NCBI RefSeq assembly: GCF_001194135.2
Contig: NC_068998.1
Location: forward strand, 49,728,376 to 49,792,375
DNA: 64,000 bases
DNA from: Octopus bimaculoides
Taxonomy: Eukaryota
Direction of reading: 5' to 3'
Made by a program: the position numbers and the translations under genes. Shown one piece after another: positions 1 through 64,000 of this stretch. Positions within the stretch are counted from its first letter, which is position 1. Each line of letters opens with the position of its first letter. The notes under the pieces are model-generated. The model had not been told where the DNA came from. It searched no databases and saw nothing but the letters and a program-made list of their open reading frames with translations.

Positions 1-40
<40 letters not shown>

Positions 41-281
41 AGGATACCCTGACGGATACACGCTACTACATTTCCTTTGCATTTTACTGAATAAAAAATC
101 ACCATTATAGAATTTAATTCTTCCTTATGAGCGACAGAATAAATTACTTGATAACAAGGCATAACACTTCATAAATTAACTTCATATAGAAGAGATTTCA
201 TTTCTGATATTAAAAATATTTTGCAAAACATGACGTTTTTCTGTATTTAAGTTTTTGATTTCTACTTATAATGTTTTGCAG

Positions 282-369
282 TCAGTTTGAAGAACAGAAT
301 ATATGTTTGAACACATTACACCCAAAATGTAATGAATATTTCAATCTATTACATAAAATCAAGTGTAAG
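282..369 (+). CDS. Gene A exon 3 (Cys exon, x7-C-x7-C-x11-C)
   Basis: ttttgcag|T CAG TTT...AAG TGT AAG|gtaaga; 88 nt. Confidence 0.85.
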
Positions 370-3300
370 GTAAGATAACTTGTTATTATTGGTCTTACGA
401 AATTTAATGTGTTATTGAACTAAATTATGCACCATATTTAGTATTCTTAATTTGTACTCTTTCTATGTATCACACACAATCACACATTCAGTGCTAAGTT
501 GATGCGGTAGTTGAAAATCATAAATATTTTGGCAATATAAAAATGGTTTCATTTTATCTAATGTTTGCAACAAAAGAACAATCACCGGGACTTTTCTGCA
601 CCTCAGTATTTTGAATTTAAACATCAGATGACCGGTTTATCATTTTTTGTTTTTACGCCACGTCTAATTTTCCTTTGTAACCTTTATTTATCTCATAGTA
701 GGTAACAACTCTGTACAGAAAAAGTGCACCACTGATGTGGAACTGAAAAAACGGTTGGTCCTAAAGCTGGCACTAAAATCGCCATTAAAGAGAAACTGCA
801 TAAACAGAATCACGTCGGGGTCACCAGTTTGTAATAATTCGACCGTGCAAACCAAAGGAGATGGCGACGTAGACGGAAAGGCTCCTTTTAACGATGTCGC
901 ACGGTCGAACACAAAATAAGATATATAACATAGACGGCTCGTCGTGAGAGATACGAGCCATAGTGCCGGTAAAAGAACATAGTAGGACAGACAACCGATA
1001 TATATATAGAGAGAGAGAGTAAGTTTATTAACATAGTGAAACTGTTTGTGTCTGTGTGTGCGTGCATGCGGCAAATAAGAATAACACAGTAGATAAGTCA
1101 GGCCTTCGTGTACAAGAGAATGTATACAACAATGTGAAATAACAGACCGTCGTATAAGCAATAGTGTGTGTACAATATGTGCGTGTACAAGTGCGTGTGT
1201 GAGAGGAACACAGAACAAAGAAAGAGTGTCTGTAACATAGACTGTAAAAAGTCTTCAAACACTGAGATAGAGAAAACCAGTTCGTATACGAGTTACACAA
1301 GATTTAGAATGTAGCAGAGCTGTGGTATCACAATATGTGCGTTGAGCGTCGAATGCTGTGACCGTTTACCTGATACGGAATATTCTAGCTGGTTAGTTCT
1401 GACTGTTGCTCGTGGTGGAAATAATCCACACAAACAGTGTCGATATAAAACTAAGCGTGCTGATATTGGTGCTGGCGACGACATTGTGGTAGTCAGTAGA
1501 TTGGTGGTGAAGACGTTGGCGCTGGAACTGGCTGTAGCTGTGTTCTGTATGTGTGGTCAGCGACCAGACCTGTGAGAAATCTGGAATCGAAGACGACTGC
1601 CGTCGTTGGATAGGGCTTATTTATAGTTGAAATACCGCTCACCGGAAACCCAGAAAAACTCTCTCTCACGTGACCTTATCTGAAGGCCACGATTGGACGT
1701 AATGCACCCTTAGCAAGCAGAACATGGGGACAATTGCTGTGCAAATAAGAACCAATCAGGATGGTGGATAGAAGGGTCCAAGGCAGCCGAAGGCTAGATG
1801 TTAGCTGCTTCGTTATCATTTATGATTGAATGTCCGAGAGAGAGGTTTCACTACACAATCATTACATATATTTTGCGAGAAACGTTTCGTATAAATCACA
1901 CAACGGATGTTGGCTAATGCTTGATTAAACTTAAAAGTCATGTAAAGTAAATTTTCTTGTATTTGTGGAACGGCAATATTTGGGAATACTAATATATTTC
2001 CATAAGTAATAATATATATATTGAAAAAAAAGCTATCTTACAATGAATGAAAATTCCGCTGTAACTCTGATAAAGTCGTTTTCTAAATAATGAAGGGTGG
2101 GCATTTTATGAATTTCGACGTTGTTTCCTCATAAGTTACATTTTGTTAATTACAATTATGATGACGAAAAGACAACTTCTAAGACGGATATGGACCCTAT
2201 TATATCTAATATACTAAACGATTACATAGTGGAAGGCGATTTTGATTAATATTTTTATAAAATAATGAATGGAATATATTTTCAATAAAGAATGTTAGGA
2301 ATGTTGCTCTCCTGTCTATGGAGATTATCATACTTAATATTAATTTTCTCTCAAATTATTTGTAGTTATATCATTAAAGCCTATGAGGCGTGAAATATTC
2401 CCCGTCCCCACATTTTTCACACCATATTTCCAAATGAACCTGAATTTTACGATCCGAAATATAGCTGGAGAAATATGTATGCACACAATGTACTCAGTTT
2501 CTCTGCAACTTAGAGGAAGGAAATTCACACGGTGTAATGTAGCTTAGAGGATACTTTCACCACCGAAGAAAGCGATTTTTACAAATTCCTATAAAATTAT
2601 TATTGAATCTAAACGTATTTGAGTATTTGTAGCAATTTCATAAAACAATAAACATCATATAGAAAGTTCTGGGAAAACAATTTCAAGTGCTTTCCTCCCT
2701 TGTAATTAGGGGCATTAGACACAAGTTAACGAAATTATTTCTATTCTTTGGCTTTATAATTCCTCAGCAGCCCCCATCTTCAGAATATGAAACGATACTG
2801 GAATCAACATTATTTTGGTTAATGCTTGATTGAACTTCTAGTTCTTATGAAGATACGTTGCAAGAACATTTCTATTGCCAGAAGTGTAAAGAAAGACGTT
2901 ATAATGCTATCTAGTGTGATTTTAAATATCGCATTCAATAACTATTGCCTCTTACTGATTAGTAATAATCTTTTGTTTCAGCATTCCCCAAATAAACAGG
3001 CTCAATCGAGAAAACAAGTGGTATGTAATACCGTTTCGCTTAATGATTTCCTGGGATTGTATAGTGGTGCATCTTCAATAAGCTAATATTATAATCACTG
3101 TAACGGAGCGAGCTGGCAGAATGGTTAGCACGCCGAGCGAAATGCTTAGCAGTATTTCGTCTGTTGTTACGTTCTGAGTTCAAATTCCGCCGAGGTCGAC
3201 AATGCGTTTCATCCTTTCGGGGTCGTCTAAATAACTACCAGTTACGCACCGGGGTCGATTTAATCGCTTTGTCTGTTTTTGTTTGTCTCCACTATGTTTA

Positions 3301-5177
3301 GCCCCTTGTGGTGAATAAAGAAATAAATATTGTCATCTCTATATTGATAATTATTTTCACAGTAACAGCTGGTCAACTGAATGTTAAAATTACTACAGCT
3401 GCATCAACGATCTCCCTCCAGGTGCTCTTCTGTTGCTCGCTAGATTATATTTTCATATTAGATTCCATATTTATGTAATGCTTGTAGTGGGCTACATCTA
3501 AATTTACTTTTAGTTCACGGTAATAAAGTAATGTCTTGTGGAAAATGTTTCGAATATTGAGGGAGAGGAATTTCAGAAAGTTCCCACACCTCAATCTCTT
3601 TCCTGACAATTTTCAAAGAAAGTGCTATTTCTTAATGAAAATGTCAAGAAATACCTTTCAAACGTCGTAGAATATGGTCACATGAATTTAACAGAACCTA
3701 CGAGTGGCTAATATTTCACATGGCTTGACTGTATTTTCCCGTACCTTTTGATAACTTAATAACATTTATAATGACGAAAATTTGACTTTTGCAAACCATA
3801 TGATCGCTCGCTGCTATGTTTAGCTTGCCAAAAACTAAGAAAAGGTTAGCCGCTTCTGGGTTTGTTTGACTTTAATAGGCTAAGACCTCCATGAAATCAT
3901 GTAAGAAAAATATGTTTTAAAATAAATGCTTGAATTGTTCTATCCACGGAGAGTTCAGTGAGAGAGTTTAGAATATAGTTCGAAGTATGATAGTAGGCTA
4001 GGTTATCTGAAATCATTTGTGAGAAATTTCATTAATAAATATGTAATATTCGGGAATTTATGACAACAAATTCGATTGTAGGTATAACAAACCAAAGAAA
4101 GGAAATTAATACCGCTTCTTTCTTCAGCCTTATATTTCTTCAACATCTCATTATAATGGGCGTTATGTCCGTTTGTCTGTTTGTGTCTTTTTCACGGTCA
4201 AACGAATGGCCCAATGGTTATGGTGTTTTTCGGGACTACGAAGGAGGTATCAGGAAAATGTGAAAAAGCATGATTATTGAGTGGAAATTGAGGATAACTG
4301 TTCAGTTTAGGGCCGTAAATAAAGTAAAATAAAAAAAATTAAAGGGGAGATAATTATTAAAAGAAGCAAAGGGAAATAGCTCAACTTCTTAGTATAACGG
4401 GCGTTATGAGCGTCTGGTCGTCCGCCAATCTGGATATGTATTGGGGCAACATTTACATTTCGAGAAGCATAGAAAGAGATGTTAAAAAACGTTATCTCAC
4501 AGTGAATTAATATGTCCTGTTGTATTATTTAGCTGTTGTAACTAACTCACGATATAGATGTTTTTCTTTCAGTACTCTACACCAATTAGATCCTCAATTA
4601 CCCGAAATAAGGTATGTAATACCGTTACGTTTACTGATTTGATTGCATATTAGTTTACCTTCCGTAAGCTAACACTATCAATAGATTAATATGTACTGAT
4701 AGAGCCAGACCTCATCAACAAAATGTTAAAATCCCTACGATGGCAAACGTTTTACTAAAATACTCGATTAGCCACACATATCTAAATATTTCCTCGAAAT
4801 TATCTAAATGATATGATTCTTCTCTGCATATTATAGATATAACCAACCAATACAATAAGGTTGATAAATAAGTTAAAGTTGTTCAATATATTAAGATCGA
4901 TCATGTCATTAATATTTGTAACATTTTGATATACAGATTTTAATAAATATTAAAGCGAAGACGTTGAAGTTAATAAGATAACGATGATTGTACACTTGCA
5001 TTAACAAATCTATTGGGAATTATTTAACCAATATAACTGAAATATTTGCAATAAATTATATCGATCAATTTGCATGAAAATCTCCCGACCATAATTATTT
5101 CAATAACGTTCTATTTTTCGCAGGTTAGAAGCGAATTAATACTGGCTACAGCAGTTGTTTGTAAATTAATTTATTAA
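282..5177 (+). CDS. Gene A (5'-partial; exons 1-2 lie upstream of the window): join(282..369,2982..3020,4573..4611,5124..5177). Six-Cys GPI-like family member: ...QFEEQNICLNTLHPKCNEYFNLLHKIKCK|HSPNKQAQSRKQV|YSTPIRSSITRNK|VRSELILATAVVCKLIY*
   Basis: All exons are AG/GT-bounded with compatible phases (2-0, 0-0, 0-0, 0-stop). Exon sizes and Cys spacing match paralogs B-H. AATAAA follows the stop. Confidence 0.8.
690..1830 (+). mobile_element. Degenerate Penelope-like or unclassified repeat remnants in gene A intron
   Basis: GC-richer patch; translated fragments such as NIVGQTT resemble a GIY-YIG region; no intact ORF. Confidence 0.35.
2982..3020 (+). CDS. Gene A stalk microexon HSPNKQAQSRKQV
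   Basis: ttttgtttcag|39 nt|gtatgt; flanks homologous to 4573 and 11236 exons. Confidence 0.65.
3105..3328 (+). mobile_element. tRNA-derived SINE (family 1)
   Basis: tRNA-like head GGAGCGAGCTGGCAGAATGGTTAGC...GAGTTCAAATTCCGCCGAGGTCGAC; many copies in the window. Confidence 0.8.
4080..4440. mobile_element. Non-autonomous repeat (possibly Helitron-derived) with an internal near-direct repeat
   Basis: ataatgggcgttatgtccgt at about 4153 is repeated as ataacgggcgttatgagcgt at about 4393. Confidence 0.3.
4573..4611 (+). CDS. Gene A stalk microexon YSTPIRSSITRNK
   Basis: ttttctttcag|39 nt|gtatgt. Confidence 0.7.
5124..5177 (+). CDS. Gene A last exon, hydrophobic tail VRSELILATAVVCKLIY*
   Basis: tttttcgcag|GTT; aligns with gene B last exon; AATAAA just downstream. 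Confidence 0.8.
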   Translation, partial: VRSELILATAVVCKLIY

Positions 5178-5435
5178 TTATTTCAATAAAAAACAATAAA
5201 AACATCTTGTTTTAAATTTTTATTCATTATTTGCATATCGTAGTCATTTTAATGCACGTTTTATGGGTCCAAAACTTGAAGTTTTACAAATGCATTCCGA
5301 ATTATAAATGCCTACTCCTTCATATTTTACATGGAAAATCTGCGTTGTTTGTTATGGTTTCGTTCATTATTTATCTAGTTTCCTTTATACCATTTATAAT
5401 CTTTTAGCTCTTTTATTTTAACATATTCCCTACGT

Positions 5436-5437
<2 letters not shown>

Positions 5438-5527
<90 letters not shown>
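5438..5527. repeat. (CA)n microsatellite
   Basis: Direct observation. Confidence 0.95.
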
Positions 5528-5532
<5 letters not shown>

Positions 5533-6276
5533 TAATATGAAGAGGGTTGGTTATAAGATCGGAATTAAATTCGATTTAAAAAGTGAAGCTATCGCCTTCA
5601 ATTGAATACTAACGCAGGAAGTTTGTTTGAATTAGTTCACTTTGAAAACGTCATAAGAGATGGAAACTTAATGGAATTGGAACGACTAGGATACATATTT
5701 GCATACAGAAAAATGTGTTGCTGCTGCGGTAGAAACATGTTAGTCATTGTTATATATACTATAGAAAACTTGTGAATAAAATGTTTTGGATGTGAATAAA
5801 ATATACATGTTTTGACTTTTAGTTCTAGCAATCCTGGTGCTAATTAGCGCACGTAAAAATTTCTAACAAGCCACCCTTATTATTTATAATATTCACTTTT
5901 ACCATTTATGAAATCAGCGTATGATTTCCACGGTGATCTACTAAGCTGAAAAGGCGAATTGAGTTTAACCTAACGAGACCGACTGGCGAAATACCGCTGA
6001 GCATTTCGTCAAATAAATCTAAATGATGACATATATGTATGCGTGCCTGCATGTGTGTGTGTGAGATGAGAAGAAAACATATTTATATGTAGATAATTTA
6101 TAATATTCGATGATCCTGTAATGGCAACGTGAAATAATAACGGTAATTGACCTTTCAATCGCCTTGCATTAAATCAGATTTTAACAAGAAGATAAAACCA
6201 TAAAATTGTTCGATACATTTAAGAAACTTTCTTATCGTTCACAATTAAATGGATTTATCTTGATAATCCTAGTGAA

Positions 6277-6286
6277 CATCTGTTAC
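6277..6286 (+). promoter_or_regulatory. Family upstream element CATCTGTTAC (gene B)
   Basis: 74 nt before the ATG; repeated at equivalent positions in C, D, E, F and G. Confidence 0.6.
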
Positions 6287-6350
6287 AGTGTTTACATAAG
6301 AACGCAAAGCAACGTAGATAGACGACGTTAGGTTTCAAAGAAAATAGACG

Positions 6351-6387
6351 ATGAAAATATACATTTTCTTTCCATTTGTTCTTATTG
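6351..6387 (+). CDS. Gene B exon 1 (signal peptide MKIYIFFPFVLI-G)
   Basis: ATG...ATT G|gtaagt; 37 nt as in all paralogs. Confidence 0.85.
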
Positions 6388-9300
6388 GTAAGTACCCATA
6401 CTATAATCCCTCTTTATATTCCTTATATATATATATATATATATGCATAAATATGTAATGTATTTACATGTATATATACATATATATATATACGTTGATT
6501 TCTGCCAGTTAAAAATTTATGTTATCCTTACTGTGTTATGTAGGCTGCTCTCCTCCCTAGGTTCACCTTAAATAAGACGTTTAACAACACGTCTATCGTA
6601 CAACGATGACGTGTCTTGTGCATCGTAAATGGTCCCTCCCTCATGAGAAGTGATACTACAGAAAGAATGACAGCTAGGCTAAAAACCGCTCTATCTGGTT
6701 GTTTTATCTCCAGTTTATAGTTACGATGTGTGGAGGCGCAATGGCCCTGTGGTTAGGGCAGCGGACTCGCGGTTGTAGGATCGTGGTTTCGATTCCCAAA
6801 GCGGGCGTTGTGAGTGTTTATTGAGCGAAAACACCTAAAGATCCACGAGGCTCCGGCAGGGGATGGTGGCGAACCCTGCTGTATTCTTCCACCACAACTT
6901 TCTCTCACTCTTACTTCCTGTTTGTGTTGTGCCTGTAATTCAAAGGGTCAGCCTTGTCACACTGTGTCACACTGAATCTCCTCCGAGAACTACGCTAAGG
7001 GTACACGTGTCTGTGGAGTGCTCAGCCAATTGCACTTTAATTTCACGAGCAGGCTGTTCCGTTGATCGGATCAACTGGAACCCTCGACTCTATTGACTGT
7101 GAAACGATTTGCTCAAATCGATAAAACAGTGGAATAAGTTCACATTGTGCTCAATACATTTTTCCTGAAACGGGCGAAATGGGAAGATCATATTTACACT
7201 GCCTTGGTATACACGGAAACCATACTATGATTTAGAAACGACCCTTGGAGTAATACGAGTGTTAAATCGCTCAAGATGAATCGTGAACAGCTCTTTACAA
7301 ATGACTGACAAGAGAGTCGTGCAGTGAGAAATCATCCTCCCGAGTCGATGTAAAAAATGAAATTAGTATTGCGCCAACTCATACCAGAAGGCCAATTTCA
7401 GTTCCCATTAATGTTTTAAAAGGGTATTTGTCGCCAAATTTCACCATGACATTTAATACTATCTACACCAACAATTGGTTTTCTTATTTAAAATTCTTAT
7501 TGATTTTGAGACATCATCTAAAGTCGGTTCATTAGCCATATTATTGTTATACTTCCTATGCTTTGGATAATATCAATAACTACATTGAAAGACCTATTGA
7601 AAAGGTTTATATAGTGCTCAGCTCAACGTATGGACGGGATGTCAGTTAAGAGACATTTCTCCCCAACAGAATGAACTGGGGCTATTGCAGTTGTTCTGGG
7701 TCCACAAATGTCTTTAATGAAGTAGAAATTAAAACGTGTTTTGGGGGGTTTTATGATTTACAGTACATGTTGGGAATCCTACACTGGAAACACCACCATG
7801 AAATTACTCGCTTGAACCTAGTAACATATGCGCTCAGGCGCGTAAAAATAAAATCAAAGAACTAAACAGCTGCCAGATCCAAGACGTCAATGTATACGTG
7901 GGAGCCATTTTAATGCAATAGAGGCAATTGTTGAATCATGGAGGCCCTTCCTATCAAGGTACTGAGACCAGCTATAAACAACAGAACAGACGTACATACA
8001 CTAGTGTGGTTTCTATAGCATCACCAGTCCGTACATGACATCATTCTCTGCAGATACCTGAGCAACATTTCCTACTTCTCACTTTTTTTAACTGTCTTGA
8101 AGAAGAGTTACAGACCTGAAATATACAAACATAAGGTAAAATCACAACTTTGTTTAGAGCTTGTTTCTTTTTGTAGTTTATATCTTCACGCATTGTTCCG
8201 TCATTATCAAACAAATCACCAGTTCTACTGTGCGAGAATTCGCACAAAAGTACACATGTGTATAACTTTAAATTAAAATGTGCGTGTATGGACGTGCATG
8301 TCCTTATGCTTGTTTGCATATATAGCTACGTACAATTATTAGATTAGCTATATAGTCGTGTCGCACTTAAAATTGGGTGAGCAACAAATAATTCGTCGCA
8401 ATAATATATCCGCTCATTATTGACAACGTAATCTCGTTTGTTCTGCAAATTGTTGTTCCTTTGGACGTAATATTCTTCTACTTTTAGATGTGTCAATCAA
8501 TACCGCTTTTAAACTCTATACAATAATAAGCTGTTTTCACTCCAAATAACATTTCAGTTATCTTCAAAACTTAAGAGTGTGATGGAACACGGTGACGAAA
8601 ATATGGAACGTATTGAAAAATCTCCAAAGTTAGCGCAATAAGGTTTTCTTAGAATAACGTGAGCAATATGTTGTCATGTACTATCGCGTAAGAGCCTTAA
8701 TGTTTTACGTTTCACCGACGATGGTCGCTTTTTCTGTGAATGTCTTGTGCTATGGTTACAATGGACGTCAATTTTCTCCACATTGAATATTTCACTTTGA
8801 TTTACCAGTTCATCATAGGCATTGACAGACGATATATTACATTCTTCAAATAATTTACTGAACAATGTATTTTCCAAAAATGCTGCTTTTTGAATATTAT
8901 AAATATATATTTAAAAGATCTGATATATTTTACTTTTTGAATTTCAGGCGCCGACATGGGAATCATTTGTCCACCAATGGCAAGACGACACTGTGATATT
9001 CCTGTATCCTTTTTCAAAAGTCTCCTCCACGATGAGTCGTTTTGCGAGTATATATACTTTTGCTCTTCGACTGTTGACTTTTTACTCAATAACTAAGCAT
9101 ACACTTTCTAACAAACATCTCGGTTAGCCCTTCCTTCTCGGCCTTAATATCTGTCTCTGGGCCTATTTCTCCCAAGTTATATACATTAATCTATATTCCT
9201 CAAGAATTAATACATTATGAAGAATGCCGCCAAAGCCTTTTCAAAATGTGCCTATATATTATGTATGTGTGTATGTGTGTTTGTGTATTTCTGTCAATGT

Positions 9301-11905
9301 GCGTGCACATATATCTATCTACCTGTATTGCGTGAGTGTGTGCATGTGTGTGTGTGCGTAACTGTGACTCGACAACTTATCAAGCTGGTGGACAACCTAG
9401 CCATATTGATCATATTCTCATCAGAAAATGTGATGAATGGATTCTCAAAAGCGCAAATCTGTTCCCCAGTGAAAGATGCACTGCTCTGCATAGGTTAGAC
9501 ATTGACGACTTTAGAATATATGCTTTCAGGGGCATACCCATCTGGAAAAGAAAGATCTGGAAGCTTAAGGATCCTCTGGATAGCTACAGATTTAGAGGCG
9601 GCCTACTTGAATAATTTACCGAGAAGGAGGATAGGTTACAGACATGTCACTCGATGGATAATTGGACGTCTCTACGCGACAACATACTGAAGGCTAAGAC
9701 CAAGTTTGTGGCTAATCCAAAGTCTCAACCAGTCGTAGCGTGGCATGGCCGCGGAATATTGTAGGTGGAAGCACCATTAAAGCAAAGAATCTGACTTGGA
9801 AAGACTGGAAGGCTGTAATTCTCTGTACGATAAGACATATATAAAAAACATAGCATACACATTTATGAAGTAATTCACTGTGTGAGATGTCTGCTTAGAT
9901 ACAAAAAATGCTTTGAAAATATATGAAACACGTATGTGCTTAATTTTTCACAATTTTCTAAAATACGATTACTTTTCAGTGAATATCGAGCAAGCGCTAA
10001 ATGTTTGCATGCAATACACGACCATTGTAATATATATTTCATACATGCCTATCAGCATAAGTGTAAGGTAAGACAATATTTATATTGAACTCATTATTAG
10101 AAGTCATGCCTTGTGGATTAAATTCAATAGCAGATTTTTTTTTTAAAATTCATGTTGCTAATTCATATGGAATCATTGACAATAGGATGTATTCAATATT
10201 GTATGCAGTTATGGCAGCGAAAGCTGATTAGGTAATTATATTGAAACTGAAACGCAAGATTTCTCCCCGTTCATAAACAAATCGTTTCTAATCTCTCGTA
10301 GCTAACTTAATATTTCGATGCTTTTCTTCCAGGACATTGAAACATATCCAGGCTACCCCATGCAAAATATGGTAATTATTCGCATTAGTTGTAAAGATTT
10401 AATATCACCGACTTTGTATATTATTTCAAAGAAATGAACATTTTTTGAAGGAAGTTTTCACACATATCTTTTTAGATTGTGTAGATAACGATTTCATTAG
10501 AATCATTGTGAAAATCTTTTCAAATAATTTCAAGGAGAATTTTCTGGTGGGATATACGCCCTGACATGTTTCATCATAAAATTCAAAATGGGGTGTGTTT
10601 TAATGATAATTTAAACATGTATCTTTCAGATGGTGTGAATTATATCAGACGTTAACGTGAATAAAAAAAAACATGGATTGACATGTAACGTATCTCAGGT
10701 TTGTTTTCCCAATATTTTGAGAATAATTTGCATTTATGTTGAGGAAAAACTTTAATTGTGAGGTTAACGTGAGCCAAGCTACTTCTAGCATATTAAACGA
10801 CCTGGTAGAGGATGAACAAATATTTAGCTTATTAAGAGGAAAACGATAGAGGTAGAGAAGGAGATATTAAAGCTGCTATAAATAATTGAAAAAATACTAT
10901 TCAAAATTTAGTACAGCATTGTACCTTCCATTATTTAAACATTCTATTCAAAGAATTTCGGGAAACGGTAAAATAGCCCACATATACGTTTAGCCTAGTT
11001 GTAATGGAATCATCACAAAAACTAAGGATACAACGTTGAGCTCCACAAAATATCGGCCGTTTCAAATTTGTTGATATTAACTTCCAGTATAATCGCAATA
11101 ACACCATTTGCCAAAACGTAATTGCTCTATATGTTCTAGATGTACCTACATTGACGTTAAAAAGAGCTATCATATGTGAATTAACTTGCAGTGTTGAATT
11201 AACTTTAACTCCGTATATTAATTCTTTACTTTCAGAACTCTGTGCAACTGAACGCAAAACACATCAGAAATAATGTATGTAATATCATTACGACTAATGA
11301 TTTAGTATCACTGCGATTGCATATTAATGTACTTTCAATTAGCTAACACTGTTACTGAATTTCTACTAATTGATACAGTTAAAGCTCAATGGCTATACCA
11401 ATAGTGTTCGAGTCATTTCCAACAATTTAGGCCATTTCATATTAACAGAATACTTATAATCCTCATAGTGAATGTGATACGGCGTTATGTCCAGTATATA
11501 AAATATGGTTTCCAAACTGCTGTTTTAATTATAATGCCGCTTTTGAATAGTATAATATTGTTTGAGTAATATATCACTTGCATAGTTATAATACAGCTGC
11601 ATTAATATAATGGTAAATGAATCACTTTGAAATTTCAAGGTCAATGAAGAAAATAATACTGGTAATAGTATCAACAAATATTCCGAGAACTGGTAACTAT
11701 CATATAGTTACATTACCAAGACTATTTTTTTTTTTAGATATATTTAAGCACTAAGGCAGACACATTTACAGAAATTAACTCGGTACATTTGTATGAAAAT
11801 TTCAACTCTACGTGTATGTGAATAACGTGTCATTTTGTTCTATTTTTACAGGTCGGAATGGAATTGGCATTTGCTTCTGCAGTTGCTAATAAATTTATAT
11901 ATTAA
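6351..11905 (+). CDS. Gene B: join(6351..6387,8948..9047,9980..10067,10333..10371,11236..11274,11852..11905). MKIYIFFPFVLIGADMGIICPPMARRHCDIPVSFFKSLLHDESFCDEYRASAKCLHAIHDHCNIYFIHAYQHKCKDIETYPGYPMQNMNSVQLNAKHIRNNVGMELAFASAVANKFIY*
   Basis: Continuous ORF across canonical AG/GT exons; signal peptide, 6 Cys, stalk and hydrophobic C-terminus. Confidence 0.85.
6728..7090 (+). mobile_element. tRNA-derived SINE (family 2)
   Basis: A/B-box head GGAGGCGCAATGGCCCTGTGGTTAGGGCAGCGG...GGTTTCGATTCC; near-identical copy at 27540. Confidence 0.85.
8948..9047 (+). CDS. Gene B exon 2 (C-x7-C-x16-C)
   Basis: atttcag|GC GCC GAC...TTT TGC GA|gtatat; 100 nt. Confidence 0.85.
9340..9830 (+). mobile_element. Non-LTR retrotransposon 3' fragment
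   Basis: Degenerate coding-like sequence with multiple stops, in gene B intron 2. Confidence 0.45.
9980..10067 (+). CDS. Gene B exon 3
   Basis: acttttcag|T GAA...AAG TGT AAG|gtaaga; 88 nt. Confidence 0.85.
10333..10371 (+). CDS. Gene B stalk microexon DIETYPGYPMQNM
   Basis: cttttcttccag|39 nt|gtaatt. Confidence 0.65.
11236..11274 (+). CDS. Gene B stalk microexon NSVQLNAKHIRNN
   Basis: ctttactttcag|39 nt|gtatgt. Confidence 0.75.
11852..11905 (+). CDS. Gene B last exon VGMELAFASAVANKFIY*
   Basis: tatttttacag|GTC; AATAAA about 8 nt after the stop. Confidence 0.8.
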   Translation, partial: VGMELAFASAVANKFIY

Positions 11906-12601
11906 ATATTGAAATAAATACAGGTTTAAAGACTTCCGTGTAATAACACTGTTTGTGCTATTTTGGTATTTACTTATTTATGTAACTATACTTTGAATGT
12001 CCAAAATTTAAAATTTTACGTAGACAACAAGGTCACAGGTTACTTCTCAATAACTTACAAACATTCACGTCCATTTCATTTCATTATTTTGAAGATTACG
12101 TTTCATATCAAACGTTTCATTTCCCCGTATAATAAAGAACATGTATCAGTTGTTTGAATACATTTGTAAAAAGGAATATAGATTTTATTACCAATTTGTA
12201 ATTCCTACTTACTTCTCACCCGTCCTATATATATACATACATACATAAGTATGTATGCTTGTTCCTTTTTATCGCTTTCTATACATACTAATGTGTGTAT
12301 AGGCACACATTTTTCATACATATACATTTGTGCATGTTTATCAATCCCACAATTACTTATTATTACTTCTAGATAAAAGATAAACGAAGTGATTTGATTA
12401 GAATTCTTCGAGGCAGCGCTCTAGTAATAACCAGAGATATAGGACTAAAACATTGTAAAAGATAAACTATTTTATGTTCGATAAATTATTGGTTTAAATC
12501 ATATTTCACATCTAAACAAAACATGTCTGCATATGATCAGATTAGCTAAGTTTATTATACGTCGCAATTCATCAAATATATTTATTTATGATGTTGATAC
12601 A

Positions 12602-12611
12602 CATCTGTTAC
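12602..12611 (+). promoter_or_regulatory. Family upstream element CATCTGTTAC (gene C)
   Basis: 76 nt before the ATG. Confidence 0.6.
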
Positions 12612-12677
12612 AATGGTTTCTTAAGCACTTAAACAATGCAACGTGGACATAAGTCTTAGTGTCAGTGAATAGAGACG

Positions 12678-12714
12678 ATGAAAATTTATATCTACATTTC
12701 TTTACTCAGTGTTG
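12678..12714 (+). CDS. Gene C exon 1 (signal peptide)
   Basis: ATG AAA ATT TAT...GTT G|gtaagt. Confidence 0.85.
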
Positions 12715-15680
12715 GTAAGTTCCTATATTAGAACTCTGTAGAATTTCATAATCCAAAACTTTAGTTATCGATACCTCTTATTTTGTCCTTGTCTTTTTGT
12801 GTGATTCCACATACGGTCAAATATATACATGAAGAAATGGGAACAGGAAAGAAAAGAGAAATAAGGAAAAAAAAAGAACCAAAAAGCAGGGGTGTACTTT
12901 GATTGGGGAATGAAGAATGTCTGGTTATCGTTAAAATGGTCAAATATTTAATGGGAGAGAATAGAAGCGGANNNNNNNNNNNNNNNNNNNNNNNNNNNNN
13001 NNNNNNNNNNNNNNNNNNNNNNNNNNNNNNNNNNNNNNNNNNNNNNNNNNNNNNNNNNNNNNNNNNNNNNNNNNNNNNNNNNNNNNNNNNNNNNNNNNNN
13101 NNNNNNNNNNNNNNNNNNNNNNNNNNNNNNNNNNNNNNNNNNNNNNNNNNNNNNNNNNNNNAATAATATACATATGTATATAATAATGTTAAGGCAGCAA
13201 GGGCGAAAATAACCTAAGTCTAATGCTTAGCCGTTAAGAGAACGAGAACAGTGAAAAAGTTTACAATTAAAAAATATTGCAATACAAATGTATTACTTTC
13301 CAGTAAAATAAAGCCCCATAAGCATTTAGGCGATTGTACTGGTATTGATGAGGCAACATTTGAAATATTGTCTAGGTAAATGCAGCTGATGAAGACTTAT
13401 AAAATGTACGTTGACAAACGTATTTGAAGAGTCTGAAACCAAGGTACTGCATTATCCGATTCTGGGTGTCTATCTAATGTTCTTCCTAGAGGGAAGACAA
13501 TTTTTTCATGTTTGGTGCACTCACACATCTTTGCCAGTATATACGCAGTGAAGCTTTGTAATTGTATCAACTGCTATTTGCAGTAAATATTGGTGACTAG
13601 TATCACTATTCTGTATTTATATTTATACAATATATATATATATATATATACTTCAAAATAAGCATCGCTATCACACACTGTCATTTACTTCAATATCGTA
13701 CGAATATATGTCTGACAATGGTGAACTATCACATTTCTTAGAACCATTCGCAAATCGTAGTCGGAAATGGATTCCTGCAGCAGAAAAATGTGTCAAAGAG
13801 AACGCCATCCGATGTATTCAAACATGGAAACGTGAAAGTGATAATGATGTTCATAATGCTAGCTCTATATATTTTGTCAAATCCTTAACTTTATATTGAT
13901 ATGCTTAAGAATGATTGCGTTGAGCTCCCCACGTAAATATTCTTTACTACTCTTGGCACAAGGTCCGAAATTTTGGGGGATGGAGCCAGTCGATTATATC
14001 GAACTCAGTACGCAAATGGCATTTAATTTACCGACCACGAAAGAATGAAAGGAAAAGTCGATGTTGGTGAAATATGAACTCATAACCTAAAGACATACGA
14101 AATATCACTAAGCATTTCGCCCGGTGTGCTAACGTTTCTTATTTCTTTACTGCTCACAAGGGGCTACACATAGAAGGGACAAACAAGGACCGATAAACGT
14201 ATTAAGTCGATTACATCGACCTCAGTGCGTAACTGGTACTTATTTAATCGACCCCGAAAAGTTGAAAGGCAAAGTCGACCTCGGCGGAATTTGAACTCAG
14301 ACCGTAACGGCAGACGAAATACCGCTGAGCATTTCACCCGGCCAGCTCGCCGCCTATCCCCACGTATATAATGTATATAATGGAAATGCAGTATGTTTCC
14401 TGAGTGTAGTCAGTTTTGTATATTTAATAGATTATGATTGCAATTATTCGAATGGAAGCTAAAATGATAATTAATGAATAATTTATTGTATATATTGATA
14501 TCTATCAAAGCATGAAACGTTATTTTTATTATAACCAATCTGCATGAATAACATTTCACACGAACAGTCTGAAAAGGGGCACAAATGCTAAAGAAATATA
14601 AAGATACATTCTAATTTTGTACTCGCTATATTAGATAAGACACCTTACTCCATATTTTAGATGCTAATTTAATCGAGATTCTTAGAATAACAATTCCACA
14701 TATTTGTTTAATATTTTTTGCACAAAGGCCAGCAATTTCAGAAGATGAAGTGCAGTGATAAAATGCAACATCTGCTATCTGCTTCAGCACGCAGAACATA
14801 AAGACGGATGCGATTCCGCTAATATATTTTGCCGGGCGTGCTAAAAATTAAGCAAGGTAGCAGCGTTAACAATTCCAAATACCGATTCAATATTTGGGGC
14901 TAAGGCCAACAGTTTAGTGCGAGGTATTAATCGATTCCATTGATCCCAATGAACTACTGGTAAATATTTTATTGAACATGAATGGATGAAAAGCAAAATC
15001 CAACTCCGCAGAACATATAGTTTAAGGAAATGCTGACTGTCCAGATATTATAACATTTAAGGGTTACATTTTAGAAAATATTCTTCCGAAAATATGATTA
15101 AGAATGTACGTATAATATTCGATTCCAATTGGAATTTCAACACACATAAGGCAGCAAAGAATCAATGACAGTAAATATATCTGCCAATATATGAGTTTTG
15201 GCCAGAAATGAATATCTCAGTAAAGGGTGTTATTTAAAATATATGTTATTCAATATCATGCATATCCTTTGAAAATTAAATTTATTTTCGTTTTTAAGTT
15301 TCAGGTGCGATGGTTCGATATTGCCCAGATCAGGCAGAATTGTTATGCACTTTTCCCAAACATTTGTTTATAGATTTGAATCACGATAGTGAGTTTTGCA
15401 GGTATGTATCTTGGCACATCTACTATACCTTCTACACTCAATAATTAAGCATAGATTACTTTGCAATGTTCTTGGCTTTCTTTTCTTCTTCTGTCTATGT
15501 ATTAGACTCTCGGCGCATGTCTGCCTTTTTCTATCGTCATATTTATATCACCCATTTACTCGTACTGATTTCAAATTTTATCATGGTCGAGTTTGCCTCA
15601 CATCATTTCGGGGTCAATAAAATAAGTACCATGTGAGCAGTGGTGTCAATGCAATCGACTGCTTTCCCAGGACGGCAGAA

Positions 15681-15739
<59 letters not shown>

Positions 15740-16715
15740 GAGAGAGAGAGAGGTAGAGAGAGAGGTAGAGAGAGAGGTAGAGAGAGAGGTAGAGAGAGGT
15801 AGAGAGAGAGGGTGGGGAGAGAGAGAAATCGAAAGCAAATAGCTTTTGTTAAATTCCGTTCGCATCTCGGATAAAATATCACTGTATTTGAATTGAAATG
15901 TTCCTTCTGCACTACACAAATGAAAGTATCTAAACTTACATGACACAGCTTGATCAAACAACTAAAAATAGGTGATTTCCAACATTGTATACTAATACGT
16001 CTTGAGATGAATAAACCATGTATGTGATTAATATTTTCAGTAAAGTTTGATTTCTGATTGCCTTGCAGTAAATTTCAAAATAAGGCTGAATGTTTGATGA
16101 ATATGAAAGATTACTGTCCTGGAGTATACAAGAACTACTTTTATCATAAATGTATTGTAAGAAAACATTTTATTGTGATTATTAGCAATCTACTGTATTG
16201 TTTAATTATATTTATGTTACCTGTTCGTCATGTATACTATCGTACACTATATCTTACATTGACGCGCTTATTGAAATCATTTTATAAATTGCGCATTTAA
16301 AAGTCACTTTTATTTCTTCATTATACACGAAAATATACGTATGTGACGTATATTCAAGAGAATATACAATCTAATTTTGTAACATATCAAAGAGAAAATA
16401 GTCATTGTTTATAACAGAAGATGGAAAACTCTTTTCAGCCTATTTTTACGTACCTTTTAAAGATCAAAATTGTAGTCATTGATGCAGCATGCCAAAACAT
16501 ATTAAACTGTTGAAACATTCCTGTCACAACATGGGACCTTGAAGACTGCTAAAATGCAAGAAAGTGTACTAGTCTTTTGATATTTAATATTCAATATTTC
16601 ATCTATTCAATAAGACAATCAATACTTCATTTCATTTTACTATATATTCTATATCCTACATTAATATCATAAGAATATAAATAAAACATAAAAAAACAGA
16701 GTTGGAACTCTTTTG

Positions 16716-16780
<65 letters not shown>

Positions 16781-17810
16781 GAACGGCTGAGAGAAAGTGG
16801 GAGATAAAGAGAGGGAGAAATATTATGTAGAGTATCTTTTGGAATACTTCTATCTCAGGAATTAACGTCTTACTTTCAGAATTCCCATGAGTTAAAAAAA
16901 CTTGAAGCCTCAACCACCCGAAACATGGTCCGTAATGCCGTTACGTCTAATTATTTACTATCACAATACACGCTTACCTACAAAATATTTAAATTGCTAC
17001 ATTGGCAATAACTATTGCGTTGCAGTAGAGTGCCACACTATCAGTTGACTTACAGTAATTTTTATATTACGTAATTATCATTCTTTTAAAAGTAACACTA
17101 TTATTTTTTCAAAATCAATAGGATATAGTACAATACATGGGATACCTCCATGATATTTGCCCATCATTCAATGTAGGGCTATTTTCATTGCAATATCTCT
17201 TTTGCATTTATTTTATATTCTATGAATAATATATCACTTGCACAATAGCAATACAGTTCCATTATTATAATACTAAATAAGGCTGTGAACTGTTAGTATT
17301 GTTAGCGCGTGGGACGAAATTCGTAGCGGTATTTCGCCTACCGCTACGTCTTCAGTTCAAATTCCGCCGAGGTCGAGTTTGCTTTTTATCCTTTCGGCGT
17401 CGACAAATTAAGTACCAGTAAAACACTGGGTTGCTGTAATGGACTAGGCCACCTGCCCCAAATTTCAGGCAATGTGATTATAGTAAAACGAATTATTACA
17501 ATAGTAAATAATACTCTTGTAATTTGAATATGGTAGGACAGTGAAGTCACTATTACTTGTAACAAATATTATATAGAGTCTCATATAATTATTAAGATAA
17601 AATGAAAAATGTCTAATGAGACATCACTGTTATACACATGTTGATATATATTCAACCATTAATGCAGAAATATTTGTTGTAAAATAAGCAAAACAGTTTA
17701 CATGAATGTCTCTGAAAATGCAGTCGTTTGAATAACACGTCTTCTATTTCTTGTTACAGGTCAGAATGGATCTATTATTTTCTGCAGTACTCCTTTATAA
17801 ATTGATATAA
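12678..17810 (+). CDS. Gene C: join(12678..12714,15305..15401,16069..16156,16880..16927,17760..17810). MKIYIYISLLSVGAMVRYCPDQAELLCTFPKHLFIDLNHDSEFCSKFQNKAECLMNMKDYCPGVYKNYFYHKCINSHELKKLEASTTRNMVRMDLLFSAVLLYKLI*
   Basis: Open spliced frame, canonical sites, family Cys spacing C-x7-C-x16-C-x8-C-x7-C-x11-C. Confidence 0.85.
13945..14355 (-). mobile_element. Two tandem family-1 SINE copies
   Basis: Reverse complement of the 3105 element (gtcgacctcggcggaatttgaactcag). Confidence 0.8.
15305..15401 (+). CDS. Gene C exon 2
   Basis: tttcag|GT GCG ATG...TTT TGC AG|gtatgt; 97 nt. Confidence 0.85.
15678..15825. repeat. (AG)n / (AGAGAGAGGT)n compound microsatellite
   Basis: Direct observation; source of the SL-repeat ORFs. 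Confidence 0.95.
16069..16156 (+). CDS. Gene C exon 3
   Basis: ccttgcag|T AAA...AAA TGT ATT|gtaaga; 88 nt; lies within track ORF 16058..16300. Confidence 0.85.
16880..16927 (+). CDS. Gene C stalk exon NSHELKKLEASTTRNM
   Basis: tactttcag|48 nt|gtccgt; downstream intron homologous to A and B stalk-exon introns. Confidence 0.7.
17290..17490 (+). mobile_element. Family-1 SINE
   Basis: gttcaaattccgccgaggtcg core. Confidence 0.75.
17760..17810 (+). CDS. Gene C last exon VRMDLLFSAVLLYKLI*
   Basis: ttgttacag|GTC; AATAAA at and after the stop. Confidence 0.8.
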   Translation, partial: VRMDLLFSAVLLYKLI

Positions 17811-18828
17811 TAAAATATTTAAATAAATACACATTTAAATAATTCTTCTGCTACACGTCGGGGTGCTTTTTTTTCTTTCTTTGACAACGAAGTATTGTAT
17901 GTAAGAAATATGTATTTTGTTTGAATATTGGTTTAAACAGAATGGTTTGTTGTATAGTCCTTCATTAATTCAAGTAGATTTTATTATTTGATATGAATTG
18001 CATTGGATTTTAAGTGATCACATTTTCCATTCCGTATTTATACGTACATACATTCATGCACACAATCATGCACGAAACGCCCCCATGCAAACAAATACAC
18101 AACACGCTCCTATACATAAACATATACATGTATGAATATATGAATTTATGTACAAATATATGTATATTTTACATGTAAGTAGTTGTGTCAGCATATGTAA
18201 ATGTGCTAACTTTGTTGCAATACTTTTATCGACGTGTTGTAAAGAAAATAGGTCGTTTGCAAACATGATACTGCACAACCGCACACATATACGAGGCGAA
18301 TTCCATCAGTTTTGAGAGAGATCTTAATTTCAAAGCACTTTAAACACGTTCTGCTTGCAATGCACTTACCTATTTCCACGAGAGAACAATAATGTCGAGA
18401 TTACTCTCCCAAAGTGTTATGTATCGTAGACTGGAAAAATGATTCATCGCCGATCCATTTCGAAATATTTATATTTGTTTAACGTTTCAATATTTTCTTA
18501 ATTATGCTTGTGTTGCAGCCAATTAAAAGCCAATGCACCTTATTAGTTTAAATCAGACAGACAATGCAATTCATTTTTCAGTTTGCTCTATATCATATAT
18601 ATATATCATATATATATATATATATATACGGTGGGGTGCAAAAGTAGGTGTAAAGTTTTTTCTTAATATTAATGATATAATACTAAATTCATTAAAATTC
18701 TTAGCACAGCCTCATTTTAGATGGTCTCATTAATCATAATAATACATTTATCGTAACTATATTAATAGTTCAGCAAATGAGTATTGTATGTGCTTTCTTT
18801 TTATGTAACTGTGTATCTACTTTCGCTC

Positions 18829-18868
<40 letters not shown>

Positions 18869-19999
18869 NNNNNNNNNNNNNNNNNNNNNNNNNNNNNNNN
18901 NNNNNNNNNNNNNNNNNNNNNNNNNNNNNNNNNNNNNNNNNNNNNNNNNNNNNNNNNNNNNNNNNNNNNNNNNNNNNNNNNNNNNNNNNNNNNNNNNNNN
19001 NNNNNNNNNNNNNNNNNNNNNNNNNNNNNNNNNNNNNNNNNNNNNNNNNNNNNNNNNNNNNNNNNNNNNNNNNNNNNNNNNNNNNNNNNNNNNNNNNNNN
19101 NNNNNNNNNNNNNNNNNNNNNNNNNNNNNNNNNNNNNNNNNNNNNNNNNNNNNNNNNNNNNNNNNNNNNNNNNNNNNNNNNNNNNNNNNNNNNNNNNNNN
19201 NNNNNNNNNNNNNNNNNNNNNNNNNNNNNNNNNNNNNNNNNNNNNNNNNNNNNNNNNNNNNNNNNNNNNNNNNNNNNNNNNNNNNNNNNNNNNNNNNNNN
19301 NNNNNNNNNNNNNNNNNNNNNNNNNNNNNNNNNNNNNNNNNNNNNNNNNNNNNNNNNNNNNNNNNNNNNNNNNNNNNNNNNNNNNNNNNNNNNNNNNNNN
19401 NNNNNNNNNNNNNNNNNNNNNNNNNNNNNNNNNNNNNNNNNNNNNNNNNNNNNNNNNNNNNNNNNNNNNNNNNNNNNNNNNNNNNNNNNNNNNNNNNNNN
19501 NNNNNNNNNNNNNNNNNNNNNNNNNNNNNNNNNNNNNNNNNNNNNNNNNNNNNNNNNNNNNNNNNNNNNNNNNNNNNNNNNNNNNNNNNNNNNNNNNNNN
19601 NNNNNNNNNNNNNNNNNNNNNNNNNNNNNNNNNNNNNNNNNNNNNNNNNNNNNNNNNNNNNNNNNNNNTATATATATATATATATATATCTTTATATGTA
19701 AATCTATATCTATCAGTCTGAGTAACGCACTTCTTGTCCCGGCTGAGGAGGTGAATATCGATCCGGGGTGAGTTTTAGATTGTCATTAAGGCTTTGACAC
19801 TGAAAATAGGAGACGGGTCTGTTTGCTTAGAGTTAGCATTTTGACCTGAGACTGCTTCTTTGTTCTTCGAATGAATATATTTATCATATCGTAGACTGAT
19901 AGATCTAAAATCATATTTACTTTTTCGGTAGCTATGTTTCCCGGCATAACCGTTTAATTATGTTTTAAACTGAGTAACTAATTTGCCCCTTTATTTATT

Positions 20000-20371
20000 T
20001 AGTTATTTATTTATTTATTTATTTATTTGTGTGAAGTTCCTTTAATTTTCCGTCTGCATACATGTCTGTCGTGTCGGCTTTATTTCTGTTGCTCATAAAT
20101 ATTAACACGTGTACATGGATGCGTCGACATTTGGGTAACTATTCCGATTATGTACTTACTGTGTAAGGGGTGTTTTTCCAGGTTACCTGGTACTGGTTTC
20201 GATTTCTCAAGTATTTAAGAAAGTACCCTTCACATGACAAAACTCGTTTTTTTAGTTCCTCTGTTTTAATAGAAATTTTCCCAAAGTCGTTTTGTGAAGT
20301 TTTTGTTCCATCTCACCAATATTATTTGTTTGAGTTCGTTTTGTGGAGAATTCTTCTTAGTGTACCGTCAA

Positions 20372-20429
<58 letters not shown>

Positions 20430-20850
20430 GTTATTGGTATTATTATTGTTGTTGTTGTTATTTGAGGTATTCTAGCTCGTTTCGTCTTAACATTTGAGAG
20501 TTTCAAGCAGTATTCTACATCACCGGCTACGCGTACCTCTTTCTGAAATCTTTACAGCATTGTGTTTTCCTTTTTTTCTTCTTCTTTTGTAGTTGTGGGG
20601 CCGGCACAAACTCTTGCAGGTATTGTATTGCATCAGTTTGTTTTGTGATGCGATTTCAATGCAGTCCTGTGTGTAATTAGTGTTTTGGGGGTATTATGTG
20701 TGTTGTGCGTGTAATGGGAGTAGTGTTCTTCTTTTGGCTATGAAGTCTGAAAATTAATTGTTCCTGGGTTGAAGAAGAAGAAGAAGAAGAAGAAGAAGAA
20801 GAAGAAGAAGAAGAAGAAGAAGAAGAAGAAGAAGAAGAAGAAGAAATAGT
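20000..20850 (-). mobile_element. R4/Dong-like non-LTR retrotransposon fragment interrupted by (TTA)n and (GAA)n
   Basis: Minus-strand fragments resemble the C-terminal part of the element at 62490-63720; microsatellite-flanked. Confidence 0.45.
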
Positions 20851-20991
20851 CTCTGTTATAAGATTGCGCCTGAAATAGTAAGAAATGTTTTTAGTAATAT
20901 TCGTATTTCAGGATATTATAAATTTTGGTTTAGTATGAAATTAAAAACACAAAATAAGACCTAAATGCAGGTTCAGCGATGTAATCTTTAT

Positions 20992-21051
20992 TTATAAATA
21001 TCTCATTAAGTAACTTGAAGCTGCAATAGACAAGAGAAGTTCCGTCATGCC
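20992..21051 (-). CDS. Gene D last exon GMTELLLSIAASSYLMRYL*
   Basis: tttttctttacag|GGC; AATAAA overlaps the stop. Confidence 0.8.
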   Translation of the reverse strand, partial: GMTELLLSIAASSYLMRYL

Positions 21052-23944
21052 CTGTAAAGAAAAATAAATACAAACACTAATGAAACAAATTTTTCGGTGA
21101 AAGTTTAGCTGAAAGTTGATTATTTAATTTGCTCGATATGTCTCAGGATTTACCAGCCTTGTTACAGATATAATTGATTGTGTATAACACTGATATCTAG
21201 TTACTATTTTCGAAAGATATTAATGCTGGACAAAATGACCTCAGTCGGTAAAGACGGACATACTGCTTTTGGCGTTTTGTCCGTATTTACAATTTGAGTT
21301 ACAATTTCACAGTGGTCAACTTTGCATTCCGTCCAACTGATGTCGATGAAATAAATACGCTTTGAACACTGGGAGTCGATGTAATCGATATACTTATCTA
21401 CCGAACTTGCCGCCCTTGTGTCAAAATTTGAAATCAATAAATTTAATGAACTTCTGTATTTACGTTCTGTTACAATTATATAATGATATTCTACTGATAC
21501 AATTATAACTCTGTTGTGTATTATGATATTATAACGTAGTGTCGGCACGTCTGCGAAATAAAAAAATAACCTATTGGTGCATAACATTTAGAACTTTCTT
21601 AACTGTGAATATTGCATAAATATTCCTTCATTCATACTTCTCTGTCCCTGAATATAGCTATAGCATTCGTGAAGTGGATATATTCTAAAACGTAATTCAT
21701 GAAATTGCGAATGTCACATGGATATAATTTTTCTCGAATTCTACTTAAATATCACAAAACGTGTTAATGTAGTATTTCTATATTCACATTGACGATGATT
21801 TCCGGTGACATAATACAATGTTATTGGGAAGATATTAAATTTTGGTGATGTAATTTGGCATAATGTATAGATTTTACTCACCTTTTTCTGGGCAGTTCCA
21901 CCGTTTTGACTCTGAAAGCAAGTGGTAAAAGAGTATATATATATATATATACGTGCATATATGACATAAAATCATGACAATTTTTTCTATTTCTCTGCAA
22001 AACAAGCTTAAAAGATTTTCTTACTAGGAATGTATACATCACTTGACCAATTATGGATGAAAAGCGGCTATGCATTTCATATACTTGACACATCCAGTAA
22101 TTTAAGAGAAGTGGAGCTCCTTCTTCACATTTTATGTGTATTTTACTCTTTATGTAATATAGTTGAAATTGATTTTGCTAACTATTCAGACATGAGATGA
22201 AATTTCCGCACATACATTTCTACATAGTATTATCAGCATATAGACTTCTACTAATCCCTCCTTCCATGCTTTAGACTCAAAGAGACCGAAGGCACGTATT
22301 CGAAGAACAGTGAAAGATGCAGCTACATCAAATGCCGTAGAACATAAATCTTTCATTTATTAAAAGTTTCTTTCCCCACGGAGGATGTTTAAGAACCACA
22401 AAATAGAATTTATTAACAATATCTACGTGCGAATGGGAAAAACTATATTAAAAGGAATACTCTAATTTGGATATGCCCTTAAAAAAACGGCCCACTTAGA
22501 ATCTAGAAGTATGCCGACCGACGTATTTACATGTTTCTGCTTCAACCAGCACCGCAAAAACCAAGTTATACACTGCGGGTGCGTAGATATTTCTCAAATC
22601 GCATCAATCACTGGATTGTATCATGTAATAAGAATCGCATTTCAAGTGACAAGCATTATTAACTATTTCCAAGCTCCGACTTGATGAGATACGAAATTAA
22701 ATTAGGAAATCTCTGACGTTCTATAAATTTCGTTCATTCTTTTCCTCCCTAGGTTTACTATAGAAATAGTTGAGTTTTACACAACAATGTAGGCAGGTCC
22801 AGACAATTGCCTACAAGAGTAGCTAATGATAAAATAAAGCATCAAAATGAAATACGGCAAAATACTGAACGACAAGTTATTACTTTAGACAACAATATAT
22901 AAATAATGAATATATCTTACAGCACACGCTTTGAGAAGGTAGTTATCATAAAATTTAGCACAGTCGTGAGTTGTATCATAAAAACACTTAGAATCATTCT
23001 TAAGTATACTGCAAAACAATCGAAATACAGGAATTATACACAAAATTGAACACGTATGGGGTGCATGATAGATATTTCGAAACATGTTTAGGAAAGGCAG
23101 TTACAACAAACATAGAATATTTTAATGTTTGTATAAAATCTGTTTCAATATGATAAGCATATCTGACAACATTTGTTATTCTGTATTGAAGGTGACGGCT
23201 GTAATTAGATTTTAAACTCATCACATGAGTAAACGCTGCTTGTTACAGCTGACAAGTTTACAGAATGCAGCCGAGATCTGCACACAGTTTGGAGGCTCAC
23301 TATAGAAAAGTGCTGGGTTACACTGGGCGAACACTATGCAGAAACATGTTAAAAGCTTCTATCTTTAGCGATTATCTGTTTCTTGTCTCCACAAGAATCA
23401 AGGTAAAACTAGCGGCATCATGTACAACCACTGAGTTTCATTTGGGCAGATGGTCACGAAAGAGTAATCTGCACAGGTTTTAGGTGTGTTCGGTGTGAGA
23501 CTTCTATGTTAAAGGCCAGAATATTTTCATCAGACCAGTGCACCAATCTAGATGTTCTACCTCGTAACCAACTTCTTATCTCACATGGGCACGAAAACTG
23601 TCACTCCCCCTACCTGCCAAGTAGATCTTGCCCCCTGTGGTATTTAGTTGTTCTCAAGATGGATTTTAAATGATAAAGGAGACCTGAAAAGGCTCATGGA
23701 CACTGTCAATTTCTAGTGCTCCCGTGGAGAATTCACGCAGAGTTTGGATAAAAATGTATTACTTATTTTGTAGTTTCTATCATTTTAAAAACTTCTTTTA
23801 AATTTAGGTTACATCTATTTTATAGATCTAACAAATGAGTTTGAGTATGAAATATCGATTTAAAAGATGAATGATAATATCACACACGCATATACGCACA
23901 AAAAATGCACGCGCGCACATATATATGCATAAATGTATGCATAC

Positions 23945-24010
<66 letters not shown>

Positions 24011-24038
24011 CATCATTATAAAAATAATAATAATAATA

Positions 24039-24071
<33 letters not shown>

Positions 24072-25100
24072 TTATGTTTGACTTTTGTTTTGACTATTAT
24101 TATTTCGTAGATCTATTAGAATCATTTTATTAAGTAATATGAGACTAAAGATTTATATAATAACATCTCTTATAATCAGGTTAAATTATATTCCATTATA
24201 ATCTAATTCTAAAGTAGCTATAATTAACTTAAATTGGTAACCGTTCTNNNNNNNNNNNNNNNNNNNNNNNNNNNNNNNNNNNNNNNNNNNNNNNNNNNNN
24301 NNNNNNNNNNNNNNNNNNNNNNNNNNNNNNNNNNNNNNNNNNNNNNNNNNNNNNNNNNNNNNNNNNNNNNNNNNNNNNNNNNNNNNNNNNNNNNNNNNNN
24401 NNNNNNNNNNNNNNNNNNNNNNNNNNNNNNNNNNNNNNNNNNTATATATATATGTATGTATATATGTCTATATATATGTGTTGTGTATTGCTATCTTTAT
24501 ATATGCATATGCATCTATGTATACATGTATGAGCATATGTCTGTAGGTATATTATACATACATATGAGTGAGGGTGTATGTGTGTGTATGATAAACATTT
24601 GTATTCTTGTGATAAAATAATTGTAGTTTAGGAAAAGAGTAATTATGATAATGATATTTAAATGATAAGGAAGTTTTAAAGTAATGCTATTTTATATTGA
24701 ATGATTTTAAATATAATTATATTGACTTATATCAAATGCTTAACTAGAGCGTATTCTATATATTATATATTTCTATTGTCATAATCTGAAAGCATGGAAT
24801 TATAAACATATTGATTTAAAGAGAATTAATTCCCTAGAAAATAAGATATTCGTATATACTATTATGATATTATCTTTTAGAAACTTTCTTTGTGATATAA
24901 ACTACGTAATTTTCAATTATTGCAATGCTAAGTATGTACAAAGACATTTATTGTAAACGATATTCGGCCGAAATGTTATGGGGTTTTAGAAATTGAAAAG
25001 CAAACTATGTTAAAGTGTTACCTAGTGTAATTGGACTTTAGGTCACAGAACATTCACTAAAGTAGCACCTAAATATGTATGTATAGGCATACGTGTACAG

Positions 25101-25141
<41 letters not shown>

Positions 25142-26531
25142 NNNNNNNNNNNNNNNNNNNNNNNNNNNNNNNNNNNNNNNNNNNNNNNNNNNNNNNNNNN
25201 NNNNNNNNNNNNNNNNNNNNNNNNNNNNNNNNNNNNNNNNNNNNNNNNNNNNNNNNNNNNNNNNNNNNNNNNNNNNNNNNNNNNNNNNNNNNNNNNNNNN
25301 NNNNNNNNNNNNNNNNNNNNNNNNNNNNNNNNNNNNNNNNNNNNNNNNNNNNNNNNNNNNNNNNNNNNNNNNCGTGTGCGTATGTGGGTGTGTGTGCGTG
25401 CGCGTGTGTGTGTGTATTTGCGCTTTCCCTTCTTTTGTGAGACGAGTGAGAGAGAGAGAGAGAAAGTCGAGCAGATTCGACAGATATATAATGACGGGAG
25501 AAATAAGTAGAATTAAGTAGCATTAATATTTCGTATTATAAATACTTAGCATAGTATTAAAAGTAGTCGTGCGAATATATATACCGGCAAAGATATTCTT
25601 GTTGGGGAATCGCTTTGAAAATCCAGTGGGGATAATTACATGTTTTTTCAAACTGATGAGGACAAGAATCTTTCATCTCCACACCTAATTTAAAAAACAA
25701 AAGCAAAAAATATAAGATAAGATTTAAAAAAAAATTATGCCAGTAAATGTCAAAATTAAATGTGTTTTATTATGACGTATGCAAATGAAGAAATAGTCAC
25801 TGGTACGTTTTCAATTATAGATTTGCTTAAGCATGTATATTCAAATACATTTGCATGAATATTTAGATACCAAATTGTCTGTTGCAAGTACTTCACAGCC
25901 TAAAATGGAAATTCTTTCATTATCTGACATTGTTGCGTCTCAATAATTAAAATATATATTTTTTTATATCTTAAGAATTAGAGAGATGTGAAAAAATTAG
26001 TTTATGACATTATATCACAGTACATGAATTTATAAATAATCCTATCTACTACAGGACAAGGTCTGAACTTTAGTGGGATGGAATTATACCGACCCCAGTG
26101 TTTCTCTAGTACTTAATTTATCATGTCAAAAAATGTAAAGAAAATTCGACCACGGTAGAAATTGAACTCAGAAAAAGCGACGGGCGAAACGCTGCTACAC
26201 ATTTTGCCCAGCGGGTTTAGGATACTTTGAGTACGCCGCCTTAATGTGTTTCCGACCAAAAACAACATAGCATCGCTTCCACACCCCACTATTTACAAGA
26301 TTTAACACCTGCGATTTCCATCGCTTCTCAAAAAAAAAAGTAGCTCAGTGGTCACCATTTTCATGGCGTTGACCAGGGCGAATCGCATAAGGCCGTCGAC
26401 TAGCTTCTGGATAACGACTTCCAGACCGGATTTGAAATGTAGAAGAAACGCTGGGATCGTATGTATGAGCAAATAAGTCAACTTCTGTTACACAGATGTA
26501 GTCCAGGAACTGTTGTATACCACCTCGTACA

Positions 26532-26575
<44 letters not shown>

Positions 26576-27942
26576 AGTAAAAATAAATACAAAAAAGGTG
26601 GGGTTCTTTGTATGATTGTGTATAGAGGAATATATTATTTTGCTTAAAAGAGTTCCAACACTGTCTGTTTTTTATGTTTTATTTAGATTCCTGCAGAACT
26701 AATGTGGGGTATAGAATATGGAATATACAATATAAAATATGATATACAATATACAATATAGAATAAAATAAAATAAAAATGGATGGCACCATGAAAGAAA
26801 GTATTGAATGTAGATGAAATATTGAGTGTTCAATATAAAGGATCAAATATATAAATATATAAATATAAATATATATATATAAAGGCGACTCGAGTTTCAG
26901 GGCTATTTCCCTTCGTCATGGCCGGTATGACAGACTTTAACAGACTATATATATATATATATGTATATATAGGGAGCAAAAATACTGAAGGTTCAGTAAA
27001 CAACTTTCATATATATATGCATATATGAAAGGGAAAAGTATATATATGACTTGTCTTTAATTATCTATGAAGTTTGACAAATTTATATATCTCTAGAGCG
27101 GTTCAGTACAACTCAACACCGCCAACTTAACACCGCCGACATAGCACTGCCGTCTCAACGCCAGGACTACTCAACACGAAGACAACTCAGCACCAAGAAA
27201 ATTCATTAATAAATATAATTTATTCGTTTTATGATATTAGGTATTTATAAAAGATTAATTTGGTACATGACATTAACTTTCTGATAATGTTTCGAATTTC
27301 TAAAGTTCTGCTTTCTTTTTTATTCATGACATGTATTAAGATTAATGCTTTTATAAATTTCTAATAAAGTCATGAAACGAATAAATTACTTATTCATAAA
27401 TTGTCCTGACGTTGAGTTGTCCAGTCGTTGAGGCGGTTTCGAGTCGGCAGTGTTGAGTTTGCTGTTAGTGAGTTGTCCCTATTCGTTCTAAGCCACATCA
27501 TCATTAGACTTGTTGCCGTTTCACAGTTCTTATCTTCTAATGGTGGAGGTGCAATGGCCCAGTGGTTAGGGCAGCGGTCTCACGGTCGTAGGATCGCGGT
27601 TTCGATTCCCAGACCGGGCGTTGTGAGTGTTATTCAGCGAAAACACCTAAAGCTCCACGAGGCTCCGGCAGGGGATGGTGGCGAACCCTGCTGTACTCTT
27701 TCACCACAACTTTCTCTCACTCTTACTTCCTGTTTCTGTTGTGCCTGTAATTTAAAGGGTCGGCCTTGTCACACTGTGTCACGCTGAATCTCCCCCGAGA
27801 ACTACGTTAAGGGTACACGTGTCTGTGGAGTGCTCCGCCATTTGCACGTTAATTTCATGAACTTCGCTAACTAAAAGATACAGTATTAGATGCACCGTAC
27901 GTTGCTGTAGTATACTGACGTGTATGTGTATGCGTGTGCATG

Positions 27943-27983
<41 letters not shown>

Positions 27984-28703
27984 NNNNNNNNNNNNNNNNN
28001 NNNNNNNNNNNNNNNNNNNNNNNNNNNNNNNNNNNNNNNNNNNNNNNNNNNNNNNNNNNNNNNNNNNNNNNNNNNNNNNNNNNNNNNNNNNNNNNNNNNN
28101 NNNNNNNNNNNNNNNNNNNNNNNNNNNNNNNNNNNNNNNNNNNNNNNNNNNNNNNNNNNNNNNNNNNNNNNNNNNNNNNNNNNNNNNNNNNNNNNNNNNN
28201 NNNNNNNNNNNNNNNNNNNNNNNNNNNNNNNNNNNNNNNNNNNNNNNNNNNNNNNNNNNNNNNNNNNNNNNNNNNNNNNNNNNNNNNNNNNNNNNNNNNN
28301 NNNNNNNNNNNNNNNNNNNNNNNNNNNNNNNNNNNNNNNNNNNNNNNNNNNNNNNNNNNNNNNNNNNNNNNNNNNNNNNNNNNNNNNNNNNNNNNNNNNN
28401 NNNNNNNTTTATATTTATATACATATATATAGATAAATTCATAGATAGAGCGTTGTATGTATATATATATATAATTACACACATACATATACATATGCAT
28501 ATGTATTTGAATAAATGTTTTTGTGTATATATAAATGTGTGTGCGTGCGTGTGCGTATAAGGACAGTGTAGAGAAGGATAGAAAGAGAGGGAAAAAAGAG
28601 AAATATTGTTAGATGAATGTTTTCATGTGAAGGACAATGGACAAAAATTGTAATGTACATTCTTACCACAAATGAGAAACGCAATGAAGATGTAGATTTT
28701 CAT
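20992..28703 (-). CDS. Gene D (inverted): complement(join(28667..28703,25585..25684,22921..23008,21882..21911,20992..21051)). MKIYIFIAFLICGVEMKDSCPHQFEKTCNYPHWIFKAIPQQEYLCRILKNDSKCFYDTTHDCAKFYDNYLLKACASQNGGTAQKKGMTELLLSIAASSYLMRYL*
   Basis: Minus-strand exons with the same sizes (37/100/88/30/60), phases and Cys spacing as the plus-strand paralogs. Confidence 0.85.
21225..21435 (-). mobile_element. Family-1 SINE, degenerate
   Basis: Reverse-complement similarity to the 3105 element. Confidence 0.6.
21882..21911 (-). CDS. Gene D stalk microexon SQNGGTAQKK
   Basis: tgctttcag|30 nt|gtgagt. Confidence 0.75.
22921..23008 (-). CDS. Gene D exon 3
   Basis: ttttgcag|T ATA...GCG TGT GCT|gtaaga; 88 nt; lies within track ORF 22885..23085. 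Confidence 0.85.
23220..23760 (+). mobile_element. mariner-family transposase relic
   Basis: Degenerate HPPYSPDLAP-like motif (cactccccctacctgccaagtagatcttgcccc) near 23605. Confidence 0.65.
25585..25684 (-). CDS. Gene D exon 2
   Basis: ttttaaattag|GT GTG GAG...CTT TGC CG|gtatat; 100 nt. Confidence 0.85.
26045..26245 (-). mobile_element. Family-1 SINE, degenerate
   Basis: Similarity to the 14140 copy. Confidence 0.6.
26250..26535 (-). mobile_element. mariner 5' end fragment
   Basis: TA+CGAGGTGGTATACAACAGTTCC TIR-like end on the minus strand. Confidence 0.55.
26884..26923 (-). ncRNA. Minimal type I hammerhead ribozyme-like motif (Penelope-type) with one extra base in the core
   Basis: Minus strand GGC-CA-UGACGA-AGGG-aaauag-CCCU-GAAAC-ucga-GUC-GCC: stems I, II and III, palindromic loop III and a GUC cleavage triplet. 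Confidence 0.65.
27096..27488. mobile_element. MITE / foldback-like element with subterminal ~15-bp repeat arrays
   Basis: Left arm (acaactcaacaccgcc..., caactcagcacc) is the inverse of the right arm (gttgagttgtcc..., gtgttgagttt, gtgagttgtcc) around an AT-rich core. Confidence 0.7.
27540..27863 (+). mobile_element. tRNA-derived SINE (family 2)
   Basis: Near-identical to 6728-7090. Confidence 0.85.
28667..28703 (-). CDS. Gene D exon 1 (signal peptide MKIYIFIAFLIC-G)
   Basis: ATG...TGT G|gtaaga on minus strand. Confidence 0.85.
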
Positions 28704-28778
28704 CGTCAGTGTTCTGTTATTCTTAAGGTTTTTAACGCTCTTGGGCACGTAAAAATCTTTTATAAATGAAAAACGAAG

Positions 28779-28788
28779 GTAACACATG
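28779..28788 (-). promoter_or_regulatory. Family upstream element variant CATGTGTTAC followed by TATAAAA (gene D)
   Basis: 85 nt before the ATG on the minus strand. Confidence 0.55.
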
Positions 28789-29283
28789 TTTTGTTCATAA
28801 CTGGTAAATACATATTTGATCTGTTACTTGATTTACGTGCCCATGACGTTGAAGGGTAATGATTTACATTCCCTATTAATATGTCAATTTCTTTGAACTT
28901 TTTTTTTGGGGGAAATATATTTGAAATGAAAGTTATATACTGTTATAGATAAAGTAATTGGGTTTCCTGATGTCTTCCGGAGTTCCATGTTGAATCACAG
29001 AATAGTCCTTATAAACGTTACTATTAAACCTAGGTTTATTAAAATCTAGGTAACAAAAACATAAACTCCGATTTCCCCCAAAAATCGCATGCAATTATCT
29101 TGTTGATGTTTAACTTGAGGAAATGTATCATATAATTACTTCAACATTAATATGATTAAATTATGACGGTAATTTTACTTTAAAATTTTAGAAATTTAAA
29201 CATCGTTTCAACATTTTAATTCTTAATTATAATTGCTTTTCAAATAATATAACATTCAATCTATTTAGGATATTTGATAGATA

Positions 29284-29730
29284 TACAGGGTGTGAGTGGT
29301 ATTTGAAGACATTTCGTTTTTAGTCCATTACACCTTTAAATTATTTGATGTATCTTTGTTTTTCAGATAACCCTTTCAAGATACCATGCTAACCCAAGAA
29401 ATGAAAAGACATGCAATTTTAGTTGGTATATACGCAAACCAAAGTGATTTAGAAATTAGGAACTTTCTAAATGTTGTAAGATCATTTGTACACAAATTCG
29501 ATTGGAATTGGAGGCGTGTAATAGTATTGTTTCACCTGTCTCAAAAAATAAAAAAAGTGATAGATTCACAAAAATCCAAAATGTGATTTTACTATATCCA
29601 ACATATAGTGGGACCATATCGATACTATCTTCTCTATGATGCACCAAACACTTTAACTGGCAAAAATCAAGTACTTGTTTCAGAAGGTAGATTAGAATTT
29701 CTTTTACAATATTATTTACTTTATGCAAAC
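29284..29730 (+). mobile_element. Tc1/mariner-superfamily transposon 5' fragment
   Basis: TA+CAGGGTGT end; ORF MLTQEMKRHAILVGIYANQSDLEIRNFLNVVRSFVHK resembles an HTH transposase N-terminus. Confidence 0.65.
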
Positions 29731-30412
29731 AAACTACGTTTATAAAAGTACATACCCATACATATATGCTAGTATATATTCATATATNNNNNNNNNNNNN
29801 NNNNNNNNNNNNNNNNNNNNNNNNNNNNNNNNNNNNNNNNNNNNNNNNNNNNNNNNNNNNNNNNNNNNNNNNNNNNNNNNNNNNNNNNNNNNNNNNNNNN
29901 NNNNNNNNNNNNNNNNNNNNNNNNNNNNNNNNNNNNNNNNNNNNNNNNNNNNNNNNNNNNNNNNNNNNNNNNNNNNNNNNNNNNNNNNNNNNNNNNNNNN
30001 NNNNNNNNNNNNNNNNNNNNNNNNNNNNNNNNNNNNNNNNNNNNNNNNNNNNNNNNNNNNNNNNNNNNNNNNNNNNNNNNNNNNNNNNNNNNNNNNNNNN
30101 NNNNNNNNNNNNNNNNNNNNNNNNNNNNNNNNNNNNNNNNNNNNNNNNNNNNNNNNNNNNNNNNNNNNNNNNNNNNNNNNNNNNNNNNNNNNNNNNNNNN
30201 NNNNNNNNNNNNNNNNNNNNNNNNNNNNNNNNNNNNNNNNNNNNNNNNNNNNNNNNNNNNNNNNNNNNNNNNNNNNNNNNNNNNNNNNNNNNNNNNNNNN
30301 NNNNNNNNNNNNNNNNNNNNNNNNNNNNNNNNNNNNNNNNNNNNNNNNNNNNNNNNNNNNNNNNNNNNNNNNNNNNNNNNNNNNNNNNNNNNNNNNNNNN
30401 NNNNNNNNNNNN

Positions 30413-30445
<33 letters not shown>

Positions 30446-30754
30446 ACATATATATGTGTACATATATATATACTCACAAAATTTCATGCAAAACTTCAAT
30501 GTCTTATGAACATCTGTCGTAACAAATTCAACTGAAATGTCAAATTTTAATGACAGCCATTATCAAAGTAGATAGTATAATATGATGACGTGTCCACTTG
30601 CAGGTTTTCAATATTTATATAATAGTATCTTTTACACACACACGCACACACACAAACATACAGAAAGGCACACACACATATATATGATGGACTCTCCATT
30701 CGAAGATGGAGTATGAGTATTTAGCAATAGCTGCACGATCTGCATATATGGTTT

Positions 30755-30985
30755 GTTTTTAGAGGTCAAATGGTCGTGGCCCGCATTAATGTTCTCTCTC
30801 TCCATGCGATCGACGCTGTCTGAACAGGGGCACTGTGTACCAGACGTCAGGTTTCGAAGTGATCGCAGTGCAACATGAGGTGGGGTATTTTGCTCAAGAA
30901 CACAGCGCACACCGGTTCGAGGAATTGAAACCACGGTCTTGCGATTGTAAATCCAAGACACTAACCACTAGGTCACGTATATTTG
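30755..30985 (-). mobile_element. tRNA-derived SINE (family 3)
   Basis: Minus strand gtgacctagtggttagtgtcttggatttacaatcgcaagaccgtggtttcaattcc. Confidence 0.7.
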
Positions 30986-30992
30986 TACACAA

Positions 30993-31023
<31 letters not shown>

Positions 31024-31024
31024 A

Positions 31025-31069
<45 letters not shown>

Positions 31070-31189
31070 TGTACAGAATTAAAAATACAGTAATCTTAAT
31101 TATTATACAATATGGTAAATCCCTATTAAAGTGTTTGATATCAAGGAAATAATTAATTGTCACGATGTAGACTATCTGAGCTTCTATTA

Positions 31190-31570
31190 ATAGTCCGAAA
31201 CCCAGCGGACGCTGATCCAGCTGCAGATACAAATATCCCAGCGGCCACATTACCGGTTGCCACGTTGTATTGTTTGCAAATACCTTAGAGGCCGCTATTC
31301 TGGTCGCCAGGTGCAGATACAAATTCCAGCTGCCGTTTGCCGGTCACTATTTTCTGCATTAGAAACCAAGCCGTAACTGCTGGTTCCACAGGCACCACAA
31401 GTATTGGTGATAAAAAAGAAAAACGAGTGGTAAGAACGACGTTGCGCTCTGTTTGGGATTTTATTTCAAAACGAGAGACAGAAAACATTTTAGGGACACT
31501 AAATCATGTTTGTGGTACTTTTATCTTGGAACCTGGGGTGAGAGTGCCGAGGACAACGGGTATTTGGGGT
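31190..31570. mobile_element. LINE fragment
   Basis: GC-richer coding-like patch with no intact ORF. Confidence 0.35.
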
Positions 31571-32646
31571 TCAAATAGTTAAGCATAACGTAGAATTCTT
31601 AACTCTAATCTCTCTTTTTATAATTATCCAGCGAAGTCATCGAGAATTGTATATACTAATAATTATAATAATTTTTGAAATAGAAAATTAGGTTAATACC
31701 TTTAACTAATGTTTCTTATATTAAATATATAGGTATTTAATTATCTCATCTGTTACTGTTATTCTTCAGTTATCCAGTGAAATCCTCAATAATTGTATAC
31801 ATTTAACCTGTGTACGTAAGCGAAAGTAGGGGATGGTAATCACTCATTTTGGTCTATTTGTTTGTGTTCTTGCAAAATTACTGGAAAACTGCTCAACTTA
31901 CGAAGGCATGTATATGTGTGTATGTGTGTTTGCGAGTGTGTGCATTCATAACCTGTGAATAAAGTCTGGAAAAACGTCACATATCTTTTTTAAAATGCAA
32001 TGAAAATTTAAAGAAATAAAACTAGAATAGTTTAACGCAGCTATTGTGTAACAATACTTGATTTGTGAACAATTTTCACGGTTGCCATTTATAATAAAAA
32101 TAACTTTTACTCAATTTCTTAAGCAACACAAAACAATGATATAAAATATTTAGATCACGCATGTTTTTGACAATCCATGGTGTGCATTAATTAACAAATA
32201 AATTTACATATTACTACAGTATTACGTGGATATTCATTATTTTTAATTTGGATGAATATTGCAGCCGATGCAACAAAGGAACTCTACCATAACCTTGTGG
32301 CTCTTCTTGGAAGGCAACAAGCATGTTATGGAGGGATTCTTGTAGCTACACAGTGTTTTCATGGCAACGATTTTCCTGTTATATTTTCCAGGATTAGTGT
32401 AATTATGAAAAACTGCGCATCATTCTTTTGTTTTTCTACTTTACAGAAATGTTTCCATCGTTACATGAGTTTTGTAAAAAAAAAAGTATGCAATTGCTGG
32501 ACTACTAAATACATAATTTAGAAGACAAAGTAAAACAAAGCTTAACATTTCTTAAGATGCTCCTTCCAATTTTAGTTCAAGTGAAAATAAAATAAAATGA
32601 ATTACACCATGTTAGAATATAACATGCGATATGCAAGGAGGGTGCA

Positions 32647-32656
32647 CATCTGTTAC
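32647..32656 (+). promoter_or_regulatory. Family upstream element CATCTGTTAC (gene E)
   Basis: Separated from the ATG by a SINE insertion; about 90-100 nt if the SINE is removed. Confidence 0.55.
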
Positions 32657-32714
32657 AATTGATTTCTTTCATTTCATAAGGTAATTCAAAAAGCGCGGTA
32701 CATCTTGACGTATA

Positions 32715-32873
32715 CTCTCTCTTTTACTCTTTTACTTGTTTTAGTCATTTGACTGTGGCCATGCTAGAGCACCGCCTTTAGTCGAGCAAATCGACCCCAG
32801 GACTTATTCTTTGGAAGCCTAGTACTTATTCTATCGGTCTCTTTTGCCGAACCGCTAAGTTACTTACCACACA
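32715..32873 (-). mobile_element. SINE 3' part inserted in the presumptive 5' UTR of gene E
   Basis: Reverse complement of ggggtcgatttgctcgactaaaggcggtgctccagcatggcc...gtaaaaga as seen at 47487 and 55930. Confidence 0.8.
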
Positions 32874-32903
32874 GCCACTCCTACGCCTATACTGAAAAAG
32901 ACA

Positions 32904-33302
32904 ATGAAAATATTTATTATCATTGCGTTTCTAATTTCAGGTAAGTATACAAATAGCCTGATACTTTTTTACACGCATTTAAACCTACCTCATAATCTTC
33001 TCCCCTCGTGAGATATCTCTCTAACTCTCACAATCGCTTTCTTGGTATATATGTAGGCATTAAATTGAGAAGAATTAAAATGAGAAATCAAACAATTTCT
33101 TTGTTGCTTAATTTGATAACTCAATGTGTTGGCACAAGGTTTTTACAACTCATGTTTGTCATTTATTTGAAACACTAAGAATCGAATTCTTTCCTCTCAC
33201 ATCTCCAGATTTTTCACTAACAGCTCTTTTATATTTATGCAGGTCACAAGGGAATGCTTCTTCGTTATTGCAGTAAACATTAAATTCTTGAGACATATGT
33301 AA
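32904..33302 (+). pseudogene. Gene E: internally deleted paralog with exon 1 (32904..32940, MKIFIIIAFLIS-G) followed directly by a last-exon homolog (33243..33302, VTRECFFVIAVNIKFLRHM* in its ancestral frame). The Cys exons are missing.
   Basis: Intact ATG and gtaagt donor; tatttatgcag acceptor; AATAAA after the stop. The phase mismatch (1 vs 0) would give MKIFIIIAFLISGHKGMLLRYCSKH*. Confidence 0.65.
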
Positions 33303-33394
33303 ATAAAGTTTACAGTCTGTGTTTTAGCTATTTTGATTTAGTAGTTGTTACTCTGCCAGATTTGCGTATGATGAAAAATTGCCATATTGGTGAA

Positions 33395-33960
33395 GTGAGG
33401 CAGGCGTGGAGCTGATAGAATCTTTAACACCTCAGGCAAATTACTTAATGGCATTTCGTTCTTCTTCACCCTGTAAGTTCAAATTCCGTCGAGGTCAAAT
33501 TTATCATTCATTCTTCCGGGGCTGATGAAACAAATGCCAGCTGAGTACTGGAGTCGATGTAATCGATTTATACTTGTGCCAAAATTTGAAACCAATATAA
33601 TTGAAATCGTACAGACACGTAGGTATCCATCCTGAATACTTGACATACAGTTGTGTTGTGTATGGTTGCTTATTACATTACAGGTATATTTTAAATATAG
33701 ATAAGTACTTCTATATTTCCAACTATTGCATTTTGGATTATTTCGATATTAGTTGCAAATGTTGCCACATGGCCAGTAATTTCGAGGGAGAAGTTTAGGC
33801 AATTACACCGAACAGGTTTCTCAACTGCAACTTATTTAATCACCCCCAAAATGATGAAATGCAAATTCAACCGCTGAATTTGAACACGGCACATAAAGTC
33901 ACACCTTATGCCGTTAAATGTTTTTCTGCATTACTATCAACATCAGCCATCTCACCACCT
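33395..33960. mobile_element. Two degenerate family-1 SINEs in opposite orientation
   Basis: gttcaaattccgtcgaggtc at about 33477; reverse copy at about 33755-33960. Confidence 0.6.
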
Positions 33961-34479
33961 TAGATGATTTCAAAATTTGTACAACACCATCAACCTCGAA
34001 TTATGAGGCTTTTGTGTTTCATCTGCAGCTTGTAGCCAATATAAGGTAAACAACAGCGTTTCAACAAAAGAGTAATACTGCCCCGAGAATCTGAAGGGGT
34101 GAATTGCCCGCAGACATACGGGAATATATCTGCAGTCTCTAGACATATTCACAGAATGAAAATAAAGAAAAGAATATTAGAATTTAACATTTAAGTCAAT
34201 ATAAAGTAAGCATTTTAATTTAACATTCAATTATGTCATACAAAATTAGAAAACTAACGTCGTCGTATAATTTGACAACCTGATGTGATAAAGATAAATA
34301 CACAACACAATGACTCGTTATTTTTCATATATATTCAGAAAATGATACCTTACAACCAATAAAAAAAAATCATGCAGACCAGTGTAATACACTCGATGTA
34401 TTTGTCAACACTTTTCGACAAGGAAGAAAGTTTTATTATTATTTACATAGCTGTTGCTAGTGTTTTATACAGCCGTTCC

Positions 34480-36290
34480 TCGTTTCACGCAGAGATGTCA
34501 AGTAACAGCATTTTGAGCGTTTTCCTGTGACTGTCCATCAGAGAACCTCAAGTCCAACCTTGGCTTTTCATTGCTAACCTCCACTTCCATTACAAAAACA
34601 GCACATTCCTGGAAGGCTTCGTTCTCTTAATCGGGTATAGACAGAGTGGGATCATGGCTACCCCTACCCTGAATATACTGGAACACATGGTACTCCATGC
34701 TTCACAAAACATCGCTTTGACCCGGAGATACGTTGACGAAGCATCCGTCTTGACTAACTCCAGAGATAAGTCGACCAGGATCCCCAATAGCTTTCAAAGC
34801 CTCTATCACAACATCCAGTTTGAGATTAAACACCAAGCCACTAGTTGCTCACTGAGACTCCTCGACTTCTTTATATAAAGATATGCAACAAACCGTTTCT
34901 TCGAGAAACAGGCGAAGAAAGACATCTTCCACTACTCGGGTTCATCATATCCACTGTTGTTGATGCAAATTGTAGCCTTTAACGAGTTCAACAGCCGCGT
35001 AAGCAGGTGCGACGTGGCTGAAATAGAGAACCATCTAAGGACAGAATTCATTAAGATACTGCACCTCACATGATGCAATCCTATATTCATAGAAAATGTG
35101 TGCAACACTCTAAACACACGGGAACGGCAGTTACAAAGACACCGCGACAATTCTATCTGGTAGAAGAAGAATAGCAACGATGACGACGTCGACGACGATG
35201 ACAAAAACAACGATGACACCGACAACATCCACAACAGCAAAAGCAACAACTACAGACACAATGGTGGCAGACGAACTTATGACGATGAAGGTGATGGTGA
35301 CCACAACAACAACTCCAACAACCACCACAGCAGTGGTAACTCTCGCAATCACGATAAAAATAACAACATCAACATTGGCAGCAGCAGCAGTAACTGGAAC
35401 AATAATAAACAGCAGCAGAGTAGCAACGGCAGTGACGGGAACAACAGTAATAACAACGACGATCTTAGAAACTAAAACAGCAGCAGAGTCGGAGACAGTA
35501 ATAGCAGAACCAACAACAACAACAATAGTCAAAAAACAACGAAAAGGATGAAGAAAGAATGAGAGGAAGAAAGGAAGGAAGAAAGAAAGAAAGATAAAGA
35601 AAGAAAGAAAAAAGTAAAGAAAGAAAGGATGACGGAAAGTAAGGAAGAAAGAAATGAAAATGTAAGGGTTAGGTTACGTCAACTTTCCATACAATGGTGA
35701 CAAAGCAGAAAACAAGATAAAGAACATCGAAAAATGTTGTCTGCCCATCAGAATAGCCTTGACACTACCTCTCACAAAAACAAAACACTGGACACATGCT
35801 GTTTGAACCAAGACCCAATCAAAGCAAAACGGCCAAAGGTCAGCGGCCAGTTATGTTTTAAAACTCACGCAGTGTATCAAATGACGTGTTTATGTGAGCT
35901 AACGTAAATAAGATCGACGAAAAGACAGCATTCCCACAAGCTCACACCTCTCGTTGTGCGTATTCCAACAAACCCAGCAATGCGTAGTAGAGATTTATCC
36001 ATCCTTATACTGGCAAAGGGAACAAATAGTGTCAACCAGAGAATCGCGGACGAACACTTCATTAGGAAGAAATCACCTAACCTTAAATGCCGGAGCGAGC
36101 ACAACGTTTGGAGGTTAAACTACTGCTTCCAGAGCCTTTCACAAGTACCCGCAAGGACCCCATAAAATGTAAACTGGAAAAATGTCTGAAGAAGAACCGT
36201 TGATCCGAAAACGCTTACAAGAGTAAATATAACCTAACAACTTGCAACAAGGCTGTCCACATTACCCGCCACATGTAGGTCCTATCTTTC
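34480..36290 (+). mobile_element. Degenerate Penelope-like retroelement (RT, thumb and GIY-YIG remnants) with an internal (ACA/GCA) low-complexity tract
   Basis: TPTLNILEHMVL...RRYVDEA (YVDD-like), LLDFFI, VYQMTCLC fragments; CTGAAGA...CGAAA hammerhead-like end at about 36185. Confidence 0.7.
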
Positions 36291-36322
36291 TCTCTCCATA
36301 TCTGTATTTGTATCAATCTATC

Positions 36323-36353
<31 letters not shown>

Positions 36354-36936
36354 CTATCTTCTATCTATCTATCTATCTATATATATATATCTGTCTGTCT
36401 GTCTGACTGTTTGCCTGTCTATCTATCTATCTGTCTATGCGTCTACAGCATTTCTGTTCCCCTCACATGACAACGGATTTCGCCTTAACTAGAACTCCCC
36501 CCCCCATCATATGACAACGGATTTCGCCTTAAATAAAACTACGCCCTTTAACTTTCCTTAGAGACACGTTTAGGATGGAACAGATCTCGTACAATTCAAA
36601 CGTCTCCTGAACATATACCACCAAATAATTTTAGTTTTAACCACGGAACTATAATTTTTTGCGAAAGTTATTAATACGTGTTTAATAGGCAATCAGTAGC
36701 TCTTTAAGTGTATGGTCTATTGTAATCTAAAATTAAGATTACAACATGAAATACATAATGACATTTCCATCTGTTATTATAGTCCGAGGTGATGAAGTTT
36801 AAAAAATATTCAAGTGTGTAGGTTTCTAACTATATGATAATATGTGAAAATCACATGCTCTGCAAATCATTGAATGGTTGAAAACATATCGTAATGAATC
36901 ACCTCTCAAAATTAATCTGTCATTCTCGATGTCAGA

Positions 36937-36946
36937 CATCTGTTAC
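36937..36946 (+). promoter_or_regulatory. Family upstream element CATCTGTTAC (gene F)
   Basis: 91 nt before the ATG. Confidence 0.6.
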
Positions 36947-37027
36947 AATCCTCTTTATTAAAAAAGACAAAGCTACATATTCAATATTATTACAGATGCA
37001 AACTTTTACGATTACCCGATATTAACG

Positions 37028-37064
37028 ATGAACATTATTATCTTCGCTTTAGTCCTAACTTTTG
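37028..37064 (+). CDS. Gene F exon 1 (signal peptide)
   Basis: ATG AAC ATT...TTT G|gtaaga. Confidence 0.85.
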
Positions 37065-37618
37065 GTAAGATTTTTCTTCATTCATATTCATTTAAATGTA
37101 ATTTGCAATTCCAAACATGTTCTACGATTTTGAATCTATCATAAAGCTGAACACCAGCCACAAAATAATAAAAAAAACATCCGAACACCACACAACACAC
37201 ATACACACATACGCATGTATATGGAAATATATATAAATGTAAACATATGAACATGTTTATGTTCATAAGTGAGAAGGTGACCTTTGAGATCACAGGAGCG
37301 CGTGGACACGAGATGAAATGGAAAGATAGGGCAGTGTGGATAGCTGCGGTGTATCACTAGAGGGGAAGTTGAAACGATGAAGCGATGGACTGAAGACCAG
37401 CGTGGCCCTGTTTGGCCTCGAAAGAATGGTGGTGATCGGGCGCGTGCGGGCGCGACGTTGACACGCGGCCTTAGCAGTAGCTACTACCGATAGGCGAGAT
37501 GCATAGGTTACGTCCTGCATTTAACATGGCTGGACAACCGATACAGGGAGTTAGGTGAATTCCGTTCTCTTCCTCACATTACAATTCGCTCACGCTAAAG
37601 TTTACATATCTATCTATA

Positions 37619-37667
<49 letters not shown>

Positions 37668-37773
37668 GTATGTCTGTCTGTCTGTCTGTGTGTGCGTCTG
37701 TCTGTCTGTCTAATCTGTCCGTCTGTCTGTCTGGCTGGCTGGCTGGCTGTCTGTCGCTTTGTCTCTGTGTGTG

Positions 37774-37848
<75 letters not shown>

Positions 37849-39776
37849 ACCTACGTATCAGTCTAAGCATATATGTATATATGTGAATATGTTTAGATTC
37901 ATTCATGCATATAGGTAAACACACACGTGAACCAAGACTATGCGAGCGAATTTGTTGCATATTTCGAAGATCGAATATGTCATCATTTCTATTGTAACAT
38001 ATCGATGAATGTTTGAACCATTTTTAAAATCTCATTTGACTTAGATTTTTCTCTCAAAAAGAAGACCTAGTCGGGTATCTTTTTATAGAAATCCGTTCAT
38101 ACTAGTTCATACTATATTATTTCTGCGCTGTTTATTGACTTGCAGATATGGTAATATATAATAAATTCTCTACTGCACCTAACTATCTTTGTTTTAAATA
38201 ATTAGCAAAATATCCGTAACATAAATTTCATCCACCGGACGTATCATCATATAACACAAGCAGGTATAATTTTTTTAATCGTTCACCGCGGATTCATTAT
38301 GTCTTGAAAGGTTTACAGACTATAAAGGATGTTTTACTAAGTGATGTATTAGTTAAAAAGGGGAACAATAACCATCATCAAGATTTAAGAATTAAAGAAA
38401 ATTCATTTTCGAAATTTCTAGGTGTTGCGGTGTCAGATGATTGCAATGTATTGGCAGAGAAACGCTGTAGGTTGTCCAGTAAATATTTCCACACACTCAG
38501 ACATGATGTCCGTTTTTGCAGGTATATACATATTCAAACTGTAAGAGTTACAATTACAATATTTAAATATCCAAAGTCGGTGATCAGGCAGAATCGTTAG
38601 CTGACCCGGAAAAAAGCTTAGCGACATTTGCTCCAAATTCTCCCGAGGGAGGCTTTGTCTTTTATCCCTTCGGGTTCGATAAAATAAGTACCAATCAAGT
38701 ACTGAGGTCGCTGTAATCGATTTACTAAATTTACCCGAAATTTATGGTTGTGTGCCAAGATATTTATTCAGTATAACAATATGTAATTATTTTTCGTCTG
38801 TCTCTAGGTTCTGAATTCAAATTCCGCTTTTGCGGTCGAATACTTAAGTACCATTTGCGTACTGGGTCGATGTAATCTACTGGCCCCCTCCCCGTCAAAA
38901 TTTTCCCTTATGAAAGGTAATTGAGTGCCATTCCGAGTTCATGTACCCATATCAACATCCAGCCCATGAGGTATATCATTGAGCGGGAACGTAAACTGTA
39001 TGACATCAATGGACACTGATCAGTTTAGATCGATCGAAAGCTTTCTATATGGCCGACAATCAATTCTTAGCGACTGTATTGAACGCTGTGAGTTTCTTTC
39101 CCATCATCCACGTTTAGATTGCCGCAATATATAATAACAGGTACTTGGTGAATCGGGAGAATATTTATCTATCGTAAATATTTCTTATACTGCACTCGGT
39201 GCGTGAATATCGTCCACTCTCGTGTTTTCAGTTTCGACTAGCTCAAGAAAATCTACTTTGGAAACTGGAGACGTTGATGTGTATCTGGCGGGAATTAGGT
39301 TGAGTGAGCTGTGTCGGCATTCACGGTCGATGTCCCGTTACCGTTTTCAATTGGTCACTCGGTACATAGATCTACAATATGGTAGAGCGACAACCATATT
39401 GTAAATCAGTGCAGAAATATGAACGACAAGTTTTGAAAATGGAATGAAGAGAACAATAGGAGGCACGTGTAACTGTGTCACCGAAAAGGTCAGAGAATAT
39501 GTGAATATAGAGCTGTAACAGAGAAACTAAAATAATTTTAAACTGACATATATTCTAAAAATGCCGTTGGTGTATTTAATTGGTAAAATATAAACATCTC
39601 CATGTAAAAGAATTTGTTCCAACATCGAGAACCACGCAAAACAAACACATAAACGTGTGTGCCACAAGAGCGGCCAGAGATTTTTTTCCGGCTGATGCAC
39701 CAAGACTTTCAAATCAGTGGTCTTGCATGGCCGCAATCAAAAGACTGAAAGTATTAAAAGAATAAAAGAATACGCA

Positions 39777-39829
<53 letters not shown>

Positions 39830-41277
39830 CCGGTATTATGCACGCGATTACTGTGAATAAAATCTAATTTCTTGTAAAATAGAATTGAGCAACATAAAAA
39901 TTTATGCCCGTCCTTCTATGATACTGACAGATTAATGGTTTTGTCTTTCAGACGACTCAGAAGAAATAGAGTTTGTGCTTTTAAAATAAGTGATGAATGT
40001 TTTAAATATTTCAAGTTCTACAATCATTATAAATGTGTGGTAAGACCATATGTATTGTTTCTTCAATTTTTCCAATTCGGAGTTATTTGGCTANNNNNNN
40101 NNNNNNNNNNNNNNNNNNNNNNNNNNNNNNNNNNNNNNNNNNNNNNNNNNNNNNNNNNNNNNNNNNNNNNNNNNNNNNNNNNNNNNNNNNNNNNNNNNNN
40201 NNNNNNNNNNNNNNNNNNNNNNNNNNNNNNNNNNNNNNNNNNNNNNNNNNNNNNNNNNNNNNNNNNNNNNNNNNNNNNNNNNNNNNNNNNNNNNNNNNNN
40301 NNNNNNNNNNNNNNNNNNNNNNNNNNNNNNNNNNNNNNNNNNNNNNNNNNNNNNNNNNNNNNNNNNNNNNNNNNNNNNNNNNNNNNNNNNNNNNNNNNNN
40401 NNNNNNNNNNNNNNNNNNNNNNNNNNNNNNNNNNNNNNNNNNNNNNNNNNNNNNNNNNNNNNNNNNNNNNNNNNNNNNNNNNNNNNNNNNNNNNNNNNNN
40501 NNNNNNNNNNNNNNNNNNNNNNNNNNNNNNNNNNNNTATATATATATATATGGATCTTTTCACTTTGGCTGCCAATTCTATTGAAAAGTTTATAAGTTTA
40601 TTATATCTATTTGTTTTCCAGGAAGAATATCGGGAGATATTACACATCTTTCAGAAAAAAAAAGAAAAATGTTGAAGACAATTAAATTTTGATCATTTTA
40701 ACCCAGTTATAAAACAGTATATGGAAGCTGTCATTTTGTGCGTGATAGCACGTGTTGTCAACTGTGCACATACGAAAGGAATTTTAATTTTCAGAATTGT
40801 TTTGAAAAAAATTGTATATTACCTGCAGGTATTAATACGACTGGGCAGAAGCCAATGAAAAAAGTTAGGGAGGTGCGTGATTTAAGAGAATATTTGAGGG
40901 GATATTCCGTGAAAAACATATATTTGTTGACATATGCTTTCTAGCAAAAAATAAAAGATTTTTCAGGCTTGACTTGTTACTATGGAAACAGGCATGAATT
41001 TCTCTGTGGCATAAGATTGGATAACATTACCCAAAATTAATGAACTTTAAATATAGAAACTCTATATTTCTTGATTTATGACGAAGAAGAATTTCAAGGT
41101 ATCGATAGAATATGAATTTCTGTCAATAGAGTGGCTGTTCTTTTATTCTTTTAACTTTTTACTCATTTCAGTCATTTGACTGTGGCCAAATCGAATGCAG
41201 GAGTCATTCTTTGTAAGCCTAGTTAATATCCTGTTCTACCAAACCACTAAATTATCAGTTGTCAAGCGATTGCGGGG

Positions 41278-41334
<57 letters not shown>

Positions 41335-42340
41335 NNNNNNNNNNNNNNNNNNNNNNNNNNNNNNNNNNNNNNNNNNNNNNNNNNNNNNNNNNNNNNNNNN
41401 NNNNNNNNNNNNNNNNNNNNNNNNNNNNNNNNNNNNNNNNNNNNNNNNNNNNNNNNNNNNNNNNNNNNNNNNNNNNNNNNNNNNNNNNNNNNNNNNNNNN
41501 NNNNNNNNNNNNNNNNNNNNNNNNNNNNNNNNNNNNNNNNNNNNNNNNNNNNNNNNNNNNNNNNNNNNNNNNNNNNNNNNNNNNNNNNNNNNNNNNNNNN
41601 NNNNNNNNNNNNNNNNNNNNNNNNNNNNNNNNNNNNNNNNNNNNNNNNNNNNNNNNNNNNNNNNNNNNNNNNNNNNNNNNNNNNNNNNNNNNNNNNNNNN
41701 NNNNNNNNNNNNNNNNNNNNNNNNNNNNNNNNNNNNNNNNNNNNNNNNNNNNNNNNNNNNNNNNNNNNNNNNNNNNNNNNNNNNNNNNNNNNNNNNNNNN
41801 NNNNNNNNNNNNNNNNNNNNNNNNNNNNNNNNNNNNNNNNNNNNNNNNNNNNNNNNNNNNNNNNNNNNNNNNNNNNNNNNNNNNNNNNNNNNNNNNNNNN
41901 NNNNNNNNNNNNNNNNNNNNNNNNNNNNNNNNNNNNNNNNNNNNNNNNNNNNNNNNNNNNATATATATATATGTGCCCATGTACGGGTATATGTACGTTA
42001 TATACATGATTAATTTTTTATTTCAGTTTCATGGCGGAGCAGATATAAACAGAAATACGGTAGGTAGTGCCAATGTAAAATATTGTTAGTATTTCACCAA
42101 TATGGTAGAGCAAAGTAGGTGTAGTTTTGAAACGATAAGTCTTGGTTATCAACGAATAAACATCTCAATATCTAATAAGTGCAACTTGAGTAGTATTTTC
42201 CTTCAGAATTTTCACGTATACCATTCGTAATATTATGGCAGTAAATGCGTTGCTAACAAAAAAAAAAGAGTTTAAATAACTTTGAAATATGTCACTAATG
42301 TACCTGAAAAATAAGATATATACTGAAATATGTATTTGAT

Positions 42341-42403
<63 letters not shown>

Positions 42404-42760
42404 ATAGTAGTAGTAAAACGTCTACTATATCAGTTGTTATGAATAATGCACGCTTATATCAAGGCATCACAATTGCCGTAACATATAAAAGCAAATTCTA
42501 TTTAGGGAATTTCAACATGACACATCGTAAAAAGCTAATACCGTTTAGCAATATTTGTACATATATTTATATGGATGTATTTAGCTTTACTCGTGGTGTA
42601 TAATGCCTTTAACACTTCTAGGGACGACTTCGCATGTCGAATCCCTGTTTTCATCGTTATAACAAAAGATCTGCGTTGCGTGTTATATAAACAATGCCGT
42701 TTCGTACAACACTGCTTCTGTCACTAGTATTTAATTTATCCTTCTCTTTCTTTCTTTCTT

Positions 42761-42799
<39 letters not shown>

Positions 42800-43445
42800 C
42801 TCTATCTCTTTCATCACCCTCCTTACCACCGGCTCCTCATCCATCTTCTCAATGTGACCAAAGCAACTCAAAATTCGTCTATCCATTTTGGTTGTTTGTT
42901 TATCTCTTAATCCGCCTCGCCTTCCGCATCTCCTCATTCGTCATCCTGTCCATCGCATCACACCAACCACAGCCCTCAAACACCTCATCTCAAGCACATC
43001 CAGACGCCTCCTTTCCCCCTCTCTGAGCCATATAATATTGTCGGCACAACCTCTTTTCGTTTTTCATACTAAACCTTTCATCTCAGAGCTTATAGATGAT
43101 AGGAAAGCTTGGAGAGTGCTTGTGGACGGATGAGAGAATGTGATGTTGCTCAAAGCGGTACGGAACCAGCATGGTCCAGAGGGGTCAAATTAGAATATGC
43201 AGTTGGGTCCCGGTGGTGATATTGGGTTTTGCGGTCTATACCGTGACGCAAGCATAGGACAGGACACGCATCTATGAACTTGGAAATTAATGGAATGCCT
43301 GGTGTGTATCTTGTGCGTAGCCCCTCCTAAAAATGGGGAAAAGGCCCGAGTACATGTATGTATCTGTATGCATATATATATATAAAAGTATTAGGTGAAT
43401 TGTTAATGATATTGCTGTTATTGCTGTGGATTCTATTATCAATAT

Positions 43446-43504
<59 letters not shown>

Positions 43505-43505
43505 G

Positions 43506-43565
<60 letters not shown>

Positions 43566-43791
43566 ATAATAGCGATACCAATAACGATAATGCGATTACT
43601 GTTTTTTATAATGACGTAATTCTTCCATTCTTCTATTTAATGTTACGTAAGAAACAGCTACAATGAGCTGACGATTATCCATCACGTGTTATATAATATA
43701 TCATAAATAACATTTCAAATCCTCTTTGCAGGTCAGGCTGGAAAGATTATTGGCTTTTGCGTTTGTCGCTCAATTAATTATAACGAAATAA
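37028..43791 (+). CDS. Gene F: join(37028..37064,38422..38521,39952..40039,42027..42059,43732..43791). [105 protein letters not shown]
   Basis: Open spliced frame with canonical sites. Gaps at 40095-40536 and 41335-41960 could hide extra stalk exons. Confidence 0.85.
38422..38521 (+). CDS. Gene F exon 2
   Basis: atttctag|GT GTT GCG...TTT TGC AG|gtatat; 100 nt. Confidence 0.85.
38590..38900 (+). mobile_element. Family-1 SINE fragments
   Basis: ttgtcttttatcccttcgggttcgataaaataagtacc core. Confidence 0.65.
39952..40039 (+). CDS. Gene F exon 3
   Basis: ttgtctttcag|A CGA...AAA TGT GTG|gtaaga; 88 nt. Confidence 0.85.
42027..42059 (+). CDS. Gene F stalk microexon [11 protein letters not shown]
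   Basis: tttttatttcag|33 nt|gtaggt; shares the RN motif of the A, B and C stalk exons. Confidence 0.75.
42600..43360 (+). mobile_element. RTE-like non-LTR retrotransposon fragments with (CT)n
   Basis: Minus-strand [14 protein letters not shown] motif typical of LINE C-termini; LINE-like 3' end. Confidence 0.45.
43447..43563. repeat. (CTA)n microsatellite
   Basis: Direct observation. Confidence 0.95.
43732..43791 (+). CDS. Gene F last exon [19 protein letters not shown]
   Basis: ctctttgcag|GTC; AATAAA overlaps the stop. Confidence 0.8.
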   Translation, partial: VRLERLLAFAFVAQLIITK

Positions 43792-46700
43792 AGAATCTAT
43801 TGTAATAAATATATTGTATTATTTCATGTCTTGGTGAATTTGTCTTTGTTTTCGTATGCCTTCCGTTTAGTATTGGTCATTACACCATGACGAATTCGTT
43901 GTAATTATGTTGCATATTTTTAAGATGGTGGATAATCCAAAGACTGAAAGCTACATTTTATGTATAAAATGTTTTATTTAACCATTTATTTAACTCAGTC
44001 ATTGAAGTTCGGTCATGATAGCTTTAGTCGACCTCAGCATTCCTCTAAATGTGGTAATCATTCTATCATCATTCTTTGCCGAATGTTTAATTTACAGGGA
44101 GGTAAACACACCAACACAGGCTGTCAAGTTCTTGTGGAGTACAAAACACATATGAATACACACACACACAAACACAGATGCATGTGTGTTAAATTTCCAC
44201 AGTTTCAATCACCCAAATACTCTAAAAAAGCATTGGGCGATCCGTAGATATAGATTAAGTCACTCATCGAAGTTGTGATTTGGGATTGTATTGGAAGCCA
44301 CATGAATGCAAAGCGAGTTTCTTTATCGCACAGCTATGACTGCGCCAACATTGTTGCGCCCATCTTTTCTGAAATATAAAATAATTCTTGTAGTTTTTGA
44401 AAATAAGATTAATTATGAGTGTTCCATTCTGTGTTAGGAGGATGAACAATGTGGATTAATCATATGAGTTGATGAAGAAAATATCGATCTACCAGTGACT
44501 AAACTGGCACCCCTACCACATTCACTTGACGAGGTATTGCCTAATATCATCTGTATCGCATATCATCTGCATAGTCTATATCTGAAGGCTTAGTGAGACG
44601 AAAAACAAACTACATTGAGACGTGTGCACAAGTGCGTTAATAACAAACCAAGTTGAATATATGTTGGCTTTTACATATGTAATGTGATAATAAGATCATT
44701 ATCTTCTTCACCTTAGACAGATAGTTGTTCTTAGTTTGTAATTTTAAGCAAGAAGTGAACCATAGAAGTATGGATTCCGGGGAAGAATTTAGTATATTGA
44801 AATACTAAAATCCATGTATAGAAAATCTGTATTAGATATTGAGAAAATACGAGGATAAACTTCGAATACGAAAGATCAGAGTACCAAAATCAGATGAATA
44901 TCATTATCTCTACATTGGGGACAATAGATTAATCAAATTCATTGAAAAGGGACTACAAAATAAATCATGTTTGTTCATATTACCTGTGAAAACAAACGAT
45001 ACCATCACACTGATATAGGCAGGTACTAATATACTTGTAACTTTCTTCTGCCAAAAAAAAAAAAAACAGATTCGTAAGGACGAACAAGTATCCTATTGAA
45101 ATAGGGGGATAATAACGAAGATTAATGAACCAGGAAAGTTGGATGTCAGCTGCACCCCAGAATGTATGGAGGATTTATGAAGCAAAGAGAGAAAGATTAC
45201 GAAAAGTGTACATATAGGGAAAACTAATTTTAGAACAACAATCGAAAGACTAAATCTGAGTGTAAAGACCAAATCTGCAAACATCAGAAAATTTGATGGT
45301 AAAACAACCAAGTAAAATTTTATGAGGAGAAATTTTGGTGAAAATTAATTGCGATCTAAAAAGCAGAGAGGATAAGTCTAGTGGAAAAATACATTAAAAA
45401 TGTTCAAACACAGGATGATGTAACCATTATGGAAGCAAATATCGGAATAGAATTTGAAAATGTAGGGATGAGGGTAGCTTCAGGACTATACCTAGTGCAT
45501 GCCTAGTGGAAGAGAGTACAAGTCTCATCAGGTTAACAAAGCAAGTACATAAGTGTACATTAATGAGAAGTGTACATTAATGAGAAGTGTAACACTGTGG
45601 CTATAGAAAGAAATTAAAACTAGCGAATGCAGAAAGATAGATTTAAAGGAAATTTCGAGTTCATGGCAAATAGTTCTTTGCCACTTGTTTTTCTTAAATA
45701 GATTCCAAACTTTGAAATGTCTTATTTTCTCGAGACAATAACAACTTTCACATGACAGGAGATTAGTTTATATAATGGTCACCAGCAAAAGAAGTTATTC
45801 CGGTGAGTTATCAGATTACAAGTCCCAGTTTGTGCCACTTCCACTGTTGTGGATGAATTCACGTGACTTTAAATCGCTTTAGAGATTTAAAATTAATTTT
45901 TGTAAGAAGATATTGAAGGAGGATCTTTTTCGAACTGTAGTCACCCTGGAATGATATTTTTAAAAAGTTTCATAAATAAAAGGATTTTCATGTAGCTAAT
46001 TGCCTCTTCCTACATTTCCGCTGAAAACTCATGAGTGTAGATGTTTTTCTCTTGCTGGAATTTTCATAATTTTTTCCAATTGTAAAAAGTAATGATTCGC
46101 TACATTTTTATCCATATTCAGTTGCTGGACCACAAGCTGTGAAAAGATATTTACACGAAATATAAATTTGTAGATCAATATTCAGTCCGCTTGCAATATG
46201 TATTTTTTGTAAAATGAGTGATATACAGACTGCTACTATCCATGCAGCGATCAAAACATTACTTCCGACTTTAGTTTATCCCAATTCCCCTAGAATCTAC
46301 CCCTTTTAGGATGGGCAGTGATATTCAAGAAAGACGTAAAAGGGAATGGTTGTGTAGGACCTGAATACTCATCTATCACTCGGGTCTTACGCAGCGAATA
46401 CGTCTGCCGTTGAAGCGCATGTCATGGGTAAAAGTTTCAAACAATGTTAAGCTGTTTCCCATATTATATGATCTCCACTGGACATAAAATATTCACTAAC
46501 ATAAATTTTTAGAACTTGTAGAAAATTAACACGTATGTGTGAAACTTGAACACTTAAAAACAACTAAACAGGTTTTAATATGACATGGAGGCCATTAAGA
46601 TGATAAATTCATTTTTAAAAATATGTCTTCTATAAATCATATTCATTTGTGAATTTCTTTATTTGTCTATTTGTTTATTTCCTTATCCAATGATTGTCAA

Positions 46701-46710
46701 CATCTGTTGC
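46701..46710 (+). promoter_or_regulatory. Family upstream element CATCTGTTGC followed by TATATA (pseudogene G)
   Basis: 84 nt before the relic ATG. Confidence 0.5.
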
Positions 46711-46784
46711 AATGCCTTATATATTTCATTTGTAATGAGACAAGTGCATAGTAAAAGCTAGTCATTAAAAAAAATAAAACACCC

Positions 46785-46923
46785 ATGAAAAACAAGCGTA
46801 CTCTTCACATCGCTCCTGATTTTCGAAAAGTACTGCAATATTATTTGCTTATTTTCATATAGGTACTTGGGATGTTGATATGTTTGAGATACGATAAGTT
46901 GAACGAAAGAAAGAAGAGTGAGA

Positions 46924-46964
<41 letters not shown>

Positions 46965-48410
46965 ACACATATATATGAGTGTGTGTGTGTATAGATATAT
47001 CAATATATATCAAATATATATGTATGTATATGTATATATATATATATATATNNNNNNNNNNNNNNNNNNNNNNNNNNNNNNNNNNNNNNNNNNNNNNNNN
47101 NNNNNNNNNNNNNNNNNNNNNNNNNNNNNNNNNNNNNNNNNNNNNNNNNNNNNNNNNNNNNNNNNNNNNNNNNNNNNNNNNNNNNNNNNNNNNNNNNNNN
47201 NNNNNNNNNNNNNNNNNNNNNNNNNNNNNNNNNNNNNNNNNNNNNNNNNNNNNNNNNNNNNNNNNNNNNNNNNNNNNNNNNNNNNNNNNNNNNNNNNNNN
47301 NNNNNNNNNNNNNNNNNNNNNNNNNNNNNNNNNNNNNNNNNNNNNNNNNNNNNNNNNNNNNNNNNNNNNNNNNNNNNNNNNNNNNNNNNNNNNNNNNNNN
47401 NNNNNNNNNNNNNNNNNNNNNNNNNNNNNNNNNNNNNNNNNNNNNNNNNNNNNNNNNNNNNNNATATATATATATATATATACATATATATATAGTCCTG
47501 GGGTCGATTTGCTCGACTAAAGGCGGTGCTCCAGCATGGCCACAGTCAAATGACTGAAACAAGTAAAAGAGTAAACCACAGAATGATCCTGATCGAAAGG
47601 GAAATTTTCCAAATTTTGCGAGAAAGCAATGTAACAATAAACATTAAATTTCAAAGAGAAAATAAATAACTCAGTTCCGTTGGCAAAAGTTTTGTTCTAC
47701 TTGTCTGAATAACCGAACGGATTAGACTGATAAAGAGTTTTGAAAGGGCTGAAATTGTTTCTATTTCTAGATTTAGCGCTGTATGATTAAGGTCAAACAT
47801 TTAAAGTACATTCAACTCCTTCGTCACGCTTTAGCGACATCAATTATAGTGAAGAAGAGATCAAAGTATGTTTAAAGGGATGAGAAAAAGAGGAGGGAAT
47901 AGGGCTAACTTCAACATACATATGGCATCTGAGGATTATTTTACAACTTGTTAAATTTGCTTTCGATTTATATAAAAATTGCATGACCTGCAAAGCTGGA
48001 GCGCACGCCACTTAAGTATAGATTAGCTTTATTTTGGCTGTTAATAATTAATTGCATTCGAATGAATCGACACCATTATTTGTATTTTTCAAGTTTACTC
48101 GCTATTCTATTGTTCTTTTCTCACCACAACACTGTTAACATCTAAAGCACAAGCTTCCATATCCATACAAAAATGATTTCAGAATCATGAAACTGTACAA
48201 TTTTCAAAAGTACTAAATCGTATGCGATTCGTGGAATTAACACTGGCAAACATCTGTTACAGTGCTTCTCACTATACATACGTGCATACACACTTCCATA
48301 CATATATACTTACATATATACTTACATATATATATACTTACATATATACATACATACGTATATACATACATATATATATATGTATACGTATAAATAAACA
48401 CATGCATGTA

Positions 48411-48443
<33 letters not shown>

Positions 48444-49114
48444 NNNNNNNNNNNNNNNNNNNNNNNNNNNNNNNNNNNNNNNNNNNNNNNNNNNNNNNNN
48501 NNNNNNNNNNNNNNNNNNNNNNNNNNNNNNNNNNNNNNNNNNNNNNNNNNNNNNNNNNNNNNNNNNNNNNNNNNNNNNNNNNNNNNNNNNNNNNNNNNNN
48601 NNNNNNNNNNNNNNNNNNNNNNNNNNNNNNNNNNNNNNNNNNNNNNNNNNNNNNNNNNNNNNNNNNNNNNNNNNNNNNNNNNNNNNNNNNNNNNNNNNNN
48701 NNNNNNNNNNNNNNNNNNNNNNNNNNNNNNNNNNNNNNNNNNNNNNNNNNNNNNNNNNNNNNNNNNNNNNNNNNNNNNNNNNNNNNNNNNNNNNNNNNNN
48801 NNNNNNNNNNNNNNNNNNNNNNNNNNNNNNNNNNNNNNNNNNNNNNNNNNNNNNNNNNNNNNNNNNNNNNNNNNNNNNNNNNNNNNNNNNNNNNNNNNNN
48901 NNNNNNNNNNNNNNNNNNNNNNNNNNNNNNNNNNNNNNNNNNNNNNNNNNNNNNNNNNNNNNNNNNNNNNNNNNNNNNNNNNNNNNNNNNNNNNNNNNNN
49001 NNNNNNNNNNNNNNNNNNNNNNNNNNNNNNNNNNNNNNNNNNNNNNNNNNNNNNNNNNNNNNNNNNNNNNNNNNNNNNNNNNNNNNNNNNNNNNNNNNNN
49101 NNNNNNNNNNNNNN

Positions 49115-49155
<41 letters not shown>

Positions 49156-49614
49156 TACGCACATACATATACACATGCGATTATTAGCAAGTCGACCAGA
49201 TCATAAATTAGAGACCTATGAGTATTTAACCTATGAGGATTTCTGTGCAGCAAAAAACATATATTTCAGGATTGCAATATATCACTAATGTGCTATTGTG
49301 TACTAATGTGTGTATGTGTGTTTATATGTGCGTGTATATTAGTGTGTGCGCACGCGCGTGTGTATGTTTATGTATATGTATTACGGCAGCTACACAAACA
49401 CATACATTGATACTATTATTGACTGAAAAAACATCAATTTTCTATAATCCTTTTATGTAAGACTAAACCGCAATTATATCACTTTTTTCTTTTACTGTCG
49501 TGTGATATCTTAAATGGCGAAAATCTTTTTGCTCTACCGCCGCGTATGTTTGGCGTAGTGGTTAAGAGCGCGGGCTACTAACCACAATATCCCGAGATCG
49601 ATTCCAAGCAGTGA

Positions 49615-49665
<51 letters not shown>

Positions 49666-51362
49666 CAACACCGAAAAATACATTAGGAATGAGAAACTAG
49701 GTTCGAAATTTCCCCAAGTCACCTAATGAAGCCTGGAGGGTATATCAGCCGAAACGTCGCGTTAACAATAAACAAGATGAGGACAAACATCCGTCAAATG
49801 AGGGCATTCCTAAGCACGTGATCATAGTTTGCTTTCAGTTCCTTTATTAATCCAGTTTATATAAATGACTTATGCATTTAACTTGTTGTTACATGCCTAC
49901 TTCAATTTTATTAAATGTTTTACTGCAGGCTTTATATATAATTTGTAAATAAACCAAAGTTTTAAATTCTTAGGTGTTCCGTGGTATGGAGATTGCCTTA
50001 ACCAGCATAACAGTCGTTGTAATGAAAACATTATTGAAAATACGTGGTATAACTTTTGCAAGTATATATAAATATACATTTATCATCATTTCATTAGACA
50101 ATTCTGTAATACAATTAATATTTAAACATTCCGTCATTATAAAAGTTCATATATACCGAAATTTTTATCGGTAAAAAATTGGAAAATTGTATCCATTTCA
50201 AAATTTGATATATGTCAGTATGTTCATATTTATATTGTGCGTTGTTTTTCCGATACGCTAATGCACATTTATATTTTTAATAAATGTATTGTTCATTGCT
50301 AAATTAAAAGGCAAAACACGGTTTGCTTGGCATTTGATGCATGTCACAAGATACAAAGTTTTTATGTACACTAAAAATATTTCTTTGTATGTATTTCATA
50401 TCACAATACCTAAATAACATTTCATTAGTTAGATATTTCCAGTAAATGCATCAGTTATTCACAGGTTAGTGCTCAACGAAAATATAGCCTGTGCGTATGT
50501 TATACGATTTAAAACAATAATGATAATTCGTTTAATAGGGCCTAGTTTTCTTTTATTTCCGTTGTTCTGCATGACGGTGCAGTAAAGCACTAGAATTGAA
50601 ATCACTTGATTCCCACTGCGCAGCACCTTAGGCATGTACGTTTTGCTATAGACTTACATCACCTAATGCATTATGAGTGAATCTGGTGGATGAGAATTGG
50701 TCATTAGCCAGAATATATAGTATCCAGTATATATACATACATATCTATGTTGTTGCGTCTATGAACCCTCACTCCAATATTTGAAAATGGAGGTTGATTT
50801 GTGCAGGCCACTTTAACCTGTCAGTTTAATAAGAACTGTCAATAACACAAGCACAAAACATTAAAGTGAGTAACTATGAGACTGGACCAGCTAAAATTCC
50901 AGGTGACTGCTAATAATAGCAGCGAGTAAAGTAGAAGAGATATAGGGAACGAGAAAACCCTATTAACTAGATTCGAATTTTAACATTATTTCATTTCACA
51001 TTTTACAAAATATTTAATATCATACCAGAAATTTGAATATTCAGGTTTCAATTCCTAAGTGCTTTCTTTTTCTTACAGAATTTACACGACTTCTAAAAAG
51101 TGCTTTAATAACCTGTCAAAATATTGTCTTGGATTCTACGATTTCTATCATAAACACAAGTGTTTGGTAAGATATTAGAATTAATTTTGATCCATTCATA
51201 CCAACAGTTTCTCAGTTAACAAACGATACAATGCTTAGATTTGTTAAAACATGTGACAAGGACATTGCTCGATAGTAACCGTTAAAACAAATCTTCCTGT
51301 ATTCATACTTTGTCACTAGCCTGTTATTTCCTGAAACTAGATCGAAGTAAATAGTAGCAATT

Positions 51363-51399
<37 letters not shown>

Positions 51400-52200
51400 C
51401 ATATATACATGTATGTGTGAGAGTGTGTGTATATAAATTCACGTTTTCTTTTTCAGTACAATGACCAAAGTAACAGTTTTGAAAACAATGCTGAGGTACG
51501 TTATGTTATTACTAATCATCTGTGTGTCACAACTCGACATCCAGTGATAGAGCCTCGATTTCATTGTAAGATATACATGCTGTTAATGTATACATACATG
51601 TATATATATACTGTATATGTATATGGTGCGTGTCTATGTGTGTGGATGTAAGATGAGTATTTAGGTGAGTAGTATTGCAAGGTATGGTTAAAGATTCTTC
51701 TAGACATATACATACTTGTGCCGTATGTATATATATCTATACATATACACATATACATATATGTATGTATATATAGAATGTATATATAAAATGCGGCGTC
51801 CTTTAAGTTACCTTAAGAGTCGATTAAAACGACTGATGCAGCTTAACTTTTATCTGAATAAATATGTAATTTTCGGTGAAATACTAGTCATATCGAAGTT
51901 AATATGTGCATTGGAGAAGCTGTGTTACTCTCAAATTAAATAATCTGAAATAGAAATTTTATATTAATTTCTTGTAAGACCCTAAGTCAACTATAGCCAA
52001 CACGACAACACTGTGATACAGTTATATTAACGTTACTTATATAAATTCTTATTTAGATATTAAATATACTGTAACATGTATTGTCTTCAAGCACTTAATG
52101 TACACATTTGAATGAACATATTTCTGGTCTTCTTTTGCAGGTCCATTTTCAGTCCGTATATGTTACTGCAATTATGGTGATGTTAAGCAATGTTATATGA
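46785..52200 (+). pseudogene. Gene G pseudogene: psi-exon 1 46785..46825 (MKTSVLFTSLLIF-G after removing one extra A; donor gtaagt is now aaaagt), psi-exon 2 47771..47865 (LALYD*GQTFKVHSTPSSRFSDINYSEEEIK), psi-exon 3 50302..50386 (IKRQNTVCLAFDACHKIQSFYVH*KYFF), stalk exon 51457..51495 (YNDQSNSFENNAE), last exon 52141..52200 (VHFQSVYVTAIMVMLSNVI*)
   Basis: Collinear homologs of every exon type in the correct order. Frameshift, stops, lost Cys and lost splice sites in the first three exons. Promoter motif at 46701. Confidence 0.7.
49537..49800 (+). mobile_element. SINE with tRNA-like head, (TAA)n spacer and Penelope-like 3' end
   Basis: ggcgtagtggttaagagcgcgggctac...gatcgattcc head; ctaatgaagcctgg...cagccgaaac tail. 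Confidence 0.65.
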
Positions 52201-52599
52201 ATAAAATATGTGCTGATTCAAATGTATATGTATTTCCTTGTTGTTTTTTTTTAATGGAATACTAGTTGGTTTATCTGCAAAATCGGCCACAATGTTTTTG
52301 AATACCTTGACTTCTGTTGCGTATTGTCTTATACGTACTGTCAATGTTTGAGATGTACCTTTCTGCACATAGTTTTTTATATCTTATGTATTGTTCAATG
52401 ACTACGCGTTTGTAGGTTTTCCGCAGTCTCTCCTATTTCAATATTTAACAAGACTGTAATATATGTATTGGATTCTCTAAGTCATGAACGAGAAATGATG
52501 GTTCAGTAAAAATAAAGCGGTAATCATGTTCTATGTACACACACTTGTATCATTTGCTTGCAAACATTATGGAAAATGGAACAAATTGAGGACTCAGTT

Positions 52600-52870
52600 T
52601 TCTCGAGTGCTTGTGGATCACTTACTATGTGTTTTCTTCAGAGGCTGACAAATCTGGCTTTCTTCCGTTCCATAAATCCACAATGATGGGCAAGGTTACC
52701 TTTTAAAGGAGCAGCGTTTTGCAAGAGTGCCTGCATGCTTTCACGAAGTTGGTCCTGATGTTGGAGTCGACTTTGATCAAAGGAGAAACAGGACCGGTAT
52801 CACGTCCTGTGTTCTGATGCTTCGTTTCCCCAGGATCAGAAGGGAATGTCTTTCGCTTCAGGTATTGGTG
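52600..52870 (-). mobile_element. Retroelement fragment
   Basis: Coding-like patch with no intact frame. Confidence 0.35.
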
Positions 52871-53220
52871 TATTAAACGAAAATAATAAAAAAAGAATAA
52901 TATACTTTCAAGTATTGTCGATATTATTATGATTATGAAAGCTAAATATAGCAAAAACGCATAGAAAGCATCAAACATAATGCATTGTCTGTTGTGATAG
53001 GACACTTGCTGCTGCAATATGAAACGTAATCTCTGCAGCAAAAGAAATGTATATCATGAAATTATTACCATTGCACTGCAGTCTTTCTTGATATTTTAGA
53101 GTATATATATATATATNNNNNNNNNNNNNNNNNNNNNNNNNNNNNNNNNNNNNNNNNNNNNNNNNNNNNNNNNNATCGACATTTTCGAATGGTAATACCA
53201 ACATGAATTAAAAAATCATC

Positions 53221-53273
<53 letters not shown>

Positions 53274-53899
53274 TAATAATAATGATAATAATCATAATTA
53301 AAATAGTATGGTATTACCATTCTCGTCAGTGCAAAAATTTAAAGTAAAACATCAAAAAAGGTATTAACAAAAGAGAATTAGAAGGAAGAACAAAGAGGCT
53401 ATGTCGGAGAAGCCGACTGGATATTTGTAAATAAATTGTAGAAGGGGGAAAAAGAAGAGATGCAGGTTCATGTAAATGTAGTTTCGAGTCTATCTGTTTA
53501 TGACACTATTTTAGTATTTTATATGGGATTTAATCTTATATGTGCCTACAGTGTTTTATATAGGATTTATTTTAAACATGCCTCTAACAAACTCTTTCCT
53601 TGTTGATTTCATATTTTAATTCCTTGCTATACCAGGCTATCATTTTGATATGATAAATATTTATTAGAAATATATCTTTTTGAATTCCCCAAAACATAGA
53701 GATTGGTTTCAATAATTATTCCAAGGTTCTCTGATATTATGAGATGTTGAAAATGGTTCATCTGAAGGAATAGAATATGGTTGTTTTATCCTAGCATTTC
53801 TTCCAAAATGCTTCAGTTCAAATTTTCCATCATTCAGCCGTATTTTGCTTTTGTCTGCCTATTGATTTTCAGATTATAGATCAGACTAGATTTCAATTC

Positions 53900-54660
53900 G
53901 GTCTTCTTATCGGTTTGATGATTTTCTGAAAGTAGGAGTCATTTGCTGTGTTTTATGACGCTTGACATGTCGTTTATATCGACTATAAATATAAGCGAAC
54001 CCAAGGCAGTCCCCTGCAGGACACCACTGGTGACTTTCGCCGGACTTGTGTGAATTCCACTGATCACAACATGTTGTGTTCTATTCTCGATGAAATACTT
54101 AATCCAGTGCTGTAGCTCTCCATAGACTCCAACATTTGACAATTTTGACAGTTGCATATTGTAGCTGACAAGAAGTTCCGTAAACGGCTAGGAATGGAAT
54201 GAACTGCATTCTGAAAGTCTTCCAGTCTGCGAGGCTTTGTCTTGTACACTTCCACTTTTGTGTAAACCCATAGGTGAAATTTACATGGAATGAGATCTGG
54301 ACTTCTTGGACTTCTGCGGTTACAGCCTTCAGGTTTTAGCTACTGCACTTTATGGGGTCTCAACGGACGAAAATTTAATTATTTATGCAACAGCGTACGT
54401 ATTGTGTGTCTTGTTAATCCACTTTGACGATTTGCTTGACGTATTGATTTTTTATGGGCAGCGAGTAAACATTTCCGGCACTGTTGCCACGTTCTCCGCT
54501 GATGTGGCTGGATGGCTAGCGCTCACTGAGCCCGTGGCCATTAGCTTTGAATGACAACATTTTATTGTTTCCGGACGTAGTATCACATGCCTACCTCTCC
54601 ATGCATCTTATGTGGTCCCTGGGGGAGCCATATAGACCCTAGTTGTAAACAACATTTGTA
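53900..54660 (-). mobile_element. CR1/L2-like LINE reverse transcriptase fragments
   Basis: Track ORF 53939..54157: WIKYFIENRTQHVVISG...VTSGVLQGTALGSLIFIVDINDM, matching RT motif GVPQGSVLGP. Confidence 0.8.
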
Positions 54661-54772
54661 ATATATTCTAATTACAATTTTCGTTAATAGCATGTGTTTA
54701 AGCGAAGTGAATTAAATTTAAATAGTATGATGTTTGTGGTTTTCGACTTTTTTTTTGTACAAATCTCTGCAT

Positions 54773-54968
54773 AAGTTTACTTGAAAAAAACTTTAATCCT
54801 CTTAATAGCATTTCCCTTCTTATAGTAGGAGATAGTTTACAATATCAGTATGTCTCTACAAAAAATGCAGGACCCTGAGGATATATCCATATCTCTCAAA
54901 AAAAAACCGTTCAAAATTTAATATATGTTCGCTATACAGATATAAACATATATATATATATCTATCTA

Positions 54969-55003
<35 letters not shown>

Positions 55004-55408
55004 ATATATATATATATATATATATNNNNNNNNNNNNNNNNNNNNNNNNNNNNNNNNNNNNNNNNNNNNNNNNNNNNNNNNNNNNNNNNNNNNNNNNNNN
55101 NNNNNNNNNNNNNNNNNNNNNNNNNNNNNNNNNNNNNNNNNNNNNNNNNNNNNNNNNNNNNNNNNNNNNNNNNNNNNNNNNNNNNNNNNNNNNNNNNNNN
55201 NNNNNNNNNNNNNNNNNNNNNNAAGTTTACTTGAAAAAAACTTTAATCCTCTTAATAGCATTTCCCTTCTTATAGTAGGAGATAGTTTACAATATCAGTA
55301 TGTCTCTACAAAAAATGCAGGACCCTGAGGATATATCCATATCTCTCAAAAAAAAACCGTTCAAAATTTAATATATGTTCGCTATACAGATATAAACATA
55401 TATATATA
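54773..55408. other. Exact ~185-bp duplication on both sides of an N gap (probable assembly artefact)
   Basis: 54773-54960 matches 55223-55408. Confidence 0.75.
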
Positions 55409-55649
55409 GGTATGTGGTATGTATATATACAGAGGAGAGATTACAACGGGGAAAAGAAATGTTACGTAAGAAACTTCACAAGCTTCACTAGCTTACAGCT
55501 GTTACTTAAATAAAATGTCATTGACTCTTAGCGGTGTACCTGCATATCATCCCATAGCTTATTCAGAGCCATGAATATGAATAGCACATTATTTTGGAAA
55601 CATACATTTTCGGTAAATACACTCACTGCCTAACGAACTATTGAAATAG

Positions 55650-56006
55650 GTATATATATATGGTAAGTACCTTGCTTAGCACGTTCAGTCCTATTCTGAG
55701 GCACCTTGGGCAAGTGCCTTCTACGTAGCCAAAAGCCTCGGGCGTTACCAAAGTATTGTGAGTGGATTTGGTAGACGGAAACTGAAAGAAACCCGTCGTA
55801 TAAACATACATATATGTGTGTGTGTGTGTGCGTGTATGTGTGTGTGCGTGTACGTGTGTGTATGTTTGTGTGTCTGTATTTGTCCCCGAACATCGCTTGA
55901 CAAACGTTGCTTTTATCTTTACGTCCTCTAGGCTTACACAGAATAAGTTCTGGGGTCGATTTGCATGTTTGTAGTCAAATGACTGAAACAAGTAAAAGAA
56001 TAAAAG

Positions 56007-56010
<4 letters not shown>
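55650..56010 (+). mobile_element. Composite SINE with (TG)n
   Basis: caccttgggcaagtgccttctac body; ggggtcgatttg...gtaaaaga tail. Confidence 0.7.
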
Positions 56011-56103
<93 letters not shown>

Positions 56104-56655
56104 TGAGTCTGGATCTGTATCTGTGTAAGTATGTATTATTCATACATATGTTTTTAGCTGATATGCGAAGTGTCTATTTCCCAACGATATTATTTTGCAT
56201 GTTTGTTTACATGCACATACATGCATGCATTCTGCATTTACATATTATAGGTATGTCACTCCTTTACTCTACTATACTGATTATGAAATAGATGTACATA
56301 TAGAAATAAAGGGGGTAACTATAAATTTGCTTTGTCATGTGTACTTATGTATCTTATGCGCATATGATTTATAATGTTAATATATGAAATATTTTATTCT
56401 CGTCTGCGCGATCATAAACTATACAAATTACATATTTTGTTCCAAATGTTGTCAGAATATAATAGACAATTAACTGCGTGATCATAAATAATTTTGAAAC
56501 CGTGAAATATATTGCAATAAACGCCCCATACGCTATAACGCTATAATACATATCAATCCATCAACTAAGGGAAAATATATGTGGGTATCACAGATAAATC
56601 AATGTCTAGTCGACATATACATCACCGCAAAATGAATTTACAAGGAGTCATCACA

Positions 56656-56692
56656 ATGAAATATTACTTTGTCTTAATTCTACTCATGGTTG
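56656..56692 (+). CDS. Gene H exon 1 (signal peptide)
   Basis: ATG AAA TAT TAC...GTT G|gtaagt. Confidence 0.85.
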
Positions 56693-56900
56693 GTAAGTCA
56701 TTATAGCAAACGATTCTGTTTTCATTTTTTTTTTCTTTTGCTAATTATTAGAATTAAATCTGTTCGCGTGGTTGAAACATTAACTTTTTTCTTCCTCTCT
56801 CTTTTGAAATCTTTCTTTTACTCTTTTACTACATCTCTCTCGTTCTATTTGGTGAAGATTTTTTGAGTTATCTTACCAATTATTTTTGTTGGTAGATAAT

Positions 56901-56937
<37 letters not shown>

Positions 56938-59900
56938 CTGTAACATATGTGACAATTATTGGGTACCCATGATAAAACTCCGAGTTACGGATGCCGGGGT
57001 GGAAACCCACGCCGCTATCTCTTCAGTTGTTTGGCCATTGAAAATTGCTATGGAAATGACGGGTCATTTATATATATATGTTATTGCGCTTTACGTAATT
57101 TGGATCCGGTGCTGAAAGGTGATGTTTCAACAAATCTTTTAGGGAATATAATTTCCAAAGATGTCAATTTGATGAATTGCAGCGATTTTAATAATTGACA
57201 ATATCGTAGTGTAAAAATAGTTTGGACATCTCTTGTGAAACTAAAGGTATCTATACGACAAATTCCTGTTTATCACTATACTATCAGTTATATAACTATT
57301 ACCGACGTGCAGGAATACCATATTTCGTTATCGAACGATAATATACTAGAAAGTATATTAAATGCTTTATAAGATAACACTGTTATTTATTCTGTTGGCA
57401 GTGATATTAAATCAATTGTTTATGTTATCTCTAGAGTTTTCTGCAGATTATTGCTAGTACTAATTTTCTTTACGATGTTTTGTATTCGAGACACCTGATG
57501 TAAAGAACAAAATGCAAATCTGTAGAGATAACCTTAACAAAATAATTAATGCTCATTAAGTTTATATTTGTTTGCCATGTGCATGATATAAACATATTGC
57601 ATATTTTGGTGGTAAATTTAAATAACGGATTATATCACTGAGAAAATCCTGTGGTTTATCTACCACGATTGATGTTATCTGATGCATTTGAAATAATCAC
57701 ATTTCCTATATAACACATCTATCAACAATGATGTGAGATGATGTTTATGAGTAGTTTTAAAAGCATATTCCTGAATTGGAGTAGGAAAAAGCATTCCATT
57801 TTTGTTTCCATTTGTGTTTTCTCTGTGTTTTCTGAAAGGTACAACGATTTCATACAAAAATTCAGAAAGACATTAGAGAATGTTCACTGCATAAGAATAT
57901 TTACTTTTAATTCTGTGTTCTGTTCGTAAAGCTTTCTCTCAGAGAACTACATATAAACAATGCTCACCCACACACACAAAACGGATTATATCACGGACAA
58001 AAAGATCCTGTGGTTTATCTACACACACATTTATACATGCAGACATAGGAACATACACACACACAGACACACACGTATACAAATAAAGAAAACACATAAA
58101 TGTTATTTAATATGCCACACAAATGCAGTAACTAAGGTATTCCTTTACTATAATTCACCGTATATCTATTGCATGGATTATTCAATGCCATATCTCGAAA
58201 TCACAAGCTATAATAATGTTTCAAATGTTTAGGTGATGTGATGTCCACCGATTGTATTTATTTAGCAGCCGAGACATGCCCTAAAGCCAATGTGAATTTT
58301 ACAATAATAAACCCTGAATTCTGCACGTATGTATGGCATCACATATACTTTTACCTCAGATATTATTATATTGTAATTACTTGATATCAAACCTATGCCT
58401 AACATTCCTTGCAGTCTTACACTTCTTCAAATAAATGTACTGAACTTCGTGAATGCAATTGACAGTAGTAATTAAGAGTTATCTTACATATGGATAAAAT
58501 AGTTAATAAATGCGATTTTTATCATAGTTTGAAGTTATTGTTAATAAATGTATTCCTGAATTGGTGTATGGAAAAGCATTCTGCTATGGCTTTTGTAAGT
58601 GTTCTACCTGTTATATGAAAAGTATAGTGACTTTCTCCATATATATTAAAATACTGTTGGTACTCCCGTTTATTTTATCCTGAATATTAAAGAATGTTTA
58701 TTCCGGCAAAATATTTATTATTGATACTGTATTTTGCATGCTATACATATTTGATAACTATTTTTTTGTCTTCCAGTGAGTACCTGAAACATCATAAATG
58801 TCTTCATGAAATACAGAATTCATGCGTTGATTTCTATGGCTACTTATATTACAATATATGTGTCGCGGTAGGAGCAATATTTCAATGAATCAAATATACA
58901 TAGGTTATCTGTTAAAATGAAACTTATTAAATTAAATTCGTTGATAGCATTCATTTTATATACATACATATATGTACGTGCGCGTGTGTGTGTGTATGCG
59001 CGTATATGTTTATATACGGTGTTTCCCTGGAAATGAGACCTACCATGATTTTTCAGGCTGTTTTTAATATAAGTACTACCCCGAAAATAAGACCTAGTCA
59101 GAAACGCATCAGCTTGTTAGCAAGAGCATGTGATGTTTGCAAAATAAGCGAACTACCGCAGCTTGGCTAAAGTCTGCGCTAAGCACGTATGCACGGAGTT
59201 GATTCCCTTGTACCCCAGGCAAGATAAATGTAAAGAGAGTCATTCTGTGGAGTACAAGAAAGGAATTGTGGAAGAGTCTCATAACAAAAATCTTACGGCA
59301 TTCTCTAAGGAGAAGATGTTGGATCTCCGAATGTTTAGAAAATAGCGAGAAGAGTATAATAATCTGTTAGGGGTGCGTCGCCAATTTACATTCCCTCCAC
59401 TGGCTACGAAAGTGCACGAGTTACATATATTTTGGCAGTTCGTCTCGATGGAAGTAAAACTCCTCCTTTAATCATCACCAAAGGCAAGAAGGATAGAATT
59501 GAAGGCGTTTCAGGCATCTGTGTTCTGGAAACTGAAAAGGCATGGTGTACACAGGCAGTTTTAAGGAAATGGATCGATTTCATGCTGCCATTGATTTTGC
59601 GAGGAAGCGAAAGAGGTATGATAGTTTGGGATTCAGCCAGCACGACCGCGCAAAAGACATGAAGAATTTCCTTGCAGAAAGGAGAATAGATCAAATCATG
59701 ATTCCCGCAGGAATGACTGTTTATCTCCAGACTCTTAATATTGCAATAAATAAACCATTCAAGGACAACTTACGCATGGAAATTAATGACTACATTGAAA
59801 GCAGAATAGTGAGAAATGAGAGTGGAAATTTTGTGAAGCCCAGACTACAAGAGATCGTGACTTGGGTGACAAATTCATGGAACAAAATCACAGACAGCTG

Positions 59901-61753
59901 TGTTGCCAATGCGCTACGAGCAGGCTACCTGGATAAAAACTTCTCATTCCACGAGACCTTTATTGCTTGACATGAGAAAATAGGAGCGAAAATTCTGCAG
60001 GAAATTGAGTTAAGCGAAAACTCCGCTGGAATTTTGGAAACCGATGACTTGCAAGACTTTCCAAAGGATGATGATATGATCGTGTTTGAATAAATTGTTG
60101 TTAATGAGTTTCTGAATAAAAAAATGTTAATGGTAAGTAAATGTAGATCGTTTATCGTAATTTCTGTTTATTTAGAAATCTCGGAATTTTTATTTTGTAA
60201 TTTCATTTTTTGATATATCAAAATAAGTCATCCCACGAAAATAAGCCCTAGTGTCATATTTCGGAGTGAAAATTAATATGAGCCCTGTCTTATTTTCGGG
60301 GAAATACGGTAGGTGTGTGTGTATGTGTACTGAACGTATTATCTTTGAAGAAGTGAGAGCGAGAGCTGGTCAACACCTTTCTACATTAAAAATTTCTGTT
60401 CACGCCATGTTTTCTGGCTCGTTACTTTCTGAACACAAATTCTGTCAAGATTGATTTAGTCTATAATCTTTCATAGCTATTAATATACATTCAAATAATT
60501 TTACAATCTGCATGATCTTTTATACTCAAAAGCTCTTGCTTTGTGCCAACATTTGAAAGGAATATATATTATCTGAAAGTGAACATTACATCGAAGAAAT
60601 ATAAATAAGCTACTTATTCTTAAAAAAAAAAAATGTTTCAATATTCACACAACACATCCTAATAATTCTCGTCCCACTGCAAGGGAAGGATTTATGTCTT
60701 TTACTCGTTCGTCGTGTATATTTTATAAGTTATTTAAATTGTTATTCCATCGCCTATATTGAAGATTGTTTCAGATTTTTAGAGTCTGTGGAATACTATT
60801 ATTTTAGCACAGACTGTTCATTTCAGGAATCTAAATACACGTAAACTTATCTATCATCCTTGAAAGTTTAGGAGAAGATGCGCACAAAATACAATAACCA
60901 ATAATGATTACTTTTACTGCATCATTTTCTTTTACAGTTAGTTGTATAATCCTGACTACAGCTTGTAGGTATATATAATATTTGCTTCTAATTTCTCCTT
61001 TGCGATACAAGTATGTTTGGGCAGGGGTCTAACCACAGAAAGGATGTAATGCAAAGTCAACATAATTTTTAATTTAATATCTGTGTTTGAACAGTATAAG
61101 AAAAACTGATATTGTAACAGGCATTTAAATATTCTAGACTTTAAACCTACCAGTGGCATATCATAGAGTTAATTCGTGCGAAGTACGAGATATGTATGAT
61201 AGTTTAAGTTGAAATGGTAAATGTATATTTGATTTTATAATGGTAATGAAATTATAATTGATTTAACATATTTTTCGGAACTTAGTTCTAACAAACTGCT
61301 GAAATTTTATTTCCAGTATGAGAGCTCCAGCGAAGAAAATAAGGTAATAATTTAAATTTCATTAGCTCAGTATCAAAATATGTTACAGTTGTAGATTCAA
61401 CGATAACACATTTACTTCACTATAGGTTATATAAATATTACGTCATTGTAATATGCGAAGAATACGATAATAATGACTCAAAATCATAACTTAAATGTGA
61501 TCCAAATTTTTCTGCTGGTGGCGTATTCCCATCCATGTTTATAAGTGGTTCACATTATTACATACGATCTCTGTCTTTTCAAAATTGGCTAGTGTTCTTC
61601 ACGTTTTTGCAACGAATCACAAACGGAAAATTATGGGGTGAGGTTAGCCTCATTCCTATTATGTGGGACCCACACTTAAAGATTCTGAACTTAAGTAATT
61701 TGATGCATATGCCTTCCAAATTTCGATTTGGATATTTGGGAACACCCGCGATA

Positions 61754-61816
<63 letters not shown>

Positions 61817-62364
61817 GACTAGACAATATAATATATAATACGTGTGTGTGTATGTGTCAGCATGTCTCTGAATGTGTGCGTGTGTGTATGTGCATGCATG
61901 CGTAAGTATTTGTATCCGCCCTTTTCTTTTGCTCAGTAATTTCAATATTCTATACAATCAAGTTCTATATTACAGCAATAAATTCTTGCATGTACTTACC
62001 ATTTCGCTATCCTAACGCTATCATTTGCAACCAGTAATCGTTAATCCCCCCGAATACTCATATTATATACATCGTAAATATTTCTTACATTAGTCTAGGA
62101 TATTGTAAATTATGTTGTTTAACGTTTAGTGGGATATACTTATAATAACAATTCCTCATAACATCGGATATATGGTATAATACCAGAATCGTAGGTAGTT
62201 TGTAAATTGTTCTGTTTATACTGAGCATTCATGCATATGAACACATACGAATTATTCATTTACATTTTTCTGCATTCTCTTTCAAGATTTCGTTCCGGTT
62301 CATGTTCGTTGCTGGAGCAGTGATTGTATTTGCAATGCATGATTACAACCTTTGGACACAATAA
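56656..62364 (+). CDS. Gene H: join(56656..56692,58233..58326,58777..58867,61317..61343,62287..62364). MKYYFVLILLMVGDVMSTDCIYLAAETCPKANVNFTIINPEFCTEYLKHHKCLHEIQNSCVDFYGYLYYNICVAYESSSEENKISFRFMFVAGAVIVFAMHDYNLWTQ*
   Basis: Open spliced frame with canonical sites; C-x7-C-x14-C-x8-C-x7-C-x11-C; N-glycosylation sequon NFT. The last exon is the most divergent. Confidence 0.8.
58233..58326 (+). CDS. Gene H exon 2
   Basis: atgtttag|GT GAT GTG...TTC TGC AC|gtatgt; 94 nt. Confidence 0.85.
58777..58867 (+). CDS. Gene H exon 3
   Basis: tttgtcttccag|T GAG...TGT GTC GCG|gtagga; 91 nt; lies within track ORF 58694..58888. Confidence 0.85.
59017..60309 (+). mobile_element. pogo/Tigger-like DNA transposon (DDE), near full-length but frameshifted, in gene H intron 3
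   Basis: TA-flanked TIRs (CGGTGTTTCCCTGGAAATGAGAC / GTCTTATTTTCGGGGAAATACGG); IPAGMTVYLQTLNIAINKPFKD and VWDS motifs. Confidence 0.85.
61317..61343 (+). CDS. Gene H stalk microexon YESSSEENK
   Basis: tttatttccag|27 nt|gtaata. Confidence 0.7.
62287..62364 (+). CDS. Gene H last exon ISFRFMFVAGAVIVFAMHDYNLWTQ*
   Basis: ttctctttcaag|ATT; hydrophobic stretch; AATAAA overlaps the stop. Confidence 0.6.
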   Translation: MSFRFMFVAGAVIVFAMHDYNLWTQ

Positions 62365-62489
62365 AATCTCCTACGAAATATTTGTGCTTTTTTTAATTAT
62401 TATTTGTCATAGTTACCTCATAGAAAGGATTAGTTATTTCGTTTATATTATAAACACCCAGTTTAGTTCAGGTAGTAAAAGTTCCACCA

Positions 62490-62560
62490 TTCCAATAAAT
62501 GTCATTTCGAATAAATATATTAAAAATAATCCTTTCTAAGAAGGCATGGGAGTTACTACA

Positions 62561-62619
<59 letters not shown>

Positions 62620-63717
62620 AAATATTAATAATATTAATAACAGTAACAACAACAACGACAACTGCAGCAACAATAATAATAAGGATAATAAGGATGGAGC
62701 TCACAGCATATGGAAGAAATTTAGGCACAATAAATATCAGGAGAGGCATCTTCCAAGGGGATTGCCTGTTCCCACTTATCTTTGTATTGTGCATGATACC
62801 ATAACACTGTTTGTGAGGAAAGCAAGCGCTGGGTATGTATTCAAAAGCCGCCAAGAAAAAGTCAACTATTGTTATTTATGGATGACCTCAAAATTTATGG
62901 TGAAGATGAATCCCAAGTCAATTCCGTCATTGATACGGTGTATACTTTCAGTGCTGATATCAGATTCAATTTCGCACTGAAAAAGTGTGGTGTGTTAATC
63001 TTCAAGAGAGGCAAAATCAAATGTATGCATGGGCTAGCAATACATCAGGGGAGGTTATGAAGCAGATAGAAGAGACGGGCTATAAGTACTTTGTGGACAA
63101 CACGGTGAAACCGTATGGAATGTTACCAGTCAATGTACGCCACTAGCACAGAAAAATATAAGCGATGTCATAGCAATATGGCAAGGATTGTCCATTGGAA
63201 ACTGTGTAACAAGTATGGACTTGACAGAGCAAAAATGTGGTACGAACATAAACTCGAAGTTATCATCTAAAAAGATAATGTAAAGATCCTATGAGATTTT
63301 ATGATTCAGTGTAACCATGAGATAGAAAATAGGAAGCAAGATATGGTGTTAATTCAAAAAAGAAAGCAAACGATGCTGGATCATAGATATAGCATGCACA
63401 GCTAACAACAAGTGATAAGGAAGAAAGAAAAGTCGATAGATATGATAGGTTAGCTTGGGAGGTTAAGCAGCTGTGGGCGATGACAGAGGTTGTAATAGTA
63501 CTAATAATTGTGGGAGTTCTGGGTGCAGTAAAAGTCTTCAGACGCAAATGGAACAAATAGGGGCTGCAATAAGTGTGGAAAGAAAACAGCACGCTTGGAA
63601 CAGCTGGAATACTCCAGATGCTGCTCGAGAAATAAGGGGTGTTACCTTAGTTCACCGGTAGCGAACAGCTGTCACCGTAGTACATCTCCAGCGTTAGAAG
63701 CTGTGAAAATACAATAA

Positions 63718-63720
<3 letters not shown>
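62490..63720 (+). mobile_element. R4/Dong-like non-LTR retrotransposon fragment (RT plus restriction-like endonuclease), ending in (TAA)n
   Basis: IRRGIFQGDCLFPLIFVL and FMDDLKIY RT motifs; HWKLC..YGL..AK.WYEHK and DMVLI/WIIDIAC segments; multiple stops. Confidence 0.75.
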
Positions 63721-63785
<65 letters not shown>

Positions 63786-64000
63786 CACATCGAAAAATAT
63801 ATAATGGAGAAGAAGCTACCAGCTTCTGTAGTGATATTTCGGATAAGGCAGTTAATTACAATGGGGATGCAGCATAGTTAACTATAAAACATAGTTTTTC
63901 ATGCTGTCAGAATATCTTTAAAATAAATATTATGTTCTGCCAGCTAATTAATTGTCTAACCTACATAAATCTTTAAAACGCGCTTAAAAACGTCATCCAA

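Follow-up and report, generated by a model that had tools for sequence, protein, structure and literature searches.

A transcribed cluster of small six-cysteine genes in Octopus with similarity to the RGM N-terminal domain

Here we report that a 64,000-nucleotide stretch of Octopus bimaculoides chromosome CM046618.1 (the window) holds seven paralogous genes (A-F and H) and one orphan first exon (X). The seven genes are confirmed as a real, transcribed cluster of tiny multi-exon genes, accompanied by the relic first exon, and they are shown to belong to a larger cluster on the same chromosome that is restricted to Octopus. We consider it fairly probable, and the best reading, that stand-alone RGM_N-like mini-proteins, probably GPI-anchored, have undergone an expansion restricted to Octopus.

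Results

Gene content and common architecture

An initial annotation had proposed at least eight paralogues in tandem with a common five-exon layout and cysteine scaffold. The cysteine domain is found at seven loci, and the eighth exists only as an orphan exon 1. The paralogues are clustered as proposed, but D is inverted on the minus strand. Self-tblastx and exon HMMs detected six copies of exon 2 (E 1e-14 to 1e-18; next best match 0.13) and six copies of exon 3 (E 1e-12 to 1e-15; next best 0.2), the latter count being without exon 3 of gene E, which was N-filtered and is seen directly in the sequence. All copies are preceded by an AG acceptor, and the donor sides read TGC-NN/GTAT at exon 2 and /GTAAGA at exon 3, thus giving intron phases 1, 2 and 0. 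The 37-nt exon 1, consisting of ATG plus 34 nt followed by GTAAG and coding for MK(I/Y)Y and hydrophobic residues, precedes B, C, D, E and H, and an additional solitary copy occupies 32904-32940.

The genes have in common exon sizes of 37 / 88-103 / 88-91 / 27-39 / 51-78 nt, intron phases 1, 2, 0, 0 with canonical splice sites, and the scaffold C-x7-C-x12/14/16-C-x8-C-x7-C-x11-C. Departures from the proposed layout are the x12 spacing and 88-nt exon 2 of F, an exon 2 of 97 or 103 nt in C, and extra in-frame mini-exons in A and B. The upstream motif ACATCTGTTAC, a putative promoter E-box, occurs six times in the window, where 0.18 occurrences would be expected, and every occurrence lies upstream of an exon 1 of the family. 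The features are as follows (window positions; X13 is a public RNA run).

Gene A
282..369, plus: exon 3, 88 nt, encoding the latter half of the Cys domain; HMM E=1e-13; X13 junction 369^2982, depth ~2900
2982..3020, plus: exon 4, 39 nt, HSPNKQAQSRKQV; X13 junctions 369^2982 and 3020^4573; AG/GT flanks
4573..4611, plus: extra in-frame mini-exon, 39 nt, YSTPIRSSITRNK; X13 junction 3020^4573
5124..5177, plus: tail exon, VRSELILATAVVCKLIY and stop; tail HMM E=3e-4, AG acceptor; predicted junction

Gene B
6276..6286, plus: motif ACATCTGTTAC, 75 nt ahead of the B ATG
6351..6387, plus: exon 1, 37 nt, MKIYIFFPFVLI; X13 loose end at 8947 equals 6357-6386
8948..9047, plus: exon 2, 100 nt, C1-C3; HMM E=3e-17; X13 junction 9047^9980, depth 3853
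9980..10067, plus: exon 3, 88 nt, C4-C6; HMM E=1e-14; X13 junction and loose ends 10067^10333
10333..10371, plus: exon 4, 39 nt, DIETYPGYPMQNM; X13 junction 10371^10630
10630..10698, plus: 69-nt exon, ATG GTG TGA; X13 junctions 10371^10630 and 10698^11236, depth 5000-6400
11236..11274, plus: 39-nt mini-exon past the stop; X13 junctions; AG/GT flanks
11852..11905, plus: tail exon, VGMELAFASAVANKFIY and stop; tail HMM E=2e-7; X13 junction 11274^11852

Gene C (LOC128249866)
12601, plus: motif ACATCTGTTAC
12678..12714, plus: exon 1; X13 loose end at exon 2 holds the end of exon 1; RefSeq
15299..15401, plus: exon 2, 103 nt; HMM E=1e-17; X13 depth ~1e5; RefSeq X2 model
16069..16156, plus: exon 3, 88 nt; HMM E=9e-15; RefSeq model P0002
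16880..16927, plus: candidate exon 4, 48 nt, NSHELKKLEASTTRNM; predicted from open frame 0, polypyrimidine-AG acceptor and GT donor
17760..17810, plus: tail exon, VRMDLLFSAVLLYKLI and stop; exact match to P0002

Gene D (LOC128249864)
28779-28789, minus: motif ACATGTGTTAC
28667..28703, minus: exon 1, MKIYIFIAFLIC; exon 1 pattern; 104-aa NCBI model
25585..25684, minus: exon 2, 100 nt; HMM E=1.5e-18
22921..23008, minus: exon 3, 88 nt; HMM E=3e-12; X13 depth ~6.9e5
21882..21911, minus: exon 4, 30 nt, SQNGGTAQKK; X13 junctions on both sides; P0004, P0074
20992..21051, minus: tail exon, GMTELLLSIAASSYLMRYL and stop; X13 junction 21051^21882, depth ~1.4e5

Orphan X
32904..32940, plus: exon 1, MKIFIIIAFLIS followed by GTAAGT; exon 1 pattern

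Gene E (LOC128249865)
37028..37064, plus: exon 1; exon 1 pattern, RefSeq; motif at 36936
38422..38521, plus: exon 2, 100 nt; HMM E=2e-16
39952..40039, plus: exon 3, 88 nt; P0001; a gap begins 55 nt downstream
42027..42059, plus: exon 4, 33 nt; exact match to P0001
43732..43791, plus: tail exon; tail comparison

Gene F
48250..48260, plus: promoter motif ACATCTGTTAC; microsatellite and gap 48444-49114 where exon 1 is expected
49974..50061, plus: exon 2, 88 nt, C-x7-C-x12-C; HMM E=3e-14; X13 junction 50061^51079, depth 392
51079..51166, plus: exon 3, 88 nt; HMM E=2e-14; X13 junction
51457..51495, plus: exon 4, 39 nt, YNDQSNSFENNAE; X13 loose end past 51166 equals 51457 onward
52141..52200, plus: predicted tail exon, VHFQSVYVTAIMVMLSNVI and stop; open frame, ttttgcag acceptor, hydrophobic

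Gene H (LOC128249936)
56656..56692, plus: coding part of exon 1; X13 contig 56386-56692^58233; P0003
58233..58326, plus: exon 2, 94 nt, x14 spacing; HMM E=3e-14; X13 junctions
58777..58867, plus: exon 3, 91 nt; HMM E=1.5e-13; X13 junctions 58326^58777 and 58867^61317
61317..61343, plus: exon 4, 27 nt, YESSSEENK; X13 junction; P0003
62287..62364, plus: tail exon, ISFRFMFVAGAVIVFAMHDYNLWTQ and stop; exact match to P0003

Exons 1 and 2 of A lie upstream of the window, with a candidate exon 1 at L002:22762. A donor GT follows the A mini-exon at 4573..4611, yet the X13 contig continues unspliced. The B transcript extends to 12714 or beyond. Exon 2 of C has an alternative acceptor at 15305, which yields the 97-nt form. 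A poly-T loose end in X13 places the poly(A) site of D near 20966, and a further X13 loose end, at D exon 3, matches the end of exon 2 on the far side of two gaps. For H, transcription of exon 1 starts at 56386 or earlier, and the RefSeq start is an upstream in-frame ATG at 56602. In F, X13 reveals an alternative donor 15 nt upstream in exon 2.

Each gene encodes a pre-protein of ~90-110 aa. Exon 1 and the start of exon 2 provide a short N-terminus (M-K, ~10 hydrophobic residues, G-A/V) that is signal-peptide-like, as initially annotated. Exons 2 and 3 together encode one ~60-aa domain with six invariant cysteines, which is followed by a polar linker, enriched in small residues, from one to three mini-exons. 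The last exon contributes 13-17 mostly hydrophobic residues that form the C-terminus, in line with the six-cysteine domain plus GPI-type tail described initially, and the protein ends 25-45 residues past the Cys domain.

Transcription, annotation and integrity of the genes

RNA contigs from the X13 run confirm splice junctions of A, B, C, D, F and H. Together with the exon HMMs, splice sites and RefSeq models, they establish the predicted paralogous genes as real, and a lack of spliced reads, named at the outset as grounds for rejecting them, is excluded. Word depth in X13 is greatest for D, at up to 6.9e5, followed by C with ~1e5. It drops to 3e3-1e4 in A and B and to 4e2-8e2 in F, and in H it is ~10. 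Family expression is zero in five other RNA runs (X23, X24, X44, X45 and X46), and D exon-3 words are present in only 2 RNA runs. Such very high expression confined to one kind of sample points to a major product of a specialised tissue.

The genes had been described as hidden from annotation. Four of the seven are already RefSeq 'uncharacterized protein' models (P0001 for E, P0002 for C, P0003 for H and P0004 for D, with a second D model, P0074), and A, B and F were indeed not found in the protein search. B had been expected to encode an open protein of ~105-120 aa. Its junctions are confirmed, but the in-frame TGA in the 69-nt exon means that the expressed form is 90 aa long and tailless.

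The window contains 12 assembly gaps, all intronic or intergenic. The nearest to coding exons lie 55 nt past exon 3 and 67 nt ahead of exon 4 of E. RNA bridges the gaps in C intron 1 and D intron 2, the RefSeq model bridges the two between exons 3 and 4 of E, and for the gap in D intron 1 the 104-aa NCBI model provides the only bridge. F, whose exon 1 is absent and whose motif at 48250 directly precedes the microsatellite and gap, seems to be the only gene to have lost an exon to a gap, namely its first. For X, the promoter motif lies at 32646, with a ~170-nt SINE-like insertion between motif and exon; exons 2 or 3 were not found, and RNA runs X13, X23 and X24 contain no splice junction.

The orphan exon, the stop in the expressed form of B, the repeat-derived GC-AG upstream exon that the F transcript uses in place of a proper exon 1, and the many gaps could suggest decaying pseudogenes or annotation and assembly artefacts, with exons as relics and transcripts as noise or mis-joins across gaps. 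Yet the seven copies, at only 21-33% identity to one another, retain open frames, six cysteines and splice sites, which requires purifying selection. The D mRNA carries a poly(A) tail, shows precise splicing and reaches very high abundance; orthologues are present in O. vulgaris and O. sinensis; and no coding exon adjoins a gap. This interpretation is thus largely refuted, and we regard it as highly improbable. The same orphan exon and premature stop agree with the birth-and-death evolution of a lineage-restricted family proposed initially.

Similarity of the six-cysteine domain to RGM_N

AF2 modelling of a single domain (pLDDT 91.3) predicts helices at residues 2-11 (plus 15-18), 25-39 and 43-59, and the same helix pattern appears in a two-domain relative. 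With high confidence, the model predicts a small three-helix bundle.

The initial annotation had recognised no named family. This does not hold, since there is a consistent, weak similarity to the RGM N-terminal domain (RGM_N, PF06535). A profile built from the window sequences alone retrieves P0005 (E=1.6e-22), P0010 (2e-9), P0016 and P0017, and two of these relatives, Octopus proteins of the multi-repeat type, exceed the Pfam RGM_N cut-off of 24.2 bits (P0016, 37.9 bits; P0010, 29.1 bits). Judged by consecutive accessions (CAI9735829-41), P0016 lies within the orthologous O. vulgaris cluster. In the Pfam search of the window proteins, C and D match RGM_N at E=0.02-0.04 only, and B, E and H have no RGM_N match. 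Among single domains, 16 of 28 match RGM_N (E<=1, best 1.7e-4), and other families each match at most one. The top five hits of a PDB profile search are N-domains of RGMA, RGMB and RGMC (best E=0.004, RGMB). Alignment by hhalign to 15 true RGM_N domains gave P=7.8e-5 and a probability of 61.5%, spanning C3-C4-C5 over ~31 columns, half the domain.

With an HMM of the 15 RGM N-domains, the real domains score a mean of 10.8 bits and Cys-preserving shuffles 2.0 (best shuffled set mean 3.5), the values not being independent since the 28 domains are related to each other. The similarity thus extends beyond the cysteine framework and includes the common motif P-D-x-x-[FY]-C-x-x-[LM]-[RV]-x-Y-x-x-C.

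These observations must be weighed against convergence, in which a new, independent cysteine-rich helical domain would have arrived at the same C-x8-C-x7-C disulfide-stapled helix-loop-helix. Foldseek retrieved no RGM from the PDB: the single-domain model had no matches and the two-domain model only generic helical ones (E>2.9). The alignment is short, the outer cysteine spacings are unlike, the RGD-Leu-His contact motif is missing, and spurious profile matches are common for small Cys-rich domains. Convergence would, however, leave several points unexplained: the shared P-D-x-x-[FY]-C motif with shuffles ~9 bits lower, the recurrence of RGM_N and no other family among the domains, the relatives above a curated cut-off, and the purely RGM top matches in the PDB. 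In the RGMs and, by prediction, in the octopus family the domain is also a three-helix, three-disulfide one on (probably) GPI-anchored proteins. We therefore consider convergence rather improbable. If it were true, the architecture of signal peptide, domain and hydrophobic tail would stand, with no inference of an RGM-derived function.

Other assignments were tried. Ly6/uPAR membership is excluded, as the initial annotation had held, by six cysteines without a CC pair or CCxxxxCN, the predicted all-helical fold and the lack of a UPAR_LY6 match in Pfam. For the saposin-like class, neither SapB nor a related Pfam family matched at E<=10, and the C-x2-C ... C-x5-C spacing is absent. A full RGM protein is excluded by the missing RGM_C domain with its GDPH site and by the missing contact motif: PF06534 (RGM_C) has no match in any member and is carried by all true RGMs of the control set. 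The ligand-contact motif C-R-G-[DN]-L-x-Y-H, nearly invariant in 15 RGMs, is not conserved in the octopus domains, whose residues there are variable: all that is retained is aromatic or hydrophobic character at +3/+4 and, in most cases, a Tyr at +7.

GPI anchoring or bulk secretion

A tail exon is present in every paralogue, with conserved V-[RG]-x-[DE]-L...K-[LF]-I-Y. The hydrophobic stretch forms the very C-terminus, and small residues (G/S/N/A) lie 8-12 positions upstream. The position of this stretch and the small residues fit a GPI signal, and the window proteins are probably GPI-anchored. The hydrophobic tails are short (13-15 residues) and contain K/R, which argues against GPI attachment. 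The neighbouring gene P0009 has a textbook GPI tail.

A different view is that these are bulk secreted small proteins rather than co-receptors, for instance a gland, mucus, gamete-coat, pheromone, antimicrobial or venom-type product, whose C-terminal exon is a removed pro-segment or sorting signal or is missing from the main isoforms. C and D transcripts reach extreme levels in one sample and are missing from the others, and abundance of this order is at least as compatible with bulk secretion as with a co-receptor in signalling. The expressed form of B ends ahead of its tail, and RefSeq isoform X2 of C, from which candidate exon 4 is absent, lacks the linker and leaves no room for a GPI omega site and spacer. 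Orthologues of O. bimaculoides and O. vulgaris are 67-80% identical, and such fast evolution combined with tandem expansion is typical of reproductive, defence and venom proteins. On the other hand, the tail is conserved in every paralogue and included in the dominant transcript of D, it is the hallmark of a GPI signal that the chain ends in its hydrophobic stretch and has no cytoplasmic residues beyond, and RGMs are GPI-anchored (PMC7354924). Bulk secretion is thus a possibility that we hold to be unlikely, if worth keeping in mind. It is compatible with an RGM_N-like domain.

Discussion

Typical animal genomes carry 1-4 conserved RGM genes, and RGM_C comprises a vWD-like domain, a GDPH autocleavage site and the neogenin-binding part. 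Like the RGMs (RGMA, RGMB/DRAGON, RGMC/hemojuvelin and DRAG-1), the octopus proteins are predicted to be extracellular, with a signal peptide at the start and a hydrophobic GPI-type signal at the end, and both have a ~60-70-aa domain, helical by prediction in octopus, with six cysteines and an identical C3-x8-C4-x7-C5 core. The motif D-x-x-[FY]-C-x-x-[LM]-R-x-Y-x-x-C is likewise common to the two. In contrast to RGMs of ~430 aa, they are ~100 aa long without RGM_C and form a large tandem array of fast-diverging paralogues with multi-repeat forms (2, 4 and 8 domains). The C1-C2 spacing is x7 versus x4 in RGM, and C5-C6 is x11 versus ~x21, implying a shorter helix 3. RGMs bind BMP/GDF ligands via the N-terminal domain, which in RGMB is a three-helix bundle with three disulfides that contacts its ligand through Arg100, Gly101, Leu103 and His106 (PMC7354924). 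The corresponding R-G-D/N-L-x-Y-H loop is not conserved in octopus.

Ly6/uPAR proteins such as CD59 and Lynx1 offer a parallel in their ~100-aa precursors, signal peptide, small disulfide-rich domain, GPI signal, tiny exons, tandem clusters and tissue-specific, fast-evolving expression, but theirs is an all-beta three-finger domain with 8-10 cysteines. Close relatives are the multi-repeat Octopus proteins, which share the six-Cys domain (best profile E 1.6e-22): LOC128248155 with 8 repeats (O. bimaculoides), LOC118763774 with 2 (O. sinensis) and CAI9735841 with 4 plus a hydrophobic tail, inside the orthologous cluster of O. vulgaris. They differ in having several domains per chain, in a more pronounced YP-x3-PD-x2-[FY]C-x-RL signature and in scoring higher on RGM_N. 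They too are uncharacterised.

The initial interpretation as a family of surface ligands, receptors or co-receptors is thus partly supported. Its co-receptor guess coincides with the role of the RGM N-domain, an analogy to be read with the unconserved contact motif in mind.

We then propose a model for the RGM_N-like, GPI-anchored reading. The six-Cys domain would be a diverged homologue of RGM_N and the C-terminal exon a GPI-attachment signal, so that the mature product would consist of a single RGM_N-like module anchored in the outer leaflet of the membrane. Soluble forms may be released via splice and nonsense variants, such as the stop-bearing exon of B and exon-4 skipping in C. Outside the cell, the module would serve to bind a secreted ligand, whether as its co-receptor, as a decoy or as a presenter; by analogy, a TGF-beta/BMP-family ligand is the only precedent for its partner. 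The strong divergence among the paralogues would then imply diversified specificities.

Gene structure of the six-cysteine family

The window is AT-rich eukaryotic sequence with 12 runs of N, and tRNA and Rfam scans of it were empty. A protein search assigned it to Octopus bimaculoides. Locus L001 of chromosome CM046618.1 (assembly GCA_001194135.2) matches 27028-53791 at 100% identity, gaps included, which puts base 1 of the window at about 49,728,376 of that record. DNA self-comparison (blastn) returned microsatellites and SINE-like repeats only, since the paralogues have diverged too far to be visible at this level. Translated self-comparison and a cysteine-pattern scan, in turn, revealed two short recurring peptides, C-x7-C-x12/14/16-C and C-x7-C-x11-C. 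The corresponding HMMs detected six copies of exon 2 (E=1e-14 to 1e-18; next match 0.13) and six of exon 3 (E=1e-12 to 1e-15; next match 0.2), with exon 3 of gene E excluded from the count by the N filter. All exon copies are flanked by AG and GT. Exon 2 ends in TGC-NN/GTAT in all copies and exon 3 in /GTAAGA (/GTAGGA in H), which gives intron phases 2 and 0. A scan for ATG+34 nt+GT identified a 37-nt hydrophobic exon 1 (MKIYIFFPFVLI and similar; donor G/GTAAG) lying 1.4-3 kb 5' of exon 2 in B, C, D, E and H, as well as a solitary copy, X, at 32904.

The final models with checked flanks have exons of 37 / 88-103 / 88-91 / 27-39 / 51-78 nt, essentially the sizes claimed in the initial annotation. 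Its interpretation was partly right. The cluster is real and far stronger than chance, although not uniformly tandem, as D lies on the minus strand. Instead of at least eight loci, seven carry the domain (A partial, B, C, D, E, F and H) and one is an orphan exon 1 (X). The shared cysteine scaffold holds, except that F has an x12 spacing, and the exon set is common in size, except that A and B contain additional in-frame mini-exons.

None of the 12 gaps touches a coding exon; all lie in introns or between genes. RNA contigs join exons 1 and 2 of C across the gap at 12972-13161, and exons 2 and 3 of D across those at 24248-24442 and 25142-25372. Exons 3 and 4 of E are joined across two gaps by the RefSeq model, and the gap in intron 1 of D is bridged only by a 104-aa NCBI model. 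F is probably the sole place where a gap hides something: a putative promoter motif at 48250 is followed by a TA-rich microsatellite and then by the gap at 48444-49114, and a proper exon 1 is absent from the assembled sequence. Separately, two 186-nt stretches that are 100% identical (54773-54958 and 55223-55408) sit on either side of the gap at 55026-55222, most likely an assembly artefact in which one sequence was set on both sides.

Several SINE-like or interspersed repeats were recorded in the window:

3102-3281; 14139-14346, minus strand; 17263-17445
32590-32887; 47494-47575, minus strand
6726-7088; 27543-27860
49720-49833

Two of these repeats share 92.8% identity across 319 nt, and the 5' region of X carries one inserted copy. 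In every RNA run the depth of the repeats is very high, with maxima of 2e5 in X13 and roughly 1000 reads in X23/X24. On the plus strand, a threonine-rich open frame of 123 codons (MTTSTTMTKTTMTPTT...) occupies 35180-35551 amid strong AT skew. A few X23/X24 reads map to it, as does a single non-canonical joint (35250 to 35505), and it could represent a low-complexity exon of mucin type or a mere repeat.

Strong and restricted transcription

Spliced transcripts were taken from assembler contigs of one RNA run, X13, in which splice junctions were seen for A, B, C, D, F and H.

Transcripts and word depths of the family in RNA run X13
A: junctions 369^2982 and 3020^4573; depth 3e3-1e4
B: all junctions, 6387^8948, 9047^9980, 10067^10333, 10371^10630, 10698^11236 and 11274^11852; depth 3e3-1e4
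C: exon 2 preceded by the last bases of exon 1; depth about 1e5
D: tail, exon 4, exon 3 and exon 2 joined, poly(A) tail near 20966; depth up to 6.9e5
F: junction 50061^51079, exon 4 at 51457; depth 4e2-8e2
H: exons 1-4 in a single contig; depth about 10
Introns: depth tens to hundreds

Family transcripts were absent from five other RNA runs (X23, X24, X44, X45 and X46), and words from exon 3 of D are present in just two RNA runs of the index (X13 and X43). Together, the junctions and depths in X13 and the silence of the other runs demonstrate that the genes are real, precisely spliced and strongly tissue-restricted.

Six matches to an 11-mer, ACAT[CG]TGTTAC, are present in the window where 0.18 would be expected:

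6276-6286, before B
12601-12611, before C
28779-28789, minus strand, before D
32646-32656, before X
36936-36946, before E
48250-48260, F, just before the gap

Outside the window it precedes two further copies in the upstream flank (L002:2707 and L002:22674). In B, C, D and E the motif precedes the exon-1 ATG by 75-92 nt; in X a SINE insertion places it farther away. The 11-mer includes an E-box, with an ACGT core about 30 nt further on. It is probably a shared promoter element, which suggests co-regulation of this sub-cluster.

Transcript variants and probable gene decay

The expressed form of B includes a 69-nt exon (10630-10698) that reads ATG GTG TGA, so that its third codon is a stop and the product is 90 aa long without the hydrophobic tail. 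Apart from that stop, all seven exons are in frame, and the other extra exons of the family all preserve the frame. B is thus a soluble variant lacking the tail, or else a copy heading for decay. X retains an intact exon 1 and donor, with a SINE-like insertion of ~170 nt between the promoter motif and the ATG. It shows no splicing, and its exons 2, 3 and tail were found neither by the HMMs at E up to 30 nor in RNA, which argues that X is a relic. The stop-bearing exon of B and the relic X both fit the birth-and-death evolution proposed at the outset.

Further variation was observed at C and F. The linker exon of C is skipped in RefSeq isoform X2. Its exon 2 has tandem acceptors 6 nt apart (15299/15305; aag/tttcag/), so that the predicted signal-peptide cleavage region reads either SV-VSG-AM or SV-G-AM. 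In F, an alternative donor of exon 2 at 50046, 15 nt before the one at 50061 (depth 190 vs 392), would if used remove five residues including Cys3. In X13 the same exon is also joined through a GC-AG intron (depth 538) to an upstream exon at 49771-49813. The latter sits inside a highly abundant repeat and would encode MRTNIRQMRAFL, which is no signal peptide. Either a chimeric contig or an alternative first exon derived from the repeat may account for it.

Annotation and extent of the cluster

The genes had been described as hidden, which applies to only part of them. C, D, E and H are already RefSeq LOC128249866, -864, -865 and -936, all named "uncharacterized protein" and without a Pfam domain. 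For A, B, F and one upstream copy, in contrast, no protein model was found in our searches, and A, B and F returned no protein in the protein search despite being in the query. Annotation thus partly misses genes made solely of exons of 103 nt or less. Transcription of H exon 1 (56386-56692) starts at least 270 nt 5' of the family-type ATG, and the RefSeq start is an upstream in-frame ATG (56602), which places 18 extra basic residues ahead of the signal peptide.

The family extends beyond the window on each side. The 27 kb upstream hold a candidate exon 1 of A and two further members, an apparently unannotated copy (L002:2793-4902) and LOC128249835. LOC128249749 lies ~5 kb downstream of H (L003:22624-25133), three more small genes follow 400 kb further on (L004:634-23321), and LOC128248155, encoding an 8-repeat protein, is on a different chromosome. 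A literature search on these LOC identifiers or on an octopus cysteine-rich GPI family found nothing.

An RGM_N-like domain

A profile built from the window alone matched 17 of 1.84 billion representative proteins at E<=1e-3, all from Octopus bimaculoides, O. vulgaris or O. sinensis and some with 2, 4 or 8 tandem domain copies. A word-indexed protein search with a 28-sequence profile returned only two known members.

The initial annotation recognised no named family. Our results instead point to the N-terminal domain of repulsive guidance molecules (RGM_N, PF06535). Two relatives exceed the curated Pfam threshold of 24.2 bits, namely P0016 (37.9 bits), located within the orthologous O. vulgaris cluster, and P0010 (29.1 bits); the window proteins alone score only E=0.02-0.04. 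When 28 single domains were scanned singly, RGM_N was matched by 16, and no other family was matched twice. Against all PDB sequences, the 28-domain profile gave RGMB, RGMC and RGMA N-domains in all of the top five places (best E=0.004), aligned over D-x-x-F-C-x-x-L-R-x-Y-x-x-C-x7-C. For comparison with true RGMs, we used a reference set in which every member carries both PF06535 and PF06534 (RGM_C). Alignment of the two families by hhalign gave P=7.8e-5 and a probability of 61.5% over 31 columns. To control for the cysteine framework, each domain was shuffled 200 times with Cys positions fixed and scored against the HMM of true RGM N-domains; the real domains averaged 10.8 bits and the shuffles 2.0, with the best shuffled set reaching a mean of 3.5.

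In line with an RGM_N-like domain, AlphaFold2, run on the 28-sequence alignment, confidently predicted a small three-helix domain (pLDDT 91.3).

Other observations weigh against the link. With Foldseek against the PDB, the single-domain model gave 0 matches and the two-domain model nothing but generic helical ones, and RGM was recovered by neither; the method is weak on 60-residue helical bundles, so this is not counted as a refutation. The outer cysteine spacings differ from those of RGM, the RGMB residues that contact BMP2/GDF5 (Arg100, Gly101, Leu103 and His106; PMC7354924) are not conserved, and the octopus proteins lack an RGM_C domain. Weighing the profile and control support against these differences, we consider true homology to RGM_N likely and label the domain RGM_N-like; the proteins are not classed as RGMs.

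Weak Pfam matches to EBA-175 region VI, GF_recep_IV, PLA2 and NPR2 were discarded, as only one member produced each of them. Cysteine pattern and predicted fold rule out Ly6/uPAR, saposin, OBP, Kazal and Kunitz domains, upholding the mismatch noted earlier for all of these but saposin.

Proposed function and significance

Gene structure, transcripts, a six-cysteine helical domain as predicted by AlphaFold2, and a terminal hydrophobic exon are established here. The N-terminus would be a cleaved signal peptide. The last exon is a putative GPI signal, since 13-17 hydrophobic residues end the protein and small residues lie 8-12 positions upstream; the neighbouring gene's protein, P0009, has a textbook version of such a tail. 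In its mature form the product would be a single three-helix module, stapled by disulfides and sitting on the outer leaflet of the membrane, and B-type and C-X2-type transcripts may give soluble forms.

The RGM N-domain by itself binds BMP/GDF ligands at the type-1-receptor site, and by analogy the octopus module may bind a secreted ligand. Identity of 21-33% among paralogues argues for many specificities, and identity of 67-80% between orthologues of two Octopus species demonstrates fast evolution. Alternatively, a gland or gamete-related tissue may secrete these proteins in bulk, a reading with which the huge expression of C and D is consistent.

We then propose, as a speculation that is on balance unlikely to be correct, that octopuses detached and multiplied the ligand-binding N-domain of an RGM-type co-receptor. 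In the resulting large and fast-diverging family of stand-alone modules, lipid-anchored or secreted, and of multi-repeat forms, the members would trap or present TGF-beta/BMP-family ligands, or a newly acquired class of ligands, in a tissue-specific manner. They would provide lineage-specific control of extracellular signalling, and one specialised tissue would make them in very large quantities.

That some of these genes are annotated, though uncharacterised, is already known. What is new is probably the RGM_N-like identity of a stand-alone, expanded and probably GPI-anchored module with extreme tissue-specific expression. If the RGM_N link is true, this would be the first case known to us in which a gene of its own encodes the BMP-binding module of RGM, and likewise the first of its expansion into dozens of copies. 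For "uncharacterized" octopus genes without an assigned function, cell-surface ligand binding would become a hypothesis open to test. Known lineage-specific families of cephalopods include protocadherins, C2H2 zinc fingers and chemotactile receptors; among such families the present one would, given the same link, clearly exemplify how a domain is liberated and then expanded in tandem. Expression of two members is very high and very restricted, which suggests that one octopus tissue makes a major product so far unrecognised.

Follow-up and report, generated by a model that had tools for sequence, protein, structure and literature searches.

A tandem cluster of short five-exon genes

The window analyzed here (the whole stretch of 64,000 nucleotides of Octopus bimaculoides chromosome CM046618.1, numbered from its first letter) contains six genes in full, a seventh that is truncated at its edge, and one remnant. 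The family genes share a layout of five exons, namely a signal-peptide exon, two core exons with three Cys each, a micro-exon encoding polar residues and a tail exon encoding hydrophobic ones, with AATAAA downstream of the tail. Full cores are present in units A, B, M (reverse strand), C, G and H, half a core is left in Z at the left edge, and X is a core-less remnant, which is fewer than the eight members (A-H) counted in the first-pass annotation; the limits given there for the variable core, 8948 and 58867, are precisely the first base of core exon 1 of gene A and the last base of core exon 2 of gene H. The units are as follows:

282..5177, forward strand: gene Z, 3' part (core exon 2 282-369; micro-exon 4573-4611; tail 5124-5177)
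6351..11905, forward strand: gene A, 105 aa (signal 6351-6387; core exon 1 8948-9047; core exon 2 9980-10067; micro-exon 11236-11274; tail and stop 11852-11905)
12678..17810, forward strand: gene B, 106 aa including the micro-exon (exons 12678-12714, 15305-15401, 16069-16156, 16880-16927, 17760-17810)
20992..28703, reverse strand: gene M, 104 aa (exons 28667-28703, 25585-25684, 22921-23008, 21882-21911, 20992-21051)
32904..33302, forward strand: remnant X (signal-type exon 32904-32940, MKIFIIIAFLIS; tail-type exon 33243-33302, VTRECFFVIAVNIKFLRHM and stop, then AATAAA)
37028..43791, forward strand: gene C, 105 aa (exons 37028-37064, 38422-38521, 39952-40039, 42027-42059, 43732-43791)
49974..52200, forward strand: gene G (exons 49974-50061, 51079-51166; micro-exon 51457-51495; tail 52141-52200)
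56656..62364, forward strand: gene H (exons 56656-56692, 58233-58326, 58777-58867, 61317-61343, 62287-62364)

A profile search of the six-frame translation of the window returned exactly six first-half core exons (E 1e-14 to 1e-18) and exactly seven second-half core exons (E 1e-12 to 1e-15) and no further ones, the next-best matches having E>0.1. Six exon pairs, distributed over both strands, each join into a six-Cys core of 59-63 residues, and the window products comprise a signal, a single domain, a linker and a tail (104-110 aa, typically about 105). All six full genes have intact ORFs, canonical splice sites and conserved phases; the signal exon, micro-exon, tail exon and splice phases are kept in all units as far as these are present. 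A single long multi-domain gene was considered and ruled out, since signal exon, stop codon and AATAAA recur in every unit, and since one unit lies on the opposite strand.

Three of the gene models match independently annotated "uncharacterized" proteins. For gene M, the core, the micro-exon (SQNGGTAQKK) and the tail are an exact match to UniProt A0A0L8HFY8_OCTBM (P0001), and the public record calls a 104-aa gene at this locus; the product of gene C is identical to RefSeq LOC128249865 (P0002), with the 6764-nt gene span also on public record; and gene H is identical to RefSeq LOC128249936 (P0003), which begins at an upstream ATG. An annotated protein (P0005) equals gene B minus its micro-exon, which has a weak donor (GTCCGT), with an acceptor 6 nt upstream. 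The product of gene A finds no counterpart among annotated proteins; its signal exon reads as the conserved ATGAAAAT...G followed by a GTAAG donor, its splice phases are 1/2/0/0, its 318-nt ORF is intact, and its tail is only moderately hydrophobic. The signal exon and core exon 1 of gene Z lie beyond the left window edge; its core exon 2 (profile E=1e-13) is bounded by the acceptor TTTGCAG and the donor GTAAGA, its micro-exon and tail exon align with their counterparts in A, B and M, and its ORF is in frame. In remnant X, the signal-type and tail-type exons are 300 bp apart and of incompatible phases, and no core exons lie between them. The intron of gene H after core exon 2 harbors a fragment of a DDE transposon.

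The 12 runs of N in the window (including three in introns of gene M and two in the intron of gene C after core exon 2) fall within introns or between genes and do not touch any coding exon, and frame continuity across gaps is therefore not a concern. The exception is the signal exon of gene G, which is absent from the read window sequence: all four exons of this gene are collinear with O. vulgaris L001, a gap-free ortholog in which the signal exon (L001:8194) falls, when mapped to the window, inside the gap 48444-49114. Gaps were judged on one assembly only, the public chromosome record (with coordinates and gene span equal to the window) being the same assembly. Gene H is likewise collinear with O. 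vulgaris, where gene M has two copies vs. one in the window.

A fixed cysteine framework with otherwise free sequence

The core follows the pattern C-x7-C-x12-16-C-x8-C-x7-C-x11-C. Pairwise core identity between window paralogs is 22-35%; the six window cores share only the six Cys and one Gly, and in 33 full-length relatives, as well as in 53 copies of the domain taken from three species of Octopus, the six Cys alone are invariant. This bears out the original observation of a fixed six-Cys scaffold carrying an otherwise free sequence, and its description of the inter-Cys segments as helical holds as a prediction, with AlphaFold2 models that are all-helical (mean pLDDT 67 with 9 sequences and 71 with 34 sequences). 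The resemblance to recognition- or toxin-type repertoires noted there is also real as a pattern, a conserved signal and tail flanking a hypervariable middle. The motifs HD..FC and CL, listed there as recurrent, occur together only in A and B among the units as lettered here, to which the first-pass letters could not be matched. The possibility that the two core exons are an internal repeat was ruled out (hhalign 2.4%), MAFFT having once placed the first half of G on second halves.

Extent of the family

An exhaustive profile search of 1.84 billion representatives yielded 44 matches, more than the 1-6 relatives recovered by word-indexed protein search. The 20 matches that were looked up are "uncharacterized" proteins of O. 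bimaculoides, O. vulgaris or O. sinensis (except for one evident contaminant), and most of these family members reside on the same 55.6-Mb chromosome. Relatives with 2-8 domain repeats exist, among them P0019 and P0041 (up to eight repeats followed by one terminal hydrophobic tail), as do annotated isoforms without the micro-exon or without the tail. Literature searches found no published description of the family. On the best reading, the window belongs to a large cluster, restricted to Octopus, of five-exon genes that arose by tandem duplication.

The C-terminus and the question of anchoring

Every protein continues for 30-36 residues after the last Cys, with clusters of N/S/G/A/D followed by a terminal hydrophobic stretch (13-19 residues, Kyte-Doolittle 1.6-2.8), directly after which come the stop codon and then the poly(A) signal. 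GPI signals usually have such a layout, with N/S/G clusters ahead of a hydrophobic stretch at the terminus, and the order observed here (a cluster of small residues, a polar spacer and a hydrophobic run at the end) matches this type. As read from the sequence, these are secreted and probably lipid-anchored proteins.

Two other readings of the C-terminus were weighed. Single-pass or tail-type membrane proteins without a cytoplasmic domain would be in keeping with the length of the hydrophobic stretch and with the short polar end (HDYNLWTQ) that follows it in H, but most tails stop 0-3 residues past the hydrophobic run, which is too short and too weakly hydrophobic for a bilayer; a transmembrane anchor is accordingly rated as very improbable. 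The hydrophobic piece could instead be removed as a propeptide if the products were secreted effector peptides (toxins, antimicrobials or pheromones) of conotoxin-like genes, as the hypervariable Cys-framework core between conserved signal and tail, the tandem gene expansion and the annotated isoforms lacking micro-exon or tail might suggest. Against such peptides stand the GPI-type C-terminal layout, the lack of a conserved dibasic processing site before the tail, the multi-domain relatives with their single terminal tail (a better fit for surface proteins) and the appearance of toxin families among the 34 members only as single chance-level Pfam matches, which leaves this a distinctly unlikely account.

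Conotoxin-type superfamilies have in common with the octopus family the conserved signal and flanks, the fixed Cys, the evolution of the remainder at the neutral rate or above it, and the tandem expansion; nevertheless, there is no sequence relationship, and the octopus domain is larger and helical, with an anchor-type hydrophobic C-terminus and multi-domain relatives. The Ly6/uPAR family is likewise composed of small, disulfide-rich proteins encoded by clustered genes, with a signal exon ending in phase 1, a two-exon domain and a GPI signal. However, it has 8-10 Cys, a beta-rich three-finger fold and a C-terminal CCxxxxCN, whereas the octopus proteins gave no Ly6/uPAR match in Pfam and no CCxxxxCN motif, having six Cys and predicted helices instead.

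Rate of evolution of the core

The core evolves fast, at an approximately neutral rate, and diversifying selection, as proposed in the first-pass annotation, is not proven. Comparison of paralogs gave pS of 0.5-0.9 and dN/dS of 0.3-0.9, i.e., below 1 with saturated synonymous sites, the outcome that the first-pass annotation had itself named as a refutation, so that the paralogs are uninformative on positive selection. Between O. bimaculoides and O. vulgaris, dN/dS is 0.53 for G, 0.77 for H and 1.95 (not significant) for M against its closest copy; the pooled value of 0.86 for these orthologs is not different from 1. The fast evolution of the core is apparent from its nonsynonymous divergence, which equals or exceeds that of introns between the two species (core dN 0.15-0.29 vs. 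intron divergence 0.15-0.19), as well as from the conservation of the tail exon, which at 93% is above intron level (vs. 73-88% for the core). In gene G, the core exons diverge from O. vulgaris significantly more than the intron (47/176 vs. 168/1000, p=0.003). Fixed-length flank alignments between species, being spoiled by indels, were left out of the divergence comparison.

These rates are compatible either with positive selection or with a near-complete relaxation outside the Cys. Under the latter, the genes would be old duplicates subject to weak constraint, in which the Cys are kept, the rest drifts neutrally without acquiring a diversified function, and some copies become pseudogenes; the retention of the Cys would be due, according to this proposal, to the harm done by misfolded secreted proteins. 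The saturated paralogs with dN/dS below 1 and the pooled ortholog value agree with it, as do the loss of core exons in remnant X, the unannotated state of gene A and the single M in the window vs. two O. vulgaris copies. On the other hand, drift alone would not lead one to expect core exons of G that outpace their intron, and the intact ORFs, canonical splice sites and conserved phases of all six genes, the conservation of the tail exon above intron level and the retention of collinear orthologs in O. vulgaris argue against it as well. Overall, we regard weak constraint as an unlikely explanation.

Similarity to the RGM N-terminal domain

Among Pfam families, RGM_N (PF06535) alone recurs in the members (11 of 34, best E=0.0074), other families matching one member each. 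It matches three window proteins in one register, at scores that remain below its gathering cut-off of 24.2 bits in every window protein (10.5-15.5 bits, E 0.02-0.8). P0019, the one relative to pass the cut-off, attains 37.9 bits, a score summed over four near-identical repeats and inflated, as judged from these repeats and from the spurious family NPR2, which is also at cut-off in P0019. Among PDB sequences, the profile of 53 family copies retrieved RGMB (E=0.015) and RGMA (E=0.28) as its top matches, a marginal result with a reciprocal top match, which surfaced only with this profile, the 9-sequence profile giving no match among PDB sequences. Matches of the 53-copy profile to calcitonin-receptor ectodomains (E 0.06-1) were taken as chance, being unsupported elsewhere. 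Alignment of the family with RGM_N by hhalign reached a marginal 59% over 31 columns spanning D-x2-FC-x8-C-x7-C, and the similarity is confined to the middle half of the domain. The suggested combination of AlphaFold and Foldseek delivered helical models and no fold match: with models of modest confidence (pLDDT 67-71), Foldseek against the PDB returned three meaningless matches and then none, not even RGM.

The RGM N-terminal domain (RGM_ND), a bundle of three helices with three disulfides, occurs in GPI-anchored proteins and binds BMP/GDF ligands by way of helix 3 together with the linker between helices 2 and 3 (PMC7354924). Side by side with RGM_ND structures (PDB 4UHY, 4UI0, 4UI1), the octopus domain has about the same size (~60-70 residues) and six Cys, an identical D-x2-[FY]C-x8-C-x7-C segment, and, between Cys3 and Cys4, an L and an aromatic residue in matching positions; RGM_ND is known, and the octopus domain predicted, to be helical, and the GPI anchor of RGMs has its counterpart in the GPI-type C-terminus of the octopus proteins, itself read from sequence. 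The position equivalent to RGMB Leu103, four residues past Cys5, is aromatic or hydrophobic in the window family. There are also differences. The Cys1-Cys2 spacing is x7 in the octopus family vs. x4 in RGMB, and the Cys5-Cys6 spacing is x11 vs. about x21; the octopus proteins have no RGD motif and, compared with full-length RGMs, neither the von Willebrand D-like C-terminal domain nor the GDPH autocleavage site; their domain occurs singly or as 2-8 copies in tandem; and there are dozens of fast-evolving paralogs, whereas an animal genome carries 1-3 RGM genes, which are conserved. The closest relative of the family is most likely the ligand-binding N-terminal domain of RGM, a relationship that is still unproven.

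Kinship with Aplysia attractin had been hinted at from a C-x7-C segment, and the helical domains of GFRalpha/GAS1 and DUF19 had been named for comparison; the shared segment is all that speaks for such kinship. Attractin (comparison sequence confirmed as PDB 1T50) is indeed a small, helical, six-Cys molluscan protein, but its Cys spacing is different, it has no anchor signal, and profile similarity is undetectable (hhalign probability 0.3% against the 53-copy profile; absent at E<=10 from the profile search of PDB sequences). Neither the GDNF domain nor DUF19 gave a Pfam match at E<=1 in any of the 34 members, or at E<=10 in the six window proteins. Both hints were therefore dropped at the level of sequence, such kinship having a negligible chance of being right.

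Proposed model and implications

Taken together, the data somewhat favor an Octopus-restricted cluster encoding a secreted, GPI-anchored, six-Cys helical domain with diversified surfaces and distant kinship to the RGM N-terminal domain. In this model, the protein would enter the ER via its N-terminal signal peptide, the six Cys would form three disulfides locking a small helical bundle, and a GPI anchor would take the place of the hydrophobic tail, attached to a small residue of the linker encoded by the micro-exon, so that the domain would end up displayed on the outside of the cell membrane; isoforms skipping the micro-exon may escape anchoring. With the fold held by disulfides, surface residues would be able to vary, their change between species being neutral or faster in rate, and a diversified repertoire of binding surfaces would result. 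As a distant stand-alone relative, most likely, of the RGM N-terminal domain, the octopus domain might bind TGF-beta/BMP-family or other secreted ligands via its aromatic third helix, which is speculation by analogy.

If the hypervariability reflects relaxed constraint, this would be an ordinary fast-evolving orphan cluster. If the model is true, the genes would constitute a lineage-specific family of several dozen members, all annotated merely as "uncharacterized", in which cells display a fixed three-disulfide scaffold whose surfaces evolve at the neutral rate or above it. Repertoires of this type are usually the mark of recognition systems, be they immune, gamete, chemosensory or neuronal. 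A bolder and rather unlikely extension is that the ligand-binding N-terminal module of RGM became, in octopuses, a stand-alone lipid-anchored unit, encoded by dozens of fast-diversifying genes on one chromosome and serving, in the nervous system or the suckers, as a repertoire on the cell surface for tuning BMP/GDF-type or other cues or for marking cell identity. A repertoire of this kind would parallel the octopus protocadherin expansion. The link to RGM_ND, if true, would provide a concrete hypothesis, the binding of TGF-beta-family ligands, and the family would be a rare case of a signaling co-receptor module freed from its parent protein and then expanded.

Gene content and exon plan of the array

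The analyzed region (chromosome CM046618.1, ~49.73–49.79 Mb) is AT-rich animal DNA with 12 N runs. Pattern and tblastn searches in six frames revealed two types of short open segment, with three Cys each, recurring every 6–12 kb. The first core exon is bordered by an acceptor AG followed by G[TC] and a donor GTAT[AG]T two bases past the third Cys, and the second by an acceptor ..[CT]AG plus one base and a donor GTAAGA (GTAGGA in gene H) after the codon next to the third Cys; these borders imply a phase 2 junction and, therefore, a single 59–63-residue core with six Cys. Profiles built from these segments detected six first halves and seven second halves across the window and no more (next-best matches at E > 0.1), one core exon pair being on the minus strand.

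A 37-nt signal exon (ATGAA[AT]AT...G/GTAAG), encoding M-K/N plus ten hydrophobic residues, lies ~1.4–3 kb 5' of each first half; its phase 1 end fits the phase in which the first core exon is entered, and its motif occurs five times vs. 0.05 expected by chance. A tail exon ~1.5 kb 3' of each second half starts in phase 0 and encodes 16–25 mostly hydrophobic residues and a stop, with AATAAA at or just past the latter. The O. bimaculoides UniProt entry A0A0L8HFY8 equals our model of the minus-strand gene M with ten extra residues (SQNGGTAQKK), which are encoded by a 30-nt micro-exon located between the core and tail exons; homologous polar, N/S/G-rich micro-exons (27–48 nt) are found in every unit. 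The resulting five-exon models have intact ORFs of 104–110 codons; two are identical to RefSeq LOC128249865 and LOC128249936 (gene H), and gene B matches a protein without the micro-exon. The window thus holds six complete genes (A, B, M, C, G and H), gene Z cut by the left edge and a remnant, X.

In the database protein of gene B (P0005) the micro-exon (16880–16927; weak donor GTCCGT) is skipped and the first core exon acceptor lies 6 nt upstream. Second, diverged micro-exon copies with splice-like borders occupy the same intron in gene Z (2982–3020, product HSPNKQAQSRKQV) and gene A (10333–10371, product DIETYPGYPMQNM), and may represent alternative or dead exons. The signal-exon ATG of gene H (56656–56692) is ATA in O. 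vulgaris (23207–23283 of L001, the locus with the G and H orthologs), and the RefSeq protein (P0003) starts at an upstream ATG, with 18 extra residues; therefore, the true start may be upstream in both species.

Remnant gene, repeats and transposon fragments in the window
32904–33302: remnant X, family-type signal and tail exons 300 bp apart, both core exons and micro-exon missing
6730–7048 and 27543–27860: 319-bp repeat, 92.8% identity, upstream of genes A and M
3087–3326, 13988–14342, 17263–17440, 26083–26251, 33409–33569 and 38634–38733: SINE-like repeat, ~150–200 bp, both orientations
59432–59970: frame-shifted DDE_1 transposase fragments in the gene H intron (Pfam E = 8e-7 and 0.003)
62797–63057: open segment with a reverse-transcriptase match (RVT_1), E = 5e-5, sub-threshold (23.5 bits vs. 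cut-off 29.6)

Remnant X probably arose by deletion or reflects a collapse in the assembly. The 319-bp repeat, with a weaker third copy near 30884–30975, is probably an interspersed element; the SINE-like repeat has many copies in array introns and spacers; and the RVT_1 segment, beyond the 3' end of gene H, probably derives from a LINE. O. vulgaris has no counterpart of the interval 59016–60314, which makes the DDE_1 insertion lineage-specific to O. bimaculoides.

None of the exons is in contact with a run of N; every gap is intronic or intergenic. Gene G has no signal exon in the window; the alignment between window and gap-free L001 breaks off exactly at gap 48444–49114, and in L001 this exon follows 62 nt past the break. 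The public chromosome record shows the same gene span and, as the same assembly, is no independent check of the gaps. Two 100% identical 186-bp stretches (54773–54958 and 55223–55408) on either side of the N gap 55026–55222 look like an assembly artefact, with one contig end placed on both sides.

Variability and evolutionary rate of the core

Paralogous cores share 22–35% identity; one Gly and six Cys are the invariant columns among the window genes, and the six Cys are the sole invariant ones in 33 full-length relatives and in 53 domain copies. Therefore, the first-pass description of a hypervariable core on a fixed Cys scaffold holds, except for its count of eight units.

The same annotation had proposed diversifying selection, to be checked by dN/dS. 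Synonymous differences between paralogs are saturated (pS 0.5–0.9; dN/dS 0.3–0.9), so that nothing can be concluded from them, and O. vulgaris loci were therefore used. The window at 49.3–62.7 kb is collinear with L001, and core exon lengths are identical between the species, making the alignments gapless.

Core divergence between O. bimaculoides and O. vulgaris
G vs. vulgaris G: 32/59 residues shared, dN 0.29, dS 0.545, dN/dS 0.53
H vs. vulgaris H: 45/62 residues shared, dN 0.153, dS 0.197, dN/dS 0.77
M vs. nearer of two vulgaris copies: dN 0.226, dS 0.116, dN/dS 1.95 (not significant, p = 0.46)
Pooled G, H, M: dN 0.22, dS 0.256, dN/dS 0.86 (not different from 1)

The intron between the core exons has diverged by 0.147 (H) and 0.19 (G); thus, nonsynonymous change in the core is as fast as intron change or faster. 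In gene G, 47/176 positions differ in the core exons, compared with 168/1000 intronic ones (p = 0.003). Between species, tail exon identity is 93% in both G and H. Therefore, the core changes at a rate that is approximately neutral or higher, and the anchor-type tail is constrained. Such a core rate is compatible both with diversifying selection and with almost no constraint outside the Cys. A sample of ~100 synonymous sites cannot tell these apart, and diversifying selection is plausible but unproven.

Gene M has two O. vulgaris copies ~20 kb apart (11076–12834 and 31317–33893 of L002, i.e., OX597831.1, 16484376–16529906); the copy closer in dS (0.116) is the more diverged in dN (0.226). At least ~120 kb of this record separates the two copies from the orthologs of G and H; M and G are ~21 kb apart in the window.

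Domain identity and putative anchoring

No Pfam family exceeded threshold in the window proteins; RGM_N matched three of the six weakly, in one register. Among 34 family members scanned, RGM_N appeared in 11 (best E = 0.0074), and 21 other listed families in a single member each. With a 53-copy domain profile, RGMB was the top match among all PDB sequences (E = 0.015) and RGMA was present (E = 0.28); hhalign of the family against RGMA plus RGMB (sequences checked against PDB chains) gave a probability of 59% over 31 columns. The RGM N-terminal domain is a three-helix bundle with three disulfides that binds BMP2 and GDF5 fingers, and RGMs are GPI-linked (PMC7354924). The aligned part, D-x2-[FY]C-x8-C-x7-C, is common to both. 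Against homology, outer Cys spacings differ, every window-protein and profile score is sub-threshold, and the sole relative above the Pfam RGM_N cut-off is a four-fold near-identical repeat with an inflated score. Also against it, the two AlphaFold2 models, although helical, reach only moderate confidence (pLDDT 67 and 71) and found no partner among PDB structures. On balance, we consider the chances of true homology to RGM_N slightly better than even. The previously suggested resemblance to attractin proved wrong, this protein being excluded as a relative by sequence and profile comparison, and the GFRalpha and DUF19 comparisons, as well as Ly6, gave no signal.

Each protein extends 30–36 residues past the last Cys, with a small-residue cluster (NS, SQNGG, GGAD, SSS or NDQSNS), a polar spacer and a terminal hydrophobic run. 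GPI attachment signals usually have this layout, which suggests that the array proteins may be GPI-anchored. RefSeq isoforms exist with and without the micro-exon, whose presence or absence could, speculatively, alter anchoring.

Family distribution

When 1.84 billion representative proteins were searched exhaustively with the family profile, 44 matched at E ≤ 0.001. Of these, 20 were looked up: all but one come from O. bimaculoides, O. vulgaris or O. sinensis, are labelled "uncharacterized" or "hypothetical", and mostly map to the same chromosome under adjacent LOC numbers. The exception, WP_234446203.1, is annotated as "hypothetical protein, partial [Campylobacter fetus]"; it has 82 residues, comes from a 322-bp contig, clearly belongs to the family and almost certainly reflects animal DNA contaminating a bacterial assembly. 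Most members have the usual architecture of ~100 residues, and some carry 2–8 tandem domain copies.

Overall, the array is part of a genuine, as yet unnamed gene family confined to Octopus. Its members follow a conserved five-exon plan and combine a fast-evolving surface with a scaffold of six fixed Cys, and the RGM N-terminal domain provides the best structural and functional lead.
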